Shown: positions 1 through 64,000 of the stretch, one piece after another
Numbering within the stretch: the stretch's first letter is position 1
Layout of the letters: each line of letters opens with the position of its first letter
DNA from: an uncultured bacterium
GTDB lineage: Bacteria > Verrucomicrobiota > Verrucomicrobiia > Verrucomicrobiales > V1-33
Assembly: GCA_903954065.1 (NCBI GenBank)
Contig: CAJBME010000310.1
Coordinates: forward strand, 8,854 to 72,853
Direction: 5' to 3'
DNA length: 64,000 bases
Position numbers and translations under genes: made by a program
The notes under the pieces: generated by a model
What the model was told of the DNA's origin: nothing
Seen by the model: only the letters and a program-made list of their open reading frames with translations
The model's database searches: none

Positions 1-516
1 CAAGCCGGCAAAGCCGAAGGCATCGACAAAGCCAAAGCCCTGAAAGCCGCTCTCGAAACACTGCCTGATGAAATCGGATCGCTCGCCGCCTACGCCAGCG
101 TGCTCGACGAAATCAAGTCGCTCGACAAAGATGACACCCTGGGCCTCGCCAAAGCGGCCGCCATCAAAAAAACCATCACCGATCTGGAAGCAGAATTGAT
201 CAGCCTCGCTCGCGGTGGCAAAATCGCCGAAATCGCGCCCCGCGTGGACGCGTTCCTCGGGAAAAGCGATCTCGCCGGAGAAGATCGCCAAAAAGTGCTG
301 TTCATGAAACTCATGGGCGTAGACCGCTCGAATTTGGACGTCGCGGAAACCTATCTCGACGCCATCATCGCGATCGATGCCACCACGCAGGCCGGCCAGC
401 AAGCGGCCTCGATCAAAGAACGCATTGCCGCCGCCAAGGCCGCTGAAAGCGCCACACCGAAAGAAACCGACGAAGCGCCGAAGAAGAAAGAATCAGGCGA
501 ACAGTCGGCTGAATAA
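1..516 (+). CDS. hypothetical protein, C-terminal fragment (ORF open at the left window edge)
   Basis: Frame 1 is open from nt 1 (QAGKAEGIDKAKALKAALE...) to the stop at 514-516. Track ORF 100..516 is only its GTG-initiated part. Ala/Lys/Glu-rich helical sequence with a charged low-complexity end (PKETDEAPKKKESGEQSAE). Hairpin follows at 531-557. Confidence 0.5.
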   Translation, partial: QAGKAEGIDKAKALKAALETLPDEIGSLAAYASVLDEIKSLDKDDTLGLAKAAAIKKTITDLEAELISLARGGKIAEIAPRVDAFLGKSDLAGEDRQKVLFMKLMGVDRSNLDVAETYLDAIIAIDATTQAGQQAASIKERIAAAKAAESATPKETDEAPKKKESGEQSAE

Positions 517-530
517 GTCGACTTGGTCCG

Positions 531-557
531 CGCTCCCCTGATGGAATCAGGGGAGCG
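531..557. terminator. GC-rich hairpin between convergent genes (possible bidirectional terminator)
   Basis: cgctcccctgat-gga-atcaggggagcg: perfect 12-bp stem with a 3-nt loop. It lies 15 nt after the + strand stop and 15 nt after the - strand stop. No T-run on either side. Confidence 0.45.
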
Positions 558-571
558 GCATGGATGCGGAA

Positions 572-2326
572 TTATTTCACGATGCGGTAGTAGACGTTGG
601 CATCCGCAGCAGGTTTAGCTGTCGTGAAGGTGACAGTGCCGTCAGCCACAACGGGTACATCCGTCAAGGTAGTCCAGGACACCAGATTCGTGCTGCGGGC
701 CAGTTGGTAGGTGGCGGCGGCGTTGTTTGGCTTGAAGACGATGATGAGGTTGTTGCCACTGGTGGTGATGGAACTGATGGCATCGGTATCAGTTGGAGCG
801 ACCAATAAGGTCTGAAGTAGTTCATAGGATTCGGCAGACTCCGGCGGGGCTGTTTCGCTGACCCCCATGTGGATATAGACCGTGCAACCGGCCCCAGCGG
901 AACGTTCCCAGTGGATGAAATCCACGTCATGGAGACCTGCTATCAAGTCCACTGACATGACGGTATTTCCACGACCGCCATTTCCACGGCTGCCAATTTC
1001 CACGTCGTCAATCTTCAGGACAAAGCCGTCGTCACTGTTGCAGATGAACCAGCATTTACCAGCCTTGGTAGTGGAGATCCTGCCACGGCAGCGGATGGCG
1101 AAGTCATTGCGATCCCCTTGTCCGGTGCCACCGGCTCCAGGACTGGTATTGAGGGCCTCATCCCACAGCGGGTAGGGGCTGGAAAAGGCTTCATGGTAGG
1201 GTGCCCCGGCGTTGTCATTGAAATGGATGTATCGTGTCTGGACGGTGATCTGGTCTACGGCTGGGATCCCGGAGGGGTCTTCCAGCGCTGCCAAGACACC
1301 ATCCGCATCGTTCATCTGGGGATTTCCATTGGGCCAGATGTGCTGGGTGGTGAAGGTGCCCCCGCCCACAATGATGGAAACGAATGGCACCCGCACGGTG
1401 CGGGTTCCGGTAACGGCCAGGTTCGTCGTCGTCGTAACCGTGGGCTGGATGCTTAACAGAGCCCCAGCATCAAAGGGCGCGGGATTGGTATAGCTCAGTG
1501 TCGTGATGGCACCTGTCTTAGAAATGACGGTAGGGGTGACGGCCACATTGTCGATGAGCATCGACCGCGTTTTGGCCACGTCCACGAAGCTGGTAGCAGT
1601 ATCGGTGAATGTAACGGAGATGGTATTGCCGGAAAGAGTCGCCGGGCCTGCCTCTATGCCCGTGAATGCCCCGGGCACTACGTCGAGTCCCATTCTGGTG
1701 AATTCGGCCTCCTGCCTGCTCCCCGCCCTGATCCGGACAGTGAACACGTCGCCAGCCACACCGGAGAGTTCGAACACGGCCCATTTGCCAAGGGTGCCAC
1801 CCGTCTCGTTGACAAGCAAAATCTCGCCACTGTCGGCCCCTCCCGCACCGGTGATTTGGAAGCCGGTCGAATTATAGTTCGCATTGTCATTACGCACATC
1901 GTAAAGCATTGAAATGCGGAAGGTCTGGTCTGCGGTCAGCGTGATCGTTGCCGCATCGTGCCAGGTAAGGTTACCGACAGGCCAGAGGTAACGGGTTTGG
2001 GCGTTCTCGTCAGCGATCTCTGGCCCAATGGCAGAGAAAATGTCATCCACAGCAATGTAGGCCGCGTTGGGGGCGTCCTGTTCGCCGCCGACAAAATCCA
2101 GCGCCGCCCAGGAAGGATCTAAAAAAGTGCTGGTCTTCATGTATCCAGCAGTGCCGTAGGCATTATCGCCGTCGAGATCCAGTGGTTTGGCCACGTCGGT
2201 TGACCGCCAGGCGCCTTGGGTTGTTTCATCGTGGGCGATGAATGTGGCTGTCGCCGCGAAGGCGGCGGGAGCTCTGCCCAGACCGAAGAGAAGGCCCGCG
2301 GTGAGAATCAATTTTGTAAATTGCAT
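572..2326 (-). CDS. secreted PA14-like domain protein with shared C-terminal tail
   Basis: Track ORF is 572..2383. I prefer the ATG at 2326, which gives MQFTKLILTAGLLFGLGRAPAAFAATA (signal peptide). PA14-like stretch DFAIRCRGRISTTKAGKCWFICNSDDGFVLKIDDVEI. Ends ...TYQLARSTNLVSWTTL...VYYRIVK. Confidence 0.85.
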   Translation of the reverse strand: MQFTKLILTAGLLFGLGRAPAAFAATATFIAHDETTQGAWRSTDVAKPLDLDGDNAYGTAGYMKTSTFLDPSWAALDFVGGEQDAPNAAYIAVDDIFSAIGPEIADENAQTRYLWPVGNLTWHDAATITLTADQTFRISMLYDVRNDNANYNSTGFQITGAGGADSGEILLVNETGGTLGKWAVFELSGVAGDVFTVRIRAGSRQEAEFTRMGLDVVPGAFTGIEAGPATLSGNTISVTFTDTATSFVDVAKTRSMLIDNVAVTPTVISKTGAITTLSYTNPAPFDAGALLSIQPTVTTTTNLAVTGTRTVRVPFVSIIVGGGTFTTQHIWPNGNPQMNDADGVLAALEDPSGIPAVDQITVQTRYIHFNDNAGAPYHEAFSSPYPLWDEALNTSPGAGGTGQGDRNDFAIRCRGRISTTKAGKCWFICNSDDGFVLKIDDVEIGSRGNGGRGNTVMSVDLIAGLHDVDFIHWERSAGAGCTVYIHMGVSETAPPESAESYELLQTLLVAPTDTDAISSITTSGNNLIIVFKPNNAAATYQLARSTNLVSWTTLTDVPVVADGTVTFTTAKPAADANVYYRIVK

Positions 2327-2356
2327 AGGTCCAAGGGGAAAGGAAGCTAGGGTTTC

Positions 2357-2383
2357 ATTAAAATTTAAAAAAATCCACGTCAA
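2357..2383 (-). promoter_or_regulatory. candidate sigma70-like promoter for the PA14-like gene
   Basis: On the minus strand: TTGACG (2383-2378), 15 nt spacer, TTTAAT (2362-2357), inside an AT-rich patch about 30 nt upstream of the ATG at 2326. The spacer is short and PVC promoter rules are poorly known. Confidence 0.3.
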
Positions 2384-2584
2384 TATTTATTTACCTGATG
2401 GGATTTGGAGGTGAAAAAGGGACCCCCCAACGGAGAGCAGACATTCCTGTCCGCCTTTCCCTCCAAGAAGCGGGTTGGAAAACCCTCTCTCCGTTGCTTG
2501 GAGGCAGCGGACTAGAAAGCGGATGAGGGCCAGCCGTCGAAGAGTCCAGACGGTAGCCAGACCGTCGCGGTCTGGATTATTTGC

Positions 2585-2607
2585 AAAACCAGAGCGAGAC
2601 GCTCTGG
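2585..2607 (-). terminator. rho-independent terminator downstream of the DsbD_N-like gene
   Basis: Minus strand reads ccagagcg-tct-cgctctgg followed by tttt, about 28 nt after the stop at 2635. A second near-identical hairpin lies at 2557-2575. Confidence 0.55.
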
Positions 2608-2634
2608 CTACCTCCCGGTCAAAGCAAATTCCTT

Positions 2635-3540
2635 TCATCCAGGCGGCACGGCCGTCGGCGCCACCACCAGTGGGGCGCGCACTTGCAGCAGGCGTGACGT
2701 CCCTAAGCCACCCCATCCACTGGCGGACCACAATTCGCCGGCCAGCGTGCTGGGAGTGATATCCGGTTGCTCGACCAGTGCCAGATCGAGGCGCACCTCT
2801 CCGCTGGGCAGGTCATGGCGGACCGGATCCACATTTGAATCGACGAGCCGTTGGTGGGTGTAGAGGTAGGCATCGGCGGGCACGGTGCGACCGGGAGGCG
2901 GGGTGATGGTGACGGAGAAGCCGCCGGTCGGTCCGTGCTGGACGGCTGAAAACTTCCAAGCGTCATCCACGATGGCTTGTTCTTGAATGGTTTGTTTAAT
3001 GAGTGCCGTGGCGCCGGAGGCGGGGGCGACCTGACTAGCGGCCTCTTGCACGGGCAGGGTGAGCGTGAGTTCGGCGGTTCCCGGGTGGCAGGTGCGGCTG
3101 CACGCCATCCACGTGACCTTCGCCTTGAGGGTGACGGAGGGCACGGTGGCGGGGTCGAGGGTGGTCGGCACGGTGACTGGGGTGACCAAGCAGACGTCGC
3201 GTTTAAGGCACCAGACGCCGTAAGCGGCCATCATCCCGCGCTGCGGTTCGGGCCAGAGCATTTCCCCGGCAGAAATTCCTGCGGGCCATGACCATTCCAC
3301 GCTGGGCGTGAGTCCGACGAGTCCCGGTTGTCGCCAGTAGGTATGAAATCCCGCGGCCGGGCGGAGGACTAGGCCGACGGCGAGTGGGCGTCCCGGCACG
3401 ACGGCGTCGGCGTCGGCGACTAGTTCCAACGTCAGTCCGGTGGCGGCATGAACCTGCGCAGGAGCCACCTCCGCTGAGGTCCCGGCGAGCGCCCGCCCGC
3501 TGGCGAGCGCCCCGATGATCAGACAAGTCAGAACATTCAT
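2635..3540 (-). CDS. periplasmic DsbD N-terminal-like (thiol:disulfide interchange) domain protein
   Basis: Signal peptide MNVLTCLIIGALASGRALAG. Has HTYWRQPG...P.VEWSWP and WMACSRTCHP, as in the DsbD/ScsB N-terminal domain family. The start ATG overlaps the pcp stop (ATGA at 3537-3540). Confidence 0.75.
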   Translation of the reverse strand: MNVLTCLIIGALASGRALAGTSAEVAPAQVHAATGLTLELVADADAVVPGRPLAVGLVLRPAAGFHTYWRQPGLVGLTPSVEWSWPAGISAGEMLWPEPQRGMMAAYGVWCLKRDVCLVTPVTVPTTLDPATVPSVTLKAKVTWMACSRTCHPGTAELTLTLPVQEAASQVAPASGATALIKQTIQEQAIVDDAWKFSAVQHGPTGGFSVTITPPPGRTVPADAYLYTHQRLVDSNVDPVRHDLPSGEVRLDLALVEQPDITPSTLAGELWSASGWGGLGTSRLLQVRAPLVVAPTAVPPG

Positions 3541-4136
3541 GCCATCAGTGTGACCTGCCGTTCCATGAACCGCAACCCGGCCCGCACGGCGGCTTCCGCC
3601 GCCTCCAGACTCAGACCCGGGCCTCCGCCCAGCCGCGCCGCCTCATCAGGCAGCCGTGGTAGGTGCACAAAAACAGCACGGCCATTGATATTATGCAACA
3701 GCATGAAATAAAAGTGATTGCATACATATCGACCCGCGTCACGGCTGACGCGCGGCCCCGGACCAGTCCGGCGCATGGCCCGCGCCATGCCCGCCGCCGA
3801 AAACCCAGTGACCGCCAGACGCTCGGCGCGCTGCGCATCCAGCGGGCCGTGCAGCACCCGGCCCGCATCATCTGCGATTGGATAAGCCGCTTCGTTGACG
3901 GCTTGTTTTTCCACGCAGACGTGGGCCCGGCCGCCCGCCACCCCAAGGGCCAGCACGGCTCGCGCCCGGCGCCGCTTCATTTCCTCACGCGTCATGATCC
4001 ACGCTTCTTCAGCCGCTACCGGCAAAACCACCCCGCCTAAACGCGCCGCAATCAATCCCGAGGGATTGACTCGCTCCGAACCAAACGACCCAAATCCAGT
4101 CACCAAGACCCGGCCAGATGAAACCGTGGAAATCAT
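3537..4136 (-). CDS. pcp: pyroglutamyl-peptidase I (peptidase C15)
   Basis: VLVTGFGSFG..VNPSG, Cys nucleophile context GRYVCNHFYF, and His in VFVHLP. Start chosen at MISTVSSGRVLVTGFG (4136). The longest ORF start is 4214. Confidence 0.85.
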   Translation of the reverse strand: MISTVSSGRVLVTGFGSFGSERVNPSGLIAARLGGVVLPVAAEEAWIMTREEMKRRRARAVLALGVAGGRAHVCVEKQAVNEAAYPIADDAGRVLHGPLDAQRAERLAVTGFSAAGMARAMRRTGPGPRVSRDAGRYVCNHFYFMLLHNINGRAVFVHLPRLPDEAARLGGGPGLSLEAAEAAVRAGLRFMERQVTLMA

Positions 4137-4229
4137 GATGTCCTCAACTGAAAAATCACAGGGAAAAACCGCATCAGCTAAACGCTCCAAACCGAACGCC
4201 GCCGAACGCCGCATCCGGCCCGGCCACGA

Positions 4230-5588
4230 CTAAAATTCACAGTGTCCTGGTGTGCGCGCAAAAGGAATGACATCACGAATATTGGGCACGCCCGTGACAA
4301 ACATCAGCATGCGCTCGAAACCAAGGCCGTACCCGGCATGGGGCACACTTCCGTAGCGTCGCAGATCCACATACCATCCATACGCCTCTTCACTCAATCC
4401 ATGCTGCGCCATGTTGGCCTGCAATTGGTCAAGACGTTCCTCGCGCTGGCTGCCACCCACAATTTCACCGATGCCAGGCACGAGCAAATCCATGGCGGCC
4501 ACGGTCTGGCCGTCGTCATTCAATCGCATGTAGAATGGCTTGATGTCTTTTGGGTAATTAAACACAGTGACCGGACACCGGCAATGTTCTTCCGTGAGCC
4601 AGCGTTCGTGTTCACTTTGCAGGTTCTGACCGTAGGCTACCGGATATTCAAATGACTTACCGCTTCGCTGTAGAATGGCCACGGCTTCGGTGTAGGAGAG
4701 CCTCTCGAAGGGGCGATTGACCACAAACTCAAGCCGCTCACGCAGGCCTTTATCCACGAATTTCCCCAGGAATTCCACTTCCTCCGGCGATTCATCGAGC
4801 ATCGATTGGGCAAGGTATTTCACCTGAGCTTCAGCCATGTCCATGTCCTGAGCGAGATCGCAAAACGCCATCTCCGGTTCGATCATCCAAAACTCTGCGG
4901 CATGCCGCGTGGTATTCGAGTTCTCAGCACGGAACGTCGGCCCAAATGTATAGATTTTCCCCAACGCCGTGGCCATGGTCTCGCCTTCCAACTGGCCGCT
5001 GACCGTCAAAAACGCCTGTTTGGCAAAAAAATCCTTCGTAAAATCATCCGCGCCCGGAGCCAACGTCGTCACCCGAAACATCTCCCCCGCCCCTTCACAA
5101 TCGCTCGCCGTGATGATCGGAGTATGCACATAAAAGAACCCGCGCTCTTGGAAAAACCGGTGCACCGCATAAGCCAACCGCGACCGCACCCGGAAAACCG
5201 ACCCATACAACGAGGTGCGCGGTCGCAAATGAGCAATCGTCCGCAAAAACTCAGGCGAATGGCCCTTTTTTTGCAGCGGAAACGATTCGTCCGCCCCGCC
5301 CAATAACGTCACCGCGGTCGCCTGCACTTCCCATTTCTGCGCCCCACCACGGGAGGCGACCAGCCGACCGTCAATCCGTACCGCCGCCCCAGTCGTGCAT
5401 TGCGCTATGTGCTCGTATCCAGGAATCCCTTCATCGACAATACACTGCAGGTTTTTGAGACATGAGCCGTCGTTCAGTTCCAAAAACGAAAACGCCTTGG
5501 AATCACGCCGCGTCCTCACCCATCCCTGAGCAACGACCCCATCGCGCACCGCCTCGCTGGCGAGCAGTTCTTTGATTGTGGCTGACAT
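4230..5588 (-). CDS. asnS: asparagine--tRNA ligase
   Basis: Class II aaRS motifs [32 protein letters not shown] and [14 protein letters not shown]-terminal OB-fold region. 452 aa. Confidence 0.95.
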
Positions 5589-5701
5589 CGTCCATCGTTG
5601 CCCGCGAATCTCCTCAAGGTCAACTCGTTCACAACACGTCCATCGTCATTTCCAGCGTGAGTCTCCGACCGCATCCTCAACTCCCGCATCATCGCAGCCC
5701 A

Positions 5702-5744
5702 CCTCCGCACATACGAAGGCTGGGGCGGCCGCGGCCTGCGGAGG
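5702..5744 (-). terminator. stem-loop just after the giant gene stop
   Basis: cctccgca (5702-5709) pairs with tgcggagg (5737-5744). The loop contains the palindrome ggccgcggcc. It lies 5 nt from the stop at 5750. No T-run. Confidence 0.35.
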
Positions 5745-5749
5745 GTTGT

Positions 5750-8700
5750 TTATTCTGCGAGCGAGAAGCTGAGGCGGTAGTAGGTCGGCAAGGCAGCAGG
5801 CACAGCGAACGTGAACCCGCCTGCTGGGTGGGCGACTGGAATAGTCTGGTTTGGCGATGTCCACGGGCCGTTGGGGGTCTTGGTGGCCACGGTCGTCCAA
5901 CTGTCGTCGACCAGGGACGTGGTTGACTCAAGTTGTGCGATCACGGGTCGTTCCCAGGATGCGGGAAGGTGGAGGCGAAGCGACAGCGGTTCGGACGGCT
6001 CGGCCACGAGCGGAGCCACAGCGGGGATCGGGGCGACTGATGGGTCGCTATTCAACAGGAATTCAAGAAGGCTGGGCAAGCCGTCGCGATCGGGATCCTG
6101 GTCGGGGCCGTCCTCGTCCGGCGGGACGCGGCCAGCCATCCATGCGTTGAAGGCATCGAGAGCGGGCGAACCGACCCGCAGTTCATATTCGCCCGATCCT
6201 GCGGCTTCGTTTTGGACCCGGACGGTCCACGGAAGCGTCTCCTCTGGAGTCGCGGGAATACCAGGGACAGCGAACTGCAGCACGGCATTGCGACCGTCTG
6301 CGGCGCCGGCAGCCGCCGTGGCCACGATCCGGCCATTCTCATCGACCAGCGCCAGGGCTGGATTGACGTCGTGCGACAGTCGACCGGGAGGAAGCGGGGT
6401 GCGCGTGGCCAGTCGCACCGTCTCGCCGCGCTGGACGGGCAGCGACCATGTGTCAGTGCCGGAAGCGAGCGGAATGCCGGGCGGAGTGCCGAAGGTCAGA
6501 GAATCGATCAACACGCCTCCTGACGGACTGACAGCCCAAAATTCGAACTGTACGCCCTCCGGACCGACCTGACCGCGCAGCGCGCCGCGGCTGGCATTGT
6601 AGCGGAATAGTGACTGGGGCACCGGGCGGTCTGCGAGTTGGTAGATGGAGCTTCCCCCGAGGCCGACGACAAATTGGGTCACGCCATAACCCATATCCAG
6701 ACGCTCATAAATGTGATCATGGCCGGTGATGACGGCGGTCAGGCCTTTGAGGTCAGCGCCCCACTGGAGCAGCAACTGACTGCCATGAACTCCGCCGGAG
6801 GAATAAGGAGGGTGGTGCCAGACGCCGAATTTCCACCGCGCCCCGGACGCCGCAATCTGCTCGCGCAGCCACTGCCGCTGAGTATCGCGCGCCGCGGTAT
6901 TCACCATGGCATTGTCTGAATCGAGGAAAAAGAAGTCCGCCGCGCCCCACGACATCTTGTAATAACTCAGACGCGGGCGATGGACGCCTTCGGGAATCCG
7001 GGGTTCCCCGCCAGGGTTCGAGTGGAAATAATCGAGATACGACGACAATTCACCGCCGTTGGATGAATCTGGACCGCTGTCGTGGTTGCCGGGGACCGGA
7101 AAAAACCGTTGGGTCAAGCTGGTCTGTTCCGGGTACCGGTTGTCGACGCGCCGCTTGATGAACTCGCCGTAGAAGGCGCCTACATTTCGTCCCCACGTGG
7201 CCTCGCCGACAGCATACCCCAGCGTGTAATTGTGATCGCCGGCCGCGACGAGAAAATCTGGCTGCCATGATTTGACTAAGGTAGCCACGGCGGCTTGATC
7301 AGGTGTTCCTGATCCATAGTCGGCGAAGGCGGCGAAGCTGAAGCTACCCCCGGGCGGAACGGCAGTAGCGGCGCTGGCCCCATCCAGGCTGCCCGTGGCC
7401 GCGCGGGTGACGAGTGGCGGCGCCCCGGGCAGCGCCTGATAGGTATGATTCTCAGGATAAAGCTCTAGCGAGTAGGTGGAAGAACGAATACCTTGCACTA
7501 CCACGCGGCAAGTGCCGGCCGCGGGCATCGTGTACTGCAGAGAGGCTGACAGCGGATCGGCAGGATGAACCGCACTCTGGGCCAGCACCTCACCCGCCGG
7601 GGTGGTCAGGGTGAATTTCTGAGCCGGATTGGATTGGAGAAGCAGGCGGACGGTTTCGCCGGCAGCCGCAGTGAAGGAGTAGTAGTGAGGAGTCGCGGAC
7701 GCGGCCACAGTGCTGGTATAAACGGCTGCGCGCAGAAGTCCGTTGGCTCGAGCGGCATCGAGGGAATACGGCAAGGCCGGATTGGTCGGCTGCCCGGACA
7801 CCCCGCCATTGACCAGCACGGAAACGCGGGAACGCCCGAGAGTCCCCCGGTCGCCAATCAGCAGCTTGTAGGTACCATCCTCGAGAATGGGCAGATGCTC
7901 AAGCGAGTTGCCCGAGCGCACTCCCCCAGTGAGCGCCCTACCAGCCGCATTCACCACCTCGATTTTGCCGATCGGCACATCGCCCGTAATGCCCACCAGA
8001 ATCGAAAGCGTCTGCCCTGCCCGCAGGGCCAGCAGGTGATCAATCGTTCCAGTGGCCGGGATGGATACCGAGTTCGCGATGGCGGCAAACAACTGACTGC
8101 CTTGCGGCCCGACGCGCTGGAGCGGTCCGATGTCCAAGTCGTCGCGCACCTGAATGCGCACGGGCGCAGGCTCTGACCATCCGTCTTTATCCCGCACCTG
8201 ATAACTAAATCCAGCCAGGCCCGCGAAATCAGGATCTGGAGTGAATTTATAGCGACCGTCCATGCGTTCCATGTCCGTGACCACGCCGTTCTTCACATCG
8301 ACGGCCCGGACCTCAAGAATTGGGTCAAACGCGACACCCGCGGAGTCAAACAATCCATCGTTGGCTAAAAGCGAGGGTGACGTCGGCTGTAATTGATCCC
8401 GAACAGTGTCTTCGGTTAGAATAAAGTCACCGTCCGCCTGAAGCACCGGCGGGATACGTGCGTCTGCCACCTCGATCACGACCGTGCCTATCAGCGGCGG
8501 GACATTGGGCAATTCATACTCGTCTCGGTACTGGAACGTATCGCGCCCGAAAAAGTTGGGCAATGGGGTGTAGATGAAATCGCCGGTTGGACCGAGATTG
8601 AGTCCGCCTTTGGTGGGGGCGAGATGACGTTTGACGAGCCCCATGCCCTCGTCATTTCTGACGACGTTGACCCCGGTCAACAGCTGCCCTTGGGTAATGG

Positions 8701-11218
8701 CATAGGCATCATCAACCGGGGTACCGCTGTCGTCATTAACCACCGCGACATACTGGCTCGTGACGGTGCCAGTGCGTCCGATCTTCTCGGTTGATACGAG
8801 TTGGACCGTGAACCACGTGGAGAGGCTCGGCACGGTGTCCCCTTTGATCAGGACATCAAAGGTACTGGTGGTAGCGCCAGCGGGCACCGTCACCACACCC
8901 GAACCGGCAACCAGAAAAGGGTATGTTCCTGAAACTTCCCATTTGTAGGAAGCACCGACCGGCGCCGGGCCGGTTAATTGCAGGGTGAGCGGAACAGCGG
9001 TGATACCGGTATCACCTTCAGCCACGCTGATATTATCGCCTATAAAACCAATGTTCGGCGGCGGCGGCGTGATCGTAATCGTGGCATCAGGACCGGTCTG
9101 ACCGACCGTCGGTTGGCTCATACTCAAACTGAACGACTCCAATCCCTCCCCAGCCTCCGGCGAAAAGGCCGTAAAACCAACGAATTGAGATGTTTGTCCC
9201 GGCTCGAACCTGTAGTTGCCTGAGCTCGCCAAATAATCACTACCTGGCTCTGCCGTGCCCGGTAAGCTGCTGACCGTCACCATAACCTCCAGAGCCAACG
9301 GCCTCGAAAGACGAACAGTAGTCCCATAAAAATCCGCCCAGCCCGGAGAATCCGTCATCGCATCGTCCACCGTGAAACGAATCGTCTCGTCATCGATGAT
9401 CGTCCCCGCCACGAAAGGAGGGCCCTGAATATTCAGTGGAACGCCGGCATCCGTGGCCACGCCCGCGAGAACCAACGTGTGGCCGTCATAGGCAATCATC
9501 GGTCTGGTAACCGAGATCGGCGAGCCAAGGAAGGGCCCGGGAATCGTCCAGAAGGCGGCAGGAGGACGGGAAAGGAATGTCACCGCATTGCCGGTCACTG
9601 CACACAGCAGCCCGCGCCGTAACAAGACCGGCTGGGTCGCCGCCTGAATCGTCGGGAGGGACGACGTTTGCTCGGTCCAGACGCCAGTCTCCGGGACGCG
9701 CGCCAGCATAACTAGCTGGCGTGGGCTCGACACCACAAGCAGCGAGCCGTCAAGCGTCAGGGCCCGACCAAAGTCAGCCACAAATCGAATCAGTTCGCCC
9801 ACCTGTCCCCACTGGCGTGTGTCAGGCCGTCGCTCGTATAAAGTCACCGCATACGCCTGAGCCGACCCCACCGCCAGCCTCTCCCCCCACAACGCCAACG
9901 AAGCACCAAAATCTGCCTGCGGGCGAATCGGATCGATCGTTGATTGCAGCCCCCAAACATTGGTGCCTCCAGCATGCCGCTCGTGAATCCAAACCCGTCC
10001 CGAGCTCGCCCCCTCCAGAGCTGGCCCCGGATCACCGATGGCCAGCGTATCGTCCTGCAGCGCCAAAGTGCGGCCCGCGTCCGGCTCAGCACTTTGTCGG
10101 GGCAGCACCGCCACCACCGTCCAGATCCCATCAATCTTTCGAAATAGCCTGACGCCAGTCGCCGGAAAATCGACCGCCAGCAAACCTTGATCGAGAGCCA
10201 ATGCCGTCGCCCCACCATCAGCGGGACTGGAAATCACAGCGTCTTCAACCCACCGCTCTGTCTCTCGACGCCAGATTTTCAGATTCCCGGCATCAATGAC
10301 CGCCAAGATATCATTATCGACGGCCACCCGCGTCGCGGAGGGGCTGACCGTCACGGTGTGCTCGGGTGAGCCGGGAAGCATGCGCACGCCGGGCCCGGGC
10401 TCGGGCACATGGAAGGAATACGTTTCATCGGTTTCGTCGATGGCGTCGTTAGTGATCCGCACGGGCAGGGGCGTGGATGTCTTCGAGAGATCGAGTTCCC
10501 CGCTCGCCGGGTCCAAGACGAAGTCGGTACCGATCGTTGCCGTGCCATTGAGAATCACTCCCCGGGCCCGGCGAGAAGGTGTCGCATTGCCAATAAAGGC
10601 CGTCGGCGGTGTCGCAGCGGCAAGGTTTTCAAAAACGGCGGCAGTCGCAGGAAGTGAGACGGCCGTGACCGGTTCGTCCGCGACAATAATCACGCGACCC
10701 ACGTCCTGACCTAATAGTGCCCCCACGGGATTGGATAACCGGACGATAAAAGTTTCATCCATTTCGTCGAGGCCATCGCCATGAACGGCGACCGCCACCG
10801 TGCGCACCGATTCGCCAGGTTGAAACTCGAGTGTGCCAGTGGCAGCGGTGTAATCGAGGCTACTCGTAGCCGTTTCATCGGCGGTAGTCCAAGAGACGGT
10901 AATGGGGCCGGTGGCAGGGGCCGACAAATGGACAGGCACACGCGCTGTCATCGTGCCAGTTTGCCCTTCCTCCAACCGGTGAGCCCCCACCGATACGGTG
11001 ATATCATTTGTCTCACCGCGTACCTCCATCCCGGTTCCCATTACCCCCACTGCCAGCAAGCCACTCCGCAACAACGAATGAACAAAACCCGTCGCTGGTC
11101 GGACACCGCCCCGTCGAATCCCAGCCCCAGAGGCACGCCCGGAAGAAAAACCAGCCCGCCCATCGGCAGAAATAAAAGCCGAACGAGCAAAGAAACGGAG
11201 AACAGCGGGAAACGACAT
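5750..11218 (-). CDS. giant secreted multidomain protein: Calx-beta repeats, cadherin/VCBS-like repeats, PPC-like domains, metallophosphoesterase domain, shared C-terminal tail
   Basis: Calx-beta signatures (LDYTAATGTLEFQPGESVRTVAVAVHGDGLDEMDETFIVRL; GSDYLASSGNYRFEPGQT). VVNDDSGTPVDDAY-type repeat. Metallophosphoesterase motifs AAGDHNY, GNHD (about 7079-7090), HHPPY and GHDHIYE (about 6704-6724). DPDRDGLPSLLEFLLNSDP, then a tail ending TYYRLSFSLAE. The track ORF extends to 11854, but that part reads through intergenic repeats. The start at ATG 11218 (MSFPAVLRFF...) is tentative; 11299 is also possible. Confidence 0.85.
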   Translation of the reverse strand: MSFPAVLRFFARSAFISADGRAGFSSGRASGAGIRRGGVRPATGFVHSLLRSGLLAVGVMGTGMEVRGETNDITVSVGAHRLEEGQTGTMTARVPVHLSAPATGPITVSWTTADETATSSLDYTAATGTLEFQPGESVRTVAVAVHGDGLDEMDETFIVRLSNPVGALLGQDVGRVIIVADEPVTAVSLPATAAVFENLAAATPPTAFIGNATPSRRARGVILNGTATIGTDFVLDPASGELDLSKTSTPLPVRITNDAIDETDETYSFHVPEPGPGVRMLPGSPEHTVTVSPSATRVAVDNDILAVIDAGNLKIWRRETERWVEDAVISSPADGGATALALDQGLLAVDFPATGVRLFRKIDGIWTVVAVLPRQSAEPDAGRTLALQDDTLAIGDPGPALEGASSGRVWIHERHAGGTNVWGLQSTIDPIRPQADFGASLALWGERLAVGSAQAYAVTLYERRPDTRQWGQVGELIRFVADFGRALTLDGSLLVVSSPRQLVMLARVPETGVWTEQTSSLPTIQAATQPVLLRRGLLCAVTGNAVTFLSRPPAAFWTIPGPFLGSPISVTRPMIAYDGHTLVLAGVATDAGVPLNIQGPPFVAGTIIDDETIRFTVDDAMTDSPGWADFYGTTVRLSRPLALEVMVTVSSLPGTAEPGSDYLASSGNYRFEPGQTSQFVGFTAFSPEAGEGLESFSLSMSQPTVGQTGPDATITITPPPPNIGFIGDNISVAEGDTGITAVPLTLQLTGPAPVGASYKWEVSGTYPFLVAGSGVVTVPAGATTSTFDVLIKGDTVPSLSTWFTVQLVSTEKIGRTGTVTSQYVAVVNDDSGTPVDDAYAITQGQLLTGVNVVRNDEGMGLVKRHLAPTKGGLNLGPTGDFIYTPLPNFFGRDTFQYRDEYELPNVPPLIGTVVIEVADARIPPVLQADGDFILTEDTVRDQLQPTSPSLLANDGLFDSAGVAFDPILEVRAVDVKNGVVTDMERMDGRYKFTPDPDFAGLAGFSYQVRDKDGWSEPAPVRIQVRDDLDIGPLQRVGPQGSQLFAAIANSVSIPATGTIDHLLALRAGQTLSILVGITGDVPIGKIEVVNAAGRALTGGVRSGNSLEHLPILEDGTYKLLIGDRGTLGRSRVSVLVNGGVSGQPTNPALPYSLDAARANGLLRAAVYTSTVAASATPHYYSFTAAAGETVRLLLQSNPAQKFTLTTPAGEVLAQSAVHPADPLSASLQYTMPAAGTCRVVVQGIRSSTYSLELYPENHTYQALPGAPPLVTRAATGSLDGASAATAVPPGGSFSFAAFADYGSGTPDQAAVATLVKSWQPDFLVAAGDHNYTLGYAVGEATWGRNVGAFYGEFIKRRVDNRYPEQTSLTQRFFPVPGNHDSGPDSSNGGELSSYLDYFHSNPGGEPRIPEGVHRPRLSYYKMSWGAADFFFLDSDNAMVNTAARDTQRQWLREQIAASGARWKFGVWHHPPYSSGGVHGSQLLLQWGADLKGLTAVITGHDHIYERLDMGYGVTQFVVGLGGSSIYQLADRPVPQSLFRYNASRGALRGQVGPEGVQFEFWAVSPSGGVLIDSLTFGTPPGIPLASGTDTWSLPVQRGETVRLATRTPLPPGRLSHDVNPALALVDENGRIVATAAAGAADGRNAVLQFAVPGIPATPEETLPWTVRVQNEAAGSGEYELRVGSPALDAFNAWMAGRVPPDEDGPDQDPDRDGLPSLLEFLLNSDPSVAPIPAVAPLVAEPSEPLSLRLHLPASWERPVIAQLESTTSLVDDSWTTVATKTPNGPWTSPNQTIPVAHPAGGFTFAVPAALPTYYRLSFSLAE

Positions 11219-11446
11219 GACGGATGACAAGTATGGGCAGATTCGGCCGGACCAAATAAGAGAGGTAAATGGCCACGGCAACGACGACATCGAGTTCATT
11301 ATACAGATGTACCGCTCATGAACCAAAGCCGCTGGTACGATAAATTCGCCGCCGCACGATCCCAGCCTGCAACGGGCATCGCGTTCCATCGGGTTGGTGG
11401 GGCTCCATTGGCGCCGATCCCCAACCGCAATTCCGATACCGATCCC

Positions 11447-11541
11447 ATGCCCTCGTCGGGGCATCGCATACCAGCCCAGGGTGCAAACTCTGGGAATCCA
11501 CCCGGAAAAAGAAACCCGCGTTCTGAAGGAACGCCGCATAG
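11447..11541. repeat. multi-hairpin intergenic repeat, copy A (core)
   Basis: Hairpin atgccc-tcgtcg-gggcat (11447-11464), then cggggcatcgcataccagcccaggg...ctgggaa...gttctgaaggaacgccgcatag. The two conserved blocks recur at 25345-25428. The first block recurs inverted at 25192-25216. Confidence 0.7.
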
Positions 11542-11632
11542 CCGCTGGCCTCGGAACGTCTTTATAGTAGGTGACCGGATGCGTGGAAGCGGTTTCGGAG
11601 CCGTGTTTTGAGGGATGTGGCCCGCAGGCCAA

Positions 11633-11676
11633 GTGTGGAAACCGGGGCCAACGTACCCGGCTACAGTGGCGGCGTC
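11633..11676. repeat. 44-bp direct repeat, copy 1
   Basis: gtgtggaaaccggggccaacgtacccggctacagtggcggcgtc. It matches 11836-11879 at 43 of 44 positions. Confidence 0.85.
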
Positions 11677-11835
11677 CCGCCTGCATCATCGCTTCGTATC
11701 CGGATCTTCTGTAGCCGGGGTCGCTGACCCCGGTCGCGGCGCCGAACGCCTCTCCGAACGCTTTTTTGGCATGGGGCCGGATGCGAATAAGCCGTTTCGT
11801 ACTCGCCGACGAGGACGTCAGCGCTCCCGGGCCAC

Positions 11836-11879
11836 GTGTGAAAACCGGGGCCAACGTACCCGGCTACAGTGGCGGCGTC
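11836..11879. repeat. 44-bp direct repeat, copy 2
   Basis: gtgtgaaaaccggggccaacgtacccggctacagtggcggcgtc, 203 bp downstream of copy 1 and ending 11 nt before the sulfatase stop codon. Confidence 0.85.
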
Positions 11880-11890
11880 GCCGCCTTCGC

Positions 11891-14014
11891 CTAAACGCCC
11901 ACTCTCAATTGAGGTTCAGGGACTTCTGTTGATAGCTCATTGGCCGACCAACTGAGCCGGTAGAAGGCATTGGTACCGGTGTACGGCAGCGTGATCAGCA
12001 ATGGCCCGTTGTTACCCTCGATGATTTCACCGACGTTCGTCCATGTCACTTTATCCTGCGACGTCTGGAGTTGATACTGGGTGGTATTGCGCGAAATCCA
12101 TGTGATCAAAAGGTCCTCATGGGCTACGCCTTGATCGTCGGTCCATGCGAGCAGTTCGACCTCCACATTTTGCGGGGGCTGAGGCGCCTTGGTCGGGAAG
12201 GGCTGGAGTTTGGTGCGCACCGCCTGCTGCAGCATGACTTGCATGCGGCGCCGTTTGGCCACCATGGCCGGTGTCGCCCGGGTGGGTAGGCCGCGGAGTC
12301 TGCGGATATTTTCTGCCCAAATCGAGAGATTTACGTACTCGACCGGCTCACCGGTGGTACCGCCCAACCCATTATCTAAGTCCGTATCCGTGCCGCCTTT
12401 GGCCTTGGTCCGCACATCATAAAACTCGCCCTCGGGCAATTCCACTCCGTCGGCGTCGAAATAATACACGTATTTCGATTCCTTGTCTCGCAGCGCGCGC
12501 ACCCGGTTGGGCGGCGACACAACGCCGTTCGGAAAGGTCTCGGTGCTCTGGCCGGCATAAATGTCGTCAAAGGTGAGCAAAATGGCATCCTGCACCGCCT
12601 TACCACGTGGGTTTTTGACCAATGAACTGTAATCCACCCCGCTGAAACGATATTGTTTCGGATTGATGCCCAACATCGAGCAGACGGTGGGCAGGAAATC
12701 GACATGCGAAACCAGCTCTGAACAGACTTTTCCGCCAGAGGCGAAATCGACCGGATTTGACCACACCATGGGAACTTTGATGGTCTCTTCGTAGGCGCAA
12801 AATCCTTTTTGGCGCAGCCCGCCATGGCTCAGTCCCAGCTCGCCATGATCCGCGGTATGGACGATCCATGAATTCTCCCGCAAAGACGTGCCTCGAATGA
12901 GATCGAGGACCTTTTTGAACTCAGCATCAACGAGTTTCAACGCGTTGGCGTAAAAATTCATGTAGTTTAAGCTGCCGGTGCCGCTTTGATCGGCGACTTC
13001 GGGCAACGCCCCGAGCACTATATTGCTGACAATCGAGTATTTCGCCTGCGTACTCGGCTTCAGATTGAGGGCTAGCTTCTCGTTGTAGGTCGGAGCGTCC
13101 TTCGTCAGACTGCCGGATAAGATGCTGCGGTCATAGCCCCAAGTCGGTTCGGTGGTGGCTTTCGGAAAATCTCCGCTGTAGGTCGGATACCCGATCACAT
13201 CATGCGGGTTCACCAGCGAAACAATCAAGCAGAACGGTTTGGTGCCAGGGTTCTTCAGCTTGTGCGACAGATAGGCCAGCGCGCTTTGCTTCTGTAAATC
13301 CGGATTAATACCACCCGCGCCGTCGTTGGCTGTCCAGTCATACCCTTCCACCACCCGGCCGTCCTGATTATATTTGCCACCACCATACAAACGAGCCGGG
13401 TTAGCGTCCGATCCAATGTCCGGACCATTCCATCCGTCAAATCCATTGCGGCTCGGGTCATCGTCAATTTTCACCCCGTCCGGCCGGACAATCCCTTCGG
13501 TCAAATGCCACTTCCCTTTGTATACCACTTCATATCCCGCCGCCTGCAAAACAGTGCCCAAATTCGGAACGGTCGGATCAAGCTGATTGTCCGCCACCGT
13601 GCCAATGTTCACCTGCTGCACCGTATCCGCCGCCCGATGCTGGGCCGGATAGAGGCCAGTGAAAAGCGTGTTCCGCGCCGGCGTGCACATCGCCGTGTTA
13701 GAAAATGAATTCTGAAACGTCACGCCAGTCCGCTTCAGCTCCGTCAACGCCGGGCGATTCGCCTCCTCCCACCCTTCAGGAAACCACATCGTCGGACGCT
13801 CCTGATCCGTGAGAAATATAATCAAATTGCGCCGCTTCCGCGACGCCCCGCGCTCCACCTGACGCGCCGATGCCTCCACCGGCCAGACCCCAACCGCCCC
13901 CGCCGCCACCATGGCCACCCCCGACTCGCCTGCCACTTTGAGGAAATCACGCCGCTTGAACTGCGCGAGCTCTGAAGCATCAGAAGTCGCTAACTCGGAA
14001 TGGATGTCGTTCAT
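11891..14014 (-). CDS. Tat-exported sulfatase (formylglycine type) with shared C-terminal tail
   Basis: Twin-arginine motif FKRRDFLKVAG. Sulfatase signature NLIIFLTDQERP and CTPARNTLFTGLYP (C-x-P-x-R). C-terminal ~90 aa are non-catalytic (TQYQLQTSQDKVTWTNV...NAFYRLSWS). Confidence 0.9.
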   Translation of the reverse strand: MNDIHSELATSDASELAQFKRRDFLKVAGESGVAMVAAGAVGVWPVEASARQVERGASRKRRNLIIFLTDQERPTMWFPEGWEEANRPALTELKRTGVTFQNSFSNTAMCTPARNTLFTGLYPAQHRAADTVQQVNIGTVADNQLDPTVPNLGTVLQAAGYEVVYKGKWHLTEGIVRPDGVKIDDDPSRNGFDGWNGPDIGSDANPARLYGGGKYNQDGRVVEGYDWTANDGAGGINPDLQKQSALAYLSHKLKNPGTKPFCLIVSLVNPHDVIGYPTYSGDFPKATTEPTWGYDRSILSGSLTKDAPTYNEKLALNLKPSTQAKYSIVSNIVLGALPEVADQSGTGSLNYMNFYANALKLVDAEFKKVLDLIRGTSLRENSWIVHTADHGELGLSHGGLRQKGFCAYEETIKVPMVWSNPVDFASGGKVCSELVSHVDFLPTVCSMLGINPKQYRFSGVDYSSLVKNPRGKAVQDAILLTFDDIYAGQSTETFPNGVVSPPNRVRALRDKESKYVYYFDADGVELPEGEFYDVRTKAKGGTDTDLDNGLGGTTGEPVEYVNLSIWAENIRRLRGLPTRATPAMVAKRRRMQVMLQQAVRTKLQPFPTKAPQPPQNVEVELLAWTDDQGVAHEDLLITWISRNTTQYQLQTSQDKVTWTNVGEIIEGNNGPLLITLPYTGTNAFYRLSWSANELSTEVPEPQLRVGV

Positions 14015-14296
14015 AATGGGTAGGGTGGTGTGAAACAGGGCAGTGTGAGCTTGTCTGGTAATTATACGTGTTTCAATAATGCGAATTCTACAAAAAATGC
14101 AACTTTTTTATAGGTTTTTGATTTCATTATTGCCATGCGAGATGAAGGAACTCATTCGATCAGCGGGTTCGCTTTCCCCGCAAGCTCGACGGGCCCTGTC
14201 CCCAGTCGGATGTCGGCGCTGCGCTGGGCCGCTCCGATCTGTGTCTTACCTTTTTTCCGCGCTTGCGCACGTGAACGGGCCTCTCACTCTGGCTGT

Positions 14297-14629
14297 ATGA
14301 TCCGGCTTCGCTGCGGGGTGATTTTAACTGATTCCTTTTTGGTATGGCTGCGTGAATGGACGGCTCGCGAGGGCACCAGTCATCAAGGCCGGGTGCTGGC
14401 CTTGGAGTATGTTCGCTGCCTTGATGGCGCGCGGGCCGGGCAAGCGTGGCTGGAATGGATGTGGGTCAAACGCTCCGGCCTGTCTGAGCACTGTGTCTTC
14501 CGGCTCGACGGCGTGGCCACGGAGAAAAACGCCCCGGTGCCGCTCGATCTGTACCTCTCCCCACATTCGCAAAACGGGCTGCGCTGGCGATTTCTCTCCG
14601 CGCAAAACGGCCAGCCCAGCGTCGGTTGA
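14297..14629 (+). CDS. small hypothetical protein (110 aa)
   Basis: Only plausible ORF in the 650-bp gap between the sulfatase and amidase genes. ATG at 14297 (MIRLRCGVILTDSFLVWLREW...). Trp-rich. No motif recognised. The longer 14135 start looks like an extension through the AT-rich promoter region. Confidence 0.35.
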   Translation: MIRLRCGVILTDSFLVWLREWTAREGTSHQGRVLALEYVRCLDGARAGQAWLEWMWVKRSGLSEHCVFRLDGVATEKNAPVPLDLYLSPHSQNGLRWRFLSAQNGQPSVG

Positions 14630-14661
14630 ACCGCAGCCGAGCAAACCCCATCCAGTCCTTT

Positions 14662-16440
14662 TCATTTTACCACCGGGCTCGGGCTCGGGTTAAGTGCGCG
14701 ATAGGCGGGCGGCTGTCGTTTTCGGCTTTTCATTTCGTAGGCGTAACCGGCTTTGAGGACGTCATGATCGGCCCATTTGGGACCGATGAACGACAAGCCG
14801 ACGGGCAGGGCTTCGACAAACCCCATGGGCACGGTGAGGTGTGGGTAGCCGGCGACGGCGGGGAGCTGGCTTTGGCTGGGGCCGCTGTAAGCGTCTCCTC
14901 GCGGCAGATCGGACGGCCACGCCGGACCATTGGAGGGGCCGACCAAAAACCGCACGCCATGCGTGGCCAGCAGGCGATCGATTCCTTCCGGACCGGCCAG
15001 CTGGCGGGATGTCTGCAGGGCCTGCCGGTAGGCGGGGTCATCCAGACCGTTCTGGCTCTGGCTCAGCTCGAAAGACTCTTGTTGAAACCATCGCAACTCC
15101 CTTTCGGCGTGCGTGCGGTTAAAGGTGATCAGGTCTGAGAGCGTGCGGGTTTTGACTGCGGGCGGCGTGGTGGCAAGATAGGCATTCAAGCCGGCCTTCA
15201 ATTCGGTCATGAGCACGGTGTGTTCCGCCGACCCGAGTTCTTCAAGCCCGGAGTGACTGTCAGAGATATCCACCAGCTCCGCCCCGCCACTTTCCAAATC
15301 ACGCAGCGCGGCTGAAAACACCTCCGCCACGCGTGCCTCATTTCCCACCCGGTCGCGCAACACTCCCACTCGCACCCCCCGCAAAAAGTCACCCGTCAGC
15401 CCGCTCGCGTACTCCGTGCGACGCGCATCGGCTTCCGCGGTCGAGGGGTCCGCTGGATCACTGCCGGCCATGGCCGTCAACAATAAGGCCGCATCCTCCA
15501 CCGTGCGCGTCATCGGTCCGGCCGTGTCCTGACTCTCACTGATCGGAATAATCCACGTGCGCGAAACCAACCCCAGAGTGGGTTTAAACCCGACCACTCC
15601 ATTGGTGGCCGATGGACAAATAATGGATCCGTCCGTCTCGGTCCCAATGGTCGCGGCCGCCAGACTAGCCGCCATCGCCGCCCCGCTGCCCGAGGAAGAA
15701 CCACAACAATTGCGATCCAACGCATACGGATTACGAGTCAATCCGCCCACGCTCGACCAACCACTTGTCGAGTGATTGGAGCGGATATTCGCCCACTGTG
15801 ATAAATTTGTTTTGCCCAGAATAATCGCACCTGCCGCTTTTAAGCGGGCGACCACCGGCGCATCGCGGTCGGTGACGTTGCCGAGCAGCGCGGTTGATCC
15901 GGCGGTCGTAGGCACCGGTCCGGCGGCCTCAATGTTGTCTTTGATGAAAATGGGAATGCCATGCCACGGTCCGCGCCGCGAGCCGGCGGCGCGCTCGGCA
16001 TCGAGCTGACGCGCCACGGCCAACGCTTCAGGCAGAGTCGAAATCACACTGCGCAACGCCGGGCCATTGCGGTCAATGGACTCGATTCTCGCCAAATACG
16101 CCTGCACCACCCTCTCACTGGTCAGGCGACCACTGTCCATTTCCCGGGCTAGCTCTACCACAGAAAGTTCCTCCACTCCAGGATCCACCCAAGCCGGCGA
16201 CGGCCCCGGCGACGCGGTCGCTATCCGGCTGGTCGCGTGAAAAACCATAAATAACATGGCCAGTAACCGCCCCGCGCCACCGCTCAAGGTGTTTCGTCCT
16301 CGCTTCGACAGGCGGGAGGCTACCAACGCGGCCGCGGACGGCAAAAGCTGATTCGATCCGCGGCGTGGAGGAAGAAGCGAATCATACCCACATTTCCCCG
16401 GTGCGGGCTTGACTCGGGATGCAAACGTCAACATAAACAC
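14662..16440 (-). CDS. amidase-signature family amidase, probably secreted
   Basis: AS-family motifs GKTNLSQWAN, CCGSSSGSGAAMAASLAAATIGTETDGSIICPSATNGVVGFKPT (Lys / cis-Ser / Ser). N-terminus KRGRNTLSGGAGRLLAMLFMVFHATSRIATA resembles a signal peptide. Confidence 0.88.
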   Translation of the reverse strand: MFMLTFASRVKPAPGKCGYDSLLPPRRGSNQLLPSAAALVASRLSKRGRNTLSGGAGRLLAMLFMVFHATSRIATASPGPSPAWVDPGVEELSVVELAREMDSGRLTSERVVQAYLARIESIDRNGPALRSVISTLPEALAVARQLDAERAAGSRRGPWHGIPIFIKDNIEAAGPVPTTAGSTALLGNVTDRDAPVVARLKAAGAIILGKTNLSQWANIRSNHSTSGWSSVGGLTRNPYALDRNCCGSSSGSGAAMAASLAAATIGTETDGSIICPSATNGVVGFKPTLGLVSRTWIIPISESQDTAGPMTRTVEDAALLLTAMAGSDPADPSTAEADARRTEYASGLTGDFLRGVRVGVLRDRVGNEARVAEVFSAALRDLESGGAELVDISDSHSGLEELGSAEHTVLMTELKAGLNAYLATTPPAVKTRTLSDLITFNRTHAERELRWFQQESFELSQSQNGLDDPAYRQALQTSRQLAGPEGIDRLLATHGVRFLVGPSNGPAWPSDLPRGDAYSGPSQSQLPAVAGYPHLTVPMGFVEALPVGLSFIGPKWADHDVLKAGYAYEMKSRKRQPPAYRALNPSPSPVVK

Positions 16441-16488
16441 TTAGTATCTTAAAAAATACACACCGACATCCCCAAAATAAAATCCCAC

Positions 16489-19400
16489 GTGAAAACTAAA
16501 GTCCCACCACTGACTGAATTGACTCAGTCCCATCGTCCGATGGGCCGTCCCCGGCGCCTTGTCTCCCCCGCTCATCAAATTCGTGTCATCCCGGCAGCCG
16601 CCGCGTTTCTGGCCAGCTTGATGTTGTTCCCGGCTCCCGTGGCCACCGCGGCGCCGTATCAGGACGCCGTCAAGAACCTCAAGCCGACGTTCTATTACCA
16701 GCTGAACGAAGCGACGACCGACAATGGCGTCCTTGACAGCATGGGCAATGCCGCCGCCCCGGGCACTTACAACGGCGATTATGTCAATGGTCCGCCCGCG
16801 GTGGGCGGCGAAGGCCCGTTGGAGGTCTTCGGTGGATTGGCTGTCCCAGGCGTGGGCGGCAGCGAAAACCTCGCCCATTACAGCAATAACGCGGGACACA
16901 TCATCCTGGGAGACGGTCCTAAATACGGCGCCAATGCCATGACCGTCGCGTTTTTCATGAAAGCCGGCCCGTCCCAAGGTGGCGACCGTCTCTTCACCAA
17001 CAACCTGGTCGACCCCACGAAAAGTTTCCAGGTCGACTGCGGTAACAACGGTCTGGTCGTAGCCGTTGACCAGAGCGCTAGAGGGGTCGACGCCGAACGC
17101 ACCTTGTACCTCGAAGACAACAGCGCGCATGACCGCCGATTGATTGACCCGAATGCCGGGTGGTTCCACGTCGTCGCCTCCACCCAAGGGGCTACCGGCC
17201 CGGAACGCGCCGCCAACATTAAAGTGTGGATCAACGGCGTCGATCGGACGGCCAATCTACAACCGGATGCCACCGGCTGGGGCGTGGCCACCAGCTTTGC
17301 CAAAATCGGCGGCCGTGGTGATGATCCGACTGCCCCTCAGACGCACTCCGGTGCGCAGGACGAAATGTCGATCTGGCTGGATCGTGTGCTGACCGGAGAC
17401 GAAGTGCAATCGTTGTGGCAGGCGGCCCGACGGACACCGCTACTGTCGGACAACTTTAATGCGCCGGACACGGGCAATTTCGACGGATCGGATCAAACCG
17501 GTCGTCGCGGCGGGTTGCTGGGCAATGCCGTGCAACTGCGCTCGTCCATGATCCAACACGGCATCACGGGCAACCAGCTCAACATGCTCGTCTCCGGTGA
17601 AGCCCGGGTCCGATTCCATGACTCCGCCAATCTTGGTAACTGGTGGAACTGGGCCGCGGGTGATGGCGCCGCCGCCATTCTCAGTGAAGGGGGCATGCGC
17701 GTAGAATTCGACTGGACGCCGGTTGATAATACATCCGACACCTGGATTTCCTACAACATCGGCTTTCCTGCCGGCGGCGGGGAACCCGGATTCCGCGTCA
17801 ACGACGCAGGCACCGACTTCGGCATCCTCTTCCGTAACAATGGCGCCACTCAGTACTTCGACAATGGCGCCGCCCAAACCGGTGGAGGGTTCCCCGTCGA
17901 GACAGTCGGTACCCGGCACGTCACGCTCGATTACGCTTTCTCTTCATTCAACGATGGCGCCCCCGTTTCGGTGACCGCCGCCGTCGACGGAGTCCCCGTC
18001 CTCACTGACTTCGTCTTCCAGTGGGCCGGCAATGCCGGAACCCTCGCCATGGAACTCGGGAATTCGGCCACCGGCACGCAAATCGACAACCTGTCGATTT
18101 CGACCCTCGGCGTGTTTGAGCCTGATACGGATGTCGACGGTTTGCCTGACTCATGGGAGCAGGAAAAAGCGGGCAACCTTACCGATCTGAATGGATCGTT
18201 GAACGGCCCCGGACCTGGAGCGGACAGCGGTAACTTCGATGGCGACACCCTGACCGACAAACAAGAATACCAAAACGGTCTCAACTTCCCGGCGCTGAAT
18301 CCCAAAGTGGCTGATTCCGACGGCGACGGCCTTGAAGATGGTATCGAAATTGCCGGCAGCGTGCCACGCCCGCCGACAAATCCAACCCTTGCCGACACCG
18401 ATGGTGACGGCATGAGCGATAGCGTCGAGAACAACAGCGGCACTTTCGTCAACGCGGGTAACCCAGGCACCAGCCCGATCACGTCCGATACCGACGGCGA
18501 TTATTACCCAGACGTCTACGAGATTCAAAAAGGGAGCAATCCAAATCAATTGGCATCGCTGCCGACCGCCCTGCCCGAAGGCATGGCCCTCGGGATCGTG
18601 ACGGATGAAGCCAGCACTGGCATCAATCCTACCGAAACATTCACCCACAAAATCAATGGCGGTGGAGCCATCTCGATCAATGGCGTCGATCTCGACGGTT
18701 TGACCGATGCTGAAACTCCCCTCAATTTTAACTGGGAGGCTTCAGGCAGCAAAAACATCATCGCGCCCATCAACAATGGCAACTGGATCCCGTCAGGGGG
18801 CGCTGTCACGGGTGATGGCAATCTCTCGCTCTTCGGTAGCTTCACCTACTCGGGCAGTGGAGCCACCGCGGGCAATACACAAACATTCACTCTCTCCGGC
18901 CTACAAGTCGGTCAGCCGAATGAAGTGCGCTTGTTCATCCGCAAATGGGCCAACGACACCGTGCGTCCAGCTGCCTTGAAAATCACCAATGGCACTACGA
19001 CCGCCGACTTCTTCATCCTCGAAGACCGGCCGGGCACGGTGCTGGGCAACCTCAATGACAATACCGCTTATTTTGTCAATTACCGGTACGTCCCCACCAC
19101 CACCGATCTCGTCTTGCAGGTCGAGGTTCCTAACACCCCGGCCGCCAATGGCAGCTTCCACATGTATGCTCTGACCAACCGCATCGTCCCCCAGCCCGGG
19201 GATAGCGATGCCGATGGTCTGGCTGACGTTTGGGAACAAGAAAAAGCCGGTAATCTGACCGACCTCAACGGCCGCCTCGCCGGCCCTGGACCCGGTGCAG
19301 GCACCGGCAACTTCGATGGCGACAGCCTGAGTGACCTCCAAGAATACAACCTGGGTCAGATCACATACCCGAACCTGAATCCAAAAGCCGCCGATACCGA

Positions 19401-20529
19401 TGGTGACGGCTTGCAGGACGGCGCTGAAGTGAACCCCACCGCGCCTCGCCTCGCCACCAATCCAACTATCGCCGACAGCGATGGCGATGGCCTCAGCGAC
19501 AGTGTCGAAAGCAATTCCGGCGTCCTCGTGAATGCCGGCAATACCGGTTCCAACCCGAACCGGCCCGACACCGACAACGACCAATATCCGGATGCCTATG
19601 AAGTGCAGCTCGGAAGCAATCCTAGCGATGCCAATGCCCTGCCAACAACCTTGCCACAAGGTATCGCACTCGGCATCGTCACCGATGAAGCCAGCACCGG
19701 CATCAGCGCCTCCGAGGTCTTCACGCACAAAATCAACGGCGGCGGCTTCGCCACCGTCAATGGTGTCGATCTCGACGCGCTCACCCCCGACGAAACCCCG
19801 CTTAACTTCGAGTGGGATCCAGGAACCGGCGGGAAAAACGTCGTGATCAACAACAGCGGCACATGGGTGCCGGAAGCTGGTGGCGTCACCGGTGACGGCA
19901 ATCTGAGTCTGTTCAGAAACTTCACGTATTCCGGTGGTGGTCCGACCCCAGGAAGTTCGCAGCGGTTCGTACTCTCCGGCCTCAACGCCGGTCAAAGCTA
20001 CGAAATGCGCGTCTTCGTCCGCAAATGGGACAATGGCACCGTGCGGCCATCCGCCCTGAAATTGACCAACGGAACGGCCGTGACGGATTATCTGATTCTG
20101 GAAGACCGTCCAGGCACCGTGACCGGCAATGGCAATGACGACACCGCGTACTACATCTCGTACACGTACGTCGCCCAAGGCCCAGACCTGATCATGGATG
20201 CCACCGTGCCCGCCGTTTCCTCCGCCAACGGTAGCTTCCACCTCTACGGCCTGACTAACCGCCAAGCCGCTCCGTCGGTGCCAGCCCCAGTCATGCAAAA
20301 CATCGTGCGCGCTGAGAATGGTGCCTCTATCACCCTCACCATCGCCACCCAGCCAGGGCGGACCTACGCGGTCGATTACTCAACCACCCTGACCGCCGCC
20401 GGTCAGCCCGGGGGATGGGTCCAAATCAACGGCGCCGTCGCCTCCCAAGGGACGCAGACGACGTACATCGATACGCAGTTCTCCACCTTGCCAGGTGCGT
20501 TCTACCGCGTGCGCGACGTCACAAAATAA
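16489..20529 (+). CDS. large secreted LamG + TSP3-repeat protein with internally duplicated 359-aa module and shared C-terminal tail
   Basis: GTG at 16489 (alternative ATG at 16540). Signal peptide ...AAAFLASLMLFPAPVATAAP. LamG-type region (GWFHVVAST..IKVWINGV..DEMSIWLDRVLTGDEV). Calcium-binding DxDxDG repeats (DTDGDGMSD, DSDGDGLED). Tail TYAVDYSTTLTAAGQPGGW...AFYRVRDVTK. Confidence 0.9.
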   Translation: MKTKVPPLTELTQSHRPMGRPRRLVSPAHQIRVIPAAAAFLASLMLFPAPVATAAPYQDAVKNLKPTFYYQLNEATTDNGVLDSMGNAAAPGTYNGDYVNGPPAVGGEGPLEVFGGLAVPGVGGSENLAHYSNNAGHIILGDGPKYGANAMTVAFFMKAGPSQGGDRLFTNNLVDPTKSFQVDCGNNGLVVAVDQSARGVDAERTLYLEDNSAHDRRLIDPNAGWFHVVASTQGATGPERAANIKVWINGVDRTANLQPDATGWGVATSFAKIGGRGDDPTAPQTHSGAQDEMSIWLDRVLTGDEVQSLWQAARRTPLLSDNFNAPDTGNFDGSDQTGRRGGLLGNAVQLRSSMIQHGITGNQLNMLVSGEARVRFHDSANLGNWWNWAAGDGAAAILSEGGMRVEFDWTPVDNTSDTWISYNIGFPAGGGEPGFRVNDAGTDFGILFRNNGATQYFDNGAAQTGGGFPVETVGTRHVTLDYAFSSFNDGAPVSVTAAVDGVPVLTDFVFQWAGNAGTLAMELGNSATGTQIDNLSISTLGVFEPDTDVDGLPDSWEQEKAGNLTDLNGSLNGPGPGADSGNFDGDTLTDKQEYQNGLNFPALNPKVADSDGDGLEDGIEIAGSVPRPPTNPTLADTDGDGMSDSVENNSGTFVNAGNPGTSPITSDTDGDYYPDVYEIQKGSNPNQLASLPTALPEGMALGIVTDEASTGINPTETFTHKINGGGAISINGVDLDGLTDAETPLNFNWEASGSKNIIAPINNGNWIPSGGAVTGDGNLSLFGSFTYSGSGATAGNTQTFTLSGLQVGQPNEVRLFIRKWANDTVRPAALKITNGTTTADFFILEDRPGTVLGNLNDNTAYFVNYRYVPTTTDLVLQVEVPNTPAANGSFHMYALTNRIVPQPGDSDADGLADVWEQEKAGNLTDLNGRLAGPGPGAGTGNFDGDSLSDLQEYNLGQITYPNLNPKAADTDGDGLQDGAEVNPTAPRLATNPTIADSDGDGLSDSVESNSGVLVNAGNTGSNPNRPDTDNDQYPDAYEVQLGSNPSDANALPTTLPQGIALGIVTDEASTGISASEVFTHKINGGGFATVNGVDLDALTPDETPLNFEWDPGTGGKNVVINNSGTWVPEAGGVTGDGNLSLFRNFTYSGGGPTPGSSQRFVLSGLNAGQSYEMRVFVRKWDNGTVRPSALKLTNGTAVTDYLILEDRPGTVTGNGNDDTAYYISYTYVAQGPDLIMDATVPAVSSANGSFHLYGLTNRQAAPSVPAPVMQNIVRAENGASITLTIATQPGRTYAVDYSTTLTAAGQPGGWVQINGAVASQGTQTTYIDTQFSTLPGAFYRVRDVTK
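18124..20277 (+). repeat. in-frame tandem duplication, 2 x 1077 bp (18124-19200 and 19201-20277)
   Basis: Unit 1 DTDVDGLPDSWEQEKAGNLTDLNG... aligns with unit 2 DSDADGLADVWEQEKAGNLTDLNG..., continuing to ...NGSFHMYALTNR / ...NGSFHLYGLTNR. The period is exactly 359 codons. I estimate ~60-65% aa identity by eye. Confidence 0.85.
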
Positions 20530-20610
20530 GCGCTAGGCCTCAAATAACCGCCAAGCCTCAGGGCGCGATGGCCAGTCCACCTTTCGCGCCCCCCCTCCAT
20601 TGAAACCCGA

Positions 20611-20644
20611 AATCCCGGAGCCTGCAGGCTCCGGGATTTTTTTG
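20611..20644 (+). terminator. rho-independent terminator
   Basis: aatcccggagcc-tgca-ggctccgggatt: perfect 12-bp stem followed by a T-run, about 80 nt after the stop at 20529. Confidence 0.8.
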
Positions 20645-20810
20645 TCGACTCGTCACGTCTCCGACATTGGCTTGAGGAAGGGTTTTGAACCCTCATTCCG
20701 GTGTGGTTTTTGAGGCGATTTCTGAAGAATCGCGGTCATAGGAGGCCGTGGGACCATGATCTGCTGGCGGATGGTCATGAACCGAGACAAACTGAGGGAT
20801 CTGCGACGCC

Positions 20811-22298
20811 ATGCCTAACGACCCCCGACTTTCCTCTTACGCTTCCATGTTTGCCCGCATTCTCACGGCTCTGGCGCTTTTCGCCTTGGCGGCCAGCCTC
20901 TTTTTGTTTCTTTCCCGCAGCCACCAAGGATACGGGCTGGATGATTTGGTGGGCGGACGTCGTCTGGGCACGCCTGAGAAGTTGACGTTGCCGTCGGCTT
21001 CACCGCTCAGTGAGGGCGAGGTTCCGGGACTGGCGCGGCTCAACAACGAAGTGACGACGTTGATTTCCACGGTCGCTCCCGCCGTAGTCAGCGTGAATAC
21101 CGCCCGGGTCACCCGCCGTCAGGCTATCGATTTTTTTGGCAATGTGCGATTGTTCCAGAGTTATGTCCCCGGACTGGGGTCCGGCGTGATCATCAGCAAG
21201 GAAGGTCACATGGTCACGAATTATCATGTCGTAGAGCAAGCAGATGAGATTCAAGTCGTCATGCATGATGGCACCAAATGCCTAGCCGAAAAAATCGGAG
21301 AAGACCGGAATGCCGACATCGCGCTGCTGCGGATCATCAATCCTCGCATCAAAGAATTTAAAGCCCTGCCGTTTGCCGATTCCGATCAAGTGAAAGTCGG
21401 TGAAACCGTTTTTGCGATTGGTAACCCGTTTGGGCTGCGTGAGTCGGTGACCCAGGGGATCATTAACCACCGGGACCGCCAAATCAGCGACAGTGACGCC
21501 CCGAAATTTCAAACCGACGCGGTGATCAATCCGGGGAATTCCGGCGGTCCGCTCGTCAACATCCGCGGTGAAATCGTCGGCATCAACGTGGCCATTTATG
21601 CCGGGCAGCAGGAAGTGCGCGTCTGGCAGGGGGTCGGGCTGGCTATTCCAGCCAATGATGTCGTGCGCGCGGTCGACCGCATCCGCAACGAAGGCAAGAG
21701 CAAGGCTGGCTATCTGGGGTTACAGGCCGAAATCCAAGTGACGGAAGACGGCACCGAGAACATGGTCCTGACGGACGTGACTCCGGGCTCGCCTGCGGAC
21801 AAAGCGGGCCTGAAACCGGGTGACGTCCTGCTGCGTTTCGGTGGGCAACCGGTGACGCGTGAATTCGACTTATTCACCCGCATCAACCGCCGCCCGATTG
21901 ATCAGGCCGTCGAGATCGTCGTCCGCCGCGACGCCACGGAGATGACGGTCACCGCGGTCGTAGCCGACCGAGAAGCCCTGCTGTCTCAGGAAGAAAAACT
22001 CGCAGAACGAAGGGATTTGCGCGAACAAATCGGCATCGAGGTGCAGAATATCACGGAACGTCAGCGCCGTCATATCCCCCAACAGATCGGCGGCGTGGTC
22101 GTGACCGCCGTCGAGCCAGATTCCCCGTCCGATGGGATTCTCTACCGAGGGTCGATCATTTATGAAGTGAACGGAGTGGCCATCGATTCCGTAGAAAAAT
22201 TCTTTTCGATCATCAGCACGCTGAAAGGGAAAAAATTCCCGCTCAAATACATCCGCGGCGGCTATTCCTATACAGTGAGCATTATGCTGCCCGAATAA
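20811..22298 (+). CDS. HtrA/DegP-family serine protease (S1C) with PDZ domains, N-terminal membrane anchor
   Basis: Catalytic motifs VTNYHVV (His), ADIALLRI (Asp) and GNSGGPLVN (Ser). Two PDZ-like regions (GYLGLQ...GSPADKAGLKPGDVLL; VVVTAVEPDSPSDG). TM segment ILTALALFALAASLFLFL. Confidence 0.9.
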   Translation: MPNDPRLSSYASMFARILTALALFALAASLFLFLSRSHQGYGLDDLVGGRRLGTPEKLTLPSASPLSEGEVPGLARLNNEVTTLISTVAPAVVSVNTARVTRRQAIDFFGNVRLFQSYVPGLGSGVIISKEGHMVTNYHVVEQADEIQVVMHDGTKCLAEKIGEDRNADIALLRIINPRIKEFKALPFADSDQVKVGETVFAIGNPFGLRESVTQGIINHRDRQISDSDAPKFQTDAVINPGNSGGPLVNIRGEIVGINVAIYAGQQEVRVWQGVGLAIPANDVVRAVDRIRNEGKSKAGYLGLQAEIQVTEDGTENMVLTDVTPGSPADKAGLKPGDVLLRFGGQPVTREFDLFTRINRRPIDQAVEIVVRRDATEMTVTAVVADREALLSQEEKLAERRDLREQIGIEVQNITERQRRHIPQQIGGVVVTAVEPDSPSDGILYRGSIIYEVNGVAIDSVEKFFSIISTLKGKKFPLKYIRGGYSYTVSIMLPE

Positions 22299-22335
22299 GT
22301 CCAGCGGCGGTTTTCCCATTTTTTCAGCATTCCTG

Positions 22336-23829
22336 ATGTCCTCGATTCCTCATTCCTCCCCAGCGGCGCGGGCCGGCTGGAGGCTGGAGCATTCCTATTC
22401 GTTGCTGCCAGACATTTTCTACCGTCGAGTGCGGCCGGTGCCGGTGGCCGCACCGAGGCTCGCGGTCGTCAATCAACCACTGGCGACCAGTCTTGGGCTC
22501 GATGCAGAGGCTCTGGCGCATGATTCCAGTGCCGGGATTTTTTCTGGTAACGACCTTCCGGACGGGGCCGACCCGATAGCTCAGGCCTATGCGGGGCATC
22601 AATTTGGCCATTTTACGCCGTTGGGCGACGGGCGGGCGGTATTGCTCGGCGAACATATTTCCCCCGGCGGGGCACGGGTAGATGTCCAGCTCAAAGGATC
22701 AGGAGAGACGCCGTTTTCCCGCAATGGTGACGGCCGGGCCGCCTTGGGACCGATGCTGCGTGAATACATCATCAGCGAAGCCATGCATGCGCTGGGCATT
22801 CCAACCACCCGGAGCCTAGCAGTGGCCTCCACCGGCCAGCCGGTCATGCGCCAACAACCGCTGCCCGGCGCCGTGCTGACCCGCATCGCCGCCAGCCACA
22901 TCCGCACCGGTACATTTGAATGGGCCGCCGCCAGCCAAAATAAGGTCGCCCTGCAAACACTCGCCGACTACACCCGGAAACGCCATGACCCGGAACTCGA
23001 CAGTGCGGCCAACCCCCACCTAGCCTTTCTCGAAGCCGTCATCGAACGCCAGGCGTCGCTCGTCGCCCGCTGGATGCTCGTCGGGTTTGTTCATGGAGTC
23101 ATGAATACCGATAACATGGCGCTCTCCGGCGAAACCATCGACTACGGCCCATGTGCCTTCATGGAAGCGTACGACCCATCGACCGTTTTCAGCTCGATCG
23201 ATCATGGCGGACGCTATGCCTATGGCAATCAGGCCCAGAGTGCCCAGTGGAATCTGGCGCGTCTGGCGGAAGCAATGCTGCCGTTGTTTGACCCTGTGGA
23301 AAAGCGGGCCATTGATTTGGCCACCGCGGCGATCCACTCGTTTTCGGATCGATTTGACCGTCACTGGCTCGCGGGGATGCGGGCCAAACTGGGTTTGTTT
23401 AATGAGGAAGCGGATGATGCGGCACTGATCGACGAGCTACTTGATTTGATGAAGCGCGAGCGAGCGGACCATACCAATACGTTCCGGGCGTTGAGTGCCC
23501 GCGTAACGGATCGCTCTCCCCTGCTCGCCCCCACGGCCTTTGGCTCGTGGGAGGAAAAATGGCAGTCACGCCTGACGCGCCAAGGGCAGTCTCCTGCCGA
23601 GAGTCTGGCCAGGCGGCAGGCGCACAATCCGGTGGTTATTCCGCGGAATCATAAGGTCGAAGAAGCGCTAGCCGCCGCGACGAGTCACGGTGATTACTCG
23701 GTGATGAACAATCTGTTGCAAGTCGTGACCCGCCCGTATGCCAACTCCCTGGACGCCGCTCCTCCTGCGGAATTCACCGAGCCGGCCGCTCCCGGAAGCT
23801 GCGCTTACCGCACATTCTGCGGCACCTGA
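22336..23829 (+). CDS. selO: protein adenylyltransferase SelO (YdiU/UPF0061 family)
   Basis: YAGHQFGHFTPLGDGRAVLLGE, LKGSGETPFSR, GVMNTDNMALSGETIDYGP. C-terminal Cys in ...RTFCGT. 37 bp after the protease gene. Confidence 0.9.
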   Translation: MSSIPHSSPAARAGWRLEHSYSLLPDIFYRRVRPVPVAAPRLAVVNQPLATSLGLDAEALAHDSSAGIFSGNDLPDGADPIAQAYAGHQFGHFTPLGDGRAVLLGEHISPGGARVDVQLKGSGETPFSRNGDGRAALGPMLREYIISEAMHALGIPTTRSLAVASTGQPVMRQQPLPGAVLTRIAASHIRTGTFEWAAASQNKVALQTLADYTRKRHDPELDSAANPHLAFLEAVIERQASLVARWMLVGFVHGVMNTDNMALSGETIDYGPCAFMEAYDPSTVFSSIDHGGRYAYGNQAQSAQWNLARLAEAMLPLFDPVEKRAIDLATAAIHSFSDRFDRHWLAGMRAKLGLFNEEADDAALIDELLDLMKRERADHTNTFRALSARVTDRSPLLAPTAFGSWEEKWQSRLTRQGQSPAESLARRQAHNPVVIPRNHKVEEALAAATSHGDYSVMNNLLQVVTRPYANSLDAAPPAEFTEPAAPGSCAYRTFCGT

Positions 23830-24021
23830 GCCACCACGCGCGGCCCGCAGAGTGGTGTCCCGCCGACGCCGAAGGAGGCGTGCGATTTCCGCGTCGACTC
23901 CTACTACGAGGTGACTCACGGCACCGTCGCGGCGCTTCCCAAGGCCGGCCGAGTGGGGCTATCACCGGGAACTGGTGCATTCACCCGTTGAAATCCAAGC
24001 TGACCGCGCCACAGAGGAGGC

Positions 24022-25146
24022 ATGGATTCCGCAGTGCAAACGATGTTTCTAGCGTTAGAACAAGGGGAGATCGCCGGCGTGGACGGGGCGGTCGCCTTTC
24101 TGCGGGCACGCCCGCATGAAAACCTGCATCGCTTCGACGGACGGCTGACCTGTGAGCAGACGTGGAAACCACTGGCCAACGCGCTGGCCGTGTACGGATT
24201 TGCCAGCTCGCCGGCGGCTCTGGAGGGGGATAATCAATTTGATCTCGTATTGCTGAGGCCTGATCGTCAACGCGATCAAGTGCTTTATGACATGGCCCGA
24301 GGATTCCGACTCCTGCGCCCCGGCGGCACCTTGCTGGTCGCCCTGCCCAACGACTGGGGCGCCGCCCGCCATGAAAAACACCTCCGTGAACTGGTCGGCG
24401 AGGTGCACACCCTCTCGAAACACCACTGCCGTGCCTTCTGGGCCGTCAAATCACCCGCCGCCAACACGGCCATGCTCGACGAGTGGATCAAAGGAGGGCA
24501 ACCTCAACCGCTCGCCGAAGACCCCCGGTTCATCACCCGCCCCGGCGTTTTTAGCTGGGATGAAATCGACCCAGGCTCAAAGGCGCTCGCGGACCATCTG
24601 CCCGCCGGCCTGAGCGGCAGCGTGGCCGATCTCGGCGGCGGTTGGGGATACCTCTCCCAATTCATTCTGGAACACCGCCCGCTCGTCCGCGAGGTCCACC
24701 TCTACGAGGCCGACGCCATCGCTCTCGATCTCGCCCGCCGTAACCTCTCACCCTTCATTCGCCAAGAAGAAGGCGCCCCCGTCGTCACATGTGACTGGGC
24801 CGACGTCACCGAAGGACTCGGCTCCGCAACGTTCGATACCGTGGTCATGAACCCCCCATTCCACCAAGGCCGTCAGGCGGATCCCATGCTCGGTCATAAA
24901 TTCATGGCCGCCGCCATGGCCGCCCTCCGCCCCGGTGGACAACTCTGGATGGTCGCCAATCAGTTTCTTCCCTACGAAAGATTTCTCACCGAGGCCCTCC
25001 CCAATACCCACGTCGTCTGGCAAAGCGGCGGTTACAAAATCCTCCACGGCGCCCGCCCCCAAGCCCCCGAAAAACCCCCACGCGGCTGGGGCGCCACCCC
25101 CCATCGTAAAAAAGGACGTCGCGACACCGAACGCATCCGCCCATAA
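24022..25146 (+). CDS. RsmC/RlmG-like class I SAM-dependent (rRNA guanine-N2) methyltransferase
   Basis: AGGAGG 4 nt upstream of the ATG. PGVFSWDEIDPGSKALADHL, SAM-binding DLGGGWGYLS, and NPPF motif VVMNPPFHQG. N-terminal degenerate MTase-like half, as in RsmC. The basic C-terminal ~25 aa may be a read-through extension. Confidence 0.8.
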   Translation: MDSAVQTMFLALEQGEIAGVDGAVAFLRARPHENLHRFDGRLTCEQTWKPLANALAVYGFASSPAALEGDNQFDLVLLRPDRQRDQVLYDMARGFRLLRPGGTLLVALPNDWGAARHEKHLRELVGEVHTLSKHHCRAFWAVKSPAANTAMLDEWIKGGQPQPLAEDPRFITRPGVFSWDEIDPGSKALADHLPAGLSGSVADLGGGWGYLSQFILEHRPLVREVHLYEADAIALDLARRNLSPFIRQEEGAPVVTCDWADVTEGLGSATFDTVVMNPPFHQGRQADPMLGHKFMAAAMAALRPGGQLWMVANQFLPYERFLTEALPNTHVVWQSGGYKILHGARPQAPEKPPRGWGATPHRKKGRRDTERIRP

Positions 25147-25191
25147 ACCAACTCCCCACCACGCCCACGGCGAGGATTCCTAGGTTTTACA

Positions 25192-25428
25192 CTCTGGGCT
25201 GGTATGCGATGCCCCGACGAGGGCATGGAATCGGAAACGTGGTGGCGGGATTAGCTCCAACGGAGCCGCGCCGACACGTAGTGACACGATGCCCGTTGAG
25301 GCATGGATCCGGTACCGGAAACGACATCATCCCATTTGCCCCAACGGGGCAACGCATACCAGCCCAGGGCATTCGCCCTGGGAACCCCGTCCGAGAGAAT
25401 TGGTGTGTTCTGAAGGAACACCGCATAG
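25192..25428. repeat. multi-hairpin intergenic repeat, copy B (composite with 25-bp inverted arms)
   Basis: ctctgggctggtatgcgatgccccg (25192-25216) is the inverted complement (23/25) of cggggcaacgcataccagcccaggg (25345-25369). Hairpins: atgccc-cgacga-gggcat (25209-25226), atgcc-cgttga-ggcat (~25288-25303), ttgcccc-aac-ggggcaa (25337-25353), cccagggc-attc-gccctggg (25363-25382). Ends with gttctgaaggaacaccgcatag, as in copy A. Confidence 0.75.
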
Positions 25429-25429
25429 A

Positions 25430-25440
25430 GGGGGGGGGGG
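25430..25440. repeat. homopolymeric G11 tract
   Basis: 11 consecutive G immediately after repeat copy B, 20 nt beyond the stop (25460) of the minus-strand gene. Confidence 0.9.
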
Positions 25441-25459
25441 AGGGCCCCGTCGTCGGGAA

Positions 25460-26926
25460 TTATTGTCCGGTGCGGACGAGCAGTCTTTCGCGATCCTGCG
25501 TGGTCAGGGTGTGCGATGACTGCACCCATTCCCGCGCCGCGACTGGGTCCTTATCCAGCCAGTCGTGCACGCCACTTTTGAGGGTACCCCAGCGCGTTTC
25601 GGAATCGCCAATCACAGCCGCCCATTCCAACGCGGAGGACGGGTCGTTTGCTGCCAATTGGCGAGTGAAGGCACGGATGGCCGCGTCTCGCATCGGGCTC
25701 GCGGGCTCCGCGATCAACCACTCGCTGGCCGCCACCGGATCGTGGTCGGCCCAGCGGGCTGCCAGTGAGGTGGCCGCCGAGAGTTGATGTTCATCTGTTG
25801 CCGAGTCAGCCAGTTGCCGGGCCAGTGAAGGCAGCATCTCATCCGGCGCATGCTCAGCCAGCCCCGGCAGGGCCGCGCTGCGCGCCGCGGGAGCGAGTTG
25901 ATCGACGTGCTGCGCTGCCGCCGCAAAGTCTGATTTGCTCCATTCATCCAGCACTCCGCGCAGCGCCGATGCCGAGGCGGAGGGAGGCAGTTGGTCGGCC
26001 CACGCTAACGCCCCCGCCGCGTCCGCCTTGGCCCAGCGTTGAGCCAAACTGCGGGCCAGATCCTCGCTGGCATGCAGCGCCTTATGGTCGGCAAAAACCC
26101 GGGCCGCTTGAGCCGGGTCATCCTGCGAGAGCATGTCCAAGGCGTACGGAACGCAAAAATTCCGGGTCGCCTCTGGCAGCGTGGCCAGCCAATCGACCGC
26201 CCGGTCCGGGTCAAGCCGCATAAAATCACAGGCCAGCGCAGCCGCCGCCCCTTGCATTTCAGCTGGTTTTAATGACAAAAGCGAACCATTAAAAAAGGCC
26301 ACCGCCGAGTCGAGGTCCTGTTCTGCCCACGCCCCCATGATTGACTCCGCATCCATATCGCTGATCCGCCCGGCATCAGTCTTGATCTTCTCCCCCAGAA
26401 AATTTCCCGGCGCCTTCTCCACAATCGCCGACACCAGTAACTCCCATGTGCTGGCCGCCGCCCTCATCATATTTTGATGCTTGCGCATCTCCCCAGCATT
26501 CTCCATGCGCTGGAATTCTTCGAAAACAGCCGGCCATCGCGCTTCCGGTAGCGACTGAATAAAGGCTCTGACCGCGGCCATGCGCGCCGCAGGGTCACCT
26601 ATACTAAACAACCCCAAAAGCGAACCACGAATGTCACCCGCAGCCATCGCGGAAGTCAACGCTGCAGAAAACACGACCCCCGCCCCCCGATCCACGGCCG
26701 GACCGGCTCCACCGTTTTCCTTCACGCGACGCTCCCAGCCCGGAAGATTTTCCTTCGACACCACTCCCCTCGCCCGCTCGGTCAATCCAGCGACCGCTCC
26801 AGCCGCTTGTTCGCGAAAGGAAATCCGACCCAGTAAAAAACCACCCGTGCCCGCAACCCCTCCGACCGCCACCAATAACAGCGCAACCCGGTTGCTTCGT
26901 AAAAACAGGGAAATGGACGGTCTCAT
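25460..26926 (-). CDS. membrane-anchored helical-repeat protein of unknown function
   Basis: ATG at 26926 (MRPSISLFLRSNRVALLLVAVGGVAGTGGFLLG = N-terminal TM anchor). The longest ORF starts at GTG 26944. Contains reiterated W..(D/K)DP..A..W helical motifs (AKADAAGALAWADQL, ADHDPVAASEWL, DKDPVAAREWV). Confidence 0.75.
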   Translation of the reverse strand: MRPSISLFLRSNRVALLLVAVGGVAGTGGFLLGRISFREQAAGAVAGLTERARGVVSKENLPGWERRVKENGGAGPAVDRGAGVVFSAALTSAMAAGDIRGSLLGLFSIGDPAARMAAVRAFIQSLPEARWPAVFEEFQRMENAGEMRKHQNMMRAAASTWELLVSAIVEKAPGNFLGEKIKTDAGRISDMDAESIMGAWAEQDLDSAVAFFNGSLLSLKPAEMQGAAAALACDFMRLDPDRAVDWLATLPEATRNFCVPYALDMLSQDDPAQAARVFADHKALHASEDLARSLAQRWAKADAAGALAWADQLPPSASASALRGVLDEWSKSDFAAAAQHVDQLAPAARSAALPGLAEHAPDEMLPSLARQLADSATDEHQLSAATSLAARWADHDPVAASEWLIAEPASPMRDAAIRAFTRQLAANDPSSALEWAAVIGDSETRWGTLKSGVHDWLDKDPVAAREWVQSSHTLTTQDRERLLVRTGQ

Positions 26927-26944
26927 GAAATCTTTGTCGTGCAC

Positions 26945-27400
26945 TCAGCGACTCAGATCCGTCTGCTGCAGCACACGAAACCCAGCCGATTGCAACACGC
27001 GGGCCGCCACATCAATGTCTTCGACATGCAGCGCCAGCGTCGGTTTACCCTGCGGACGCACCAGCAAGGCGTAGAGGAAATGGATGTTGGTTTCTCCAGC
27101 CAGCAAGCCATGCAACGACTTGTTCAGCGCTTCGACACCTTCGGGGAGTTCGATGACCAGCATCTCGCAACTTCCGAACGGAATGCCGCGCTCCATGAAC
27201 AGCGTTTCTGCCGCCTCAGGGTCACTGGTAATCAACCGCACCACCGCCACATCCACGGAATCCTCGACGGTCAGTCCCAAGACATGAATGCCCGCATCCT
27301 GCAACAATTTCAACACGCCAAAAAGCGTGCCGGCTTTGTTGAGCAGAAAAACAGAGAGTTGGCGGACAGGGGCGCTGTGCATCGCAGATTCAGTTTCCAT
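26945..27400 (-). CDS. ACT-domain protein
   Basis: METESAMHSAPVRQLSVFLLNKAGTLFGVLKLLQDAGIHVLGLTV... gives two ACT-like beta-alpha-beta-beta-alpha-beta halves. The upstream part of track ORF 26945..27634 is Gly/Pro/Arg-rich and looks non-coding. The stop abuts the next gene. Confidence 0.7.
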   Translation of the reverse strand: METESAMHSAPVRQLSVFLLNKAGTLFGVLKLLQDAGIHVLGLTVEDSVDVAVVRLITSDPEAAETLFMERGIPFGSCEMLVIELPEGVEALNKSLHGLLAGETNIHFLYALLVRPQGKPTLALHVEDIDVAARVLQSAGFRVLQQTDLSR

Positions 27401-27581
27401 AGGAAAAGTACGTTCATCATGGTCCTCTCCGCAGCGATGCGCAAGTCCCATGCCGGGCTCATTCGCCTGCGGGTCGGTGTTCTGCCAGCGGAGCGGCGCG
27501 CCCCCTCCACCCGGAGGCCCGCCCCCGCCCCTCCCAAGCGGTTGGCCTGCCATTGAACGTCTACTCTTTAAAACACCGACT

Positions 27582-28289
27582 TCAATCCGCCATCGATCCA
27601 CGCAATCGTCGCAGCGCCAGCAAAGAAACGGCAAATAAAACCAGATAATAAACTACAATCATTCCCATACGCGTCCACGTCAGGTCTTCGCTGGCATCTC
27701 CGACATAAATTGTCACCAACGCCCGGGCCGTGTGCAACGCCGCACTGAGCCCAAACATCAAAGGAAAGGGTGTGCCAATCGCCGGCAATAAATACAGCTG
27801 CACCACATACGGCATACCAGGAAGCAGCCCGCACAATAACGTCACATCTCGGCAACTCGTGCCCGCAAAACGCCGCCGCCAAGGCGCCAGACGCCGGAAA
27901 AACCGCTCTGGCAACGCCTGTACCAACATCCACCCGAGAACATGATGCAACACCCCAGTCACCGCCACCACCACGCCCCCACCTAAAAATCCAAATCGCA
28001 TGCCCGCCACCACATGCAGCCAACTGACCGGAAATCCGGCCAATGGCAAGATCACCATCACCAGAAAAACCACCCCTCCCGACTGGCCTCTCGCCAGCTG
28101 ATACAACTCTTTCACATCAAATCGCCTCCACAACAAAGCCACCGCCATCAACCCCGCAATCACAACAACCACCTTCACCCAAAAAGCTGGACTCACCCTC
28201 GCCGCCGCCAGCCAGTTCACGACCCGCCCCCAACAGGAATTCCGCCCGCCCGGGCCCGGCTCATCAGTGGGAACATGACTCATATCCAT
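27582..28289 (-). CDS. TVP38/TMEM64 (DedA-related) family membrane protein
   Basis: Multi-pass hydrophobic profile. VVFLVMVILPLAGFPVSWLHVVAGMRFGFLGGGVVVAVTGVLHHVLGWML is typical of the family. Start at ATG 28289 or 28283. Confidence 0.7.
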   Translation of the reverse strand: MDMSHVPTDEPGPGGRNSCWGRVVNWLAAARVSPAFWVKVVVVIAGLMAVALLWRRFDVKELYQLARGQSGGVVFLVMVILPLAGFPVSWLHVVAGMRFGFLGGGVVVAVTGVLHHVLGWMLVQALPERFFRRLAPWRRRFAGTSCRDVTLLCGLLPGMPYVVQLYLLPAIGTPFPLMFGLSAALHTARALVTIYVGDASEDLTWTRMGMIVVYYLVLFAVSLLALRRLRGSMAD

Positions 28290-28350
28290 CAAAGAAATAA
28301 AGATGACTGACACACCACCACACGCCCGTACACTCGAGCCCAACCTCATT

Positions 28351-28701
28351 ATGACCGTAAATCAACTCTCCGCTCAAATACCCTTCGTGACCAAGGACGG
28401 CACCACCATCCGCAGCCTGCTCGATCGCACCAACGCCCCCGTGCAGAACCAGTCTCTGGCCGAAGCCGCCATGACCGAAGGACAGGTCAGTCAACGCCAC
28501 TACCATGCGCGCAGCGAAGAGTTTTACTTCATTCTGGAAGGCACGGGTATCATGCAAATCAATGAGGAAACCCGCCCTATCGCCCCCGGCGACGCCATCC
28601 TCATTCCCCCCGGCGCTTGGCACCAGATCACCGCCACCCAACCGCTCCGCTTCCTCTGCTGCTGCGCCCCTGCTTATGATCACGAGGATACTTACTTTTA
28701 G
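28351..28701 (+). CDS. cupin domain protein
   Basis: Cupin_2 motifs RHYHARSEEFYFILEGTG and PGDAILIPPGAWHQI. ATG at 28351 is preferred over 28303, which would leave only 13 bp to the divergent gene. Confidence 0.8.
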   Translation: MTVNQLSAQIPFVTKDGTTIRSLLDRTNAPVQNQSLAEAAMTEGQVSQRHYHARSEEFYFILEGTGIMQINEETRPIAPGDAILIPPGAWHQITATQPLRFLCCCAPAYDHEDTYF

Positions 28702-28730
28702 GAAAAATCTTGACGCTCTAGGGCTTACTC

Positions 28731-30944
28731 ATGATCAAACGATTTTACAGAATCATCCTAGCCGGATTCGCGGCCGCCGTTTTAACCTTAGTGGCAGCGG
28801 GAGAGGAGGTGTCGTGGCGCATTGTCGCTAGGCCGGATAACGATGTCGTCAGAGTCCTGACCGAGGCCGGAGCAAGGGTGCAACGCTTCGATGATGCAGC
28901 AACAGCCATCAGGCAAGCGCCGCCCGGCTCGGGTGTATTGCTGCTGGCAGATCACTACCCGCAACAGACGACCCAGCTGGCTCCTGAGTTATTCGATCAC
29001 GCCCGCGACAGGAAGTTGCGCCTCTACGTGGAATATCCGTCGTCGGTTCCAGAGCTTGAGTTCGGCCCACCCCAATCCCTGAAAACTGGACATTGGGGCA
29101 ACATTCTGGAACGCACGGTGGTGGCTAGCGATGCCTTTGGCGATGCACTCAAAAAACAGCGCATTCTCATGATTCACGACTGCCACTATTTACCGGTGAA
29201 GGCCAGCCACCCGCATCTGGTGGTCGCCCGGGTGGCAGGTTATGATGATGCTTTGTACGGCCTTCCAGCCAATGATGTCCACCCCATCCTTTTCGAGCAC
29301 CCCGCCGGTCACATGCTGGTGGCAACCACGAAACTCAGCCAGTTCGTAACGGCTCGCTACGCCCCTCTAAACGGCTGGGAGCCAGTGTGGCGGATGATTC
29401 TGAAGTACGTGGAGCCGGAGGCCGAAGTGCCACTGCTGCGCTGGAAACCAACGGTGTATCCTTCGTTCACGCGAGAGATCGAGCTGCCAGCGGATGTCGA
29501 ACGTCAGGCCCTCCAGCGCGGAGCGGAGTGGTATCGGAAGTCCGGCCTTCTTGTCCATCCGTCGTGGCAAGCGCGTTATGATCGGCCAGCCAATCAGGGG
29601 CCAGCCACCGCCGACTGGCCGGATGGACATCGCGCAGGACCGGGGGCAGGCCGCGAGGAACCCTCAGGTGACGGCAGCCTTGGCCTGCTTGAGGGATTTC
29701 GGTCAAAGATCTACGACGACGGATCGCAATCGGTCCTGTGGTGGCGCCGGGCGGACAATAATGCTGAATCGGCCGGAGCGCTCGCACTGGCCGGCTCGGT
29801 ACTGAACCAACCGGAATTCACCCGCATTGGATCGAATCTTGCCAACTGGCTGACGGGCCAATCGGTGCTTGCCACCGGGGCGTTTGCCGATGTGAAAAAT
29901 CCGGCGTTCGGCTTCGTTGGCTGGAATGACGTGCCGCGTTACTTCGGCGAGGCCAATGGTTATGACCAATTGTGGGCCGATGACAATGCGCGCGCTTGGC
30001 TCGGTTTGTTGCGGACCGCGGTGGCGTTGGGCACGGATAGGTTCGACGAACGTTTGGCTCAGCAGCTTCTTGCCATGATGCGGCTCACGGGGCGAAAGGG
30101 ATTTGCCGTTCCACACACTGAGCTGCCCTCACTCGCCAGTGGCGGGTGGGAACAGCATTTCAAGGGATCGTTCGAAGATCTGTCTCCACACTACCAAGCT
30201 TACGTGCAAGCGTGTCTGCTCTGGGGGGCAAAGGCCACTGGATTTCCACCTCTCAAGGAACGCGCCACTCAGGGCATCCGGCGGATGATGGAGGCTTATC
30301 CGCAAGGCTGGTCGGCAACTAACGATCAGTACAATCAGGAACGGGCCCGCATGCTCTTAGCGTTAGCCTGGCTCGTCCGGCTGGACGACACGCCGGAACA
30401 CCGGGAATGGCTGCGGCGCGTGGCCACTGATCTCACCGCTGACATGGACGCCTGCGGGGCCATTCTCACCAAGATCAAACAGGGGCCGGCCAGCAACGAC
30501 GCCTATGGCACCGGCGAGACCACGCTTGTACAAGCCAATGGCGATCCGAATACCGATCTCCTCTACACGGTAAACTTCGCCCTCGTGGGCTTGCACGAAG
30601 CCGCCGCAGCCACTGGCGAACCCCTCTACCGCGACGCCGCAGATAAAATTGTGAACTTCCTGTGCCGGGTGCAAGTCAAGAGCGAGGCCCAGCCACAACT
30701 CGACGGCGGATGGTTCCGCGGCTTCGACTTTGGCCGCTGGGAATACTGGGGCAGCGACGCCGATATCGGCTGGAGCCTCTACACCATGGAGACCGGTTGG
30801 ATCTCGGGCGAAATACTCTCCGTACTCGCGTTGCGGCAGATGAAGACATCGTTGTGGGAATTCACGGCCACCAGCACGATCGAGCGTCACTTCCAAACCT
30901 GGCGCGAACGAATGCTGCCAGACGATGTACTGTCCGACAAATAA
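28731..30944 (+). CDS. secreted protein of unknown function (737 aa)
   Basis: Signal peptide MIKRFYRIILAGFAAAVLTLVAAGEE. The Trp-rich C-terminal half (WADDNARAWLGLLRTA, GGWFRGFDFGRWEYWGSDADIGWSLYTMETGW) suggests an alpha/alpha-toroid-like fold. No catalytic motif recognised. 29 bp after the cupin gene. Confidence 0.8.
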   Translation: MIKRFYRIILAGFAAAVLTLVAAGEEVSWRIVARPDNDVVRVLTEAGARVQRFDDAATAIRQAPPGSGVLLLADHYPQQTTQLAPELFDHARDRKLRLYVEYPSSVPELEFGPPQSLKTGHWGNILERTVVASDAFGDALKKQRILMIHDCHYLPVKASHPHLVVARVAGYDDALYGLPANDVHPILFEHPAGHMLVATTKLSQFVTARYAPLNGWEPVWRMILKYVEPEAEVPLLRWKPTVYPSFTREIELPADVERQALQRGAEWYRKSGLLVHPSWQARYDRPANQGPATADWPDGHRAGPGAGREEPSGDGSLGLLEGFRSKIYDDGSQSVLWWRRADNNAESAGALALAGSVLNQPEFTRIGSNLANWLTGQSVLATGAFADVKNPAFGFVGWNDVPRYFGEANGYDQLWADDNARAWLGLLRTAVALGTDRFDERLAQQLLAMMRLTGRKGFAVPHTELPSLASGGWEQHFKGSFEDLSPHYQAYVQACLLWGAKATGFPPLKERATQGIRRMMEAYPQGWSATNDQYNQERARMLLALAWLVRLDDTPEHREWLRRVATDLTADMDACGAILTKIKQGPASNDAYGTGETTLVQANGDPNTDLLYTVNFALVGLHEAAAATGEPLYRDAADKIVNFLCRVQVKSEAQPQLDGGWFRGFDFGRWEYWGSDADIGWSLYTMETGWISGEILSVLALRQMKTSLWEFTATSTIERHFQTWRERMLPDDVLSDK

Positions 30945-31136
30945 GCTAAGGATATTGTTTTATCCCATGGCCCAAACTTGGATGTCAATTGGCCCGAATG
31001 AGAAGGCAGGCGTGCTGTATTCCTGAAATGAGTGTACAATCGGCAGACTTTCGTTACATTTTGTTTATTGCTCAATCACACGGCGGCCTTGCTCAGTTAT
31101 CGATAAGCCATCACTAGCCTTCAAACCAGCCAATCA

Positions 31137-32825
31137 ATGAAAAGCCAAATATTGCAACCCTCCTCCCGAGTCTTACTTGGAGCGATTTCTATGGGTCTAT
31201 TTGGAGTCACCGCCAATGCCACAATTCTCACATTTAGAACAGACACGGCAAAGGTTCCGGTCTACACCACGATGGACGCCATTCAAGATTACGGAAGCAA
31301 TGTGGCTGCCGACAGCGTGATTTCTGGCCCCTACACCTACTACTACGACATGGGCAACGGGTGGACCCCCGATGTAACGGTCCGATACTCCACGGAATCA
31401 CCAACGGATTTTCCGGAGTACTATGGCGACAGCAATGGAGACAGCGTCTGGCCTGGCGTGCTTTTCTTATGGTCCCATCTTTTTAGTGGTGGAGACGGCC
31501 AGTCGTTGGGCACGAAAATGCCCATTGGTTATGAGTATTACGTCACGTTCACTCCCAGCGCAGCCAACAAAGGGGTATTCCTTAATAGCTTCGTCTTAAA
31601 CGACTATGGCGGCTACACCGCGCCGGGGTCACCTCCTCAGGAAGTGCAATGGCGAGTAGCCATGGGCAGTCCGTCGGGCACCCTCGTGGCTTCAGGTTCG
31701 GCCACGCTTCAAGACGGTGATATATCCACCATCTCCACAGGAATGACAGCAAGCCAAGCCAGTCTGGAGCCGCTGGTCCTGGTCATCAAACGCACAGGGG
31801 GCACTGAGGACGATCTAGCCGTCGATGACATCGATTTTGACCAAACAGAAATCGTTCCCCCCACCATTTATAACAATGCTGTGCGAGCAAGTAATCCGAA
31901 GTATTACTGGACATTCGATGAAACGGGTCTAACGAGTGCCAAGGAACAGATGGGTGGCAATACCGTCGACAGCTTCAACCCGAGTGCCGAATCTGCGAAG
32001 GCGCCATCCACATCCATTTCCGGAGGAATCAGCTTGGGTCAGGCGCTCTCTTTGGATAACACCGTGACCAGCGTGTGGAACACCGGTGACCTGTCTGGCC
32101 CGGTCTTCTCTGGAGCTTGGGCCTACGAAGTGTGGATCAAAGCCGCCGACCCGCTCGCGTATCAATATATCGTCGGATCCCAAGCCGAAAATGGCTTCAA
32201 TACAGGAACAATCGCCCAGGCTTCGAATTTCCAGAACGACCCCGGAAATCCCCGTATCATCCTGTTTACACTCATGAGTGCCCCGCATTCCTTCAATTCT
32301 GACAGCGCGCCCCAGAGCGACGGATGGCATCATTGGGTGTTTGTGACCAAAACGCCGACGCAGGGAACGGATGTCTATCGCGACGGCGCTCGCCTCGGAA
32401 CATTCGGAAACGGATCCGTAATCGCTCCATTCCCCGCTCGCGAGCTGCGGGCAGGTGGATGGAGCCCGACACCCAACAGCGAGAATTTCACCGGCCTGAT
32501 CGATGAACTCGCCATCTACGACCTCGCTGGCCTAGACGAAGGCGCTCTGGCTGCCAAAGGTCAGGAAATCGCGGGTCATTACCGGATGGGCAGTGTCGCT
32601 CCCACCCTCCAATTCACTCACGTATTCCGCCATCCAGAGAATGGCCAATTGTCGCTGACCTGGGCGTCTGAGCCGGGGAAAACGTATCGACTCATTGCTT
32701 CAACAGATTTGGTTGGTTTCAACACGGTGATCGCTGAAACTATTCAGTCTGGCGGAACGAGCACGACCTATGGTCCATTCGCTAGCTCTCTCCCGACAGT
32801 GTTCTTCAAAGTAAGCGAAAAGTAA
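31137..32825 (+). CDS. secreted LamG-domain protein with shared C-terminal tail
   Basis: Signal peptide LLGAISMGLFGVTANA. LamG-type segment (WAYEVWIKAADP..DGWHHWVFVTK..FTGLIDELAIYDLAGL). Tail GKTYRLIASTDLVGFNTV...TVFFKVSEK. Visibly lower GC than its neighbours. Confidence 0.88.
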   Translation: MKSQILQPSSRVLLGAISMGLFGVTANATILTFRTDTAKVPVYTTMDAIQDYGSNVAADSVISGPYTYYYDMGNGWTPDVTVRYSTESPTDFPEYYGDSNGDSVWPGVLFLWSHLFSGGDGQSLGTKMPIGYEYYVTFTPSAANKGVFLNSFVLNDYGGYTAPGSPPQEVQWRVAMGSPSGTLVASGSATLQDGDISTISTGMTASQASLEPLVLVIKRTGGTEDDLAVDDIDFDQTEIVPPTIYNNAVRASNPKYYWTFDETGLTSAKEQMGGNTVDSFNPSAESAKAPSTSISGGISLGQALSLDNTVTSVWNTGDLSGPVFSGAWAYEVWIKAADPLAYQYIVGSQAENGFNTGTIAQASNFQNDPGNPRIILFTLMSAPHSFNSDSAPQSDGWHHWVFVTKTPTQGTDVYRDGARLGTFGNGSVIAPFPARELRAGGWSPTPNSENFTGLIDELAIYDLAGLDEGALAAKGQEIAGHYRMGSVAPTLQFTHVFRHPENGQLSLTWASEPGKTYRLIASTDLVGFNTVIAETIQSGGTSTTYGPFASSLPTVFFKVSEK

Positions 32826-32850
32826 TAAGAGGTTATTCAACCGATGAGGT

Positions 32851-32880
32851 GGAGCGGACCGCAGAGAGGCGGCCCGCTTC
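32851..32880. terminator. imperfect hairpin between convergent genes
   Basis: ggagcggaccgc-agagag-gcggcccgcttc, with 10 of 12 stem positions paired. No T-run. Confidence 0.3.
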
Positions 32881-32952
32881 CATGGACAGATGGCGATAGC
32901 TCGCGGCCCCGGGCCGTAGCGGCCGTTCTACAGAGGGGTGAGGCCCTGCGTT

Positions 32953-34458
32953 TCAAGCTATAATCTGCCGCATGGGATGACCGAATTCTATTTCTAGTCG
33001 CTGGCGTCCGGGAATGACGAGCCTCTCCGGTTCGAGACCCAGCTGGTGGAGAACGGTGGCGTGGAGATCGGTGACGTAGTGACGGTTTTCCACCGCATGA
33101 AAACCGAGTTCGTCCGTGGCTCCGTGGGCGATGCCGCCCTTGATGCCGCCGCCGGCGAGCCACACCGAGAATCCGTAGGGGTGATGATCCCGCCCATCGC
33201 CGCCCTGATCACCGGGAGTCCGTCCGAATTCCGTTCCCCACACGACCAGCGTTTCATCGAGCAGGCCTCGCTGTTTGAGATCCTTGAGCAGCCCGGCAAT
33301 GGGAAGGTCCACCTGGCCACAGAGCCGACTGTGTCCGTTGCGCAAGTCGCCATGGGCATCCCATTCGCCCGCCCCGCCATTGCTGCCATGGAAAATCTGA
33401 ATGAACCTCACCCCTCGTTCCACCAGCCTCCGGGCGGCCAAACATTGCTCGCCAAAAGGTTTTGTTACCCCTTGATCGAGGCCATAGAGCCGCTGGGTGG
33501 CTTCTGATTCTTGGCTGAAGGCCATGATCTCGGGCACTGCCATCTGCATGCGGAACGCGAGTTCGTAGGATTTAATACGCGCGGCCAGAGCGGCATCTTC
33601 CGGATACTCGATGGCAGAAAACCGGTTAAGGCGGTCGATCAGCGCGAACTGAGCCTGCTGCTCTTCGGTGAATACATCCGCCCCCGGCCCCGCGTAGGGC
33701 AACGGTCTTTTGGGGTCGATGGCGAGTTGCACTCCTTGGTGGGCGGGGCCTAGGTAGTTTGCTCCGTGGGCCCCCAGACCGCCGCAGCAGTCAGCGATCG
33801 GCTTGCCCATGACCACGAACTGCGGGAGGTTTTCATTGAGCGAGCCCAATCCATAGTGGACCCACGAACCAATGGTGGGAAATTGCCCATCAAGAACATG
33901 GCGGCCAGTATGAAATTGGAGCTGAGCACCATGATTGTTATCTGTGGTCCACATCGAACGCACAACAGCGATGTCGTCGATGCAGCTGCCGACATGCGGC
34001 CACCAATCGCTCACTTCGATTCCACTTTGCGCGCGCTTGCTGTAGCCGACCTGCATAGGGAAAATTTTCGGCTGCACTTTGTGCACTCCGGGCGACAGCT
34101 CGCGCAGGTTGGTTTTGAGGTATTTGGAATCGAGCGCCGCCTTAAAAGGGGTCTCGTCGATGCTCTTTCCTTGATAGCGGTTGAGATCGGGTTTGGGATC
34201 AAAGCTCTCCATCTGGCTGGTACCGCCGATCATGAAGAGCCAGATCACACTGCGTGCCTTCGGGGCGATGGTCGGCAGGTGCGGGATCAGTGCTGCTGCC
34301 GGACCGGCGACCTCAGCGCCATTGGCTCGGGAGATGCCGTCCCTAGCCAGCAGGGAGCCCATCACCATCCCGGTCATTCCCATGCCGCAATCTGACAGGA
34401 ATGACCTCCGGCTGCCTAGAGCTTGCCATTTGTTATTGTGAGTGCCTTTCATGGTCAT
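32953..34458 (-). CDS. DUF1501 domain protein (sulfatase/phosphatase-like fold), Tat signal
   Basis: SRRSFLSDCGMGMTGMVMGSLLA Tat-type signal. Family hallmarks [50 protein letters not shown]. The start overlaps the upstream stop (ATGA at 34455-34458). Confidence 0.9.
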   Translation of the reverse strand: MTMKGTHNNKWQALGSRRSFLSDCGMGMTGMVMGSLLARDGISRANGAEVAGPAAALIPHLPTIAPKARSVIWLFMIGGTSQMESFDPKPDLNRYQGKSIDETPFKAALDSKYLKTNLRELSPGVHKVQPKIFPMQVGYSKRAQSGIEVSDWWPHVGSCIDDIAVVRSMWTTDNNHGAQLQFHTGRHVLDGQFPTIGSWVHYGLGSLNENLPQFVVMGKPIADCCGGLGAHGANYLGPAHQGVQLAIDPKRPLPYAGPGADVFTEEQQAQFALIDRLNRFSAIEYPEDAALAARIKSYELAFRMQMAVPEIMAFSQESEATQRLYGLDQGVTKPFGEQCLAARRLVERGVRFIQIFHGSNGGAGEWDAHGDLRNGHSRLCGQVDLPIAGLLKDLKQRGLLDETLVVWGTEFGRTPGDQGGDGRDHHPYGFSVWLAGGGIKGGIAHGATDELGFHAVENRHYVTDLHATVLHQLGLEPERLVIPGRQRLEIEFGHPMRQIIA

Positions 34459-36935
34459 CGAATGGAGATGAAATCGTTGTGGTTGAAGAGCACGAGCACG
34501 AGGTTCTCCTTCGCCCGTACCGACGGCTCCTTGGCCGGCGGCAAGCCGCCCGTATCGCCCACCGCCGCCGGAGTGAGTCGGGAGGGATCGACTAGTAAAG
34601 CCGTTTGGTCTTGAAGAAATTGAAGGCAGGCCGCCGTTTCCTCCCGCGAAGGAGGCCGGCTGAGGACCGCGGTGTAGGCGCGGTCGATGAATCGCTCATC
34701 GTTCATCGTTTGGTCACCATCGGGGCCGAGCTTGGCCATGATGGATTGAGCCAGCCGCCTCGATTGATTCTTAACCAGCCCACTGTTCGCGAGGGCCAGC
34801 GCCTGCTGGGGCACGATGCTTTCATCGCGCTTGTAGCACTCGGAGACGCCGGGGCCGTCCAGTGTCTGGGTGAATTCCATCACCTTCTCTTTGGCATGGC
34901 GGAAATAAACACTGCGCCGCAGGGTGGACTCCCCCGCCCCCTGATCCAGTTCCGGGCCGCCCATTGTGAAGTCCATGCTCCCGCTGGCATGAATCACGCT
35001 GTCCCTAACCACTTCAGCTTCAGCACGGCGCACGTTCATACGCCATAGCTGCACGTTGTCAGGATCCTTTGCCTCGTTGCTTGCCATGATGGCACCGCCG
35101 GATGATTTCATACGATAGGCAGAGGAGGTGACCATGAGCCGGTGCAGCGCCTTCAGGCTCCATTTTTGGTTGATGAATTCTGCGGCCAGCCAATCCAACA
35201 ATTCCGGGTGCGACGGAGCCTTGCCAGCTTTTCCAAAATCGAACACGCTGGACACCAGCGGATGGCCAAAATGCCTCATCCAGACGTGATTCATGGCCAC
35301 GCGAGCCGTCAATGGATTTTCCGGGGCGGTGATCCACTGTGCCAAGGCCAGACGGCGTCCGGTGGAATTTTGCGGGCTGATCGGCCCAAGAGGCTCGTAA
35401 GTGGCCGATTCCTCCGTCAGCGCCTTGCGGGCGGTAGCCAACACTTCGCGGGCAGCCGTCAGTTTTTTCTCTGCTTCGGGTAGCGTTTCCTTGGCCTTGG
35501 CATCACCCTGCCCGGCGGCAGTCTGCAAAGAATGTGTCGTTCCTTCGGCCTCGCTCGCGGCGTATTCCGCCGCTGAGAGTTTTGCCTGTCGTTCGGCGGC
35601 AGCCGCAGCACGGGCCGCGGGTGCGGGGTCTCCAGGAATGATACCGTATTTCTGACGCTCCGCCAAGATGCGCTGCTGCAGAGCTACCAGCGCAGTGCGG
35701 TCGCGCGATGCGTCGCGGCTCGCAAAGTCGGCCACCGCGCGGAGGGAATCCGCATTTTCCGGAGCAGGAAGGGCCAGAGCCGCGCTCCAAGCAGCAGCTT
35801 CCTTTTTCCCCGACTCCAGCACCCGCGCCTCTGCCTTCGCGAGGGCGTCCTTCACGGCATCCGCACGCAAGGCCGGATAATAGCTCTCCACCGGCAGAAG
35901 CACTTCTTTGATCTCAGGCGCAGCCAAGGCGAGAAACGCGGGAAAACCAGGCTGCATCAGCTTGTTCTTGTCGGGTGTGGCTTCATTGCCCCGCGTGAAA
36001 ACATAGGTCAAATCAGCCGGACGAGCATCGATGACACGCACCAAGCTGTTGGCAGCAGCATCTCCCTCGTAGCTGAGCAAGTCGGTCTGGATGTCGTGGG
36101 GCTCAAAAAACGCCCGCATTCGATAAAATTCCGTCTGCGGGATCGGGTCGTATAAATGATCGTGACACTTAGCGCAGTTCATCGTCAATCCGAGGAATGC
36201 TTTCCCCGTATGCTCCACAGCATTCTCAAGCCAGACGTTGCGATTGTAGCGAAACCAATTTCTGACCAAAAAGCCGGTCGCTCGCAAGGCTGCAGGATCG
36301 AGCGGGGCGATTTCATCCGCGGCCAGCATCTCATGGATCATGCGGTCGTAAGGCTTATCCGCGTTCGTCGATTCAATAATCCAATCGCGCCAGCGCCAGA
36401 TGTGAGGCTGGCTTTCCCTGACCTCGGCATTGTGGCCCGCCCAATCGCTGTAGCGCCAGACATCCATCCAGTGACGCCCCCATCTTTCCCCATAGCGCGG
36501 GCTGGACAGCAAATCTTCGACGACCTTGAGATAATGCCCATCGGTGGGCTGCGCGGTAAAGTCCGCAAGTTCCTCCGGTGTTGGCGGAACGCCGACCAGG
36601 TCCATATAGATCCGCCTCAATAGCACATGGGGAGCAGCCGCCTCCTGCTGAATAAGGCCATGCTTTTCATGCTGGACAGAGAGGAAGGCGTCGATCGGAT
36701 TACTGACCCATGCTTGATGAGGCGACGCCGGCACCGGAGGCTGCACCAGTTTACGGAACGACCAATGCGAACCGCCCTCACTCTCATGATTGCCGACCGG
36801 AACTTCCGCAGCATCGATACAGCATAGAAGTATGACGCTGAACAAAATACAACAACTGAGACATCGACGCCTTACCCGCGTTCCCGATGCGGTAGGATAG
36901 TTATGAGGACGGTATTGGCGTGTGTGCAGTGGCAT
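34455..36935 (-). CDS. DUF1549 (PSCyt2) / DUF1553 (PSD1) domain protein
   Basis: CAKCHDHLYDPIPQTEFYRMRAFF (DUF1549 hallmark). C-terminal DUF1553-type region (NHVWMRHFGHPLV, PSHPELLDWLA). ATG at 36935; the track start at 36944 is TTG. Confidence 0.9.
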   Translation of the reverse strand: MPLHTRQYRPHNYPTASGTRVRRRCLSCCILFSVILLCCIDAAEVPVGNHESEGGSHWSFRKLVQPPVPASPHQAWVSNPIDAFLSVQHEKHGLIQQEAAAPHVLLRRIYMDLVGVPPTPEELADFTAQPTDGHYLKVVEDLLSSPRYGERWGRHWMDVWRYSDWAGHNAEVRESQPHIWRWRDWIIESTNADKPYDRMIHEMLAADEIAPLDPAALRATGFLVRNWFRYNRNVWLENAVEHTGKAFLGLTMNCAKCHDHLYDPIPQTEFYRMRAFFEPHDIQTDLLSYEGDAAANSLVRVIDARPADLTYVFTRGNEATPDKNKLMQPGFPAFLALAAPEIKEVLLPVESYYPALRADAVKDALAKAEARVLESGKKEAAAWSAALALPAPENADSLRAVADFASRDASRDRTALVALQQRILAERQKYGIIPGDPAPAARAAAAAERQAKLSAAEYAASEAEGTTHSLQTAAGQGDAKAKETLPEAEKKLTAAREVLATARKALTEESATYEPLGPISPQNSTGRRLALAQWITAPENPLTARVAMNHVWMRHFGHPLVSSVFDFGKAGKAPSHPELLDWLAAEFINQKWSLKALHRLMVTSSAYRMKSSGGAIMASNEAKDPDNVQLWRMNVRRAEAEVVRDSVIHASGSMDFTMGGPELDQGAGESTLRRSVYFRHAKEKVMEFTQTLDGPGVSECYKRDESIVPQQALALANSGLVKNQSRRLAQSIMAKLGPDGDQTMNDERFIDRAYTAVLSRPPSREETAACLQFLQDQTALLVDPSRLTPAAVGDTGGLPPAKEPSVRAKENLVLVLFNHNDFISIR

Positions 36936-36966
36936 GGAAATCAATAATTTCGCTGACGGGAGCCCC

Positions 36967-38469
36967 CTACTTGGTAGCGACGAGCCGCATTCTGTCGAGG
37001 ATATTCCGGGTGATGCGCTGCTGGCGCTGATCTGGCCCCTGCGGCATTCGGTAGAGGGCGGGGCGGACGTATCCGGGCGGGGCGCTCAGGCCATCGGCCC
37101 ACCAACAAGTGGCCGCATTGAAGACAAAATTCTTTTTCGGACCGGGATAGACGGTCGCCGTATAAACGCCTCCATTGAGTGCACCATCTGGGCCTTGTGT
37201 CGGCCCGGTGGAGACAACTTCTAGGCCGTCGATCTTGGCTGGCTCGCCATGCCATTCCCAACCGACCACCCCCTGGATGCCCTCGCCCAGTTTCATACCC
37301 GTGCCTTCAAATACCCAGTGATCCGGGACCGAACAAATCCAATCCGCCCCACCAATCACTGGACCGGTAGTGTGCGCTCCCATCAGCTCGTTTCCGTAGG
37401 GCCGCTCGTGGGCCAGTGTCTTCATAAATTCAAACTCAGCCGTCCCTCCCGGCGCCCCGAAGATCCCGGTCCGTTCAAACACGCGCATTCCCTCGCCTGC
37501 ATATCCAATTTTTCCGAACACCGCATTTCCGGAAAAAAATCCCGCGCTCACACCTTTCTCGATGGCTGCCTTCACGTTCTTGAACATTCCCATCGTCCAG
37601 TATTCATCGTGCCCAACGCTGAGAAATCCCCGACACCGCAGGAGCCCGGCCGCATCACGGTGGGTATCCTGATTGCTAATGTAGGTCGCGTCATACCCAT
37701 GTTCCTCCAACCAATGGACAAACGGAAATTCCCATAGAAAAAACTCCCCAGAACCAGTGGATAGCGGCTGGTCGATGATCTGGCAGTATTTCCCATACGG
37801 GCGGTTCAAGCTAATTTGAATATTCCCACCCCAGTACCACTCAGTCAGCCCGTTGTCGTAGAGTGAAAACTGCGACGGCCAGCGGTTGTAGGCCTGCCAT
37901 GTGTGGTCACTACACTGGAAGATAAAGTCCGCCATCCGGTCATCGCGCACGATGAAAATCACATAACTTTGCAGTCCCTCGCTCTCCTCGGTGAGTTTCC
38001 CTACGTAGACACCGCTGACCCAATCCGCCGGAATAGTCAATTTTGCGCTCACCTCCCACTGGCAATCACGCCGCCGCTTCTCGCCGACCGGTGGATCGGG
38101 TTGATCGCGTCCCTCAAATGGTCCCAGTTCCTTCATCAGCCGACCGCCCGCCCCGCCGTAGTAACCGAGGCGATAGATCTGGAGACGAAATTTCGAGGCC
38201 GGCCGCGTGCTCACAAAAAACGATATCTCCTCACCTGCTTTAATGCTGGCATGACTGCAATACCCCTCAATCCAAGGGCAGCGGTATTTGGTTTCTGGGT
38301 CGATCTTTGTTTTCGTCAGCAGCCAGTCGCGGGTCCCCGGCAGGGCGTTCTCCCGAGCAATGATGTCATTTTTTGTGGTCGCACTTTCCGCGCCATAGCC
38401 GGCTCCCGTCGCCAGCGCAGTTCCGCCGATCGCCGCGAGGGCTTTTCTTCTGGTGATGGATGAATTCAT
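36967..38469 (-). CDS. Tat-signal protein resembling the N,N-dimethylformamidase beta-subunit-like family
   Basis: MNSSITRRKALAAIGGTALATGAGYG is a Tat-like signal. IEGYCSHASIKAGEEISFFVS..FRLQIYRLGYYGGAGGRL, WVSGVYVGKLT..SYVIFIVRDD..ADFIFQCSDHTWQAYNRWP. Family assignment is from memory of these motifs. Confidence 0.65.
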   Translation of the reverse strand: MNSSITRRKALAAIGGTALATGAGYGAESATTKNDIIARENALPGTRDWLLTKTKIDPETKYRCPWIEGYCSHASIKAGEEISFFVSTRPASKFRLQIYRLGYYGGAGGRLMKELGPFEGRDQPDPPVGEKRRRDCQWEVSAKLTIPADWVSGVYVGKLTEESEGLQSYVIFIVRDDRMADFIFQCSDHTWQAYNRWPSQFSLYDNGLTEWYWGGNIQISLNRPYGKYCQIIDQPLSTGSGEFFLWEFPFVHWLEEHGYDATYISNQDTHRDAAGLLRCRGFLSVGHDEYWTMGMFKNVKAAIEKGVSAGFFSGNAVFGKIGYAGEGMRVFERTGIFGAPGGTAEFEFMKTLAHERPYGNELMGAHTTGPVIGGADWICSVPDHWVFEGTGMKLGEGIQGVVGWEWHGEPAKIDGLEVVSTGPTQGPDGALNGGVYTATVYPGPKKNFVFNAATCWWADGLSAPPGYVRPALYRMPQGPDQRQQRITRNILDRMRLVATK

Positions 38470-38642
38470 TGTAGTCGCTTTTCTCGCGTCCGAACTGGGG
38501 GGCTTCGATCGACCGGAACCCACGCCGGTCTTTGGTTTCTTCCTGGTATGGCTTTGCGCTATTCTGAAAGATACCCGTACCAAAGGGCGACCGGCAATCT
38601 TGTTATGAGTACGAATTTCACCCGAAAAATCTCGTCGAGCTC

Positions 38643-41600
38643 CTATCTCAGTCTGACCTTAGCCCGAAAGAAAACCTGATTCCCTCCGCTGGCGGAAGTC
38701 GGAACCCGGAAGATCAAGTTTGAGGTGGTGGTACCGATGAGGTCCGCCGGCGCCCAGCCGGTGAGTGCGGTGGAGACTTCGCCCGTAAGAAGGACATCGT
38801 CGGCACCAGTCATCACCGGCACCGTGAAGGTCATTCCCTCCGGCCCCGCAGCGGAGGTGATGATTGGATTCGGCCCAAGGGCGTATTCGATCAAATTACT
38901 GTATCCGTCGCTATCGGTATCGCCACCGGGATCGCCCGTGAACGGGATCGAGTCAGCGACACCCGGATTACCTCCTGACTGGGCGCTGGAACGCCAGTGG
39001 GTCGCCACCGTGTGGTCAGGATTGGTCGAGGGCGCGATGAGAACAAGGCTCGGTCCGTGACCGTCGGCAGCAGCGGGCCATGGAAAGCTGTCATCGTAAG
39101 CAAAACTCTTCACTGGCAGCCCGTCGGCTCCGGTGAGTTGGACGGCCTCACCGCCATTGTTCAGAGCGGTCGCGTTCGTAAAGGCTCCGGGAGCCAGCAC
39201 CCCAACCGCTCCAGGATGGCGCATCAAAAAGGCGGCGCGTTCACGGGCGACAACCAGGCGCTGGCCAGGCTGCATCATCGTCCCAGCGGTAAAGTCATAA
39301 GCGAGGCCCTCCGTGAATCTCACCCCTGTCATGTCCACAACCGCAGCGCTGATGTTCTGCAGTTCGATCCATTCGAATTGATCCGAATCGACAAATCCCG
39401 CAGCGATCTCCTCAGGTGTCGGATCGGCGGGGTGATACATGAGTTCGGCGACGACAAGATTCGACGCTGATCCGGGCTGAACGGTCGTGGTGTTATTGAT
39501 CGTGATATTCGTGGTGCCGATGACGACACCGGCGATGTCAACCGCCTCCAGAGCGAGTTCATGGCTACCGGGAGCGGCGGGCACAATCGCCTGCCAAGCG
39601 CTTCGGCCGGTCCATGTGACGGCGAGCGGCTCCGGGCTACCGGCGATGCGAATGTCACGCACGTTGACCCATCCATTGCCGGCGATGGTGGCTGTGCTAG
39701 CAGCCACCGTCAGTGGGCTGGTTGTGGTGATGGCAAAGTTGACGGAAGGAATCTGCGACCTGATCTGCGACAGCACGCTATTTGAACGACTCGTCATGTA
39801 GTTCAAGTGGCTGGTCCACGGCTGCGAGGGATCAAGCGCCGCGAAGTGGCTCGTCCATGTGGACATGTACTTATTATTATACGTCCTAGAAATGATGTCG
39901 TGAAGGTGGCCCAGATACTGCCGACGACGGGCCGGATTCACCGTGAGGGCGGCGCAATGCGGGTTGTTGAAAATGGTCAGTCCAGAGGTGTAGCCGTTAT
40001 CCATGTCGTGCGGCAGAAAGATGACCCGCCCGTCCGGGCGGGCATAAATCCAAGCATTGTGCTGTGAGCCGTCGCCGGCGAAATTGTCTGTGGCCCCTGA
40101 AAGCACGGCGCAACTCAGACCGCGAAACCAGCCGTCAAGATCGATGAGGTTTTTCACATCCGCTTCAAAAGCCGCGCCGGACTTGCTGAACATCTTCGCG
40201 TAGTTCATCAGCGGAATGAAGTTGTCGGCCTCGCGGTGGTTTTTGTTCATGAAATGCCAGCGGTAGCGTTCGGGGTCGTTACCTTGGCCGGAAAATGGAA
40301 GCCCAATGACGTCGTCGGGTGATGGATAGTACAGCTTGTTTTGCTTCGAGTCAGCGCTGGTAGGATAATACACGAGTTCGTATTCGTAGAGGTGCCCTTC
40401 CTCGCCATCCTCGAACTGTTCTTCGAGGAATAAGTCCTCGTAGCGCGCCATCTGCATGATGGCGCCACCGGTCAGTGAATTGTTCGGGGCCAGGAGTTTG
40501 ATGAAATCGTTGTATCGGCTGATGGGGCCGCCGGCATTCGAGATCATCACATCAAAGAGAAGTTCGCGTTGCCCGGGAGCTTGCCCTTCCGAGCGATCGA
40601 GGTTCAACGAATCATGGACGCCGCGGAATAGCCCGTCGCTGGGAAATGTCAGGTTATAGCCGACCCGCGTGAGTTGGTTGCGTCCGCGCTCACTGCTTTT
40701 CAGATGAACGCCCACCCCGTAGTAGATGTCGTTTTCACGGTCGATCACGGTGCAGCCGATGAGGTCATTACTCATGGTGTTGTAGTTCGTATGCATCCAA
40801 GTCCGGTCGGCATTGGTCGTGATGACGCGGAAATTGTGCCAGCCGTTGGTGGCTGCTTGATTGTCATTCACCTTGTAAAGTGCGCGGGAATCGGGGCCCG
40901 TCGCCGGGTGGAAAGCATGGACGCCAGAGCCATCGGTGCCGCGGACATAGAACTGCACGACCGCCCCGGCTGGTTGGCCGGGGATACTGCCAATAAACTT
41001 CCCATCGCCGGAGGAGGCCATGGCCGCACTGGCAAAGGCCGCACCATTCACCGAGTAATAGAGCGTCATTTCGGAAACAGTGTCGGAATCGCCGGCCGTA
41101 CAGGAAATAGTGGTTTCGACCCCGGCGGAAGGGACCGCGGGCGAGTGTTTGAGGTGGCTGAACGTCGGGCCAGCGTTCGCTGCCGCGCGAGAGTTCACGG
41201 CTCCTGGTGTGCCGGGGTTGACGACCCGGTCGAGGACGTTCACCCGAGCGGCGCGGTTGAAGTAGAGACGGGTGTGAAGCTGGTGGGCGCCGGTCACCCA
41301 GCGCGCCCGGAAGCGGATCTCGTACTCGCGACCGTTGACCACGGTGGAACTCAGCGTGGTGGCAATGTGATTGTGAATGTGTTCGGTCGGGCCGCCGGCC
41401 ACGAGGCGGAGGATGTTGTTGCCGGGATTACCGGGTTCAGGAATGACTTCGCTGGATCGGTGATTACCAGTGCGGCGCCACGCCGCCGCATTGTCAAAGG
41501 CGGAATCGGCAATCTTCGGTGTCGCTGCAGCAGACGGCTGCTCAATCACTTGAAGGTCATCGATCCATATTTCGCCCGCGCTCAGCAGGCCCATGTTAAA

Positions 41601-43610
41601 TTCCCTCCACGTTCCGTCCGGCCCTCCATTGCTGGCGGCAGCGGTGGCGCGGTAGGAGTACGTTTTCCACGCTGTGCGATGGCTTTCGTCGCTGGCGCCC
41701 CATGAACTACCAGCATTGTTGTCGGCGTCGAGGTCGCGAAGCTCGATGCTGGCCCCGCCTCCGTCGCCAAAGCGCGGCCACTGGCCCCCGTCGTAATAGC
41801 GGACGACGTCTACCGAATTCCGTTGGTCGTCGCGTAGGACGATTTCTTCAGTGGAGCGGGACAGGGAGCCGTCCCAGATACCGAGGACACGCGCAGCCGG
41901 ATACGCTGCCGAAAAAAGCAGAGGATCGCGCACCACGCAGGCGCGTTCGCCGGGGGCGAGCACGGTATCTGGTCCGAAGGTGAAAGTGACGCCCTCCGTC
42001 AGCGCCCAACCGGTAAGACTGACGGGAGTGGCGCTGCGGTTAGTCAGCTCCAGCCACTGGTTATCGGAGTTGCGCCGCGGCAGAGTGGCCGTCGGAAGCA
42101 GCGACGGCGGGTTATACTGAATTTCACTGATGACGATACTATCGTTGAAAATAAAATCATTCGCTGTGCCTGGTGTGGGCTTGGAAGGATAAGCCCATTC
42201 GCTGCCGCGGCTGGCGGCGTGACCGCGCAGGCGTCCGGTCTGCTCGCGAGCATCCATGAGGGCGGTTTTACCGGCGGTGTAGAGAAAGACTTTTTCGCCA
42301 TCGACAGGACGGAAGCCAAGTACGGATTCGGTCAACACGAGAAGCCCTCCAGCCGCTAAGCTGCCGGAAGGAATCACATACTCGCGCGTCCGATCGCTCT
42401 CGACGCTGACGACGGCGCCGGTCAGGTCCACGGTATGACTCCCGGCATTGGCAATCTCCACCCACCACGAGTTCTCGGTGCTGGCGGGTATTTCGTTGAA
42501 ACGAAGCTCCGGCACCGCACCCGATACGAGGCCGCGAACATCCATGTCGAGTTGCGCGCCCCAGACGACGTCGCTGTTACCGACAGCAGACTGGTGGACT
42601 TCCACGGAAAGACGATTGCTTCCCGCGACAAGCGCCGTGGCCGGCAACGGCACAGAAGCCGAGAGGGCCGTTCCCGCTTCCACGTTCGCAGTGGCCGGAG
42701 TCGCTGAGGTGATAAGGCCGGCAGGCATGTTAATGCGGGTAGCCTCCACACCATTGAGATAAATGACCGCGCCGTCATCGAGCGCGGCCCTGATCTTGAG
42801 TAGGGAAAGATTTGCCAGCTGCTCCGCGGTGACGTTGAACTCGGTCTCAAAGTAATAGGTCATCACATAAACAGGATTTGTTCCTGGAAATGCGAGTGCA
42901 GTACCGATCGGAACGGTGGCCGAGACTTCGTAAGCCAGCGCACCGGGACCAACCGCCCATCGGTCAGCGCCCGAGCCACCGACAGCATGGGCGGCAGTGG
43001 CCCACGCGGCGTCGAATGCAGGTCCACTCTCATTATACCGCCACGCCTGATCAAGACCAAAGACAGGCACGGTGGTCACGGGTGGCGGGGATCCTGTGTC
43101 AGGAAAATTCGGAGCACCTGGCGTGCCGCCCTGCTGGGCGCTCACCGTCCAGTGGGCAGATGGGCCACTGGACTTATAGGGTTGTGCCTTGGCGAGGGTG
43201 AACCCCGATCCATCGGTGCCCGCAGGCCACGGAGCCTCATCGATGAAGACGATTTCATCCATCATGCGGTCGCTGTGGTTGATCAACCGGAGCCGTTGAC
43301 CGCCATTCTTGATGGACCCGGGAAAAGGTCCGTATTGCCCCGCGGCTGGCGTTTTTGCGACCACGACATGGGCGCCGGGATTGATGAGGGTGTTTGCTGG
43401 AAAAGTGTAGTCGATACCGTCGATCCGCCAGCCGGAGATGTCGGTCTTAATGCCCATTTGGTTGAAGAGTTCCACGTATTCCCCGGCTTCCGAAGGGCCG
43501 CCCGGATTATACTGGATCTCATTGAAGACGACCACGGAGTCCGGCGAAGCCAGCCCCGGAATGGCCACCAAGGCCGACAGGAGTGCAGCAAGAAGCAGGC
43601 GCGGAATCAT
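38643..43610 (-). CDS. giant secreted protein with several lamin-tail (LTD) domains, a CotH kinase-like domain and shared C-terminal tail
   Basis: Signal peptide MIPRLLLAALLSALVAIPGLASP. LTD signatures (VVFNEIQYNP...GEYVELFN; ISEIQYNP..QWLELTN; VVAELMYHP..FEWIELQN). CotH-like core at about 39980-40860 (NFRVITTNADRTWMH..., HLYEYELVYYP, FLPHDMDNGY). DTDSDGYSNLIEYALGPNP, then a tail ending VFFRAKVRLR. Confidence 0.9.
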   Translation of the reverse strand: MIPRLLLAALLSALVAIPGLASPDSVVVFNEIQYNPGGPSEAGEYVELFNQMGIKTDISGWRIDGIDYTFPANTLINPGAHVVVAKTPAAGQYGPFPGSIKNGGQRLRLINHSDRMMDEIVFIDEAPWPAGTDGSGFTLAKAQPYKSSGPSAHWTVSAQQGGTPGAPNFPDTGSPPPVTTVPVFGLDQAWRYNESGPAFDAAWATAAHAVGGSGADRWAVGPGALAYEVSATVPIGTALAFPGTNPVYVMTYYFETEFNVTAEQLANLSLLKIRAALDDGAVIYLNGVEATRINMPAGLITSATPATANVEAGTALSASVPLPATALVAGSNRLSVEVHQSAVGNSDVVWGAQLDMDVRGLVSGAVPELRFNEIPASTENSWWVEIANAGSHTVDLTGAVVSVESDRTREYVIPSGSLAAGGLLVLTESVLGFRPVDGEKVFLYTAGKTALMDAREQTGRLRGHAASRGSEWAYPSKPTPGTANDFIFNDSIVISEIQYNPPSLLPTATLPRRNSDNQWLELTNRSATPVSLTGWALTEGVTFTFGPDTVLAPGERACVVRDPLLFSAAYPAARVLGIWDGSLSRSTEEIVLRDDQRNSVDVVRYYDGGQWPRFGDGGGASIELRDLDADNNAGSSWGASDESHRTAWKTYSYRATAAASNGGPDGTWREFNMGLLSAGEIWIDDLQVIEQPSAAATPKIADSAFDNAAAWRRTGNHRSSEVIPEPGNPGNNILRLVAGGPTEHIHNHIATTLSSTVVNGREYEIRFRARWVTGAHQLHTRLYFNRAARVNVLDRVVNPGTPGAVNSRAAANAGPTFSHLKHSPAVPSAGVETTISCTAGDSDTVSEMTLYYSVNGAAFASAAMASSGDGKFIGSIPGQPAGAVVQFYVRGTDGSGVHAFHPATGPDSRALYKVNDNQAATNGWHNFRVITTNADRTWMHTNYNTMSNDLIGCTVIDRENDIYYGVGVHLKSSERGRNQLTRVGYNLTFPSDGLFRGVHDSLNLDRSEGQAPGQRELLFDVMISNAGGPISRYNDFIKLLAPNNSLTGGAIMQMARYEDLFLEEQFEDGEEGHLYEYELVYYPTSADSKQNKLYYPSPDDVIGLPFSGQGNDPERYRWHFMNKNHREADNFIPLMNYAKMFSKSGAAFEADVKNLIDLDGWFRGLSCAVLSGATDNFAGDGSQHNAWIYARPDGRVIFLPHDMDNGYTSGLTIFNNPHCAALTVNPARRRQYLGHLHDIISRTYNNKYMSTWTSHFAALDPSQPWTSHLNYMTSRSNSVLSQIRSQIPSVNFAITTTSPLTVAASTATIAGNGWVNVRDIRIAGSPEPLAVTWTGRSAWQAIVPAAPGSHELALEAVDIAGVVIGTTNITINNTTTVQPGSASNLVVAELMYHPADPTPEEIAAGFVDSDQFEWIELQNISAAVVDMTGVRFTEGLAYDFTAGTMMQPGQRLVVARERAAFLMRHPGAVGVLAPGAFTNATALNNGGEAVQLTGADGLPVKSFAYDDSFPWPAAADGHGPSLVLIAPSTNPDHTVATHWRSSAQSGGNPGVADSIPFTGDPGGDTDSDGYSNLIEYALGPNPIITSAAGPEGMTFTVPVMTGADDVLLTGEVSTALTGWAPADLIGTTTSNLIFRVPTSASGGNQVFFRAKVRLR

Positions 43611-43718
43611 ATGACGTACACGTAAGAAGGAAAAACGACGTAAAAAGATAAATGAAGAATGACTGGAGGGGCACTCCGGATTTCCTCGTCATGAAGCGCC
43701 AGAAGTCGCTGCGGACGA

Positions 43719-45689
43719 CTAGGGCTTGGTTTCCCGCACGCGGTAGAATGCTTGCGGGAGATTGGCAGCGATAGTGTCCACGTACATCGTCTGATTTCCG
43801 CCGGAAACAAGCGCATCGGTCAGTTCCACCCATCCGCCCGGCTGGCCGGCTGAGGTCAATGTGGTGGAGAAATCGACGGCGTATGTGCGACCGGGACGTG
43901 AGAGGATCGTGAGCGTCGCGGACGTCCCTCCAGATGCCCGCGTGATACTGGCAATTTCCAACGGTGTCTGCGCGGCTGGGTTCATGATCGAGGCGATGAT
44001 TCCGTCACCCAGAGGAACGCGGTAGAGGCGAACGTCATCGATGAGCCCCTCAAAGCCCTCGGTGTCGTTGTGGCGAGTGCCAATATTCATGAAGTCGCTT
44101 CCGGGATTCGCGGGAGGCAGGCCGGGGCCGGAAAAGACTTTGAACCCGTTGACGAAGAGAGACATATCCTGAGGTCCTGAGCCCGCGTTGCGCCAAGCGA
44201 CATGCACCCACTCGTTGAGGAAAAGCGCGACCTCCGTGTTGTGCCATCCCGTTTGCTGGTAGTAGCTGAGGGTCAGATCAGGCGCCCCACCGACAGCGGC
44301 CCGGTTTCCAATCGCAGTTTCAAATCTGTCCCCAGCGCGACTGGTCAACCGCTCAAGGCCAGCGCCCTCCTGCAATGTCGTCGGTTTAACCCAATAGCTG
44401 AGCGTGAATGAGTTTGACGAGAGCGAGTCGCTTCCCGGCACATTGACCCCCATATTGTTCGCGGTGAGCGCCAAGGCTTGGCCACCGCCCGGGCTGTCCT
44501 CGTTCGCAAAAGCGGCATCGCCCAGAATTGATCCGTGGTTGGCCGATGGGGAACTATCTTGGGCATCTCCCTCCAATTTAAGGTGTAGCGTCAAGTAAAG
44601 CGACGGTGACGGCGCGCTGGTGGCGCTGACCGGATTGGTGCCAGCTGCGATTTCCAGTCCGTCGGTGAAAAAGTCCCCATCGGTGTCGGCGAGGAGCGGG
44701 TTGGTGGCGCGGACGTTCATCTCGTCTCCGTCCGAAAGCCCGTCCCCATCGGTGTCCGCCACGGTCGGATTTGTGCCCAAAGTCATTTCCGGACCATCCT
44801 TGAGCCCGTCGTCGTCCGTGTCAGCATCATTAGGTTTCGTCCCCCGAGCCAGCTCTTGGGCATTGGTGAAGCCATCAGTATCCAGATCGCCGGCAGCGCC
44901 ATTCGCTCCGGTATTGTCGTTGGGATTCAAACCGTTTGGCGTTTCCCAAGCGGTCGGTAAACCATCTCCATCGCTGTCATCGAAGAAATTCGCGACACCC
45001 ACGGCGGCGATGATGCTGATATCAACGGGGGTCAGGGTCCCGTCCCAAAGAAAGACGTCATCCATGAGACCATCGAACCCTTCCTTGTTGTTGAAAGCGG
45101 TGCCCAAATGCATGAAACCACTAGGGTCCGGGACCCGCGCCCCCGTGAAGGCCAATACCCCGTCAAGGTACAATTCCATGGCGCTCGCTGTATTGCGCCA
45201 CGCCACATGGCTCCAACCTGAGGATGGCACGCTCACGGCCGTAACCACCCAGCCAGTCGCGGGGCTGTAGTAGGAAAGCCCACCGGTAGTCCCGACTGCC
45301 GTCTCGAAGCTATAACCATCCCGCGAGCTCAGTCGCTCAAATGGGCCACTTTGAGGCATATCGAGAAGATTTATAAAATAGCCGAGGGTAAACTCGCCTG
45401 AGTCGAGCGCAGCGTCGGCCTCGAGGCGCACGCCTTCCGAGTCCTCATCGAACCGCAGTGACTGGCCACCCAGTCCGGCCGGAACGTCTCCCTCGTAGGT
45501 AAGCGTGCCTAATTCGCTCCCATGGAGTCCGTTGTCGGAATTATCAATCAAGTTGCCGCTCAATGGCCACCAGCCGAGCAGTCCTGCGGCTGCACCCCAT
45601 GGGGCCAAGAACGCGCTGACAGCGATGGCCGCTAACCACCGGGTTTGGGAACCCGTATTCGAGGTAGAGAGAGATTTTAATTTCTTCAT
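43719..45689 (-). CDS. secreted 2x LamG + TSP3-repeat protein with shared C-terminal tail (paralog of 16489..20529)
   Basis: Signal region WLAAIAVSAFLAPWGAAAG. LamG ends GFDGLMDDVFLWDGTL and GFEGLIDDVRLYRVPL. DxDxDG repeats (DSDGDGLPTAWE, DTDDDGLKDG, DTDGDGLSDG). Tail GRTYAVDFSTTLTSAGQPGGW...AFYRVRETKP. Confidence 0.9.
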   Translation of the reverse strand: MKKLKSLSTSNTGSQTRWLAAIAVSAFLAPWGAAAGLLGWWPLSGNLIDNSDNGLHGSELGTLTYEGDVPAGLGGQSLRFDEDSEGVRLEADAALDSGEFTLGYFINLLDMPQSGPFERLSSRDGYSFETAVGTTGGLSYYSPATGWVVTAVSVPSSGWSHVAWRNTASAMELYLDGVLAFTGARVPDPSGFMHLGTAFNNKEGFDGLMDDVFLWDGTLTPVDISIIAAVGVANFFDDSDGDGLPTAWETPNGLNPNDNTGANGAAGDLDTDGFTNAQELARGTKPNDADTDDDGLKDGPEMTLGTNPTVADTDGDGLSDGDEMNVRATNPLLADTDGDFFTDGLEIAAGTNPVSATSAPSPSLYLTLHLKLEGDAQDSSPSANHGSILGDAAFANEDSPGGGQALALTANNMGVNVPGSDSLSSNSFTLSYWVKPTTLQEGAGLERLTSRAGDRFETAIGNRAAVGGAPDLTLSYYQQTGWHNTEVALFLNEWVHVAWRNAGSGPQDMSLFVNGFKVFSGPGLPPANPGSDFMNIGTRHNDTEGFEGLIDDVRLYRVPLGDGIIASIMNPAAQTPLEIASITRASGGTSATLTILSRPGRTYAVDFSTTLTSAGQPGGWVELTDALVSGGNQTMYVDTIAANLPQAFYRVRETKP

Positions 45690-45846
45690 GGGCTGGGTTA
45701 TTTTATCGCTTACTTCAATTGTGCTTCACGAGCCCGATGAATTCCAAGAGCAAAATTCGACGTTTATGAAGACTTTATGCCAGCGATTTTCTGACGACGT
45801 GCTGGCGCACAGCGGTGAGTCGTGCGTCGCGGACCTGGGGGCGCGA

Positions 45847-47388
45847 TCAGCGGCGATGCTGAGCCTCCGTCGGAACGAATGTGGTGGTACCTGAGTAGAT
45901 GGACCGCAGGTTCCAGCCTTTGATTTCTTTCACGCGGACCGAACCCCCTTCGCTCCACAGGCTGACTCCGAGGTTCTCCGGGGCGTAACGATGGGGAGCC
46001 AGCGCGGCCAAGCGGTCATTGGCGAAGACTTCGATGATGCTTTTGTCGAGGAAGATGCGCAAATGGATATCTTCATCCGTCAGGACGGTGAACGGGATTT
46101 TTGTCTCACCCATGGTCAGCATTTTTGCCTCCGGTTCATAGCTGATGGGAAAGCCGTTTTTACCCTTTTGATCGCAATAGACATGCACTCCGAACTTCCG
46201 GGCCGCGCCTGACTGGAAGACGATGCTCAGCTCGAGTGTATCGCCAGTGATACTTTCGAGTGGGTGAGCCGTATCCGCTGCGATCGTCACTTCGCCTGCC
46301 GAGCGCTCCTCATGGCGGAGTTGCTCCAATTCCCGGAGGGGTTTAATGCGCAGCACGCCATCTTCTGGCAGGCTCAGCTCGCGCGGCAGGCATTGAATAC
46401 TGCTTTGAACCGGCACTTCTTTCAGCCGGTGTTTCATCCGCGACCACGCCCACATCACGCGCCGACCATCAGGTGTCAGCAGGCTCTCGGGAGCGTAAAC
46501 ATCGGCATCTTCATCTCCCCCCTGAAAGGCGCACATCCAATTCATTCGGCCATGCGATTCAGGGAGGAATTTTTCGTCCTGAAACCGGCCGAGGTAGTAG
46601 CGACTCCCGATCCAGTGACTCAGGCAAAGTAGCATCCACTTGTCTCCGATCCGGAACATATTCGGGCAGGAGATATCCTCATCACGCGGCACATCGAGGG
46701 TAGGCATGTTGTCGTGGAGCAGGTGGCCGAGGTAGTGCCAGCTTTTTAGATCCGAGGATTTCATCCAGTGAGGATCCTTGCCGCCAGAAATCGCATAATA
46801 TGTTTCGCCATCAAGCCAGCAGTCAGGATCCCAATGGCGCATCTCCGGAAGCGCTCCCGAGGCTGTGCTTGGGTTCACCGGCACCGGCTTCGACCAGCGC
46901 TCAAGTAGGTCATCCTCGGCGAACGCGATCTGATTTCGTCCAGAACCTTCTCCATGGTAGATGATCGCCGGTTTACCTTCCTTGGTGAAAAATCCGGTTC
47001 CGCTAAACAGACCGTGCCCCATCGCGGCCGGGGTGAGCGTGGTCGGATGCCATTTCCATTGGACCATGTCCGTGCTCGATACATGCGCCCACGAGACACC
47101 TGCTTGGGCCTCGTAGATGTAAAAAAGATGGTATCGCCCTTTCCAGTAGAACGCTGCATTCGGATCGCCCGGCCCGGTTGTTCCCGGGTGGGCTAGATGA
47201 TAAGTCAACCACGTCGATGGCGGATCGACCGGGAAAACGGGTGTCTCCGTTGGCGACGGAGCCGAGGAGGCGGGCGTCTCGACGGCGAAGGCAACCGCGG
47301 TGGCGAGGAGAATCCAGAATGTCGACAGCCTTGCCACGCACGCGCGACTCGACAATCGCTTTGCTTCGTCGATCATAAAATTAAACAT
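45847..47388 (-). CDS. glycoside hydrolase family 32-like protein (beta-fructosidase superfamily), secreted
   Basis: ATG at 47388 (MFNFMIDEAK...STFWILLATAVAFAVETPA signal). GDPNAAFYWKGRYHLFY (WMNDPNG-type block), HVSSTDMVQW, HWDPDCW (RDP-type block). GH32 C-terminal sandwich LRIFLDKSIIEVFANDR. Confidence 0.75.
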   Translation of the reverse strand: MFNFMIDEAKRLSSRACVARLSTFWILLATAVAFAVETPASSAPSPTETPVFPVDPPSTWLTYHLAHPGTTGPGDPNAAFYWKGRYHLFYIYEAQAGVSWAHVSSTDMVQWKWHPTTLTPAAMGHGLFSGTGFFTKEGKPAIIYHGEGSGRNQIAFAEDDLLERWSKPVPVNPSTASGALPEMRHWDPDCWLDGETYYAISGGKDPHWMKSSDLKSWHYLGHLLHDNMPTLDVPRDEDISCPNMFRIGDKWMLLCLSHWIGSRYYLGRFQDEKFLPESHGRMNWMCAFQGGDEDADVYAPESLLTPDGRRVMWAWSRMKHRLKEVPVQSSIQCLPRELSLPEDGVLRIKPLRELEQLRHEERSAGEVTIAADTAHPLESITGDTLELSIVFQSGAARKFGVHVYCDQKGKNGFPISYEPEAKMLTMGETKIPFTVLTDEDIHLRIFLDKSIIEVFANDRLAALAPHRYAPENLGVSLWSEGGSVRVKEIKGWNLRSIYSGTTTFVPTEAQHRR

Positions 47389-47450
47389 GTGAGATAGAGG
47401 GAAATTTCTGAAATCGATGACCGTCCGTCGAGCTTTCGCCCTAGGGCAGG

Positions 47451-49877
47451 TCAATGCTTTTTCACTGGGCCGAGGTGTCGGTGCAGGAATTTAAATGTCT
47501 CTCCCAGATTGATTTCATGGCCGCCGACGAACCATTCGATGGCACAATTTTCCGGCAGTTTGAGTTGAGCGTTATAAAGGTGTTGGATCTTGGCGAACTC
47601 GAACCCGACCTGCTCGTCGGAACCGACCGGATCGAAGTGCCCGCGCTCGACCATGAACGGACGCGGAGCGATCAAGGCCGCCATTTCGGCATAGCCATAG
47701 GTACGGCCCAGACCGAACTCAAAGATGTAAGGCTCCGGCTGAAACACGTAGCTATAGCCACTGTTGTTCGTAGTTGTCTTCCAGATCCACTCGTTGAAAT
47801 CACCGGACACCACAGTTAGAGCGTAACCATTCACCAGCAATGGCATACGCATGGCGGTTTTACCGCCCCAAGACAGGCCATAGAGCCCGATGCGATCCCC
47901 CGCGACGAACGGTTGGGTTTGCAGCCAGTTGACGATCTGCTGATGCATCGCCGCGATATAGGAATACTGCGTCAGCCCCACACTGTTGCACTTGCGCACG
48001 AGGCTGTCGGTCGGCGGAAACATCACCGAAGGCGCGAAGGTAACAAACCCCTCCTCCGCAAGCCGCGCGGCGAACGCATGATACGCCCCGGCCTCATCCT
48101 TTACCAACTGGTCAGGATGACCGCCGCCCCCATGCTGACACACCACCACCGGACGACGTTCACCCGGCATTAATCCTTTGGGGACGACTAAATAACCAAA
48201 CGCGTTCGCACCCGGGAAAACGTCCAGTTGGACTTCATAACAGCTCCACTTCTCCTCGTCGTAACGCCGGCGCGATTTCGCATTGAACGGCAACACAGGT
48301 GTCTCGAGGCGCCCGAGCACTTCGCGGCGCAGATGGTCGATGTAAAACGTCTTCGTCGCTTCGTGTTTTTCAAGGGATGAAGAATCGAGCTTTTTCATGA
48401 ACTGCTGCCGTTCGCTGGAGCTTTTTCCGAGTAGCCATTGGGTGTGCCGGTCGATTTCATGCATCTGCCTCAGCTGACGCACACGCGGATCAAACTGAGA
48501 CGGCAACGTCTCTGGAGCCCCCTCGTCCGGTGAGAGAGTGGTTCCAGGTTTCAGGGCGGCGAGGAAATGACCCAACATTGAAGCCGAGCCGAATGCCCCC
48601 TGCCCGTCACCTTCAGCAATTAACTCGATCGGCTCGGGCGGATCAAATCCGTTCGCAAGTTGCAGCGCCCGCGCGACTTCCTCCTTCACGCGGACGACGT
48701 CGGGCGAGCGGACTATTCCCTGACTGCCCCCGGGCGCCGTCACCGCGACCTCCGGGCCGCGGCACGCTTCGATAATCAACGCTCGAGGTAAAATCAGGGT
48801 CGCGATCTCGGCGTCACCGAACTGGGTAAGCAAGGAGAACACGCTGCGGTCAAACGGTTCGTTCCAAAGATTCTGACGCGAATCAAAATACCCGGAGACA
48901 CCAACCGCATCAATGCGGGTGTCAATCGCTGCCGCATAAAACCCGAGGAGCGCACCCTCGCCGTAACCGATCACTCCGATGGCATCGTTCTCCCGCGCGA
49001 GCCAGTCCACCGCTGCGAGCACCTTCTGCACTTCATAGCCGATCAGGTGCCGACCGAGCTGGAAGGCCGGGCGAAACAACAATTCACGGCTGCTCATAGG
49101 CTGGCGCGCATACGAGGTGAATCCATCCTCGCCACGCACTGCCACCGTACGGTCAATCAACACCGGCACGAGGACACGGCAGCCGTTCTCCGCGAGCCGC
49201 CGGGCAAATTGTGATTCTATGGCTACCCCTGGCGCCAACCCGCAGATCTGCTCGGGCGTCTGCGCGCAGTCCGGCACCGCGACCACCGCCGCCACCGACT
49301 GGCGTCCACGGGGTTCGAGCAACAAGCCTTCAGCCTGCACATCGCCGAACGCCGGCCAGCTTACACGGTGGACGTCATAACTTTTCCCGCGCCCGACAAG
49401 GGCCGGCTGATCCACAGTCGCGAGCAGCGCAGGCGCATCAAAGGGTACGCGGACATCGCTGACACCGATGATGTGAGCGAAGCGCGTCCGATTTGGCTCG
49501 ATGGAACGATTGTAGTTTTCCGCCGATGTAAAATCCCGCTGCCAATGCTGCGGACGCGTCGCCGTCGCCCGGTCGATTTCAGCATTAATGACCCCATCCC
49601 AATTTCCCACGCCACCTTGCCCTTCAGACAACGGTGCCGTGCCGGGTAAAACCGCAGGTGGGCCCGCGGCCGCGCATTCAGGTATCAAAACGCTAGCAAT
49701 GCTGGCCAGCAACGACGCGACGAGGACGGCCGCGCGACGTACGATGGCGACGCCGCCATTAGGCCAGAGGGCGAAAACGCGTGGGAATCCCATAAGACGA
49801 ATAGATGAGGTGCTTGGGATCGAACCGATATGGATGCCGTGGCGGACTAGCGGGAACTCTGGCGCCGACTTTTTCAT
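47451..49877 (-). CDS. secreted tandem alpha/beta-hydrolase-fold protein (esterase/peptidase-like)
   Basis: C-terminal half has VVVCQHGGGG and the nucleophile elbow GLYGLSWGG. The N-terminal half has the equivalent position as IGVIGYGEGA, with no Ser. Hydrophobic N-terminal segment AAVLVASLLASIASVLIPECAAA. Confidence 0.75.
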   Translation of the reverse strand: MKKSAPEFPLVRHGIHIGSIPSTSSIRLMGFPRVFALWPNGGVAIVRRAAVLVASLLASIASVLIPECAAAGPPAVLPGTAPLSEGQGGVGNWDGVINAEIDRATATRPQHWQRDFTSAENYNRSIEPNRTRFAHIIGVSDVRVPFDAPALLATVDQPALVGRGKSYDVHRVSWPAFGDVQAEGLLLEPRGRQSVAAVVAVPDCAQTPEQICGLAPGVAIESQFARRLAENGCRVLVPVLIDRTVAVRGEDGFTSYARQPMSSRELLFRPAFQLGRHLIGYEVQKVLAAVDWLARENDAIGVIGYGEGALLGFYAAAIDTRIDAVGVSGYFDSRQNLWNEPFDRSVFSLLTQFGDAEIATLILPRALIIEACRGPEVAVTAPGGSQGIVRSPDVVRVKEEVARALQLANGFDPPEPIELIAEGDGQGAFGSASMLGHFLAALKPGTTLSPDEGAPETLPSQFDPRVRQLRQMHEIDRHTQWLLGKSSSERQQFMKKLDSSSLEKHEATKTFYIDHLRREVLGRLETPVLPFNAKSRRRYDEEKWSCYEVQLDVFPGANAFGYLVVPKGLMPGERRPVVVCQHGGGGHPDQLVKDEAGAYHAFAARLAEEGFVTFAPSVMFPPTDSLVRKCNSVGLTQYSYIAAMHQQIVNWLQTQPFVAGDRIGLYGLSWGGKTAMRMPLLVNGYALTVVSGDFNEWIWKTTTNNSGYSYVFQPEPYIFEFGLGRTYGYAEMAALIAPRPFMVERGHFDPVGSDEQVGFEFAKIQHLYNAQLKLPENCAIEWFVGGHEINLGETFKFLHRHLGPVKKH

Positions 49878-49913
49878 GGTTTATGAGCTCGAGTTCAAAA
49901 CCGATCACTCCGA

Positions 49914-51383
49914 TCAGGCGAGCACCGCCTTCACCACCTGCCCGTGGACATCGGTCAATCGAAAATCCCGGCCGCCAAAACGATAGGTGAGTTTCTCATG
50001 ATCTATCCCGATGAGGTGCTGCACGGTCGCCCACAAATCGTAAACGGTACAAACATCCTGCACTGCATAGTAGCCGAGATCGTCGGTGGCCCCATGAACC
50101 GTACCGCCTTTGATGCCGCCGCCGGCTAGCCAGACACTGAATCCGAATGGGTTATGATCCCGACCGTCCCCGGATTGCGCGAAGGGAGTCCGGCCAAATT
50201 CTCCAGCCCAAACGATGAGGGTTTCGTCAAATAATCCCCGTGCCTTCAAGTCTTTAATAAGACCCGCGATCGGCTGATCTACTTGGAAGGCCATCTCGGA
50301 ATGGCCAGCCTTCAATACGCCGTGTTGATCCCATGGATTTCCGATTTGGCCGAGATCGGAAGGGCGCGGCAGGCAGGTGAGTTCGACGAAGCGCACGCCG
50401 CGCTCCACGAGACGTCGTGCGATCAGGCATTGCCGTGCGTATTCCGCCTTCTCACGTACCGGCGAGTTCAATCCGTATAGCTCCTTTGTGGAGTCGCTCT
50501 CGCCTCGCAGATCCATCAGATCCGGAACGGCCGATTGCATGCGGTAGGCAATCTCGTAATTGTGAATGGCGGATTCAACCTGTTCGTCTCCTTGGAGCCG
50601 GGCGAGATGACGGCGATCAAGGCGTTCGATGAAGCTCAAGCGCTTGCGCTGCAGGCCGTCGCTTTCGCGGGGCGTGATGTTCGCGAGAGATTCCTGCTGA
50701 GTGGGATCGAGGAACGATGCCTGATGAACGGCGGGAAGAAAACCATTGCCAAAAATGTTCACGCCGCCCAGCGGTATACCGCCACTGGCCAACACCACGA
50801 AGCCGGGCACGTTCTGATTCTCACTGCCGAGACCGTAGCTTGTCCACGCGCCCACACTGGGATGTCCGGCGAGCGAAAAACCGGTGTGAAGGAAATAGTT
50901 TCCCTGAGCGTGTTCGTTGGCTGTGCTGGTCATCGATCGAATGACAGCAAGGTCATCGGCGCACGAGCCAATGTGTGGGAACAGTTCGCTCACAGGCAAG
51001 CCCGACTGTCCGTGATTTCTAAACTCCCATGGACTGGCCATGATGTTGCCGTTCTGGTTAAACATCGTGGGCCGAACCGGTACTGGCATCGGCTTCCCAT
51101 GATCACGTTTCAAGCGCGGCTTGGGATCGAAAGTGTCCACATGTGACACGCCGCCGGACATAAAACAAAAAATGACACTTTTCACTTTTGGGCGGAAATG
51201 TGGCGGGCGCGGCGCGAAGGGACTGGGCTTAACCGGATCAGCCGCAGCGGCCAGCGCCTTACCTTCGGCGGCGAGGCCGGACAATGCCACCAGACCGAAG
51301 CCGGTTGAACATCGCGCGAGCATATCACGGCGCGAAATCATTCCCGCCTGAGGCGCGTGCAATCGTGAACGGTTAATCGACAT
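49914..51383 (-). CDS. DUF1501 domain protein, Tat signal (paralog of 32953..34458)
   Basis: [75 protein letters not shown]. The start at 51383 overlaps the upstream gene by 11 nt; alternative ATG at 51341. Confidence 0.9.
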
Positions 51384-54300
51384 AAATGAACTCCTTTAGA
51401 CAAAACAGAGATTGCGCGAAGTCCTGCCAGACGCGTTCGCTCGTCTCAACTTCCCCTGGCGGGATCGAGTGTTCATCCGCCAATTCCTCAAAAAAATCTC
51501 CAGCCGAAGCCAGATCCTCCGCGGTCGGCATGCGCCCCAACGCCCTGACGAACATGTCTTTAATCCGTTCGTCCCGCGAACGCCCGCCAGCGGCCAGTAC
51601 CTTTGCCCATTTCGCGGATTGATCTATGACAAACGGATCGTTGAGCATTGCTAGGGACTGCGCCGGAACGTTGGTGGCGTCGCGCTTGCCACGCGTGGTT
51701 GCAGGCTTGGGCGCGTCAAAAGCCTCGAGAAACGGGTTGTGCGCGTTGCGCCGAATACGTTGGTAAACACTGCGGCGTCGATCACCATCCAGCGGACCCT
51801 TCGCCCCACCGCCTTCGGTCTTGGCCACATAATACACGTTCACCCCCGGGCCGTACATTTGAAGATCCATCTGACCGGACACAGAAAGTACGGCGTCACG
51901 AATGGACTCCGCTTCTAAGCGACGCACACGTGCATGCGAAAGCCAAGTGTTACTGGGGTCGAGTCGTTGCGCATCAGCAGAAGTCAACGCCGTCTGCCGG
52001 AAGGCTTGCGACATCATGAGAAATCGGATCGTTTCCTTGACCGACCAGCCGTTCTCAACAAAACGCGCTGCGAGGAAATCGAGCAGCTCCGGATGCGTCG
52101 GTATTTCGCCGAGCCGGCCAAAATTATCTACGGTACCGACCAGACCACGGCCGAAAAGATGATACCAAATCCGGTTCACCATGACCCGAGATGTCAGCGG
52201 ATTGGTGGGACTCGCCACCTTGTCCGCCAGTTCTAACCGCCCGCTCAGCGACGTTGGGAACGGACGGTCATCGAACATCTCCAAATACCGTCGCGGGACG
52301 GTTTCACCCGGCTGGGTGATCTGGCCGCGCACGAACAATGGCTGGTCAAACGCATCGGCTTCATGGACACCCGGTGCACGACGAGGGACCGGAATCTCCC
52401 CCTCCAGACGCCGGTAGGCGGCCATAGCCCCCTGCAGTTGAGGCAGTCGCGACAGGGAAACCGGCAATAAATCGCGGCGAATGAAAAAATCGAGAAATGC
52501 CAATTCGGCGTCGCTCAGTTTTCCCTCGCGCCAATGTTCGACAGCGTCCGACAAGCGGCGGCGGTAGAGTTCGGCCAGTTCCGTCACTGACCCGGGCGCC
52601 TCCCCTGACAGCAAAAAAGCGGCCGGCACGAGCTGTTCTTTGGGCGGCTGGGAACCATTGTGAAAAACCACCTCGGCAGCTCCGAAGCTAGCGCGACCTC
52701 CTGCGGCGGAACCGGAGATGGGTGAATCATCGTCCGTGACAAATTCAATATAAGCGTGAGAGCCTTTGCGGTAGGCCGTGTCGAGCCGGATCCACTTCAT
52801 GTCGTCACCATTTAATCTCTCCGCCGGATAGAGGCCGCCGCCACCGATGGCGTAGTTCTCGACGACGAGTCGCACCATGCTGTGCTCGCCGAGCGCACGC
52901 ACGCTCATACTGTCCGATTCCACCTTGAAGCGAGGCGAGGTAAAGACGCCGCTTTGTTTCCGAGTCAGTGCGTGGTTGAAAACGCCCGCTGGATAAAGCC
53001 CGCGCAAGACTCGGTCGCCATCGAACTCGATGGAAAACTCGCCCGCCGGAACCGGCACACCCGGGGTAGCGCCGCCCCCTTGACCCGGCGTCGCACCGGC
53101 CATAAACCAGCGGCCAGCCTCTTCGCCCCGCAGGTCCCAGCCTGGGGTGAATTGGGTCCGGTTGAACTCGCGGCGGTCAGCTAGCTCGTTCCTCCAAAAC
53201 GTTGCGAGTTCATCCCAGCCCGCTTGAAAATCTTGATCAGTCAGACGGGACAACTTGACCCACGGATGCAGCGCGCTGGCCTTGTTGTCCGCGGCTTCCG
53301 TCATGGCCGCTTTCCATGCGTCCGTCATGTGGGTGGAGTCGAGTGGCCGAACCTGAACCGACCGCAGCTGATCCAGCTCATGATGAAGGTGCGCCCGTTT
53401 CACGAGCTCATCTGGCGTTAAGGATTGGGTCAAGCTTTCTGCATCCACGCTGGCCGCCCCGGCCTGGAACGAGACAGCTATTTGCTCAGCCGTGAGGGCC
53501 TGGTCATATAGTCGGGCCTCCTCAATCTCGCCGGCTAAGACGCTCACTTCTGCGGCCAAATGGCGTTTACCAAACACCACCCGGGCGCTACCCGCAGCAA
53601 ACGGTTGCAGCGTGCCGTGCTGATAGCTTTTGCCATACAGAGCGCCATTGCGATAGAGTGTAATGGAATTGTCCGTGCCATAAACCACTGCGAGATGGAT
53701 GAGCTCACCCGGGCCAGCGGTCTCGGGCGAGGCGTGGGCGTCTTGGGTGCGTCGAAAAAAATCGCTCCCGGCAATCCAATGACCCGGTTCCTTTTCGCCA
53801 AAGACGATCGCGTCGAAGTTCTCGCTATCCGGCGTCTGCACGGTCAACGCCGCTCCCCCCCGTTGATCGAGCCCGGCCAGAGTCACCCAGACTTCCAATG
53901 TTTTTTCGCGAAGGCTGGTCGGAAGCGGTTCGGTGACGACCCATTGGCTCGCGTCCTCCAAGATAAGGCGGCCCGCCCGGACCACAGCGCCGCCTTCGGC
54001 TCGGCCGTGCATAGACCCGATGGCATCGCGCAAATCTTCGTCGAAACCCCATCGAGCCAACGGTAGAGGCAGCTGATTCGAAAAGTCCGCTCCGCTCTGC
54101 CGGACAAGCTCAGCGCGAGCCCGCAATTCAACCTCCGCGATTTCTCGGGAAAGCCGACGAATGCCCGCTTCCGTCCGTTCTTTTTCCGCACTGCGGGCCG
54201 CCTGCTCGAGGAGCCATGTCCCAAGACCCGCCGCGGCTTCGGTCCACGCAGCCTCTAAACCACCGCGAATTTCATCCTTCAACACCGCGAGTTCAGCCCG

Positions 54301-55599
54301 GTTCGTCTGCTGTAATACAGGATCATCTACCACCACCTGGCTGGGGCGACTGCTGGCGAAGACACCATAGAGCGCATAAAAGTCCTTTTGGCTAATCGGG
54401 TCAAATTTATGATCGTGACAGCGGGCACAGGAAACGGTGAGCCCTAGAAATGTTTTTGAGAATACATCAATCTGGTTATCAACGACTTTCACCTGATCAT
54501 CTAATGCATCCACCGGTACATACCCTAATTCGACCATGCGCAAATACGCTGGGCCAAGCATGGATTCGTTCAATCCCTCAGCGCGATTCAGCCGCGGATT
54601 CGGCAGCAGATCCCCAGCGATGTGTTCGCGGACGAACTGGTCGTAGGGCACGTCGTCATTGAAGGCGCGGATGAGGTAATCCCGGTAACGCCAGGCCATC
54701 GGCAATTCCGGATCGCCTTGGCTACCGTGAGACTCACAGTAACGAACGAGATCCATCCAATGCCTCGCCCAGTGCTCGCCAAACCGTGGCGAGGCCAGCA
54801 GGCGGTCGACTTGCCTGCTGTAAGCATCCGACGAATGGTCGCGACAGGAGTCCTCGATCTCTTCGGCGGTAGGCGGAAGCCCGGTCAATGCGAACGTGGC
54901 GCGCCGCAGCAACGACTCGCCACCGGCCGCGGGAGAGGGCCGCAGCCCGCGTTCCTCCATTTTCGCTTGAAGAAAACGATCGACCGGATGCTCCGACCAC
55001 GCGGTGTCCCTCACCTTGGGAATAGCCGGCTTGCGCACTGGCTGGAAACTCCACCATTCTGCGCGCGCTTTGAGCGTAGCAGCCCAACTGGCATTGTCCG
55101 TCGTCACCGTCTCACCCACCGTCGGCGGCTGGTCGCGCGGATCAAATGCGCCCTGATTCACCCAGGCCACAAAATCCTCGATGACAGAATCCGCAAGCGC
55201 AGGTCGATCCTTCGGCATTTTCGAATCCGGGGCCACGTGGCGGATGCTTTGGATGAGCAGGCTTTTGTCTGCATCACCCGGAATGACCGCCGGGCCGGTG
55301 TCTCCGCCTTCGAGGAGTCCGTCTCGAAAATCCACGCGCAGTCCGCCCTTTTGCTTATTCGCCCCGTGACACTCATAGCACTCGTTGACCAGCATCGGCC
55401 GGATGCGTTGCTCGAAAAAATCAATCTGTTCTGGAGTGGCCGAAAGCGCGGTCTGAACGAAAACAGTAAGAATAGTGAGAGCAATCCAAGTGGCTCCAGT
55501 CGGTGCACGGTTCGACCACCTGGTCCGATCGCGCTGATGGCCGAGGTCGGCCTCGGTCGGTGCGACCGTGACGCGCTGAGATTTTGAAATTGCCCTCAT
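51373..55599 (-). CDS. PSCyt1 (CxxCH) - DUF1549 - LamG - DUF1553 multidomain protein
   Basis: Heme-c-type motif [44 protein letters not shown]. LamG-like insert ([18 protein letters not shown]). DUF1553 region ([24 protein letters not shown]). Start at ATG 55599 (MRAISKS...) or 55665. Confidence 0.9.
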
Positions 55600-55785
55600 G
55601 TATCGAGTGGGGCAGCCCGGTAAGCGGGATCGTCGAGAACCCAAGGGATGCCTTATGACATTCATAGACGGAAGGCAGGCCGTTGCCTATCATCCAATGC
55701 CCTAAAGAGACGTGCGATACATGACGATGACCCGTCCGGGGCCGCAGCATCATGAGGGTAAACGAGACAGCGATTTTTCTTTCTT

Positions 55786-55814
55786 TTTAGACGCCTCAGT
55801 ATTAGTTGTGTCAA
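55786..55814 (-). promoter_or_regulatory. candidate sigma70-like promoter for the PSCyt operon
   Basis: Minus strand: TTGACA (55814-55809), 17 nt spacer, TCTAAA (55791-55786), in the 345-bp divergent intergenic region. Confidence 0.4.
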
Positions 55815-55944
55815 AATGAGAGGATCTCATCTCGCTGGTGGTAGCTGCGCACCAGCAGCCCCCCCCATGAGCCCCTTCCCCCCACCTGATTCGCGCAAGC
55901 CTCCCTCATGATGCTCCCGCTCCAACGCAAATCCCTACCAGCTC

Positions 55945-58900
55945 ATGCCTTCTACCTCCATTTGCCGCCGCGCCGCGCTTCAGGCGCCGTTGATGGCTAG
56001 TCTGGCCGCCTTGTTTGCTCTCGCTGCCTTTGCCTTCATCTCCCTCATCGCGCCAACGGCCGCCGCCTCTTCTTACAGCAGCTCGCTGGTTCATGGCATG
56101 ACGGCGACTAGCAGACGAGGCAGTGAGCCCCGCCAGATGGTGCGCCGAGGGCAGGAAATCCTCTTCTGGGCATCGGATCCTGCCCATGGCAATGCCCTAC
56201 GTCGCCTCAATCTGACTACCGGCCAGGTCAACATGGTTTGGGATTTCAACCTACCCTTCAGTCAAATCAGCAGCCAAGGCACGTTCGCTCACCTCCCGGT
56301 TGACCAAGGATGGGTGATTTTATTACGCGACGCCGTCTGGCGCACCGACGGCACGCCGGCAGGGACCAGCCGCCTACTCCAGTGGAAAACAGAAAGTGGC
56401 GGAGCTGACCGCAGCCAGATCGTCCACGACGGCATCGCTTATTTCAGCGCCGAAGACCCCGCGCACGGCCACGAACTCTGGCGCAGCGACGGCACGCCCG
56501 CAGGCACCTGGATGGTCAAAGACCTGCGCGTCGGCCCGGATAGCAGCCAGCCGGAACACTTCGCGGTCGTGGGCCGCCGGATCTTCTTCGCCGCCGGCGA
56601 CTCCGAACACGGCGTGGAACTGTGGGTCACAGACGGCACGGCCGACGGCACCCGCCTCGCCGCCGACCTCGTGCCCGGATTTTCCAGCGGCCTACCCCGC
56701 GACCTCTGCGGTCTGGGCGAAACCGTTTTCTTCGAAGCCTCAGCCGGCACTCTGGGACGCGTGCTCTGGCGCAGCGACGGCACACCCGAAGGCACCCGCG
56801 TGGTCAACGACTCCCCGACGGGCGATCCCCCGAAAACCCCCTCCACTCTGATCGCTGTCGACAACTGGGTCTATTTCACCGCTCACACCAATGCCAACGG
56901 TCGCGAATTGTGGAAAACCGACGGTACCGCCGCCGGCACTCGCCTCGTCCGCGACCTGTGGCCGGGACGCGACGGCAGTGAGCCTAGCCACCTTCAGGCC
57001 GTCAACGGCCGCGTCCTCTTTACGGCGTACTTGACCGGGGACACCAATCAACCTCGTCTCTTCACCAGCAATGGCACCTCCGCCGGCACGGTGGCCATCC
57101 AATCATCGTCCCTGCGACCGAAGTGGATCGGGCCGGGCGACGCTAATGGCGGACCGACCATGGCCGATGGGGCCGCTTGGTTTATCGCGAGCAGCGGTTC
57201 CAGCCTCCACTCCGGACTCTGGCGCACCGACGGCACCGTCGCTGGCACCCGTCAAGTGTATGCCCCTGCGCCCGCCACCTGGACAGCCTCCGTCGCGCCG
57301 ATCCTCGCTGTCGACGGCCATCTCATCCTCACCGGCTCGACGCTTGGCGATCCACCCACCAGCGGCGAAATCTGGAAATGGAACATCGAAGGCCGCACGC
57401 TTCAGCCCGTGGCTGATCTCTGTCCTGAAGGATGGGACGCGCCACCCAGCCACCCGCTTTCCACCCCACTTGGCTTCTTTTTCCGCGGTTTTTCGCCCGC
57501 CGCAGGATTCGAGCTCTGGCGCACCTTGGGCACGCCGGCCACCTCCACCCTCCTCAAAGACCTCCAGCCGGGCTCCGTCAGCGGCTTCGGTGGCTCCGAC
57601 CAAAACATCCTGAGCGTAGGCCCTGCGGGCCACGTTTATTTCCAAGGGGCGACTCCAGCCGCCGGCGCAGAACTCTGGCGCAGCGACGGCACCGCCTCCG
57701 GCACCACCCTCGTCCGCGACCTAGCCCCGGGATCAAAAGGAAGTTTTCCCTCCGGACTAACCGCCCTCGGAGACGGCCTCGTCTTCGCCGCCTCCGGAAA
57801 ATTATGGACCAGCAATGGCACCGGCGACGGTACAACGGCAATCCTGCCCATGGCTCCCAATACGGAGGAAAGCCGACCGGAATTTCTCACCCGCTTCGGT
57901 GACCGCGTCTTCTTCAGCGCCAGCGACGCGACTCACGGCACCGAAATCTGGTCGTCCGACGGCACCGCTGCGGGTACCCGCCTACTCCGCGACCTTTACA
58001 CCGGAACCGGCACCGTCTGGCCCCGCCTCTTCGGCACCGCGGGTCCCCTGCTGTTCTTCGAACAACACGGAACCGCGCGCGATTACGGACTCTACGCGAC
58101 CGACGGAACCAGCGACGGAACCCGCAGGCTCTCGGATGCCCGGCCCTTCAGCCCAGGCGATGCCGCCAGCATCGGCCCTGACTTCTACTTCGTGCACGCC
58201 CCGACTCCCGATTCCCAGTCGCTCTGGCGCTCCGACGGCACAGCGAACGGCACGCGTCAAATCACGACCCTCGCCGCCACCCGCTTACCGGAACCCGGAT
58301 GGCGCTTGACCGCCGCCGGTCCCTTCGTCTTTTTTCACCTCCGGGACATGGTGCTCGGCAACCAGCTCTGGCGCAGCGACGGCACCGGCGCCGGCACCGT
58401 GGCCGTCGTTCCCGAAACCCCGGCCTGGGACCCGATCCGCAACATCGAATTGCTCGGCAGCATCGGATCCGAAGTCTATTTCGCCGCCACCACCTACCGT
58501 CACGGCCGTGAATTATGGGTCAGCGACGGCACCGCGACCGGCACCCAGCTGGCCCTCGACCTCGGACCGGGCGAAACCTCCGGGCTGCCGCTCTGGATTG
58601 GGTGCCACGGCGACCGCCTCTTCGGCCTCTTCGCCGCCGACCCGCAGTCGGGGTCACCCAGCATACGCTCGGTGGTCCCACCAAACGCGCGCCCGGTTTT
58701 CCTCGGACTCGAAATCGACACCTGGCCGGACGTGCCGACCCAGTTCTCCGCCGAACGTCTGCGCTCATTGATCGAAGCGCCTCCCGACACCCCGCTGGAA
58801 CTAGTGCCCGCCAATCCGATCGGCACGGCCGGAGGAGGATCGTTGACGCTAGCCCTCAGCACGGCCGGTGGATCGTGGACTCTAATCGACGACCTGTTCA

Positions 58901-59238
58901 CCTACTCGCCGCCCCCGGGCCATCTCGGTAGCGACCAGTTGCCGCTAGAAATCCGGTACCCCGGTGGCCCGCCGCTCACTACCTTTATCCAAGTCACGGT
59001 GCAGCCGACACCCCCCACCCCCACTCTGGAACCCACCCTAACCCGCCGCTCGTCCGGCCCCATCGAAGTGCGCGCCTTCACTCGCCGCGGTCACCGCCAC
59101 GCCTTCGAACGCAGCCTCGACCTCACCGTCTGGACCCCTCTGGAAATCCGGGTGCCCACCACCTCGGAACCGTCGCTCTGGATCGACCCCGCCCCACCAT
59201 CACCCGCCGCTCATTACCGCTTGCGCGTCGTGCCGTGA
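55945..59238 (+). CDS. ELWxxDGT-repeat protein (beta-propeller-like) with shared C-terminal tail
   Basis: Signal region LMASLAALFALAAFAFISLIAPTAAA. About 16-17 repeats of ~48-50 aa (HGHELWRSDGTPAGTWMVKDL, HGVELWVTDGTADGTRLAADL, ...). Ends AAHYRLRVVP. Confidence 0.9.
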   Translation: MPSTSICRRAALQAPLMASLAALFALAAFAFISLIAPTAAASSYSSSLVHGMTATSRRGSEPRQMVRRGQEILFWASDPAHGNALRRLNLTTGQVNMVWDFNLPFSQISSQGTFAHLPVDQGWVILLRDAVWRTDGTPAGTSRLLQWKTESGGADRSQIVHDGIAYFSAEDPAHGHELWRSDGTPAGTWMVKDLRVGPDSSQPEHFAVVGRRIFFAAGDSEHGVELWVTDGTADGTRLAADLVPGFSSGLPRDLCGLGETVFFEASAGTLGRVLWRSDGTPEGTRVVNDSPTGDPPKTPSTLIAVDNWVYFTAHTNANGRELWKTDGTAAGTRLVRDLWPGRDGSEPSHLQAVNGRVLFTAYLTGDTNQPRLFTSNGTSAGTVAIQSSSLRPKWIGPGDANGGPTMADGAAWFIASSGSSLHSGLWRTDGTVAGTRQVYAPAPATWTASVAPILAVDGHLILTGSTLGDPPTSGEIWKWNIEGRTLQPVADLCPEGWDAPPSHPLSTPLGFFFRGFSPAAGFELWRTLGTPATSTLLKDLQPGSVSGFGGSDQNILSVGPAGHVYFQGATPAAGAELWRSDGTASGTTLVRDLAPGSKGSFPSGLTALGDGLVFAASGKLWTSNGTGDGTTAILPMAPNTEESRPEFLTRFGDRVFFSASDATHGTEIWSSDGTAAGTRLLRDLYTGTGTVWPRLFGTAGPLLFFEQHGTARDYGLYATDGTSDGTRRLSDARPFSPGDAASIGPDFYFVHAPTPDSQSLWRSDGTANGTRQITTLAATRLPEPGWRLTAAGPFVFFHLRDMVLGNQLWRSDGTGAGTVAVVPETPAWDPIRNIELLGSIGSEVYFAATTYRHGRELWVSDGTATGTQLALDLGPGETSGLPLWIGCHGDRLFGLFAADPQSGSPSIRSVVPPNARPVFLGLEIDTWPDVPTQFSAERLRSLIEAPPDTPLELVPANPIGTAGGGSLTLALSTAGGSWTLIDDLFTYSPPPGHLGSDQLPLEIRYPGGPPLTTFIQVTVQPTPPTPTLEPTLTRRSSGPIEVRAFTRRGHRHAFERSLDLTVWTPLEIRVPTTSEPSLWIDPAPPSPAAHYRLRVVP
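56150..58560 (+). repeat. coding tandem repeats (ELWxxDGTxxGT units)
   Basis: The nucleotide word ctctggcgcagcgacggcac recurs at about 56477, 56763, 57673 and 58366 (near-copies at ~57219 and ~58222), with a period of ~145 bp and divergent intervening sequence. Confidence 0.8.
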
Positions 59239-59252
59239 TCAACCCGGCTAAC

Positions 59253-60020
59253 TTACAGTGGCTTTTCCATGGCCATGAGTTCTTGTTTGAGCACTTTGCC
59301 GACACGATGTTTGGCGAGGTAGACTTGGGTCATGCTGACGCCCAGTTCGCTCATGACTTTTCCGACTCCCCAGTCTTTGATGACGTAGCAGTCGTATATT
59401 TGAAACTGTTTGGGGGAGACCTGATTTTTTGCCCGGGCGAGGGCGCGATCGAGCAGATTTTTCGCCCATTCGGCATCCCACATTTTCTCGAGGGCCCCGG
59501 GTTTGGTATCGGCGAAGCGGTCGAAGGTAGCGGTATCGCGGTCTTCGTGTCCTGCTCCGTGATGAAGGTGGGAATCTTTGCCCCGCCGCCGGAATTGGTC
59601 GTTGATGCGCCACCGGGTCAGGTTCATCAACCATGACTTGAAGCTACCCTGAGACGAATCGTATTGGTTTTTTTGCGACTGTTTGGCGATGGCGATGACC
59701 ACTTCCTGCACCGTGTCCATCGCTTCGTCCGGCCGCAGGCCGTTTTTCAGACCCACGCTGTAAATCAACCGCCAATACGTCTGGTAAAATTCGTCCCACG
59801 ACCGCTGGTCTTCCCAGTTGCCCAGCCGGTCAATCAGGCTCTTGCGCGTTTGTTGGTAGGCTGACAATAACCCCGCTTCGTCCGGCCCAGCGGCCAGTAC
59901 TTCAGACCGGAGGGCGTCAGCATCATCACCAGCAGCACCAGCAGCAGCAGCAGCAGCAGCATCAAACATGGGCCCACCATGCGCCCGACGGAGGGATTTG
60001 TCCAAGAGAGCAGCAAACAT
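59253..60020 (-). CDS. ECF-type (sigma-70 family) RNA polymerase sigma factor
   Basis: Region 2-like WDEFYQTYWRLIYSVGLKNGLRPDEAMDTVQEVVIAI. SFKSWLMNLTRWRINDQFRRR. Region 4 HTH SPKQFQIYDCYVIKDWGVGKVMSELGVSMTQVYLAKHRV. Alternative start at 59969. Confidence 0.85.
   Translation of the reverse strand: MFAALLDKSLRRAHGGPMFDAAAAAAAGAAGDDADALRSEVLAAGPDEAGLLSAYQQTRKSLIDRLGNWEDQRSWDEFYQTYWRLIYSVGLKNGLRPDEAMDTVQEVVIAIAKQSQKNQYDSSQGSFKSWLMNLTRWRINDQFRRRGKDSHLHHGAGHEDRDTATFDRFADTKPGALEKMWDAEWAKNLLDRALARAKNQVSPKQFQIYDCYVIKDWGVGKVMSELGVSMTQVYLAKHRVGKVLKQELMAMEKPL
59939..59959. repeat. trinucleotide microsatellite (CAG)7 / (GCT)7 inside the sigma factor gene
   Basis: Seven perfect CAG units on the + strand, flanked by imperfect units. 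On the coding strand they encode the poly-Ala run in MFDAAAAAAAGAAGDD. Confidence 0.9.
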
Positions 60021-60332
60021 CAGGTAAAATCAGAAAAACAAAGGACGCACTCGGCCGTGAGTACAGACGCACGCGCCGTCAGCACACAAGAAATCACGCA
60101 CACACAGGCACGCGACGTCTGTACACCCACTGGCATACGCGTCGGCCCCTCGACTTCTTTCATAAAACTTCGAGCGGGCGCCCTGCATCCCCCGGGCGCA
60201 CCGCCCGATACCGGCGCACCCGCCCGCCATGCCATTGGGCGCGACCACTCTCTCCCCACGGCCAGCCAACCTGCGAGATTCACCGCGGGCGCACTTGCGG
60301 CGCCGGACGGACTGGGCTTCGCTGACGATAGA

Positions 60333-61628
60333 ATGAAGCATGCCATCTCCACTGCCGCTCACGGCCCGTTTGGCCCCCCCATGGCCGAGGCGGTTCACGC
60401 CTGCGTGCACTGCGGCTACTGCCTGCCCGCCTGCCCGACGTATCAAGTACTAGGCCAGGAGATGGACTCGCCCCGCGGTCGTATAGTCCTGATGAAACAA
60501 GTGCTGGAAGGCACGCTCCCGGCTGCGGTAGCCCAGCCGCATCTCGATGCGTGTCTCGGCTGTTTATCATGCGAAACGGCGTGCCCCAGCGGCGTGGTCT
60601 ATCGGGACTTGATCTCTCCGTATCGCGCCCTGCAGGAACCGGCCCGCGTCCGGCCCTGGATAGAAAGGATGAAACGATTTGTCCTCCTGCAGACAGTGCC
60701 GTATCCGGCTCGCTTTCGGCTGGCCGCGCGCCTTGGACGACTGGCCGCCCCGTTCACCCGGCTGCTGCCCGCCACTTTCCGCCCGATGATGAACATGCTA
60801 CCCGCCGCGCTGCCGCCCGCCACCCGGTGGAAAGCCGTCTATCGCCCGGCAGGCCCGCCGCGGGCCCGAGTCGCGCTGCACCTCGGATGCGTGCAGCAGG
60901 CGCTCGATCCCGAAATTAATGACGCGACGATTTCGCTGCTCCTCCGACACGGGGTGGAAGTTGTCGTCCCGGCGGGGCAGGAATGCTGCGGCGCTCTGGG
61001 ATGGCACATCGGCGCGGCCGACGACGCCCGGGCCCAAGCCCGACAAAACCTCGCCGCCATTCCAGTGAGCGAGGTGGATGCCATCATCAGCAATGCCGCC
61101 GGTTGCGGCTCTGGCCTGCGGGAATATCCCTTGATTTTACGCGGAACTCAATGGGAATCAGAGGCCCGCGCGCTAGCCGCGAAAGTGCGAGACATCTGTG
61201 AATTCCTCGTCACCCTCGGCCCACTAGACCCGCCCCCGCGCCCCGCGCAGCCACTCACCATCGCCTACCAAGACGCCTGCCACCTCTCCCACGGCCAGCG
61301 CGTGCGCAGCGCCCCGCGGCAACTGCTCGAACTCATCCCAGGCACCACCCTCTGCGAGCTCCCCAACCCCGACATCTGCTGCGGCTCAGCCGGAACATAC
61401 AACATCGACCAGCCCGCCACCGCCGCCATCCTCGGTCAACGAAAAGCCTCCGCCATCGCCGCTACCCACGCCGATTTCGCCGCCAGTGGCAATATCGGAT
61501 GCCTCACCCAGCTGCGGGCCCACCTGCCAGCCAGTTTCCCACCGCATCGGCTGCTCCATACCGCCGTCCTGCTCAATCGCGCCTGGAACGGGACCCTGAC
61601 CGCCCCCACCCCTCAGCCCGTCTCCTAA
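60333..61628 (+). CDS. glcF: glycolate oxidase iron-sulfur subunit-like (Fe-S, CCG-domain) protein
   Basis: CVHCGYCLPACPTYQVLGQEMDSPRGRIVLMKQVLEG and CLGCLSCETACPSGV (two 4Fe-4S motifs). Two CCG-type Cys-rich domains (QECCG, PDICCGSAG). ATG at 60333. The track ORF from 59979 is a 5' extension through the divergent promoter region. No glcD or glcE adjacent. Confidence 0.75.
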   Translation: MKHAISTAAHGPFGPPMAEAVHACVHCGYCLPACPTYQVLGQEMDSPRGRIVLMKQVLEGTLPAAVAQPHLDACLGCLSCETACPSGVVYRDLISPYRALQEPARVRPWIERMKRFVLLQTVPYPARFRLAARLGRLAAPFTRLLPATFRPMMNMLPAALPPATRWKAVYRPAGPPRARVALHLGCVQQALDPEINDATISLLLRHGVEVVVPAGQECCGALGWHIGAADDARAQARQNLAAIPVSEVDAIISNAAGCGSGLREYPLILRGTQWESEARALAAKVRDICEFLVTLGPLDPPPRPAQPLTIAYQDACHLSHGQRVRSAPRQLLELIPGTTLCELPNPDICCGSAGTYNIDQPATAAILGQRKASAIAATHADFAASGNIGCLTQLRAHLPASFPPHRLLHTAVLLNRAWNGTLTAPTPQPVS

Positions 61629-61680
61629 CCGCCTACCGGCCTACCATCGAACGCCAACGACCCACGACGCCGGCCGCAAA

Positions 61681-61713
61681 GCGCCAAACCAGCGCCAAAC
61701 CAGCGCCAAAAAC
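61681..61713. repeat. three tandem 11-bp units upstream of the secretion ATPase gene
   Basis: gcgccaaacca / gcgccaaacca / gcgccaaaaac, about 180-215 bp upstream of the GTG at 61895. Confidence 0.85.
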
Positions 61714-61894
61714 CCAGTTTTTGCCCGTCTGAGGCCCACTTCCGGCCGCTATCCAGATAAAACAAAACTTTTTCAACGACACGTGCGGCCCCGACGTTGA
61801 CAAGGCGTCTCCCTAATCCTAATTGCCGGACCGCGTTTAGGGCTTTGCCCGAGGCCGTCCGTTCACTCAACACCACCCCCATTTTATCTCCGCC

Positions 61895-63586
61895 GTGTTT
61901 TCCAACGAAGAATACCTCATCCAATTGCTCCTGGAAGCCGGGCTGATCTCGGACACGGACATTGTCACCGCCAGGGCTGCTAAAAATAAACGGCAGACCC
62001 CGCTCGAATACATGTTGGACGACGGGATGATCAGGGAAGAAGCGCTGTCCCAAACCATGGCCGTCAATGCCGGCATGGAATTTGTCGACCTTTCCGAATT
62101 GGTGCCTACGCCGGAATTGCTCGATGCGATGCCTGGCGAAGTTGCCTCGAAATACAAAGCCGTTCCAGTCGGTCTGGATTACGGGCAAATCGTGGTCGCC
62201 GTCGCGGATCCATTGAATTTCGACGCCATGGACAGCTTGCCGCACTTGCTGAATGGCGCGTCGCTGTCGTTCGTCTGTGCGACCACCTCGCAAATCGAGC
62301 AATTTTTGACCGAGTTTTACGGCATCAAGCAGGAATCAGCCAACATGGACCTTGAGGTCGTCATGGCGGGCGATGACAGCGAGGCCCCTCCGGGTCAGGC
62401 CAAAGCGGATGCGGATGCCCCCATCATCAAATTGGTGACCAAGATCCTCGTGGAGGCGCACCAGTCCCGCTCCAGTGACATTCACATCGAGCCGATGGAG
62501 AAGTCGCTTCGAATCCGTTATCGCATTGACGGGGTCATGCAAGAAATCGACAACCATCCTAAGCATTTGCATGGCCCGGTTGTCGCCCGTCTGAAGATCA
62601 TGACTGGCAAGATGTCGATTGATGAGCGCCGCATTCCACAAGACGGTCGTATTCAAGCGCGTCTGGGCGGTAAGGACCTTGATTTGCGGGTCTCGACGGT
62701 GCCAACGAGCCACGGTGAATCGATCGTCATGCGGATTCTGGACAAATCCGGTCTGACGCTGGGTCTGGGCGACCTCGGCTTCTTGAGCGACGACCAAGCC
62801 ACTTTTGATGAATTGATCTCGCTCCCAGACGGCATCATTCTGGTCACCGGCCCCACGGGATCGGGGAAAACGACCACTCTGTACGCCTGTCTCAACGCCA
62901 TCAACAAGCCGGACCGCAAGATCATCACTGTCGAAGATCCAGTCGAATACCAGCTGGCCGGTATCAATCAGGTCAACGTCAAAGAAGACATTGGCATGAC
63001 GTTTGCCGCGGCGCTCCGCTCCATGCTGCGTCAGGCGCCCAACATCATCATGATCGGGGAAATTCGGGACTTGGAGACGGCGACCATCGCCATCAATGCC
63101 TCGCTGACCGGACACCTCGTCTTCTCCACCCTGCACACCAATGACGCTCCAAGCGCCGTGGCCCGTCTGACCGACATCGGGATCAAACCGTTTCTGACCG
63201 CCTCCGCTGTGCGCGCCATCATGGCTCAACGACTGGTGCGGAAACTCTGTAAAGAATGTAAAAAACCTGGCGTGCTCGACGAAATGGAAATTCGCGCGCT
63301 CGGCTTGACCCACGATCAAGTGCGGGACGCCACCGTCATGACCCCCGTCGGCTGCTCCAACTGCCGCCAAAACGGCTTCCGCGGACGACTGGCCATCGCC
63401 GAAATCTTCCGGATGGACGACGAAGTGCGCACCGCCATCAATGATAATATTTCCTCCGTGCAGCTGAAACGCAAAGCCCGTGAACTCGGCATGCGCAATC
63501 TGCGCGAAGACGGTATCCGCAAGGCGCTCGCCGGTATGACCACCGCCGCCGAAGTCATCGAAATCACCGTGGGCGATAGCGACTAA
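61895..63586 (+). CDS. type II secretion / type IV pilus assembly ATPase (GspE/PilB family)
   Basis: N-terminal T2SSE_N/MshEN-type domain (LIQLLLEAGLISDTDI...). Walker A GPTGSGKTTTLYA, ITVEDPVEY, Walker B IIMIGEIRD, His box GHLVFSTLHTND, tetra-Cys CKECKK...CSNCRQNGFRGR. GTG start. Confidence 0.9.
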   Translation: MFSNEEYLIQLLLEAGLISDTDIVTARAAKNKRQTPLEYMLDDGMIREEALSQTMAVNAGMEFVDLSELVPTPELLDAMPGEVASKYKAVPVGLDYGQIVVAVADPLNFDAMDSLPHLLNGASLSFVCATTSQIEQFLTEFYGIKQESANMDLEVVMAGDDSEAPPGQAKADADAPIIKLVTKILVEAHQSRSSDIHIEPMEKSLRIRYRIDGVMQEIDNHPKHLHGPVVARLKIMTGKMSIDERRIPQDGRIQARLGGKDLDLRVSTVPTSHGESIVMRILDKSGLTLGLGDLGFLSDDQATFDELISLPDGIILVTGPTGSGKTTTLYACLNAINKPDRKIITVEDPVEYQLAGINQVNVKEDIGMTFAAALRSMLRQAPNIIMIGEIRDLETATIAINASLTGHLVFSTLHTNDAPSAVARLTDIGIKPFLTASAVRAIMAQRLVRKLCKECKKPGVLDEMEIRALGLTHDQVRDATVMTPVGCSNCRQNGFRGRLAIAEIFRMDDEVRTAINDNISSVQLKRKARELGMRNLREDGIRKALAGMTTAAEVIEITVGDSD

Positions 63587-63744
63587 CCCCCTGCCCGCTG
63601 ATCCGACCCCAGCCCCCACGCATGCCCCTCGACATCATTCTCCGCACGACCACCGCGTCCAGCGACCGTCGTTGAATCATGTCCATGGCGGTTCCCTCCC
63701 GACCCCACCCCCACCCCCAGACCGTATCCAATTTCCCCTACTCC

Positions 63745-64000
63745 ATGACTGCTGAACATATTTGCGATGTCCTTAAACACCGGGGCATCATTGACCAGAG
63801 CCAGGCTGACAGCATCGTCGATGAGGCCAAGAGCACCGGTGACAGCATCGTCCACATCCTGAAGAATTTCGGACTGATTCAGCACGAGAACGAACTGTAT
63901 CAAGTGGTAGCCGAGGAACTCGCCGCCCCATTCCACGACCTCAAAGGATTCGATCCACCCAAGGCCCTGCTGGAATTGATCCCGGCCAACTTGGTCCGCC
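63745..64000 (+). CDS. second GspE/PilB-type ATPase, N-terminal fragment (runs off the window)
   Basis: MTAEHICDVLKHRGIIDQSQADSIVDEAKSTGDSIVHILKNFGLIQHENELYQVVAEELAAPFHDL is a T2SSE_N/MshEN-like domain. The frame stays open to nt 64000. An upstream in-frame ATG at 63679 is also possible. Confidence 0.7.
   Translation, partial: MTAEHICDVLKHRGIIDQSQADSIVDEAKSTGDSIVHILKNFGLIQHENELYQVVAEELAAPFHDLKGFDPPKALLELIPANLVR

Follow-up and report, generated by a model that had tools for sequence, protein, structure and literature searches.

How bacteria of the PVC group deliver their numerous giant adhesins and polysaccharide-degrading enzymes to the outer membrane or past it is poorly understood. The usual design of a non-covalent surface anchor is a set of tandem terminal binding modules on varied cargo, as with SLH, LysM and choline-binding repeats. 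Bacterial extracellular enzymes often carry FN3 domains as accessory parts, and the T9SS CTD is an Ig-like small beta-sandwich with weak sequence motifs. Known sorting tags such as the T9SS CTD are single-copy and are not known to occur in tandem arrays.

We analysed a 64 kb stretch of DNA (the window) from an uncultured member of the Verrucomicrobiota, in which a sequence-only reading had described one C-terminal tail common to eight unrelated exported proteins. All eight ORFs were present where that reading had placed them, each with the described tail at its end, and a signal peptide could be recognised at each of the eight N-termini, of the Tat type in the sulfatase and of the Sec type in the others (that of the 5750 protein is less certain). 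Together the eight genes account for about 25.3 kb, in agreement with the ~25 kb first given. The tails, single-copy in all window proteins, and the motifs directly ahead of two of them were located as follows.

578..772, minus strand: short FN3-like tail of the 572-2326 gene (outside HMMs E 9.5e-18 and 4.9e-13; ends YYRIVK, then stop)
5753..6040, minus strand: beta tail of the Calx-beta/metallophosphoesterase giant, LEYALG subtype (subfamily HMM E 9.8e-9, HMM positions 1-86; ends TYYRLSFSLAE)
about 6041..6103, minus strand: TSP3-like calcium-binding-type motif DQDPDRDGLPSLLEFLLNSDP, directly ahead of the 5750 tail (sequence reading; aligns to the DxDxDG..NLLEYALGxNP block of 20 outside proteins)
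11942..12151, minus strand: short FN3-like tail of the Tat-sulfatase (outside HMMs E 3.4e-13 and 4e-10)
20287..20523, plus strand: short FN3-like tail of the 16489-20529 TSP3 protein (outside HMMs E 4.3e-20 and 5.2e-16; ends AFYRVRDVTK)
32598..32819, plus strand: short FN3-like tail of the 31137-32825 LamG protein (outside HMMs E 3.8e-20 and 1.1e-15; ends VFFKVSEK)
38646..38864, minus strand: beta tail of the LTD/CotH giant, LEYALG subtype (subfamily HMM E 4.7e-8; ends VFFRAKVRLR)
38865..38921, minus strand: TSP3-like motif DTDSDGYSNLIEYALGPNP, directly ahead of the 38643 tail (sequence reading; aligns to the subfamily block)
43725..43964, minus strand: short FN3-like tail of the 43719-45689 LamG/TSP3 protein (outside HMMs E 1.7e-23 and 2.5e-18; ends AFYRVRETKP)
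59020..59232, plus strand: short FN3-like tail of the ELWxxDGT-repeat protein (outside HMMs E 2.8e-10 and 2.1e-8; ends AHYRLRVVP)

The main-family HMM was built exclusively from non-window proteins. Searched against the 685 six-frame ORFs of the window, this outside-only HMM matched six tails (E 2.5e-18 to 2e-8) and gave no other significant match. By this profile comparison the six tails, in the genes ending at 572, 11891, 20529, 32825, 43719 and 59238, are clearly homologous and well above chance. The landmarks first described (xLxLxW, GxxYxLxxSTDLxxW and [FY][FY][RK][VLI] near the end) agree with the consensus of 327 outside copies, ..vvLTWtgqpGrtYqvqaSTDLvtWttl...rRFYRv... The 20529 and 43719 tails are 58% identical and are the best-conserved part between the paralogues 16489-20529 and 43719-45689. 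The sulfatase runs on past its tail to 11894 in a short extension of about 16-25 aa, whose length varies with the profile that defines where the module stops; the relative P0011 has this extension too.

For the 38643 tail the main-family HMM gave a sub-significant match (E 0.38), the best such match and at the right position, and for the 5750 tail no match was reported even at E<=50. A subfamily HMM was built from 20 outside proteins that combine DxDxDG..NLLEYALGxNP with a beta tail ending ..RRFLRLxVxxP, with orthologues of the two window proteins left out. It detected both tails with the E-values listed above, it also matched the tail of the 572-2326 gene (E 5.9e-4), and its beta part aligned to the main family with an hhalign probability of 97.5% (E 5.9e-12). 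On these alignments the 5750 and 38643 tails belong to a sister subfamily with a TSP3-like DxDxDG..LEYALGxNP prefix, which we define here by the pattern DxDxDG..[NS]L[LI]E[YF]xLxxxP and then a beta tail of about 70-100 aa with the ending [FY][FLY]R[LA]x... The HMMs of outside sequences bear out the homology of one tail common to eight exported proteins. The calcium-binding-like prefix proposed for two of them is real in both and TSP3-like. It resembles the bacterial TSP3 repeats (PF18884) that occur in 16489-20529 and 43719-45689, but it is single-copy, is fused directly to the tail and has its own subfamily ending, ..RRFLRLxVxxP. Pfam TSP3_bac makes no call on the prefix in either protein, and the subfamily HMM reaches into the TSP3 repeats of the 43719 gene as well.

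The cargo proved less unrelated than had been claimed, with LamG or TSP3 parts common to 16489-20529, 43719-45689 and 31137-32825. The label "PA14-like" for the 572-2326 protein is without Pfam support, and the ELWxxDGT repeats of the 55945-59238 protein were confirmed by NCBIfam TIGR04534 (E 3e-162). Cargo classes of the family include LamG, TSP3, LRR, subtilisin P-domain, sulfatase, GH9, PL8, multicopper oxidase, nuclease and cohesin, all of extracellular type, with no cytoplasmic-type cargo seen among those surveyed. Tail-bearing relatives, like the window proteins, carry signal peptides. Some small secreted proteins consist of one fn3 domain and 2-6 modules without any other domain; in these the canonical fn3 domain and the short modules are clearly distinct units. 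In 1.84 billion proteins, 4964 cluster representatives matched at E<=1e-3, a count that includes canonical fn3 matches. The few named hosts are Verrucomicrobiales, Akkermansiaceae, Verrucomicrobiaceae and one Hydrogenedentota. Tail genes are dense in the window (8 in 64 kb) as compared to other Verrucomicrobiota loci (2 in 547 kb) and loci of other phyla (0 in 659 kb). The tail module is real and widespread, and a secretion or anchoring role for it is a hypothesis.

No Pfam or NCBIfam model touches the tails even at E<=10, Pfam fn3 (PF00041) matches no tail and no family consensus at that threshold, and no description of this module was found in the literature searched. The module had been proposed to be of an undescribed kind; it is instead an FN3 derivative, as indicated by hhalign and by its best PDB sequence match. 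Aligned to fn3 arrays that were themselves verified by Pfam fn3 (E 1e-60 to 1e-133), the module gave an hhalign probability of 96.8% (E 2.5e-10, 68 columns) and ended at column 77 of the 107 in the template. A window-only profile scored P0022, whose repeats are Pfam fn3, at E 1e-33, and the best PDB sequence match was 3mpc, an "Fn3-like protein" from C. thermocellum, aligned over strands B-F. The hhalign and 3mpc alignments demonstrated FN3 homology at the profile level together with the hallmark core residues: like FN3, the module has LxW in strand B, YxV..S.D...W in C to C', Y.D in E and a YYRV tyrosine corner in F. Conservation is confined to the core residues of FN3, namely W of strand B, Y of strand C and the tyrosine corner of strand F, and no family-specific surface patch that would point to a binding site was identified. 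AlphaFold2 predicted the 16489-20529 tail as a beta-sandwich (pLDDT 87.5, pTM 0.71), for which Foldseek returned FN3-type domains at TM 0.62-0.66, and the secondary-structure strings of this model and that of the 38643 tail had five or six strands, the last being the FYRV strand. From the alignment and these predicted strings, the G strand appears to have been lost. With the inter-copy gaps also taken into account, the module does not make up the seven-stranded A B C C' E F G sandwich of FN3. We conclude from the alignments that the module is a derivative of bacterial FN3 of ~72 aa, as compared to about 90 aa for FN3, with strands A-F apparently kept and the FG loop and G strand absent. It resembles FN3 further in its presence on extracellular enzymes, its tandem arrays and its predicted beta-sandwich. 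The fold is not a new one.

The family occurs in 1-9 copies in tandem. Among proteins clustered at 50% identity, arrays ended <=9 residues from the C-terminus in 99/100 multi-copy and 38/39 single-copy proteins, and in independent metagenome loci 22 of 23 ended 1-3 aa ahead of a real stop codon. In all, about 99% of proteins have their module array flush with the C-terminus, a rule that canonical fn3 arrays from the same search did not follow (8/24 ending near the C-terminus). Gaps between copies were 0-16 aa in module arrays versus 19-36 aa in fn3 arrays. C-terminal restriction, as originally claimed, is very strong for whole arrays and for single copies but does not apply to every copy, as the wider family has internal copies inside its tandem arrays. 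Terminal and internal copies are nearly identical to the profile (about 2 bits apart), and neighbouring copies are near-identical in many arrays, indicating recent tandem duplication. The sequence-only reading had held that a match to a generic FN3/Ig family, occurring equally often internally or in cytoplasmic proteins, would count against it. FN3 descent goes part of the way, but the short form is not equally often internal and cytoplasmic-type cargo was not seen, which leaves a sorting or anchoring function as a hypothesis.

The module may be an inert structural, stabilising or spacer domain with no sorting or anchoring role, its C-terminal bias being a by-product of gain and duplication at 3' ends and of a G-less fold that tolerates nothing downstream. 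The near-identical neighbouring copies and their recent tandem duplication are consistent with this, as are the limitation of conservation to core FN3 residues, the common accessory use of FN3 in bacterial extracellular enzymes and the finding of no partner in the window or beside relatives. However, a spacer with nothing downstream has nothing to space, canonical fn3 arrays lack the rule, and both the 99% rule across 50%-identity clusters and the greater conservation of tail than cargo between the paralogues suggest selection on position. We regard an inert domain as unlikely, though not far-fetched; if the module is inert FN3-like packing, the gain from its recognition is confined to annotation.

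The reading that we tentatively prefer is that the tails act as a repeatable non-covalent binding or retention "foot" and not as the cleavable signal of a dedicated secretion machine. Its occurrence in tandem speaks against a cleavable sorting tag and agrees with a module for binding or retention that can be repeated. The host proteins would be exported via their Sec or Tat signal peptides, the module would fold outside the cytoplasm as a self-contained, non-catalytic sandwich at the C-terminal end of its cargo, and the foot would keep enzymes and adhesins that are not otherwise related attached to a polymer of the cell envelope or matrix. Copy number could tune avidity or reach, as with terminal SLH, LysM or X-modules. 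We infer both the binding or retention role and its target. Like SLH, LysM, choline-binding, GW and cellulosomal X-modules, the module is terminal, varies in tandem copy number, is portable across unrelated exported cargo and lacks a hydrophobic anchor; this resemblance is one of design alone. Terminal, tandemly repeatable and present on diverse exported cargo, the family has the design of terminal non-covalent anchoring repeats, which is a design class and not a homology family. Dockerin/TSP3-like calcium motifs adjoin the tail in two window proteins, and a protein made of a Cohesin and three modules exists, both of which may be compared to cellulosomal X-modules. It is not obvious why a binding module should have to lie flush with the C-terminus, and a binding foot leaves the 99% positional rule unexplained. 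The confinement of conservation to the FN3 core, with no family-specific patch, also speaks against binding.

Neither Pfam nor NCBIfam sees the module, which keeps to an almost absolute positional rule and marks thousands of proteins (the 4964-cluster count includes canonical fn3 matches). Its profile is a practical handle that would help to annotate "hypothetical" C-termini and to predict extracellular proteins in uncultured Verrucomicrobiota, and a tail-reporter fusion would be a concrete construct with which to ask whether these bacteria possess a portable device for retention or sorting.

A dedicated C-terminal sorting tag would instead be a folded tail that is read by a PVC outer-membrane translocation or attachment machine and then maybe cleaved or linked to the surface. 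Pfam and NCBIfam scans of whole proteins and tails upheld the earlier view that these are not known tags: T9SS CTD models (PF18962, PF13585, TIGR04183) were without match, and PEP-CTERM, LPXTG and related tripartite tags are excluded by the lack of a C-terminal hydrophobic helix and of any NCBIfam CTERM model match. No T9SS genes were seen within the 64 kb window. Like the T9SS CTD (Por_Secre_tail, PF18962 / TIGR04183), itself a small beta-sandwich with weak motifs, the tail is a small C-terminal beta-sandwich on very diverse exported cargo with weak sequence conservation. Its extreme C-terminal restriction, the absence of other C-terminal tags from the same proteins (no overlap), its standing as the best-conserved part between the two paralogues and the crowding of tail genes in the window would also fit a tag. 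The module differs from the T9SS CTD in its tandem arrays and in its host here, which belongs to the Verrucomicrobiota and not to the Bacteroidota. The single-copy, extreme C-terminal state of the T9SS CTD is not that of the family, which has arrays of up to 9 with equivalent internal copies, terminal copies being barely distinct from internal ones. Also against a tag, there is no conserved cleavage motif (residues past FYRV are plain inter-module linker), no candidate sorting machinery in the window or beside relatives, and the module is also found in Hydrogenedentota. P0064, in the match list, is genuine T9SS cargo and keeps its fn3 repeats apart from a separate Por_Secre_tail that follows them. 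We consider a dedicated tag improbable.

A bolder reading, which we take as a long shot, is that Verrucomicrobiota and allied phyla have an undiscovered pathway for surface display in which the G-strand-less tail serves as address label. An outer-membrane receptor or translocon would then capture the free C-terminal module with its open F-edge, perhaps through strand complementation. Capture of a free terminal module would account for the exact C-terminal ending of the arrays, and the label would be a functional analogue of the T9SS CTD that is evolutionarily independent of it.

With the G strand missing, the last module would expose its F-strand edge, and this edge could also be completed in trans by a strand from an outer-membrane receptor or another subunit, forming a tether or fibre as in pilin donor-strand complementation. 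In the alignment the module stops where the FN3 G strand would start; arrays ending at the C-terminus would keep the last edge free; and the small secreted proteins of one fn3 and 2-6 modules would suit such a fibre. However, AlphaFold2 confidently folded the isolated module without a partner, the arginine-rich F strand (RFYRVR) is what we would expect of a protected edge and not a sticky one, and no chaperone, usher or donor-strand motif was found in the window. We judge completion in trans very improbable.

The module might otherwise supply part of a T2SS structural signal, or aid passage or stability during Sec export, and maybe be trimmed later. There are precedents: loop 3 of the Fn3 domain in Pel3/PelI is a key T2SS secretion determinant (PMC7949064), and in Xanthomonas CbsA both the interaction with SecB and efficient export require the C-terminal FnIII, which the secreted form lacks (PMC9190976). 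As in these proteins, an FN3-type domain is present on secreted polysaccharide-active enzymes, and in CbsA it is C-terminal and removed. Of the structures compared to the tail model, Pel3 (4u49, probability 0.98) and 2kha reached the best TM-score, 0.66, but the Foldseek E-value for 4u49 was 0.35, which is not significant. A GspE/PilB-type ATPase gene lies at 61895-63586, but it could be part of a type IV pilus. Unlike the module, the Pel3/PelI and CbsA domains are canonical single FN3 from Gammaproteobacteria, that of Pel3 being N-terminal, and their signal is a specific loop or a SecB contact. T2SS signals are regarded as composite and as specific to each protein (PMC7949064), unlike a portable repeat, and tandem copies and small proteins that are almost wholly module are unexpected for an export aid. 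We give this explanation a small chance of being correct.

The LEYALG-prefixed subfamily follows the same placement, with 22 of 22 outside matches C-terminal. AlphaFold2 of the 38643 tail (23 sequences) likewise predicted a beta-sandwich, with a short helix and six strands (pLDDT 79.9). A further example of the subfamily was found in a Verrucomicrobiae locus (L003, 5902-9375), and the metagenome fragments P0167 and P0168 are near-identical to the tail of the 5750 protein.

The eight reading frames that the sequence-only reading had listed in the window were all found in place, and a signal-peptide-like N-terminal segment was present on all eight products (that of 5750 is less certain; genes are named here by the edge at their C-terminus). 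The N-terminal domains assigned by that reading were recovered with Pfam and NCBIfam scans, except at 572-2326, where Pfam gave no match at all and the label 'PA14-like' was therefore unsupported.

Domains of the eight tail proteins (Pfam/NCBIfam)
572 (572-2326): no Pfam match
5750: Calx-beta, Big_9, Cadherin_5, Metallophos
11891: Sulfatase, with a Tat-type leader
20529 (16489-20529): TSP3 repeats
32825 (31137-32825): LamG
38643: four LTD domains and CotH
43719 (43719-45689): LamG and TSP3
59238: ELWxxDGT repeats

Pairwise BLAST of the last 100 residues linked the tails of 20529, 43719, 32825, 59238, 572 and 11891. No Pfam or NCBIfam model matched any tail, including tails scanned alone at E<=10. 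A profile of these six plain tails (A1) was used in a HMMER search of 1.84 billion cluster representatives, with 4964 proteins matched at E<=1e-3, of which 196 also passed E<=1e-10; the full scan was needed, as word-indexed protein searches with the six-tail profile or with the 38643 tail alone gave short fragments only. Test HMMs were rebuilt from outside sequences only and run on the full set of six-frame ORFs from the window, 685 in number. The six plain tails were recovered (E 1.7e-23 to 2.8e-10; second HMM 2.5e-18 to 2.1e-8) with no further match among the 685 ORFs, and the main HMM failed for 5750 (none at E<=50) and 38643 (E 0.38). The outside protein P0149 has the same layout as these two, DxDxDG..NLLEYALGGNP followed by the tail, and a search seeded with it gave 22 proteins; each carries the tail C-terminally and ends in ..RRFLRLxVxxP. 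An HMM of this LEYALG subfamily, built from 20 of the 22 with the orthologues of 5750 and 38643 left out, matched 5750 (E 9.8e-9), 38643 (E 4.7e-8) and the 572 tail (E 5.9e-4), and the beta part of the subfamily aligned to the main family with an hhalign probability of 97.5% (E 5.9e-12). The outside-built HMM matches and this hhalign link show that the eight tails form one superfamily with two subtypes: six tails are plain, and the other two carry a TSP3-like prefix of calcium-binding type. This confirms, with small corrections, the shared tail proposed earlier.

Between 16489-20529 and 43719-45689, conservation is highest in the tails (58% identity) and lower in the TSP3 regions (~39%); at E<=1e-3, the LamG domain of 43719-45689 was not covered by any alignment. 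At the DNA level similarity among the tails was low, the sole match being 20529 to 43719 (75% over 89 nt), which ruled out recent gene conversion or a mobile cassette as their source. A tblastn search of the family consensus against plasmids found nothing.

AlphaFold2 predicted a small all-beta sandwich for both the 20529 tail (pLDDT 87.5, pTM 0.71) and the 38643 tail (pLDDT 79.9). Foldseek of the tail models against the PDB gave no significant match, and the best TM-scores (0.62-0.66) were to FN3-type domains. The PDB sequence that best matched the window-only profile was that of 3mpc, the 'Fn3-like protein' of C. thermocellum; the alignment starts at strand B and runs through the tyrosine-corner strand F. 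Outside matches split sharply into two classes by the distance between copies. Class I comprises canonical fn3 arrays (Pfam fn3, E 1e-60 to 1e-133) with copies 19-36 residues apart, a distance that accommodates an FG loop and a G strand (..YYYRVSAIDAAGTSAPS..), and class II, which includes the window tails, has a ~72-residue unit with copies 0-16 residues apart. Class II aligned to class I by hhalign (96.8%, E 2.5e-10) and ended at template column 77 of 107, where the FG loop starts, indicating that the module is a shortened FN3 derivative with strands A-F in a predicted pairing. At the profile level it belongs to the FN3 superfamily; it is not recognised by the Pfam fn3 model, however, and by its predicted topology has no seventh (G) strand. 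That the tail works through an open F-strand edge completed in trans is very improbable. The family consensus also gave a just-sub-threshold Pfam match to the NedA-like F5/8 type C model, one of several such recurrent matches, but this identity was rejected because genuine fn3 arrays cross-match likewise, pointing to a shared local motif. A discoidin fold was rejected as the module is too short.

As a guard against circularity, multi-copy proteins were sorted by inter-copy spacing alone. Ends lay within 9 residues of the C-terminus for 99 of 100 short-unit arrays and 38 of 39 single copies, as compared to 8 of 24 fn3-type arrays, and in independently fetched metagenome loci the stop codon followed 1-3 residues past the module in 22 of 23 ORFs. 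The C-terminal bias claimed for the tail was thus borne out. Arrays held up to 9 copies. Terminal and internal copies were only ~2 bits apart (p = 0.0035, two-fold cross-validation), and what follows FYRV in the terminal copies resembled ordinary inter-module linker. Only in the sulfatase, among the window proteins, does the module stop short of the C-terminal end:

11894-11941, minus strand: sulfatase C-terminal extension SWSANELSTEVPEPQLRVGV (~16-25 aa by profile)

The outside relative P0011 carries a similar extension. It is rather unlikely that the tail is an inert structural domain that owes its place to an evolutionary bias toward gene 3' ends. None of the five readings weighed here fully accounts for the flush-with-C-terminus rule, which is the most interesting unexplained fact. 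The fold itself is ordinary; the positional rule stands out and lends itself to direct testing.

By the C-termini themselves and the Pfam/NCBIfam scans, the tail is not a T9SS CTD and, as stated earlier, neither a PEP-CTERM nor an LPXTG signal. The contrast with T9SS can be seen in the outside protein P0064, in which twelve canonical fn3 repeats are followed by a separate, genuine Por_Secre_tail. The dedicated sorting role that had been proposed is unproven. Tandem repetition, the equivalence of terminal and internal copies, the lack of a cleavage motif and the lack of a machine nearby, in the window or in the neighbourhoods of relatives, all count against a cleavable tag like the T9SS CTD, and we consider a sorting tag unlikely. 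No description of the module motif or of PVC C-terminal sorting was found in the open-access literature, and sequence comparison points to a large, unannotated, position-restricted FN3 subfamily whose parent fold is already known.

Cargo in 30 outside proteins was varied and of extracellular type, and included LamG, Big_7, TSP3, PPC, subtilisin P-domain, LRR, DUF11, MBG, sulfatase, GH9, multicopper oxidase and cohesin domains, as well as a secreted nuclease and a PL8 lyase. Of 76 outside proteins that looked complete, 51 have a signal-like segment by a crude hydrophobicity test, and most of the remainder have N-termini that look truncated or mis-started. Named hosts were Verrucomicrobiales, Verrucomicrobiaceae, Akkermansiaceae and one Candidatus Hydrogenedentota, whose protein P0080 places the module outside Verrucomicrobiota as well. 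The window is unusually rich in tail genes when compared with AsnRS neighbourhoods, a non-random set of loci: it has 8 in 64 kb, whereas the other Verrucomicrobiota loci had 2 in 547 kb and those of other phyla, totalling 659 kb, had none. Those two, the only ones in the 547 kb, are both C-terminal and lie in one Verrucomicrobiae MAG (locus L003):

L003 919-2133, minus strand: Big_3_5 and Ig_3 protein, plain tail
L003 5902-9375, plus strand: Endonuclease_NS, TIG and three-DUF11 protein, LEYALG-prefixed tail, adjoining the AsnRS gene

The module is exported, FN3-derived and repeatable, lacks a G strand by its predicted strand pairing, terminates the polypeptide when in arrays and is joined to varied extracellular cargo. 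The design of the short module matches that of terminal non-covalent binding or retention modules, which come in variable copy number, and for this reason we tentatively favor a reading in which the tail may serve as a non-covalent binding or retention 'foot'. An FN3 domain assisting T2SS or Sec export has experimental precedents in Pel3/PelI (PMC7949064) and in CbsA, whose export requires a C-terminal FnIII domain that is afterwards removed (PMC9190976); such a role for the tail is doubtful.

In many small secreted proteins, a signal peptide is combined with a single canonical fn3 (or cohesin) domain and 2-6 modules. Those with fn3 and 2-6 tandem modules ending at the C-terminus include P0026, P0047-P0049, P0053, P0105, P0116, P0120, P0141, P0033, P0017 and P0039 (loci L084-L102). 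Of 10 loci, 8-9 had their genes in convergent orientation to those of a conserved LuxR-type response regulator and of PAS histidine kinases, and the neighbourhoods held no secretion or anchoring machine. P0080 has a Pfam Cohesin domain followed by three short modules, a layout that P0089 shares as judged by sequence similarity. These two proteins, taken with the dockerin/TSP3-like calcium motif that precedes two window tails, hint at a cohesin-type extracellular assembly.

The window (G+C ~60%), whose locus was also met in environmental assemblies of ENA and JGI, does not have the gene content of a secretion-system locus. It encodes an AsnRS with its closest relatives in Verrucomicrobiota MAGs (best 71%, Verrucomicrobiaceae MAG), an amidase, HtrA, SelO, a methyltransferase, GH32 and an ECF-type sigma factor, as well as:

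25460-26944, minus strand: 494-aa ORF, no Pfam match at E<=1e-3
28731-30944, plus strand: 737-aa ORF with a signal-peptide-like start, no Pfam match at E<=1e-3
32953-36944: DUF1501 and PSCyt/PSD (DUF1549/DUF1553) gene pair
49914-55665: second DUF1501 and PSCyt/PSD gene pair
61895-63586, plus strand: GspE/PilB-type ATPase (T2SS/T4P-type; T2SSE and MshEN domains), at the window edge

DUF1501 and PSCyt/PSD gene pairs are typical of PVC genomes, and both pairs here are interleaved with tail genes, GH32 and a DMFA2_C-like protein.

Follow-up and report, generated by a model that had tools for sequence, protein, structure and literature searches.

A possible PUL-like island with two PSCyt-PSD1/DUF1501 pairs in an uncultured Verrucomicrobiales bacterium

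The gene run

All coordinates are positions in the window, the 64-kb stretch of DNA that was analysed, which originates from an uncultured Verrucomicrobiales bacterium. On its minus strand we found a co-directional run of nine genes (g1 to g9, 32953-55665), the upstream end of which is formed by g1 (51373-55599, 1408 aa from the ATG chosen in the first-pass annotation; the longest ORF extends to 55665, 1430 aa), g2 (49914-51383, 489 aa, encoding a Tat-signal DUF1501 protein), g3 (47451-49877, 808 aa as called, encoding a tandem alpha/beta-hydrolase) and g4 (45847-47388, 513 aa, encoding a GH32-like protein; longest ORF to 47454). The junctions between these four genes, read directly from the sequence, are indeed -11, +36 and +62 nt, as the first-pass annotation had it, and a scan of the three junctions revealed no terminator-like sites. 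For g1, g3 and g4 the sequence does not settle which start codon is used; since g3 orthologues are about 754-780 aa long, about 120 nt may separate g2 from g3. The spacing alone suggests that g1 to g4 may be co-transcribed. Export signals are predicted on all four products, including the two hydrolases that had been described as exported.

The run extends past 45847 with five further genes. After a gap of 157 nt it continues with g5 (43719-45689, 656 aa, two LamG domains and TSP3 repeats according to Pfam), g6 (38643-43610, 1655 aa, four LTD domains and a CotH domain, also from Pfam) and g7 (36967-38469, with a Tat signal and a DMFA2_C domain, Pfam E = 3.7e-76; its ORF extends to 38583, with 38469 as the likely ATG), and it ends with a second pair consisting of g8 (34455-36944, 829 aa, PSCyt2-PSD1 in Pfam) and g9 (32953-34458, 501 aa, a Tat-signal DUF1501 protein, Pfam E = 3.5e-136), which overlap by 4 nt. 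The g8 protein has a single CxxCH motif (CAKCH, aa 257) and lacks PSCyt1 and LamG. Beyond the run, on the plus strand, lies U740 (28731-30944, 737 aa, predicted to be exported), which is conserved next to orthologues of g9 or of the GH32-like gene and matched nothing in Pfam or the PDB.

A promoter candidate proposed earlier, TTGACA-N17-TCTAAA, is located on the minus strand at 55786-55814, within the 279 nt that separate g1 from its divergent upstream neighbour. Its relaxed form TTGACA-N17-TNTAA, a pattern picked after the site had been seen, occurs once in the window against 0.03 occurrences expected. A stricter sigma-70 scan did not list the site because the -10 element is weak, lacking A2 and T6. 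The candidate is not a conserved feature among the g1 orthologues of two relatives (L089 and L090), which have a co-directional gene only 36-46 nt upstream.

The g1-g2 pair

The domain assignments given earlier for this pair were borne out by Pfam, with matches in g1 to PSCyt1 (6.5e-18), PSCyt2 (DUF1549, 3.3e-76), Laminin_G_3 (1.1e-14) and PSD1 (DUF1553, 5.7e-84), and in g2 to DUF1501 (2.1e-142). The g1 protein starts with a hydrophobic Sec-type signal or anchor and contains both of the motifs that had been quoted, with heme-c-type CxxCH at aa 74 (CYECH) and at aa 391 (CARCH); the second belongs to a CARCHxHKFD stretch that is invariant across 36 orthologues. The orthogroup is tight, with the same architecture at an identity of at least 51% in Verrucomicrobiota and Planctomycetota. 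In g2, the twin arginine is invariant among 19 DUF1501 sequences, as are S80, WDxH, GEFGR and GRDH.

The two genes overlap by 11 nt, an overlap also found in L088, L089, L090 and L175, and a DUF1501 gene lies directly downstream in all five g1 orthologues examined (97, 79, 72, 57 and 56% identity), while the other neighbours differ among these five. Taken together, g1 and g2 are a self-contained unit with translational coupling, of the published PSCyt2-PSD1 plus DUF1501 type, a module whose function is unexplained (Kamneva et al. 2012, PMC3542564; He et al. 2017, PMC5615132), as the first-pass annotation had noted. It shows no difference from the 'group II' PSCyt pairs of PVC bacteria (PMC3542564, PMC5615132), with which it shares the domain architecture, including the optional Laminin_G_3 insert, the twin-arginine DUF1501 gene directly downstream, the high copy number and the carbohydrate-binding-module and sulfatase neighbours. 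Sulfatases and carbohydrate-binding-module proteins were found near PSCyt genes by He et al. (2017, PMC5615132), who already proposed that PSCyt genes mirror glycoside hydrolases in the breakdown of glycans.

The LamG insert of g1 is of particular relevance here. No relative of g1 was found in the PDB by sequence, and a model of aa 210-1408 (pLDDT 76) matched PDB folds in its LamG part only, with 5hon, the arabinan-binding domain 4 of the GH43 enzyme AbnA, as the best match (TM 0.74). Of the 120 GH32-like family proteins, 60 carry an N-terminal LamG that shares 40-50% identity with this one (aa 541-740), which did not match the other LamG domains of the window. That it belongs, by sequence, to the same subfamily as the LamG domains fused to GH32-like enzymes hints at a role in glycan metabolism.

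With the DUF1501 family profile, we found weak PDB matches (best E = 0.011), 23 of 24 of which were to sulfatases, LtaS or ENPP. The likeness to type I sulfatases and the alkaline-phosphatase superfamily, at E-values of only 0.01-2, concerns the conserved strand and metal-ligand region at positions of about 350-400. DUF1501 proteins share predicted export with type I sulfatases but differ in using Tat for it, in having no conserved CxPxR formylglycine motif in the family alignment and in that their genes always come with a PSCyt2-PSD1 partner.

These features bear on a proposal by Kamneva et al. (2012, PMC3542564), which regards the pair as an electron-transport or membrane-associated module with no part in carbohydrate breakdown, in which the cytochrome would exchange electrons with a cofactor enzyme exported via Tat. 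The invariant CxxCH motifs and the Tat signals on g2 and g9 fit this published proposal; however, no redox-cofactor domain is seen in DUF1501, which is more like the hydrolases of the alkaline-phosphatase superfamily, the LamG of g1 is of a carbohydrate-binding type, and the neighbours are carbohydrate-active proteins and not respiratory genes. We therefore consider an electron-transport function of the pair very improbable.

The esterase-like and GH32-like proteins

The description of g3 as a double hydrolase proved correct in that its AlphaFold2 model (mean pLDDT 82) contains two alpha/beta domains; in Pfam, the C-terminal half only was matched, by DLH and Abhydrolase families. An alignment of 29 family members showed a GxSxG-type serine (S669) and an invariant His (His787) in the C-terminal domain, and an invariant Glu (Glu307) at the nucleophile-elbow position of the N-terminal domain. 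All fold matches obtained with Foldseek were carbohydrate esterases (E = 1e-12 to 1e-8), namely the esterases 3nuz/3g8y, CE7 acetyl xylan esterases, CE15 glucuronoyl esterases and the methylesterase BT1017, and the model thus hints at a glycan-related role for g3 as well. The fold, the GxSxG-type serine and the His are held in common with the carbohydrate esterases (Abhydrolase_7 3NUZ/3G8Y, CE7 and CE15), from which g3 differs in its tandem arrangement (two domains in about 765 aa), in the Glu at the N-terminal nucleophile position and in a sequence identity to solved esterases of only 12-18%.

The g4 protein is GH32-like, as had been noted, with Pfam matches above threshold to both the five-bladed propeller (N-terminal domain, 2.7e-34) and the beta-sandwich (C-terminal domain, 7.6e-21) and a PDB match to 7vco (E = 2.9e-31). 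The closest known enzymes are the GH32 beta-fructofuranosidases (e.g. the T. maritima invertase 1UYP and the sucrose-6-phosphate hydrolase 7VCO). Column counts in 121 family sequences, with the family profile aligned to 7vco and 1uyp, showed that both the nucleophile Asp and the RDP-motif Asp are retained, whereas RDP itself has become WDPDCW and an invariant Ser (Ser240 in g4) stands where the EC(P) motif has its acid/base Glu. The family further differs from GH32 in an invariant Glu-Asp two to three residues upstream and in the LamG at the N-terminus of half of its members. As g4 lacks the canonical acid/base residue, its activity and substrate are uncertain.

In two close relatives (L013, 94% nucleotide identity, and L088, 97%), blastn showed that a segment corresponding to 45934-47449 (no strand assigned) is missing, which removes g4 except for its last 28 codons, together with most of the g3-g4 spacer. 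The junctions in both relatives retain this 3' remnant, g5 comes after g3, and g4 is thus dispensable there.

Conserved neighbourhoods and a PUL-like reading

The first-pass annotation had taken g1 to g4 as apparently co-transcribed parts of one module. If they were one dedicated operon, g1-g2 would be a specific partner of the esterase and the GH32-like enzyme in the processing of a single substrate, in line with the close, terminator-free junctions, the predicted export of all four products, the contiguity of g1-g2-g3 in the 97% relative L088 and the kinship of the g1 LamG with that of GH32-like enzymes. Yet both the esterase and the GH32-like gene are absent from the vicinity of the g1-g2 orthologues at 79, 72, 57 and 56% identity, g4 is deleted in L013 and L088, and in relatives the g3 and g4 orthologues associate with g8-g9 or with a third paralogous pair. 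A conserved four-gene cassette does not hold up, and a dedicated operon, already weakened by these synteny results, is in our view improbable.

We did find recurrent associations of the hydrolases with other genes of the run. In closer Verrucomicrobial relatives (62-92% identity), orthologues of g3 and/or g4 lie beside, or less than 10 kb from, a PSCyt-PSD1/DUF1501 pair in several gene orders, and they recur with the DMFA2_C protein, g8-g9 and U740. In L011/L012 the g3 orthologue is followed by the g8, g9 and U740 orthologues; in L178 the g3 orthologue lies 2.6 kb upstream of GH32-like, GH32b, g7, g8, g9, U740 and MFS transporter genes; in L092, PfkB, GDSL, GH43-like and GH32b genes precede GH32-like (84%), g7 (92%), g8 (83%) and g9 (91%) orthologues; in L177 the g3 orthologue is followed by a paralogous pair of the third type, the g4 orthologue and GH32b; and in L100/L104 U740 adjoins a GH32-like gene. 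The g7 orthologues (92% in L092, 66-70% in L178) are located between the GH32-like genes and the g8-g9 orthologues, g8 orthologues (60-83%) adjoin g3 or g7 orthologues in L011, L012, L092 and L178, and further orthologues were found of g9 (78-91%; L005/L011, L012, L092 and L178) and U740 (73-82%; L005/L011, L012, L100, L104 and L178). Given these differing neighbourhoods, g3 orthologues occur directly beside three different paralogous pairs.

With up to 71 DUF1501 genes per MAG, and two in the window, some adjacency is expected by chance, and the recurrences could be leftover shared gene order; they are not fully independent because the closer relatives share descent. Around 80 g3-family genes, the DUF1501 density per 100 kb was 1.39 (0-1 kb), 0.87 (1-5 kb) and 0.94 (5-10 kb), and around 80 GH32-like genes it was 0, 0.87 and 0.45, so that across both families no enrichment close to the hydrolase was found relative to 5-10 kb. 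The flat density and the dispensability of g4 favour a meaningless adjacency. Nevertheless, g8-g9 orthologues stay with those of g3, g4, g7 and U740 down to 60-80% identity despite changed order and orientation, g3 orthologues abut three types of pair, and the LamG kinship between g1 and the GH32-like enzymes is independent of gene order. Adjacency by chance thus seems rather unlikely to us, though a serious alternative.

Both hydrolases are part of a gene set specific to the clade (g3, g4, g7, g8-g9 and U740, and in relatives also a second GH32-like paralogue and a GH43-like gene), whose members remain linked while their order varies. The pair conserved alongside them is the downstream g8-g9, together with g7, and not g1-g2, whose position directly upstream of g3 is species-specific and may mean that the island has recruited a second pair. 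The linkage of hydrolases and pair noted earlier is seen in closer relatives through g8-g9, and the putative PUL-like module would extend beyond g1 to g4, its conserved pair lying outside the four genes described at first; the earlier observation is confirmed and its interpretation partly supported.

That the g1-g9 run with the inverted U740 is a PUL-like glycan-utilisation island, with the pairs acting in glycan modification, is a reading in which we place about even confidence. Oligosaccharides of, most likely, a substituted furanose-rich glycan (fructan-like or arabinan-like) would reach the periplasm, where g3 would take off ester groups and g4 would cut furanosyl linkages. The glycan would be bound by the PSCyt-PSD1/DUF1501 pairs, which would take away or alter one more substituent, e.g. 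a sulfate or phosphate ester. In the case of g1-g2 this would be done by a periplasmic complex of g2, as a putative metal-dependent hydrolase of the alkaline-phosphatase/sulfatase superfamily (a placement suggested by weak profile E-values of 0.01-2), and g1, as its heme-c-bearing partner, the LamG insert of which may bind glycan and supply the binding specificity. Like the SusC/SusD PULs of Bacteroidota, the island combines co-localised exported glycan-binding and glycan-degrading genes as a set that is kept while its order changes; it differs in having the PSCyt-PSD1/DUF1501 pair instead of SusC/SusD, with no SusC/SusD-like or TonB-dependent receptor genes among the annotated genes between 28.7 and 59 kb, and no transporter or regulator was assigned among the island genes of the window.

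New with respect to the published pairs are the specific genes that recur beside g8-g9 orthologues within one Verrucomicrobial clade (esterase, GH32-like protein, DMFA2_C protein and U740) and the kinship of the g1 LamG with the LamG of GH32-like enzymes. U740 itself has relatives in about 1285 clusters (50% identity) at E <= 0.001, some of which are fused to GH2, GH20, LamG or LTD domains.

A conserved, translationally coupled g1-g2 pair

The four genes were read from the sequence as the first-pass annotation had described them, i.e. as co-directional minus-strand ORFs with junctions of -11, +36 and +62 nt, and the Pfam search bore out all of their domain calls: g1 (51373-55599, encoding 1408 aa from the annotated ATG; longest ORF 51373-55665) has the architecture PSCyt1-PSCyt2-Laminin_G_3-PSD1, g2 (49914-51383) encodes a DUF1501 protein (E = 2e-142), g3 (47451-49877, start as called) shows DLH and Abhydrolase matches in its C-terminal half only and g4 (45847-47388, encoding 513 aa from the annotated ATG; longest ORF 45847-47454) contains both GH32 domains. 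The sequence allows alternative start codons for g1, g3 and g4. NCBIfam gave no informative names for g1, g2 and g3. All products carry export signals in their sequence.

We found PSCyt2 (PF07583, 3.3e-76) and PSD1 (PF07587, 5.7e-84) in the single protein g1, and the adjacent, co-oriented DUF1501 gene (PF07394) g2 overlaps it by 11 nt. The same organization was observed for a second minus-strand pair, g8 (34455-36944; PSCyt2 6.1e-71, PSD1 2.1e-78) and the DUF1501 gene g9 (32953-34458), which overlap by 4 nt. The expected heme-c-type CxxCH motifs are present in g1 (CYECH at aa 74 and CARCH at aa 391) and in g8 (aa 257), heme attachment being a prediction, and the extended motif CARCHxHKFD showed no variation across 36 g1 orthologues. 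The twin-arginine signal ascribed to g2 was also clear, with the RR invariant in all 19 DUF1501 proteins compared.

The module itself is already in the literature, where it stands functionally unexplained: PSCyt1/PSCyt2/PSD1 genes, which may include a Laminin_G_3 insert and have a Tat-signal DUF1501 gene directly downstream, were described by Kamneva et al. 2012 (PMC3542564) and He et al. 2017 (PMC5615132), both of which give the function as unknown. He et al. (PMC5615132) counted up to 71 DUF1501 genes per MAG, reported sulfatases and proteins with carbohydrate-binding modules among the PSCyt neighbours and suggested that PSCyt genes 'somewhat mirror' glycoside hydrolases. Our literature search on DUF1501, DUF1549, DUF1553 and PSCyt retrieved no functional study later than 2017, in line with the earlier statement that the pair lacks an experimentally defined function. 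An electron-transport role of the pair, unrelated to glycans, would accommodate the CxxCH motifs; we consider such a role very improbable. PDB sequence searches with g1 and g2 gave no significant relative. When a DUF1501 profile (19 sequences) was searched against the PDB, 23 of the 24 matches were to sulfatase, LtaS or ENPP structures (including ENPP4); these matches are weak (E = 0.011-2) and agree with, but fall short of proving, a placement among alkaline-phosphatase-like enzymes.

The promoter candidate TTGACA-N17-TCTAAA is indeed found at 55814-55786, and a relaxed form of the pattern occurs once in the window versus 0.03 expected; its -10 element is weak, however, and the site is absent from the sigma-70 scan list. 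No terminator-like sites were found in the three g1-g4 gaps. The Rfam scan of the whole window returned no RNA family and thus no riboswitch or leader upstream of g1. From the spacing of the genes we infer that g1-g4 might be co-transcribed.

We then compared this arrangement with that in relatives. The genes g1, g3 and g4 each form a tight orthogroup that extends from the Verrucomicrobiota into the Planctomycetota at about 50-58% identity. A DUF1501 gene directly follows g1 in all five orthologue loci (the 11-nt overlap being kept in four), so that the conserved and translationally coupled unit is the g1-g2 pair. The surroundings of this pair vary. In a 97% relative (L088), g1-g2-g3 are followed directly by g5, and g4 is missing. 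At the locus of the 79% orthologue (L089), g1-g2 are preceded by another pair and face genes at 15758-20172 encoding a GH172 protein, a GFO_IDH_MocA oxidoreductase and two members of the 3-keto-disaccharide hydrolase family. At that of the 72% orthologue (L090), the neighbours encode a DAO/GCV_T protein, a CBM9 protein and an FGE-sulfatase protein, and at 57% and 56% identity (L175 and L176) they are again unrelated. The proposal of a conserved g1-g2-g3-g4 cassette therefore fails, since neither hydrolase lies near the g1-g2 orthologues of 79-56% identity and the 97% relative lacks g4. A dedicated four-gene operon would suit the tight, terminator-free junctions of the window, but in view of these loci it is quite unlikely.

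The stretch 45934-47449, comprising nearly all of g4, is absent from L088 (97%) and from the Verrucomicrobiales MAG LJ.21 (L013, 94% nucleotide identity), and the last g4 codons persist directly after the g3 stop codon in both. This 3' remnant implies that g4 was deleted in those strains, and on this ground we reject an insertion of g4 in the strain of the window. L088 shows a second small deletion, at about 45715-45890.

Genes that stay with the hydrolases

The minus-strand run extends beyond the four genes to g5 (LamG-TSP3), g6 (LTD-CotH), g7 (36967-38583, encoding a Tat-signal DMFA2_C, i.e. N,N-dimethylformamidase beta-subunit-like, protein) and, directly downstream of g7, the g8-g9 pair; just past g9 lies, inverted, the gene of a 737-aa protein that we refer to as U740 (28731-30944, plus strand). 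Several of these genes recur together in relatives. For instance, the loci L011/L005-7 and L012 contain a g3 orthologue (72-74%), g8 (60-68%), g9 (78-80%) and a 745-aa U740 orthologue. In L178-180, a g3 orthologue (78%) is located 2.6 kb upstream on the other strand, ahead of a GH32-like gene (75%) and a second GH32-like paralogue (GH32b), after which come g7 (66-70%), g8 (62%), g9 (80%), a 758-aa U740 orthologue and an MFS transporter. In L092, a further pair, EthD, a PfkB kinase, a GDSL esterase, a GH43-like propeller and GH32b precede a GH32-like gene (84%), which is followed by g7 (92%), g8 (83%) and g9 (91%). The g7 orthologues of L092 and L178 thus occupy the same place, directly upstream of the g8-g9 pair. 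L177 combines a g3 orthologue (85%) with a paralogous pair of a third type, a g4 orthologue (81%) and GH32b, and in L100 and L104 a U740 orthologue adjoins a GH32-like gene. In L003/L009 a g3 orthologue (82%) is followed by a GH43-like propeller; the 510-aa gene at this position in L003 had been considered as a g4 orthologue and proved to encode a distinct GH43/GH32-like propeller.

These loci define a clade-specific set, consisting of g3, g4, GH32b, the GH43-like gene, g7, g8, g9 and U740, that is kept through rearrangements. The pair that remains with the esterase gene g3 and the GH32-like gene is therefore g8-g9 (with g7 and U740) and not g1-g2. The first-pass interpretation, which linked the hydrolases to a PSCyt/DUF1501 pair, is partly supported in that such a linkage exists with g8-g9 in the closer Verrucomicrobial relatives, but it placed the wrong pair, g1-g2, at the centre and drew the wrong boundaries.

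Many Planctomycetota and Verrucomicrobiota have tens of PSCyt-PSD1/DUF1501 pairs in each genome, and the adjacency might be meaningless in a genome so crowded with them. On a broad scale, DUF1501 density is flat with distance around both hydrolase families: at distances of 0-1, 1-5 and 5-10 kb, 80 genome loci of the g3 family gave 1.39, 0.87 and 0.94 genes per 100 kb, and 80 metagenome loci with GH32-like g4 homologues gave 0, 0.87 and 0.45, all from small counts (10 and 4 DUF1501 genes, in flanks totalling about 1.0 and 0.7 Mb, respectively). Because of this flatness we reject a general link of either family to the pair, and the neighbours of two distant g3 homologues (P0165 and P0231) were unrelated as well. 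Within the clade, g3 orthologues abut three different paralogous pairs, namely g2 in the window, g8 in L011 and L012 and the third type in L177, which appears to be more than leftover gene order predicts, although these lineages share ancestry. Chance adjacency is a reading that we hold rather unlikely.

No Pfam families of a SusC-like TonB-dependent transporter/SusD-like pair were found among the proteins encoded at 28.7-59 kb, and in this respect the island differs from a Bacteroidota-type PUL. U740 has a signal peptide and gave no Pfam or PDB match. Its 745- and 758-aa orthologues are 73-82% identical to it, and at E <= 0.001 the family as a whole falls into about 1285 clusters of 50% identity, some members being fused to GH2, GH20, LamG or LTD domains.

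The hydrolase families and a shared LamG module

The membership of g4 in the GH32 fold is clear from Pfam (N-terminal propeller 119.6 bits and C-terminal sandwich 75.2 bits, with cut-offs of 22.1 and 21.9) and from the PDB (7vco, E = 3e-31; with the family profile, E = 5e-49). Column counts over 121 g4-family sequences (homologues P0001-P0120; 54-100% identity) revealed an altered catalytic motif. The nucleophile Asp of the NDPNG motif is retained (D75 in 118 of 121) and so is the transition-state Asp of the RDP motif (D187 in all 121), the Arg of the latter being replaced by Trp in 120 sequences, so that the motif reads WDPDCW. Where the EC(P) motif has its acid/base Glu, all 121 sequences have Ser240, a position set by alignment to the Glu of both 7vco and the T. 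maritima invertase 1uyp. No variation was seen at Cys241 and Asn243 and essentially none at Glu237 and Asp238, which lie two to three residues upstream of the serine, and GH32b likewise reads DCSCNN. The family is clearly under selection and for that reason probably catalytically active; canonical GH32 enzymes are no guide to its chemistry or substrate. Public databases name its members sucrose-6-phosphate hydrolase or beta-fructofuranosidase, which is probably a mislabelling by routine annotation. The family is large, and a search of the literature on GH32 in PVC bacteria found nothing on the Ser variant.

The description of g3 as a double alpha/beta-hydrolase was confirmed by its AlphaFold2 model (pLDDT 82), which consists of two alpha/beta domains and has carbohydrate esterases as fold neighbours (3nuz/3g8y, CE7, CE15 and BT1017). 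All 29 sequences compared keep the elbow serine of the C-terminal domain, S669 in YGLS(W/Y)GGK, and also H787. The N-terminal domain has no such triad; its nucleophile position, which falls between strand 300-305 and helix 307-318, is taken by an invariant glutamate, Glu307. The highly conserved family (about 765 aa, alignment A1) spans Verrucomicrobiota, Planctomycetota and Acidobacteriota at identities of at least 45%, and two members (P0178 and P0217) are fused to a sulfatase domain.

A LamG subfamily is common to g1 and the GH32-like enzymes. About half of the g4-family members carry an N-terminal LamG, and the LamG of g1 (aa 541-740) shares 40-50% identity, along about 145-158 aa, with that of 60 of 120 GH32-like proteins, which makes it as close to these as to the LamG modules that distant g1 orthologues carry. 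It did not match the LamG domains of g5 and of the ORF at 31137-32825 in the window. Similar modules were found ahead of GH43-like and GH32b genes in metagenome loci. The best PDB match of the g1 model (aa 210-1408, pLDDT 76) was the arabinan-binding domain 4 of the GH43 arabinanase AbnA (5hon, E = 6e-8, TM 0.74). Among the matches listed, about 200-235 residues were aligned, to LamG/jelly-roll-type domains, and since only the LamG-type domain is covered these matches are uninformative on the PSCyt2 and PSD1 parts; confidence of the model is low in the CxxCH region of PSCyt2. The model also predicts a helix of about 75 residues ahead of the LamG domain and a second, unannotated beta-sandwich at about aa 818-980.

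A candidate island for furanosidic glycans

That the island handles a furanose-rich, substituted glycan in the periplasm is in our view an evenly balanced proposition. In this account g3 would remove esters from the glycan, g4 would cleave furanosyl bonds and the PSCyt-PSD1/DUF1501 pairs would bind it and also take off or alter a further substituent, with DUF1501 acting as an alkaline-phosphatase-type metalloenzyme and its cytochrome-like partner as a scaffold or redox component. GH172 enzymes act on furanosides, and the GH172 gene beside the g1-g2 orthologue of L089 may for this reason be another hint of furanosidic sugars for the LamG-bearing pair.

A wider reading, which we put forward tentatively and hold rather doubtful, is that PSCyt2-PSD1/DUF1501 pairs are modular substrate-handling units of a PVC-type system for polysaccharide utilisation, and that the tandem esterase, the GH32-like enzymes without the canonical acid/base Glu, DMFA2_C, g8-g9 and the unannotated U740 form an undescribed type of locus for furanosidic glycans. 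The GH32-like enzymes would then use a relocated or substrate-assisted acid/base. If true, this would for the first time place a gene pair that is among the most abundant uncharacterised ones of PVC bacteria in a defined substrate context.

The window alone does not solve the function of the pair, but it narrows the question: in a Verrucomicrobial clade, g8-g9 is one orthologous pair with stable neighbours (the esterase, the GH32-like enzyme, DMFA2_C and the 737-aa protein), and these neighbours, together with the LamG shared by g1-g2 and the GH32-like enzymes, suggest testable glycan substrates and specific proteins worth expressing. What is new is modest but useful, namely the g8-g9 neighbourhood, the shared LamG module, the altered GH32-like family and the unannotated U740 family.

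Some other genes of the window are worth mentioning. Divergent from g1, the plus-strand gene at 55945-59238 encodes a 1097-aa protein that contains 12 ELWxxDGT repeats (TIGR04534, E = 3e-162) and gave no match in Pfam. Past it, the minus strand (59253-60020) encodes a sigma-70 region-2 protein of ECF-like size, which lies about 3.6 kb upstream of g1 and could be a regulator of the region. At 5750-14014 (minus strand), a 2034-aa protein with Calx-beta, Big_9, Cadherin-like and metallophosphatase domains is followed by a 707-aa sulfatase.
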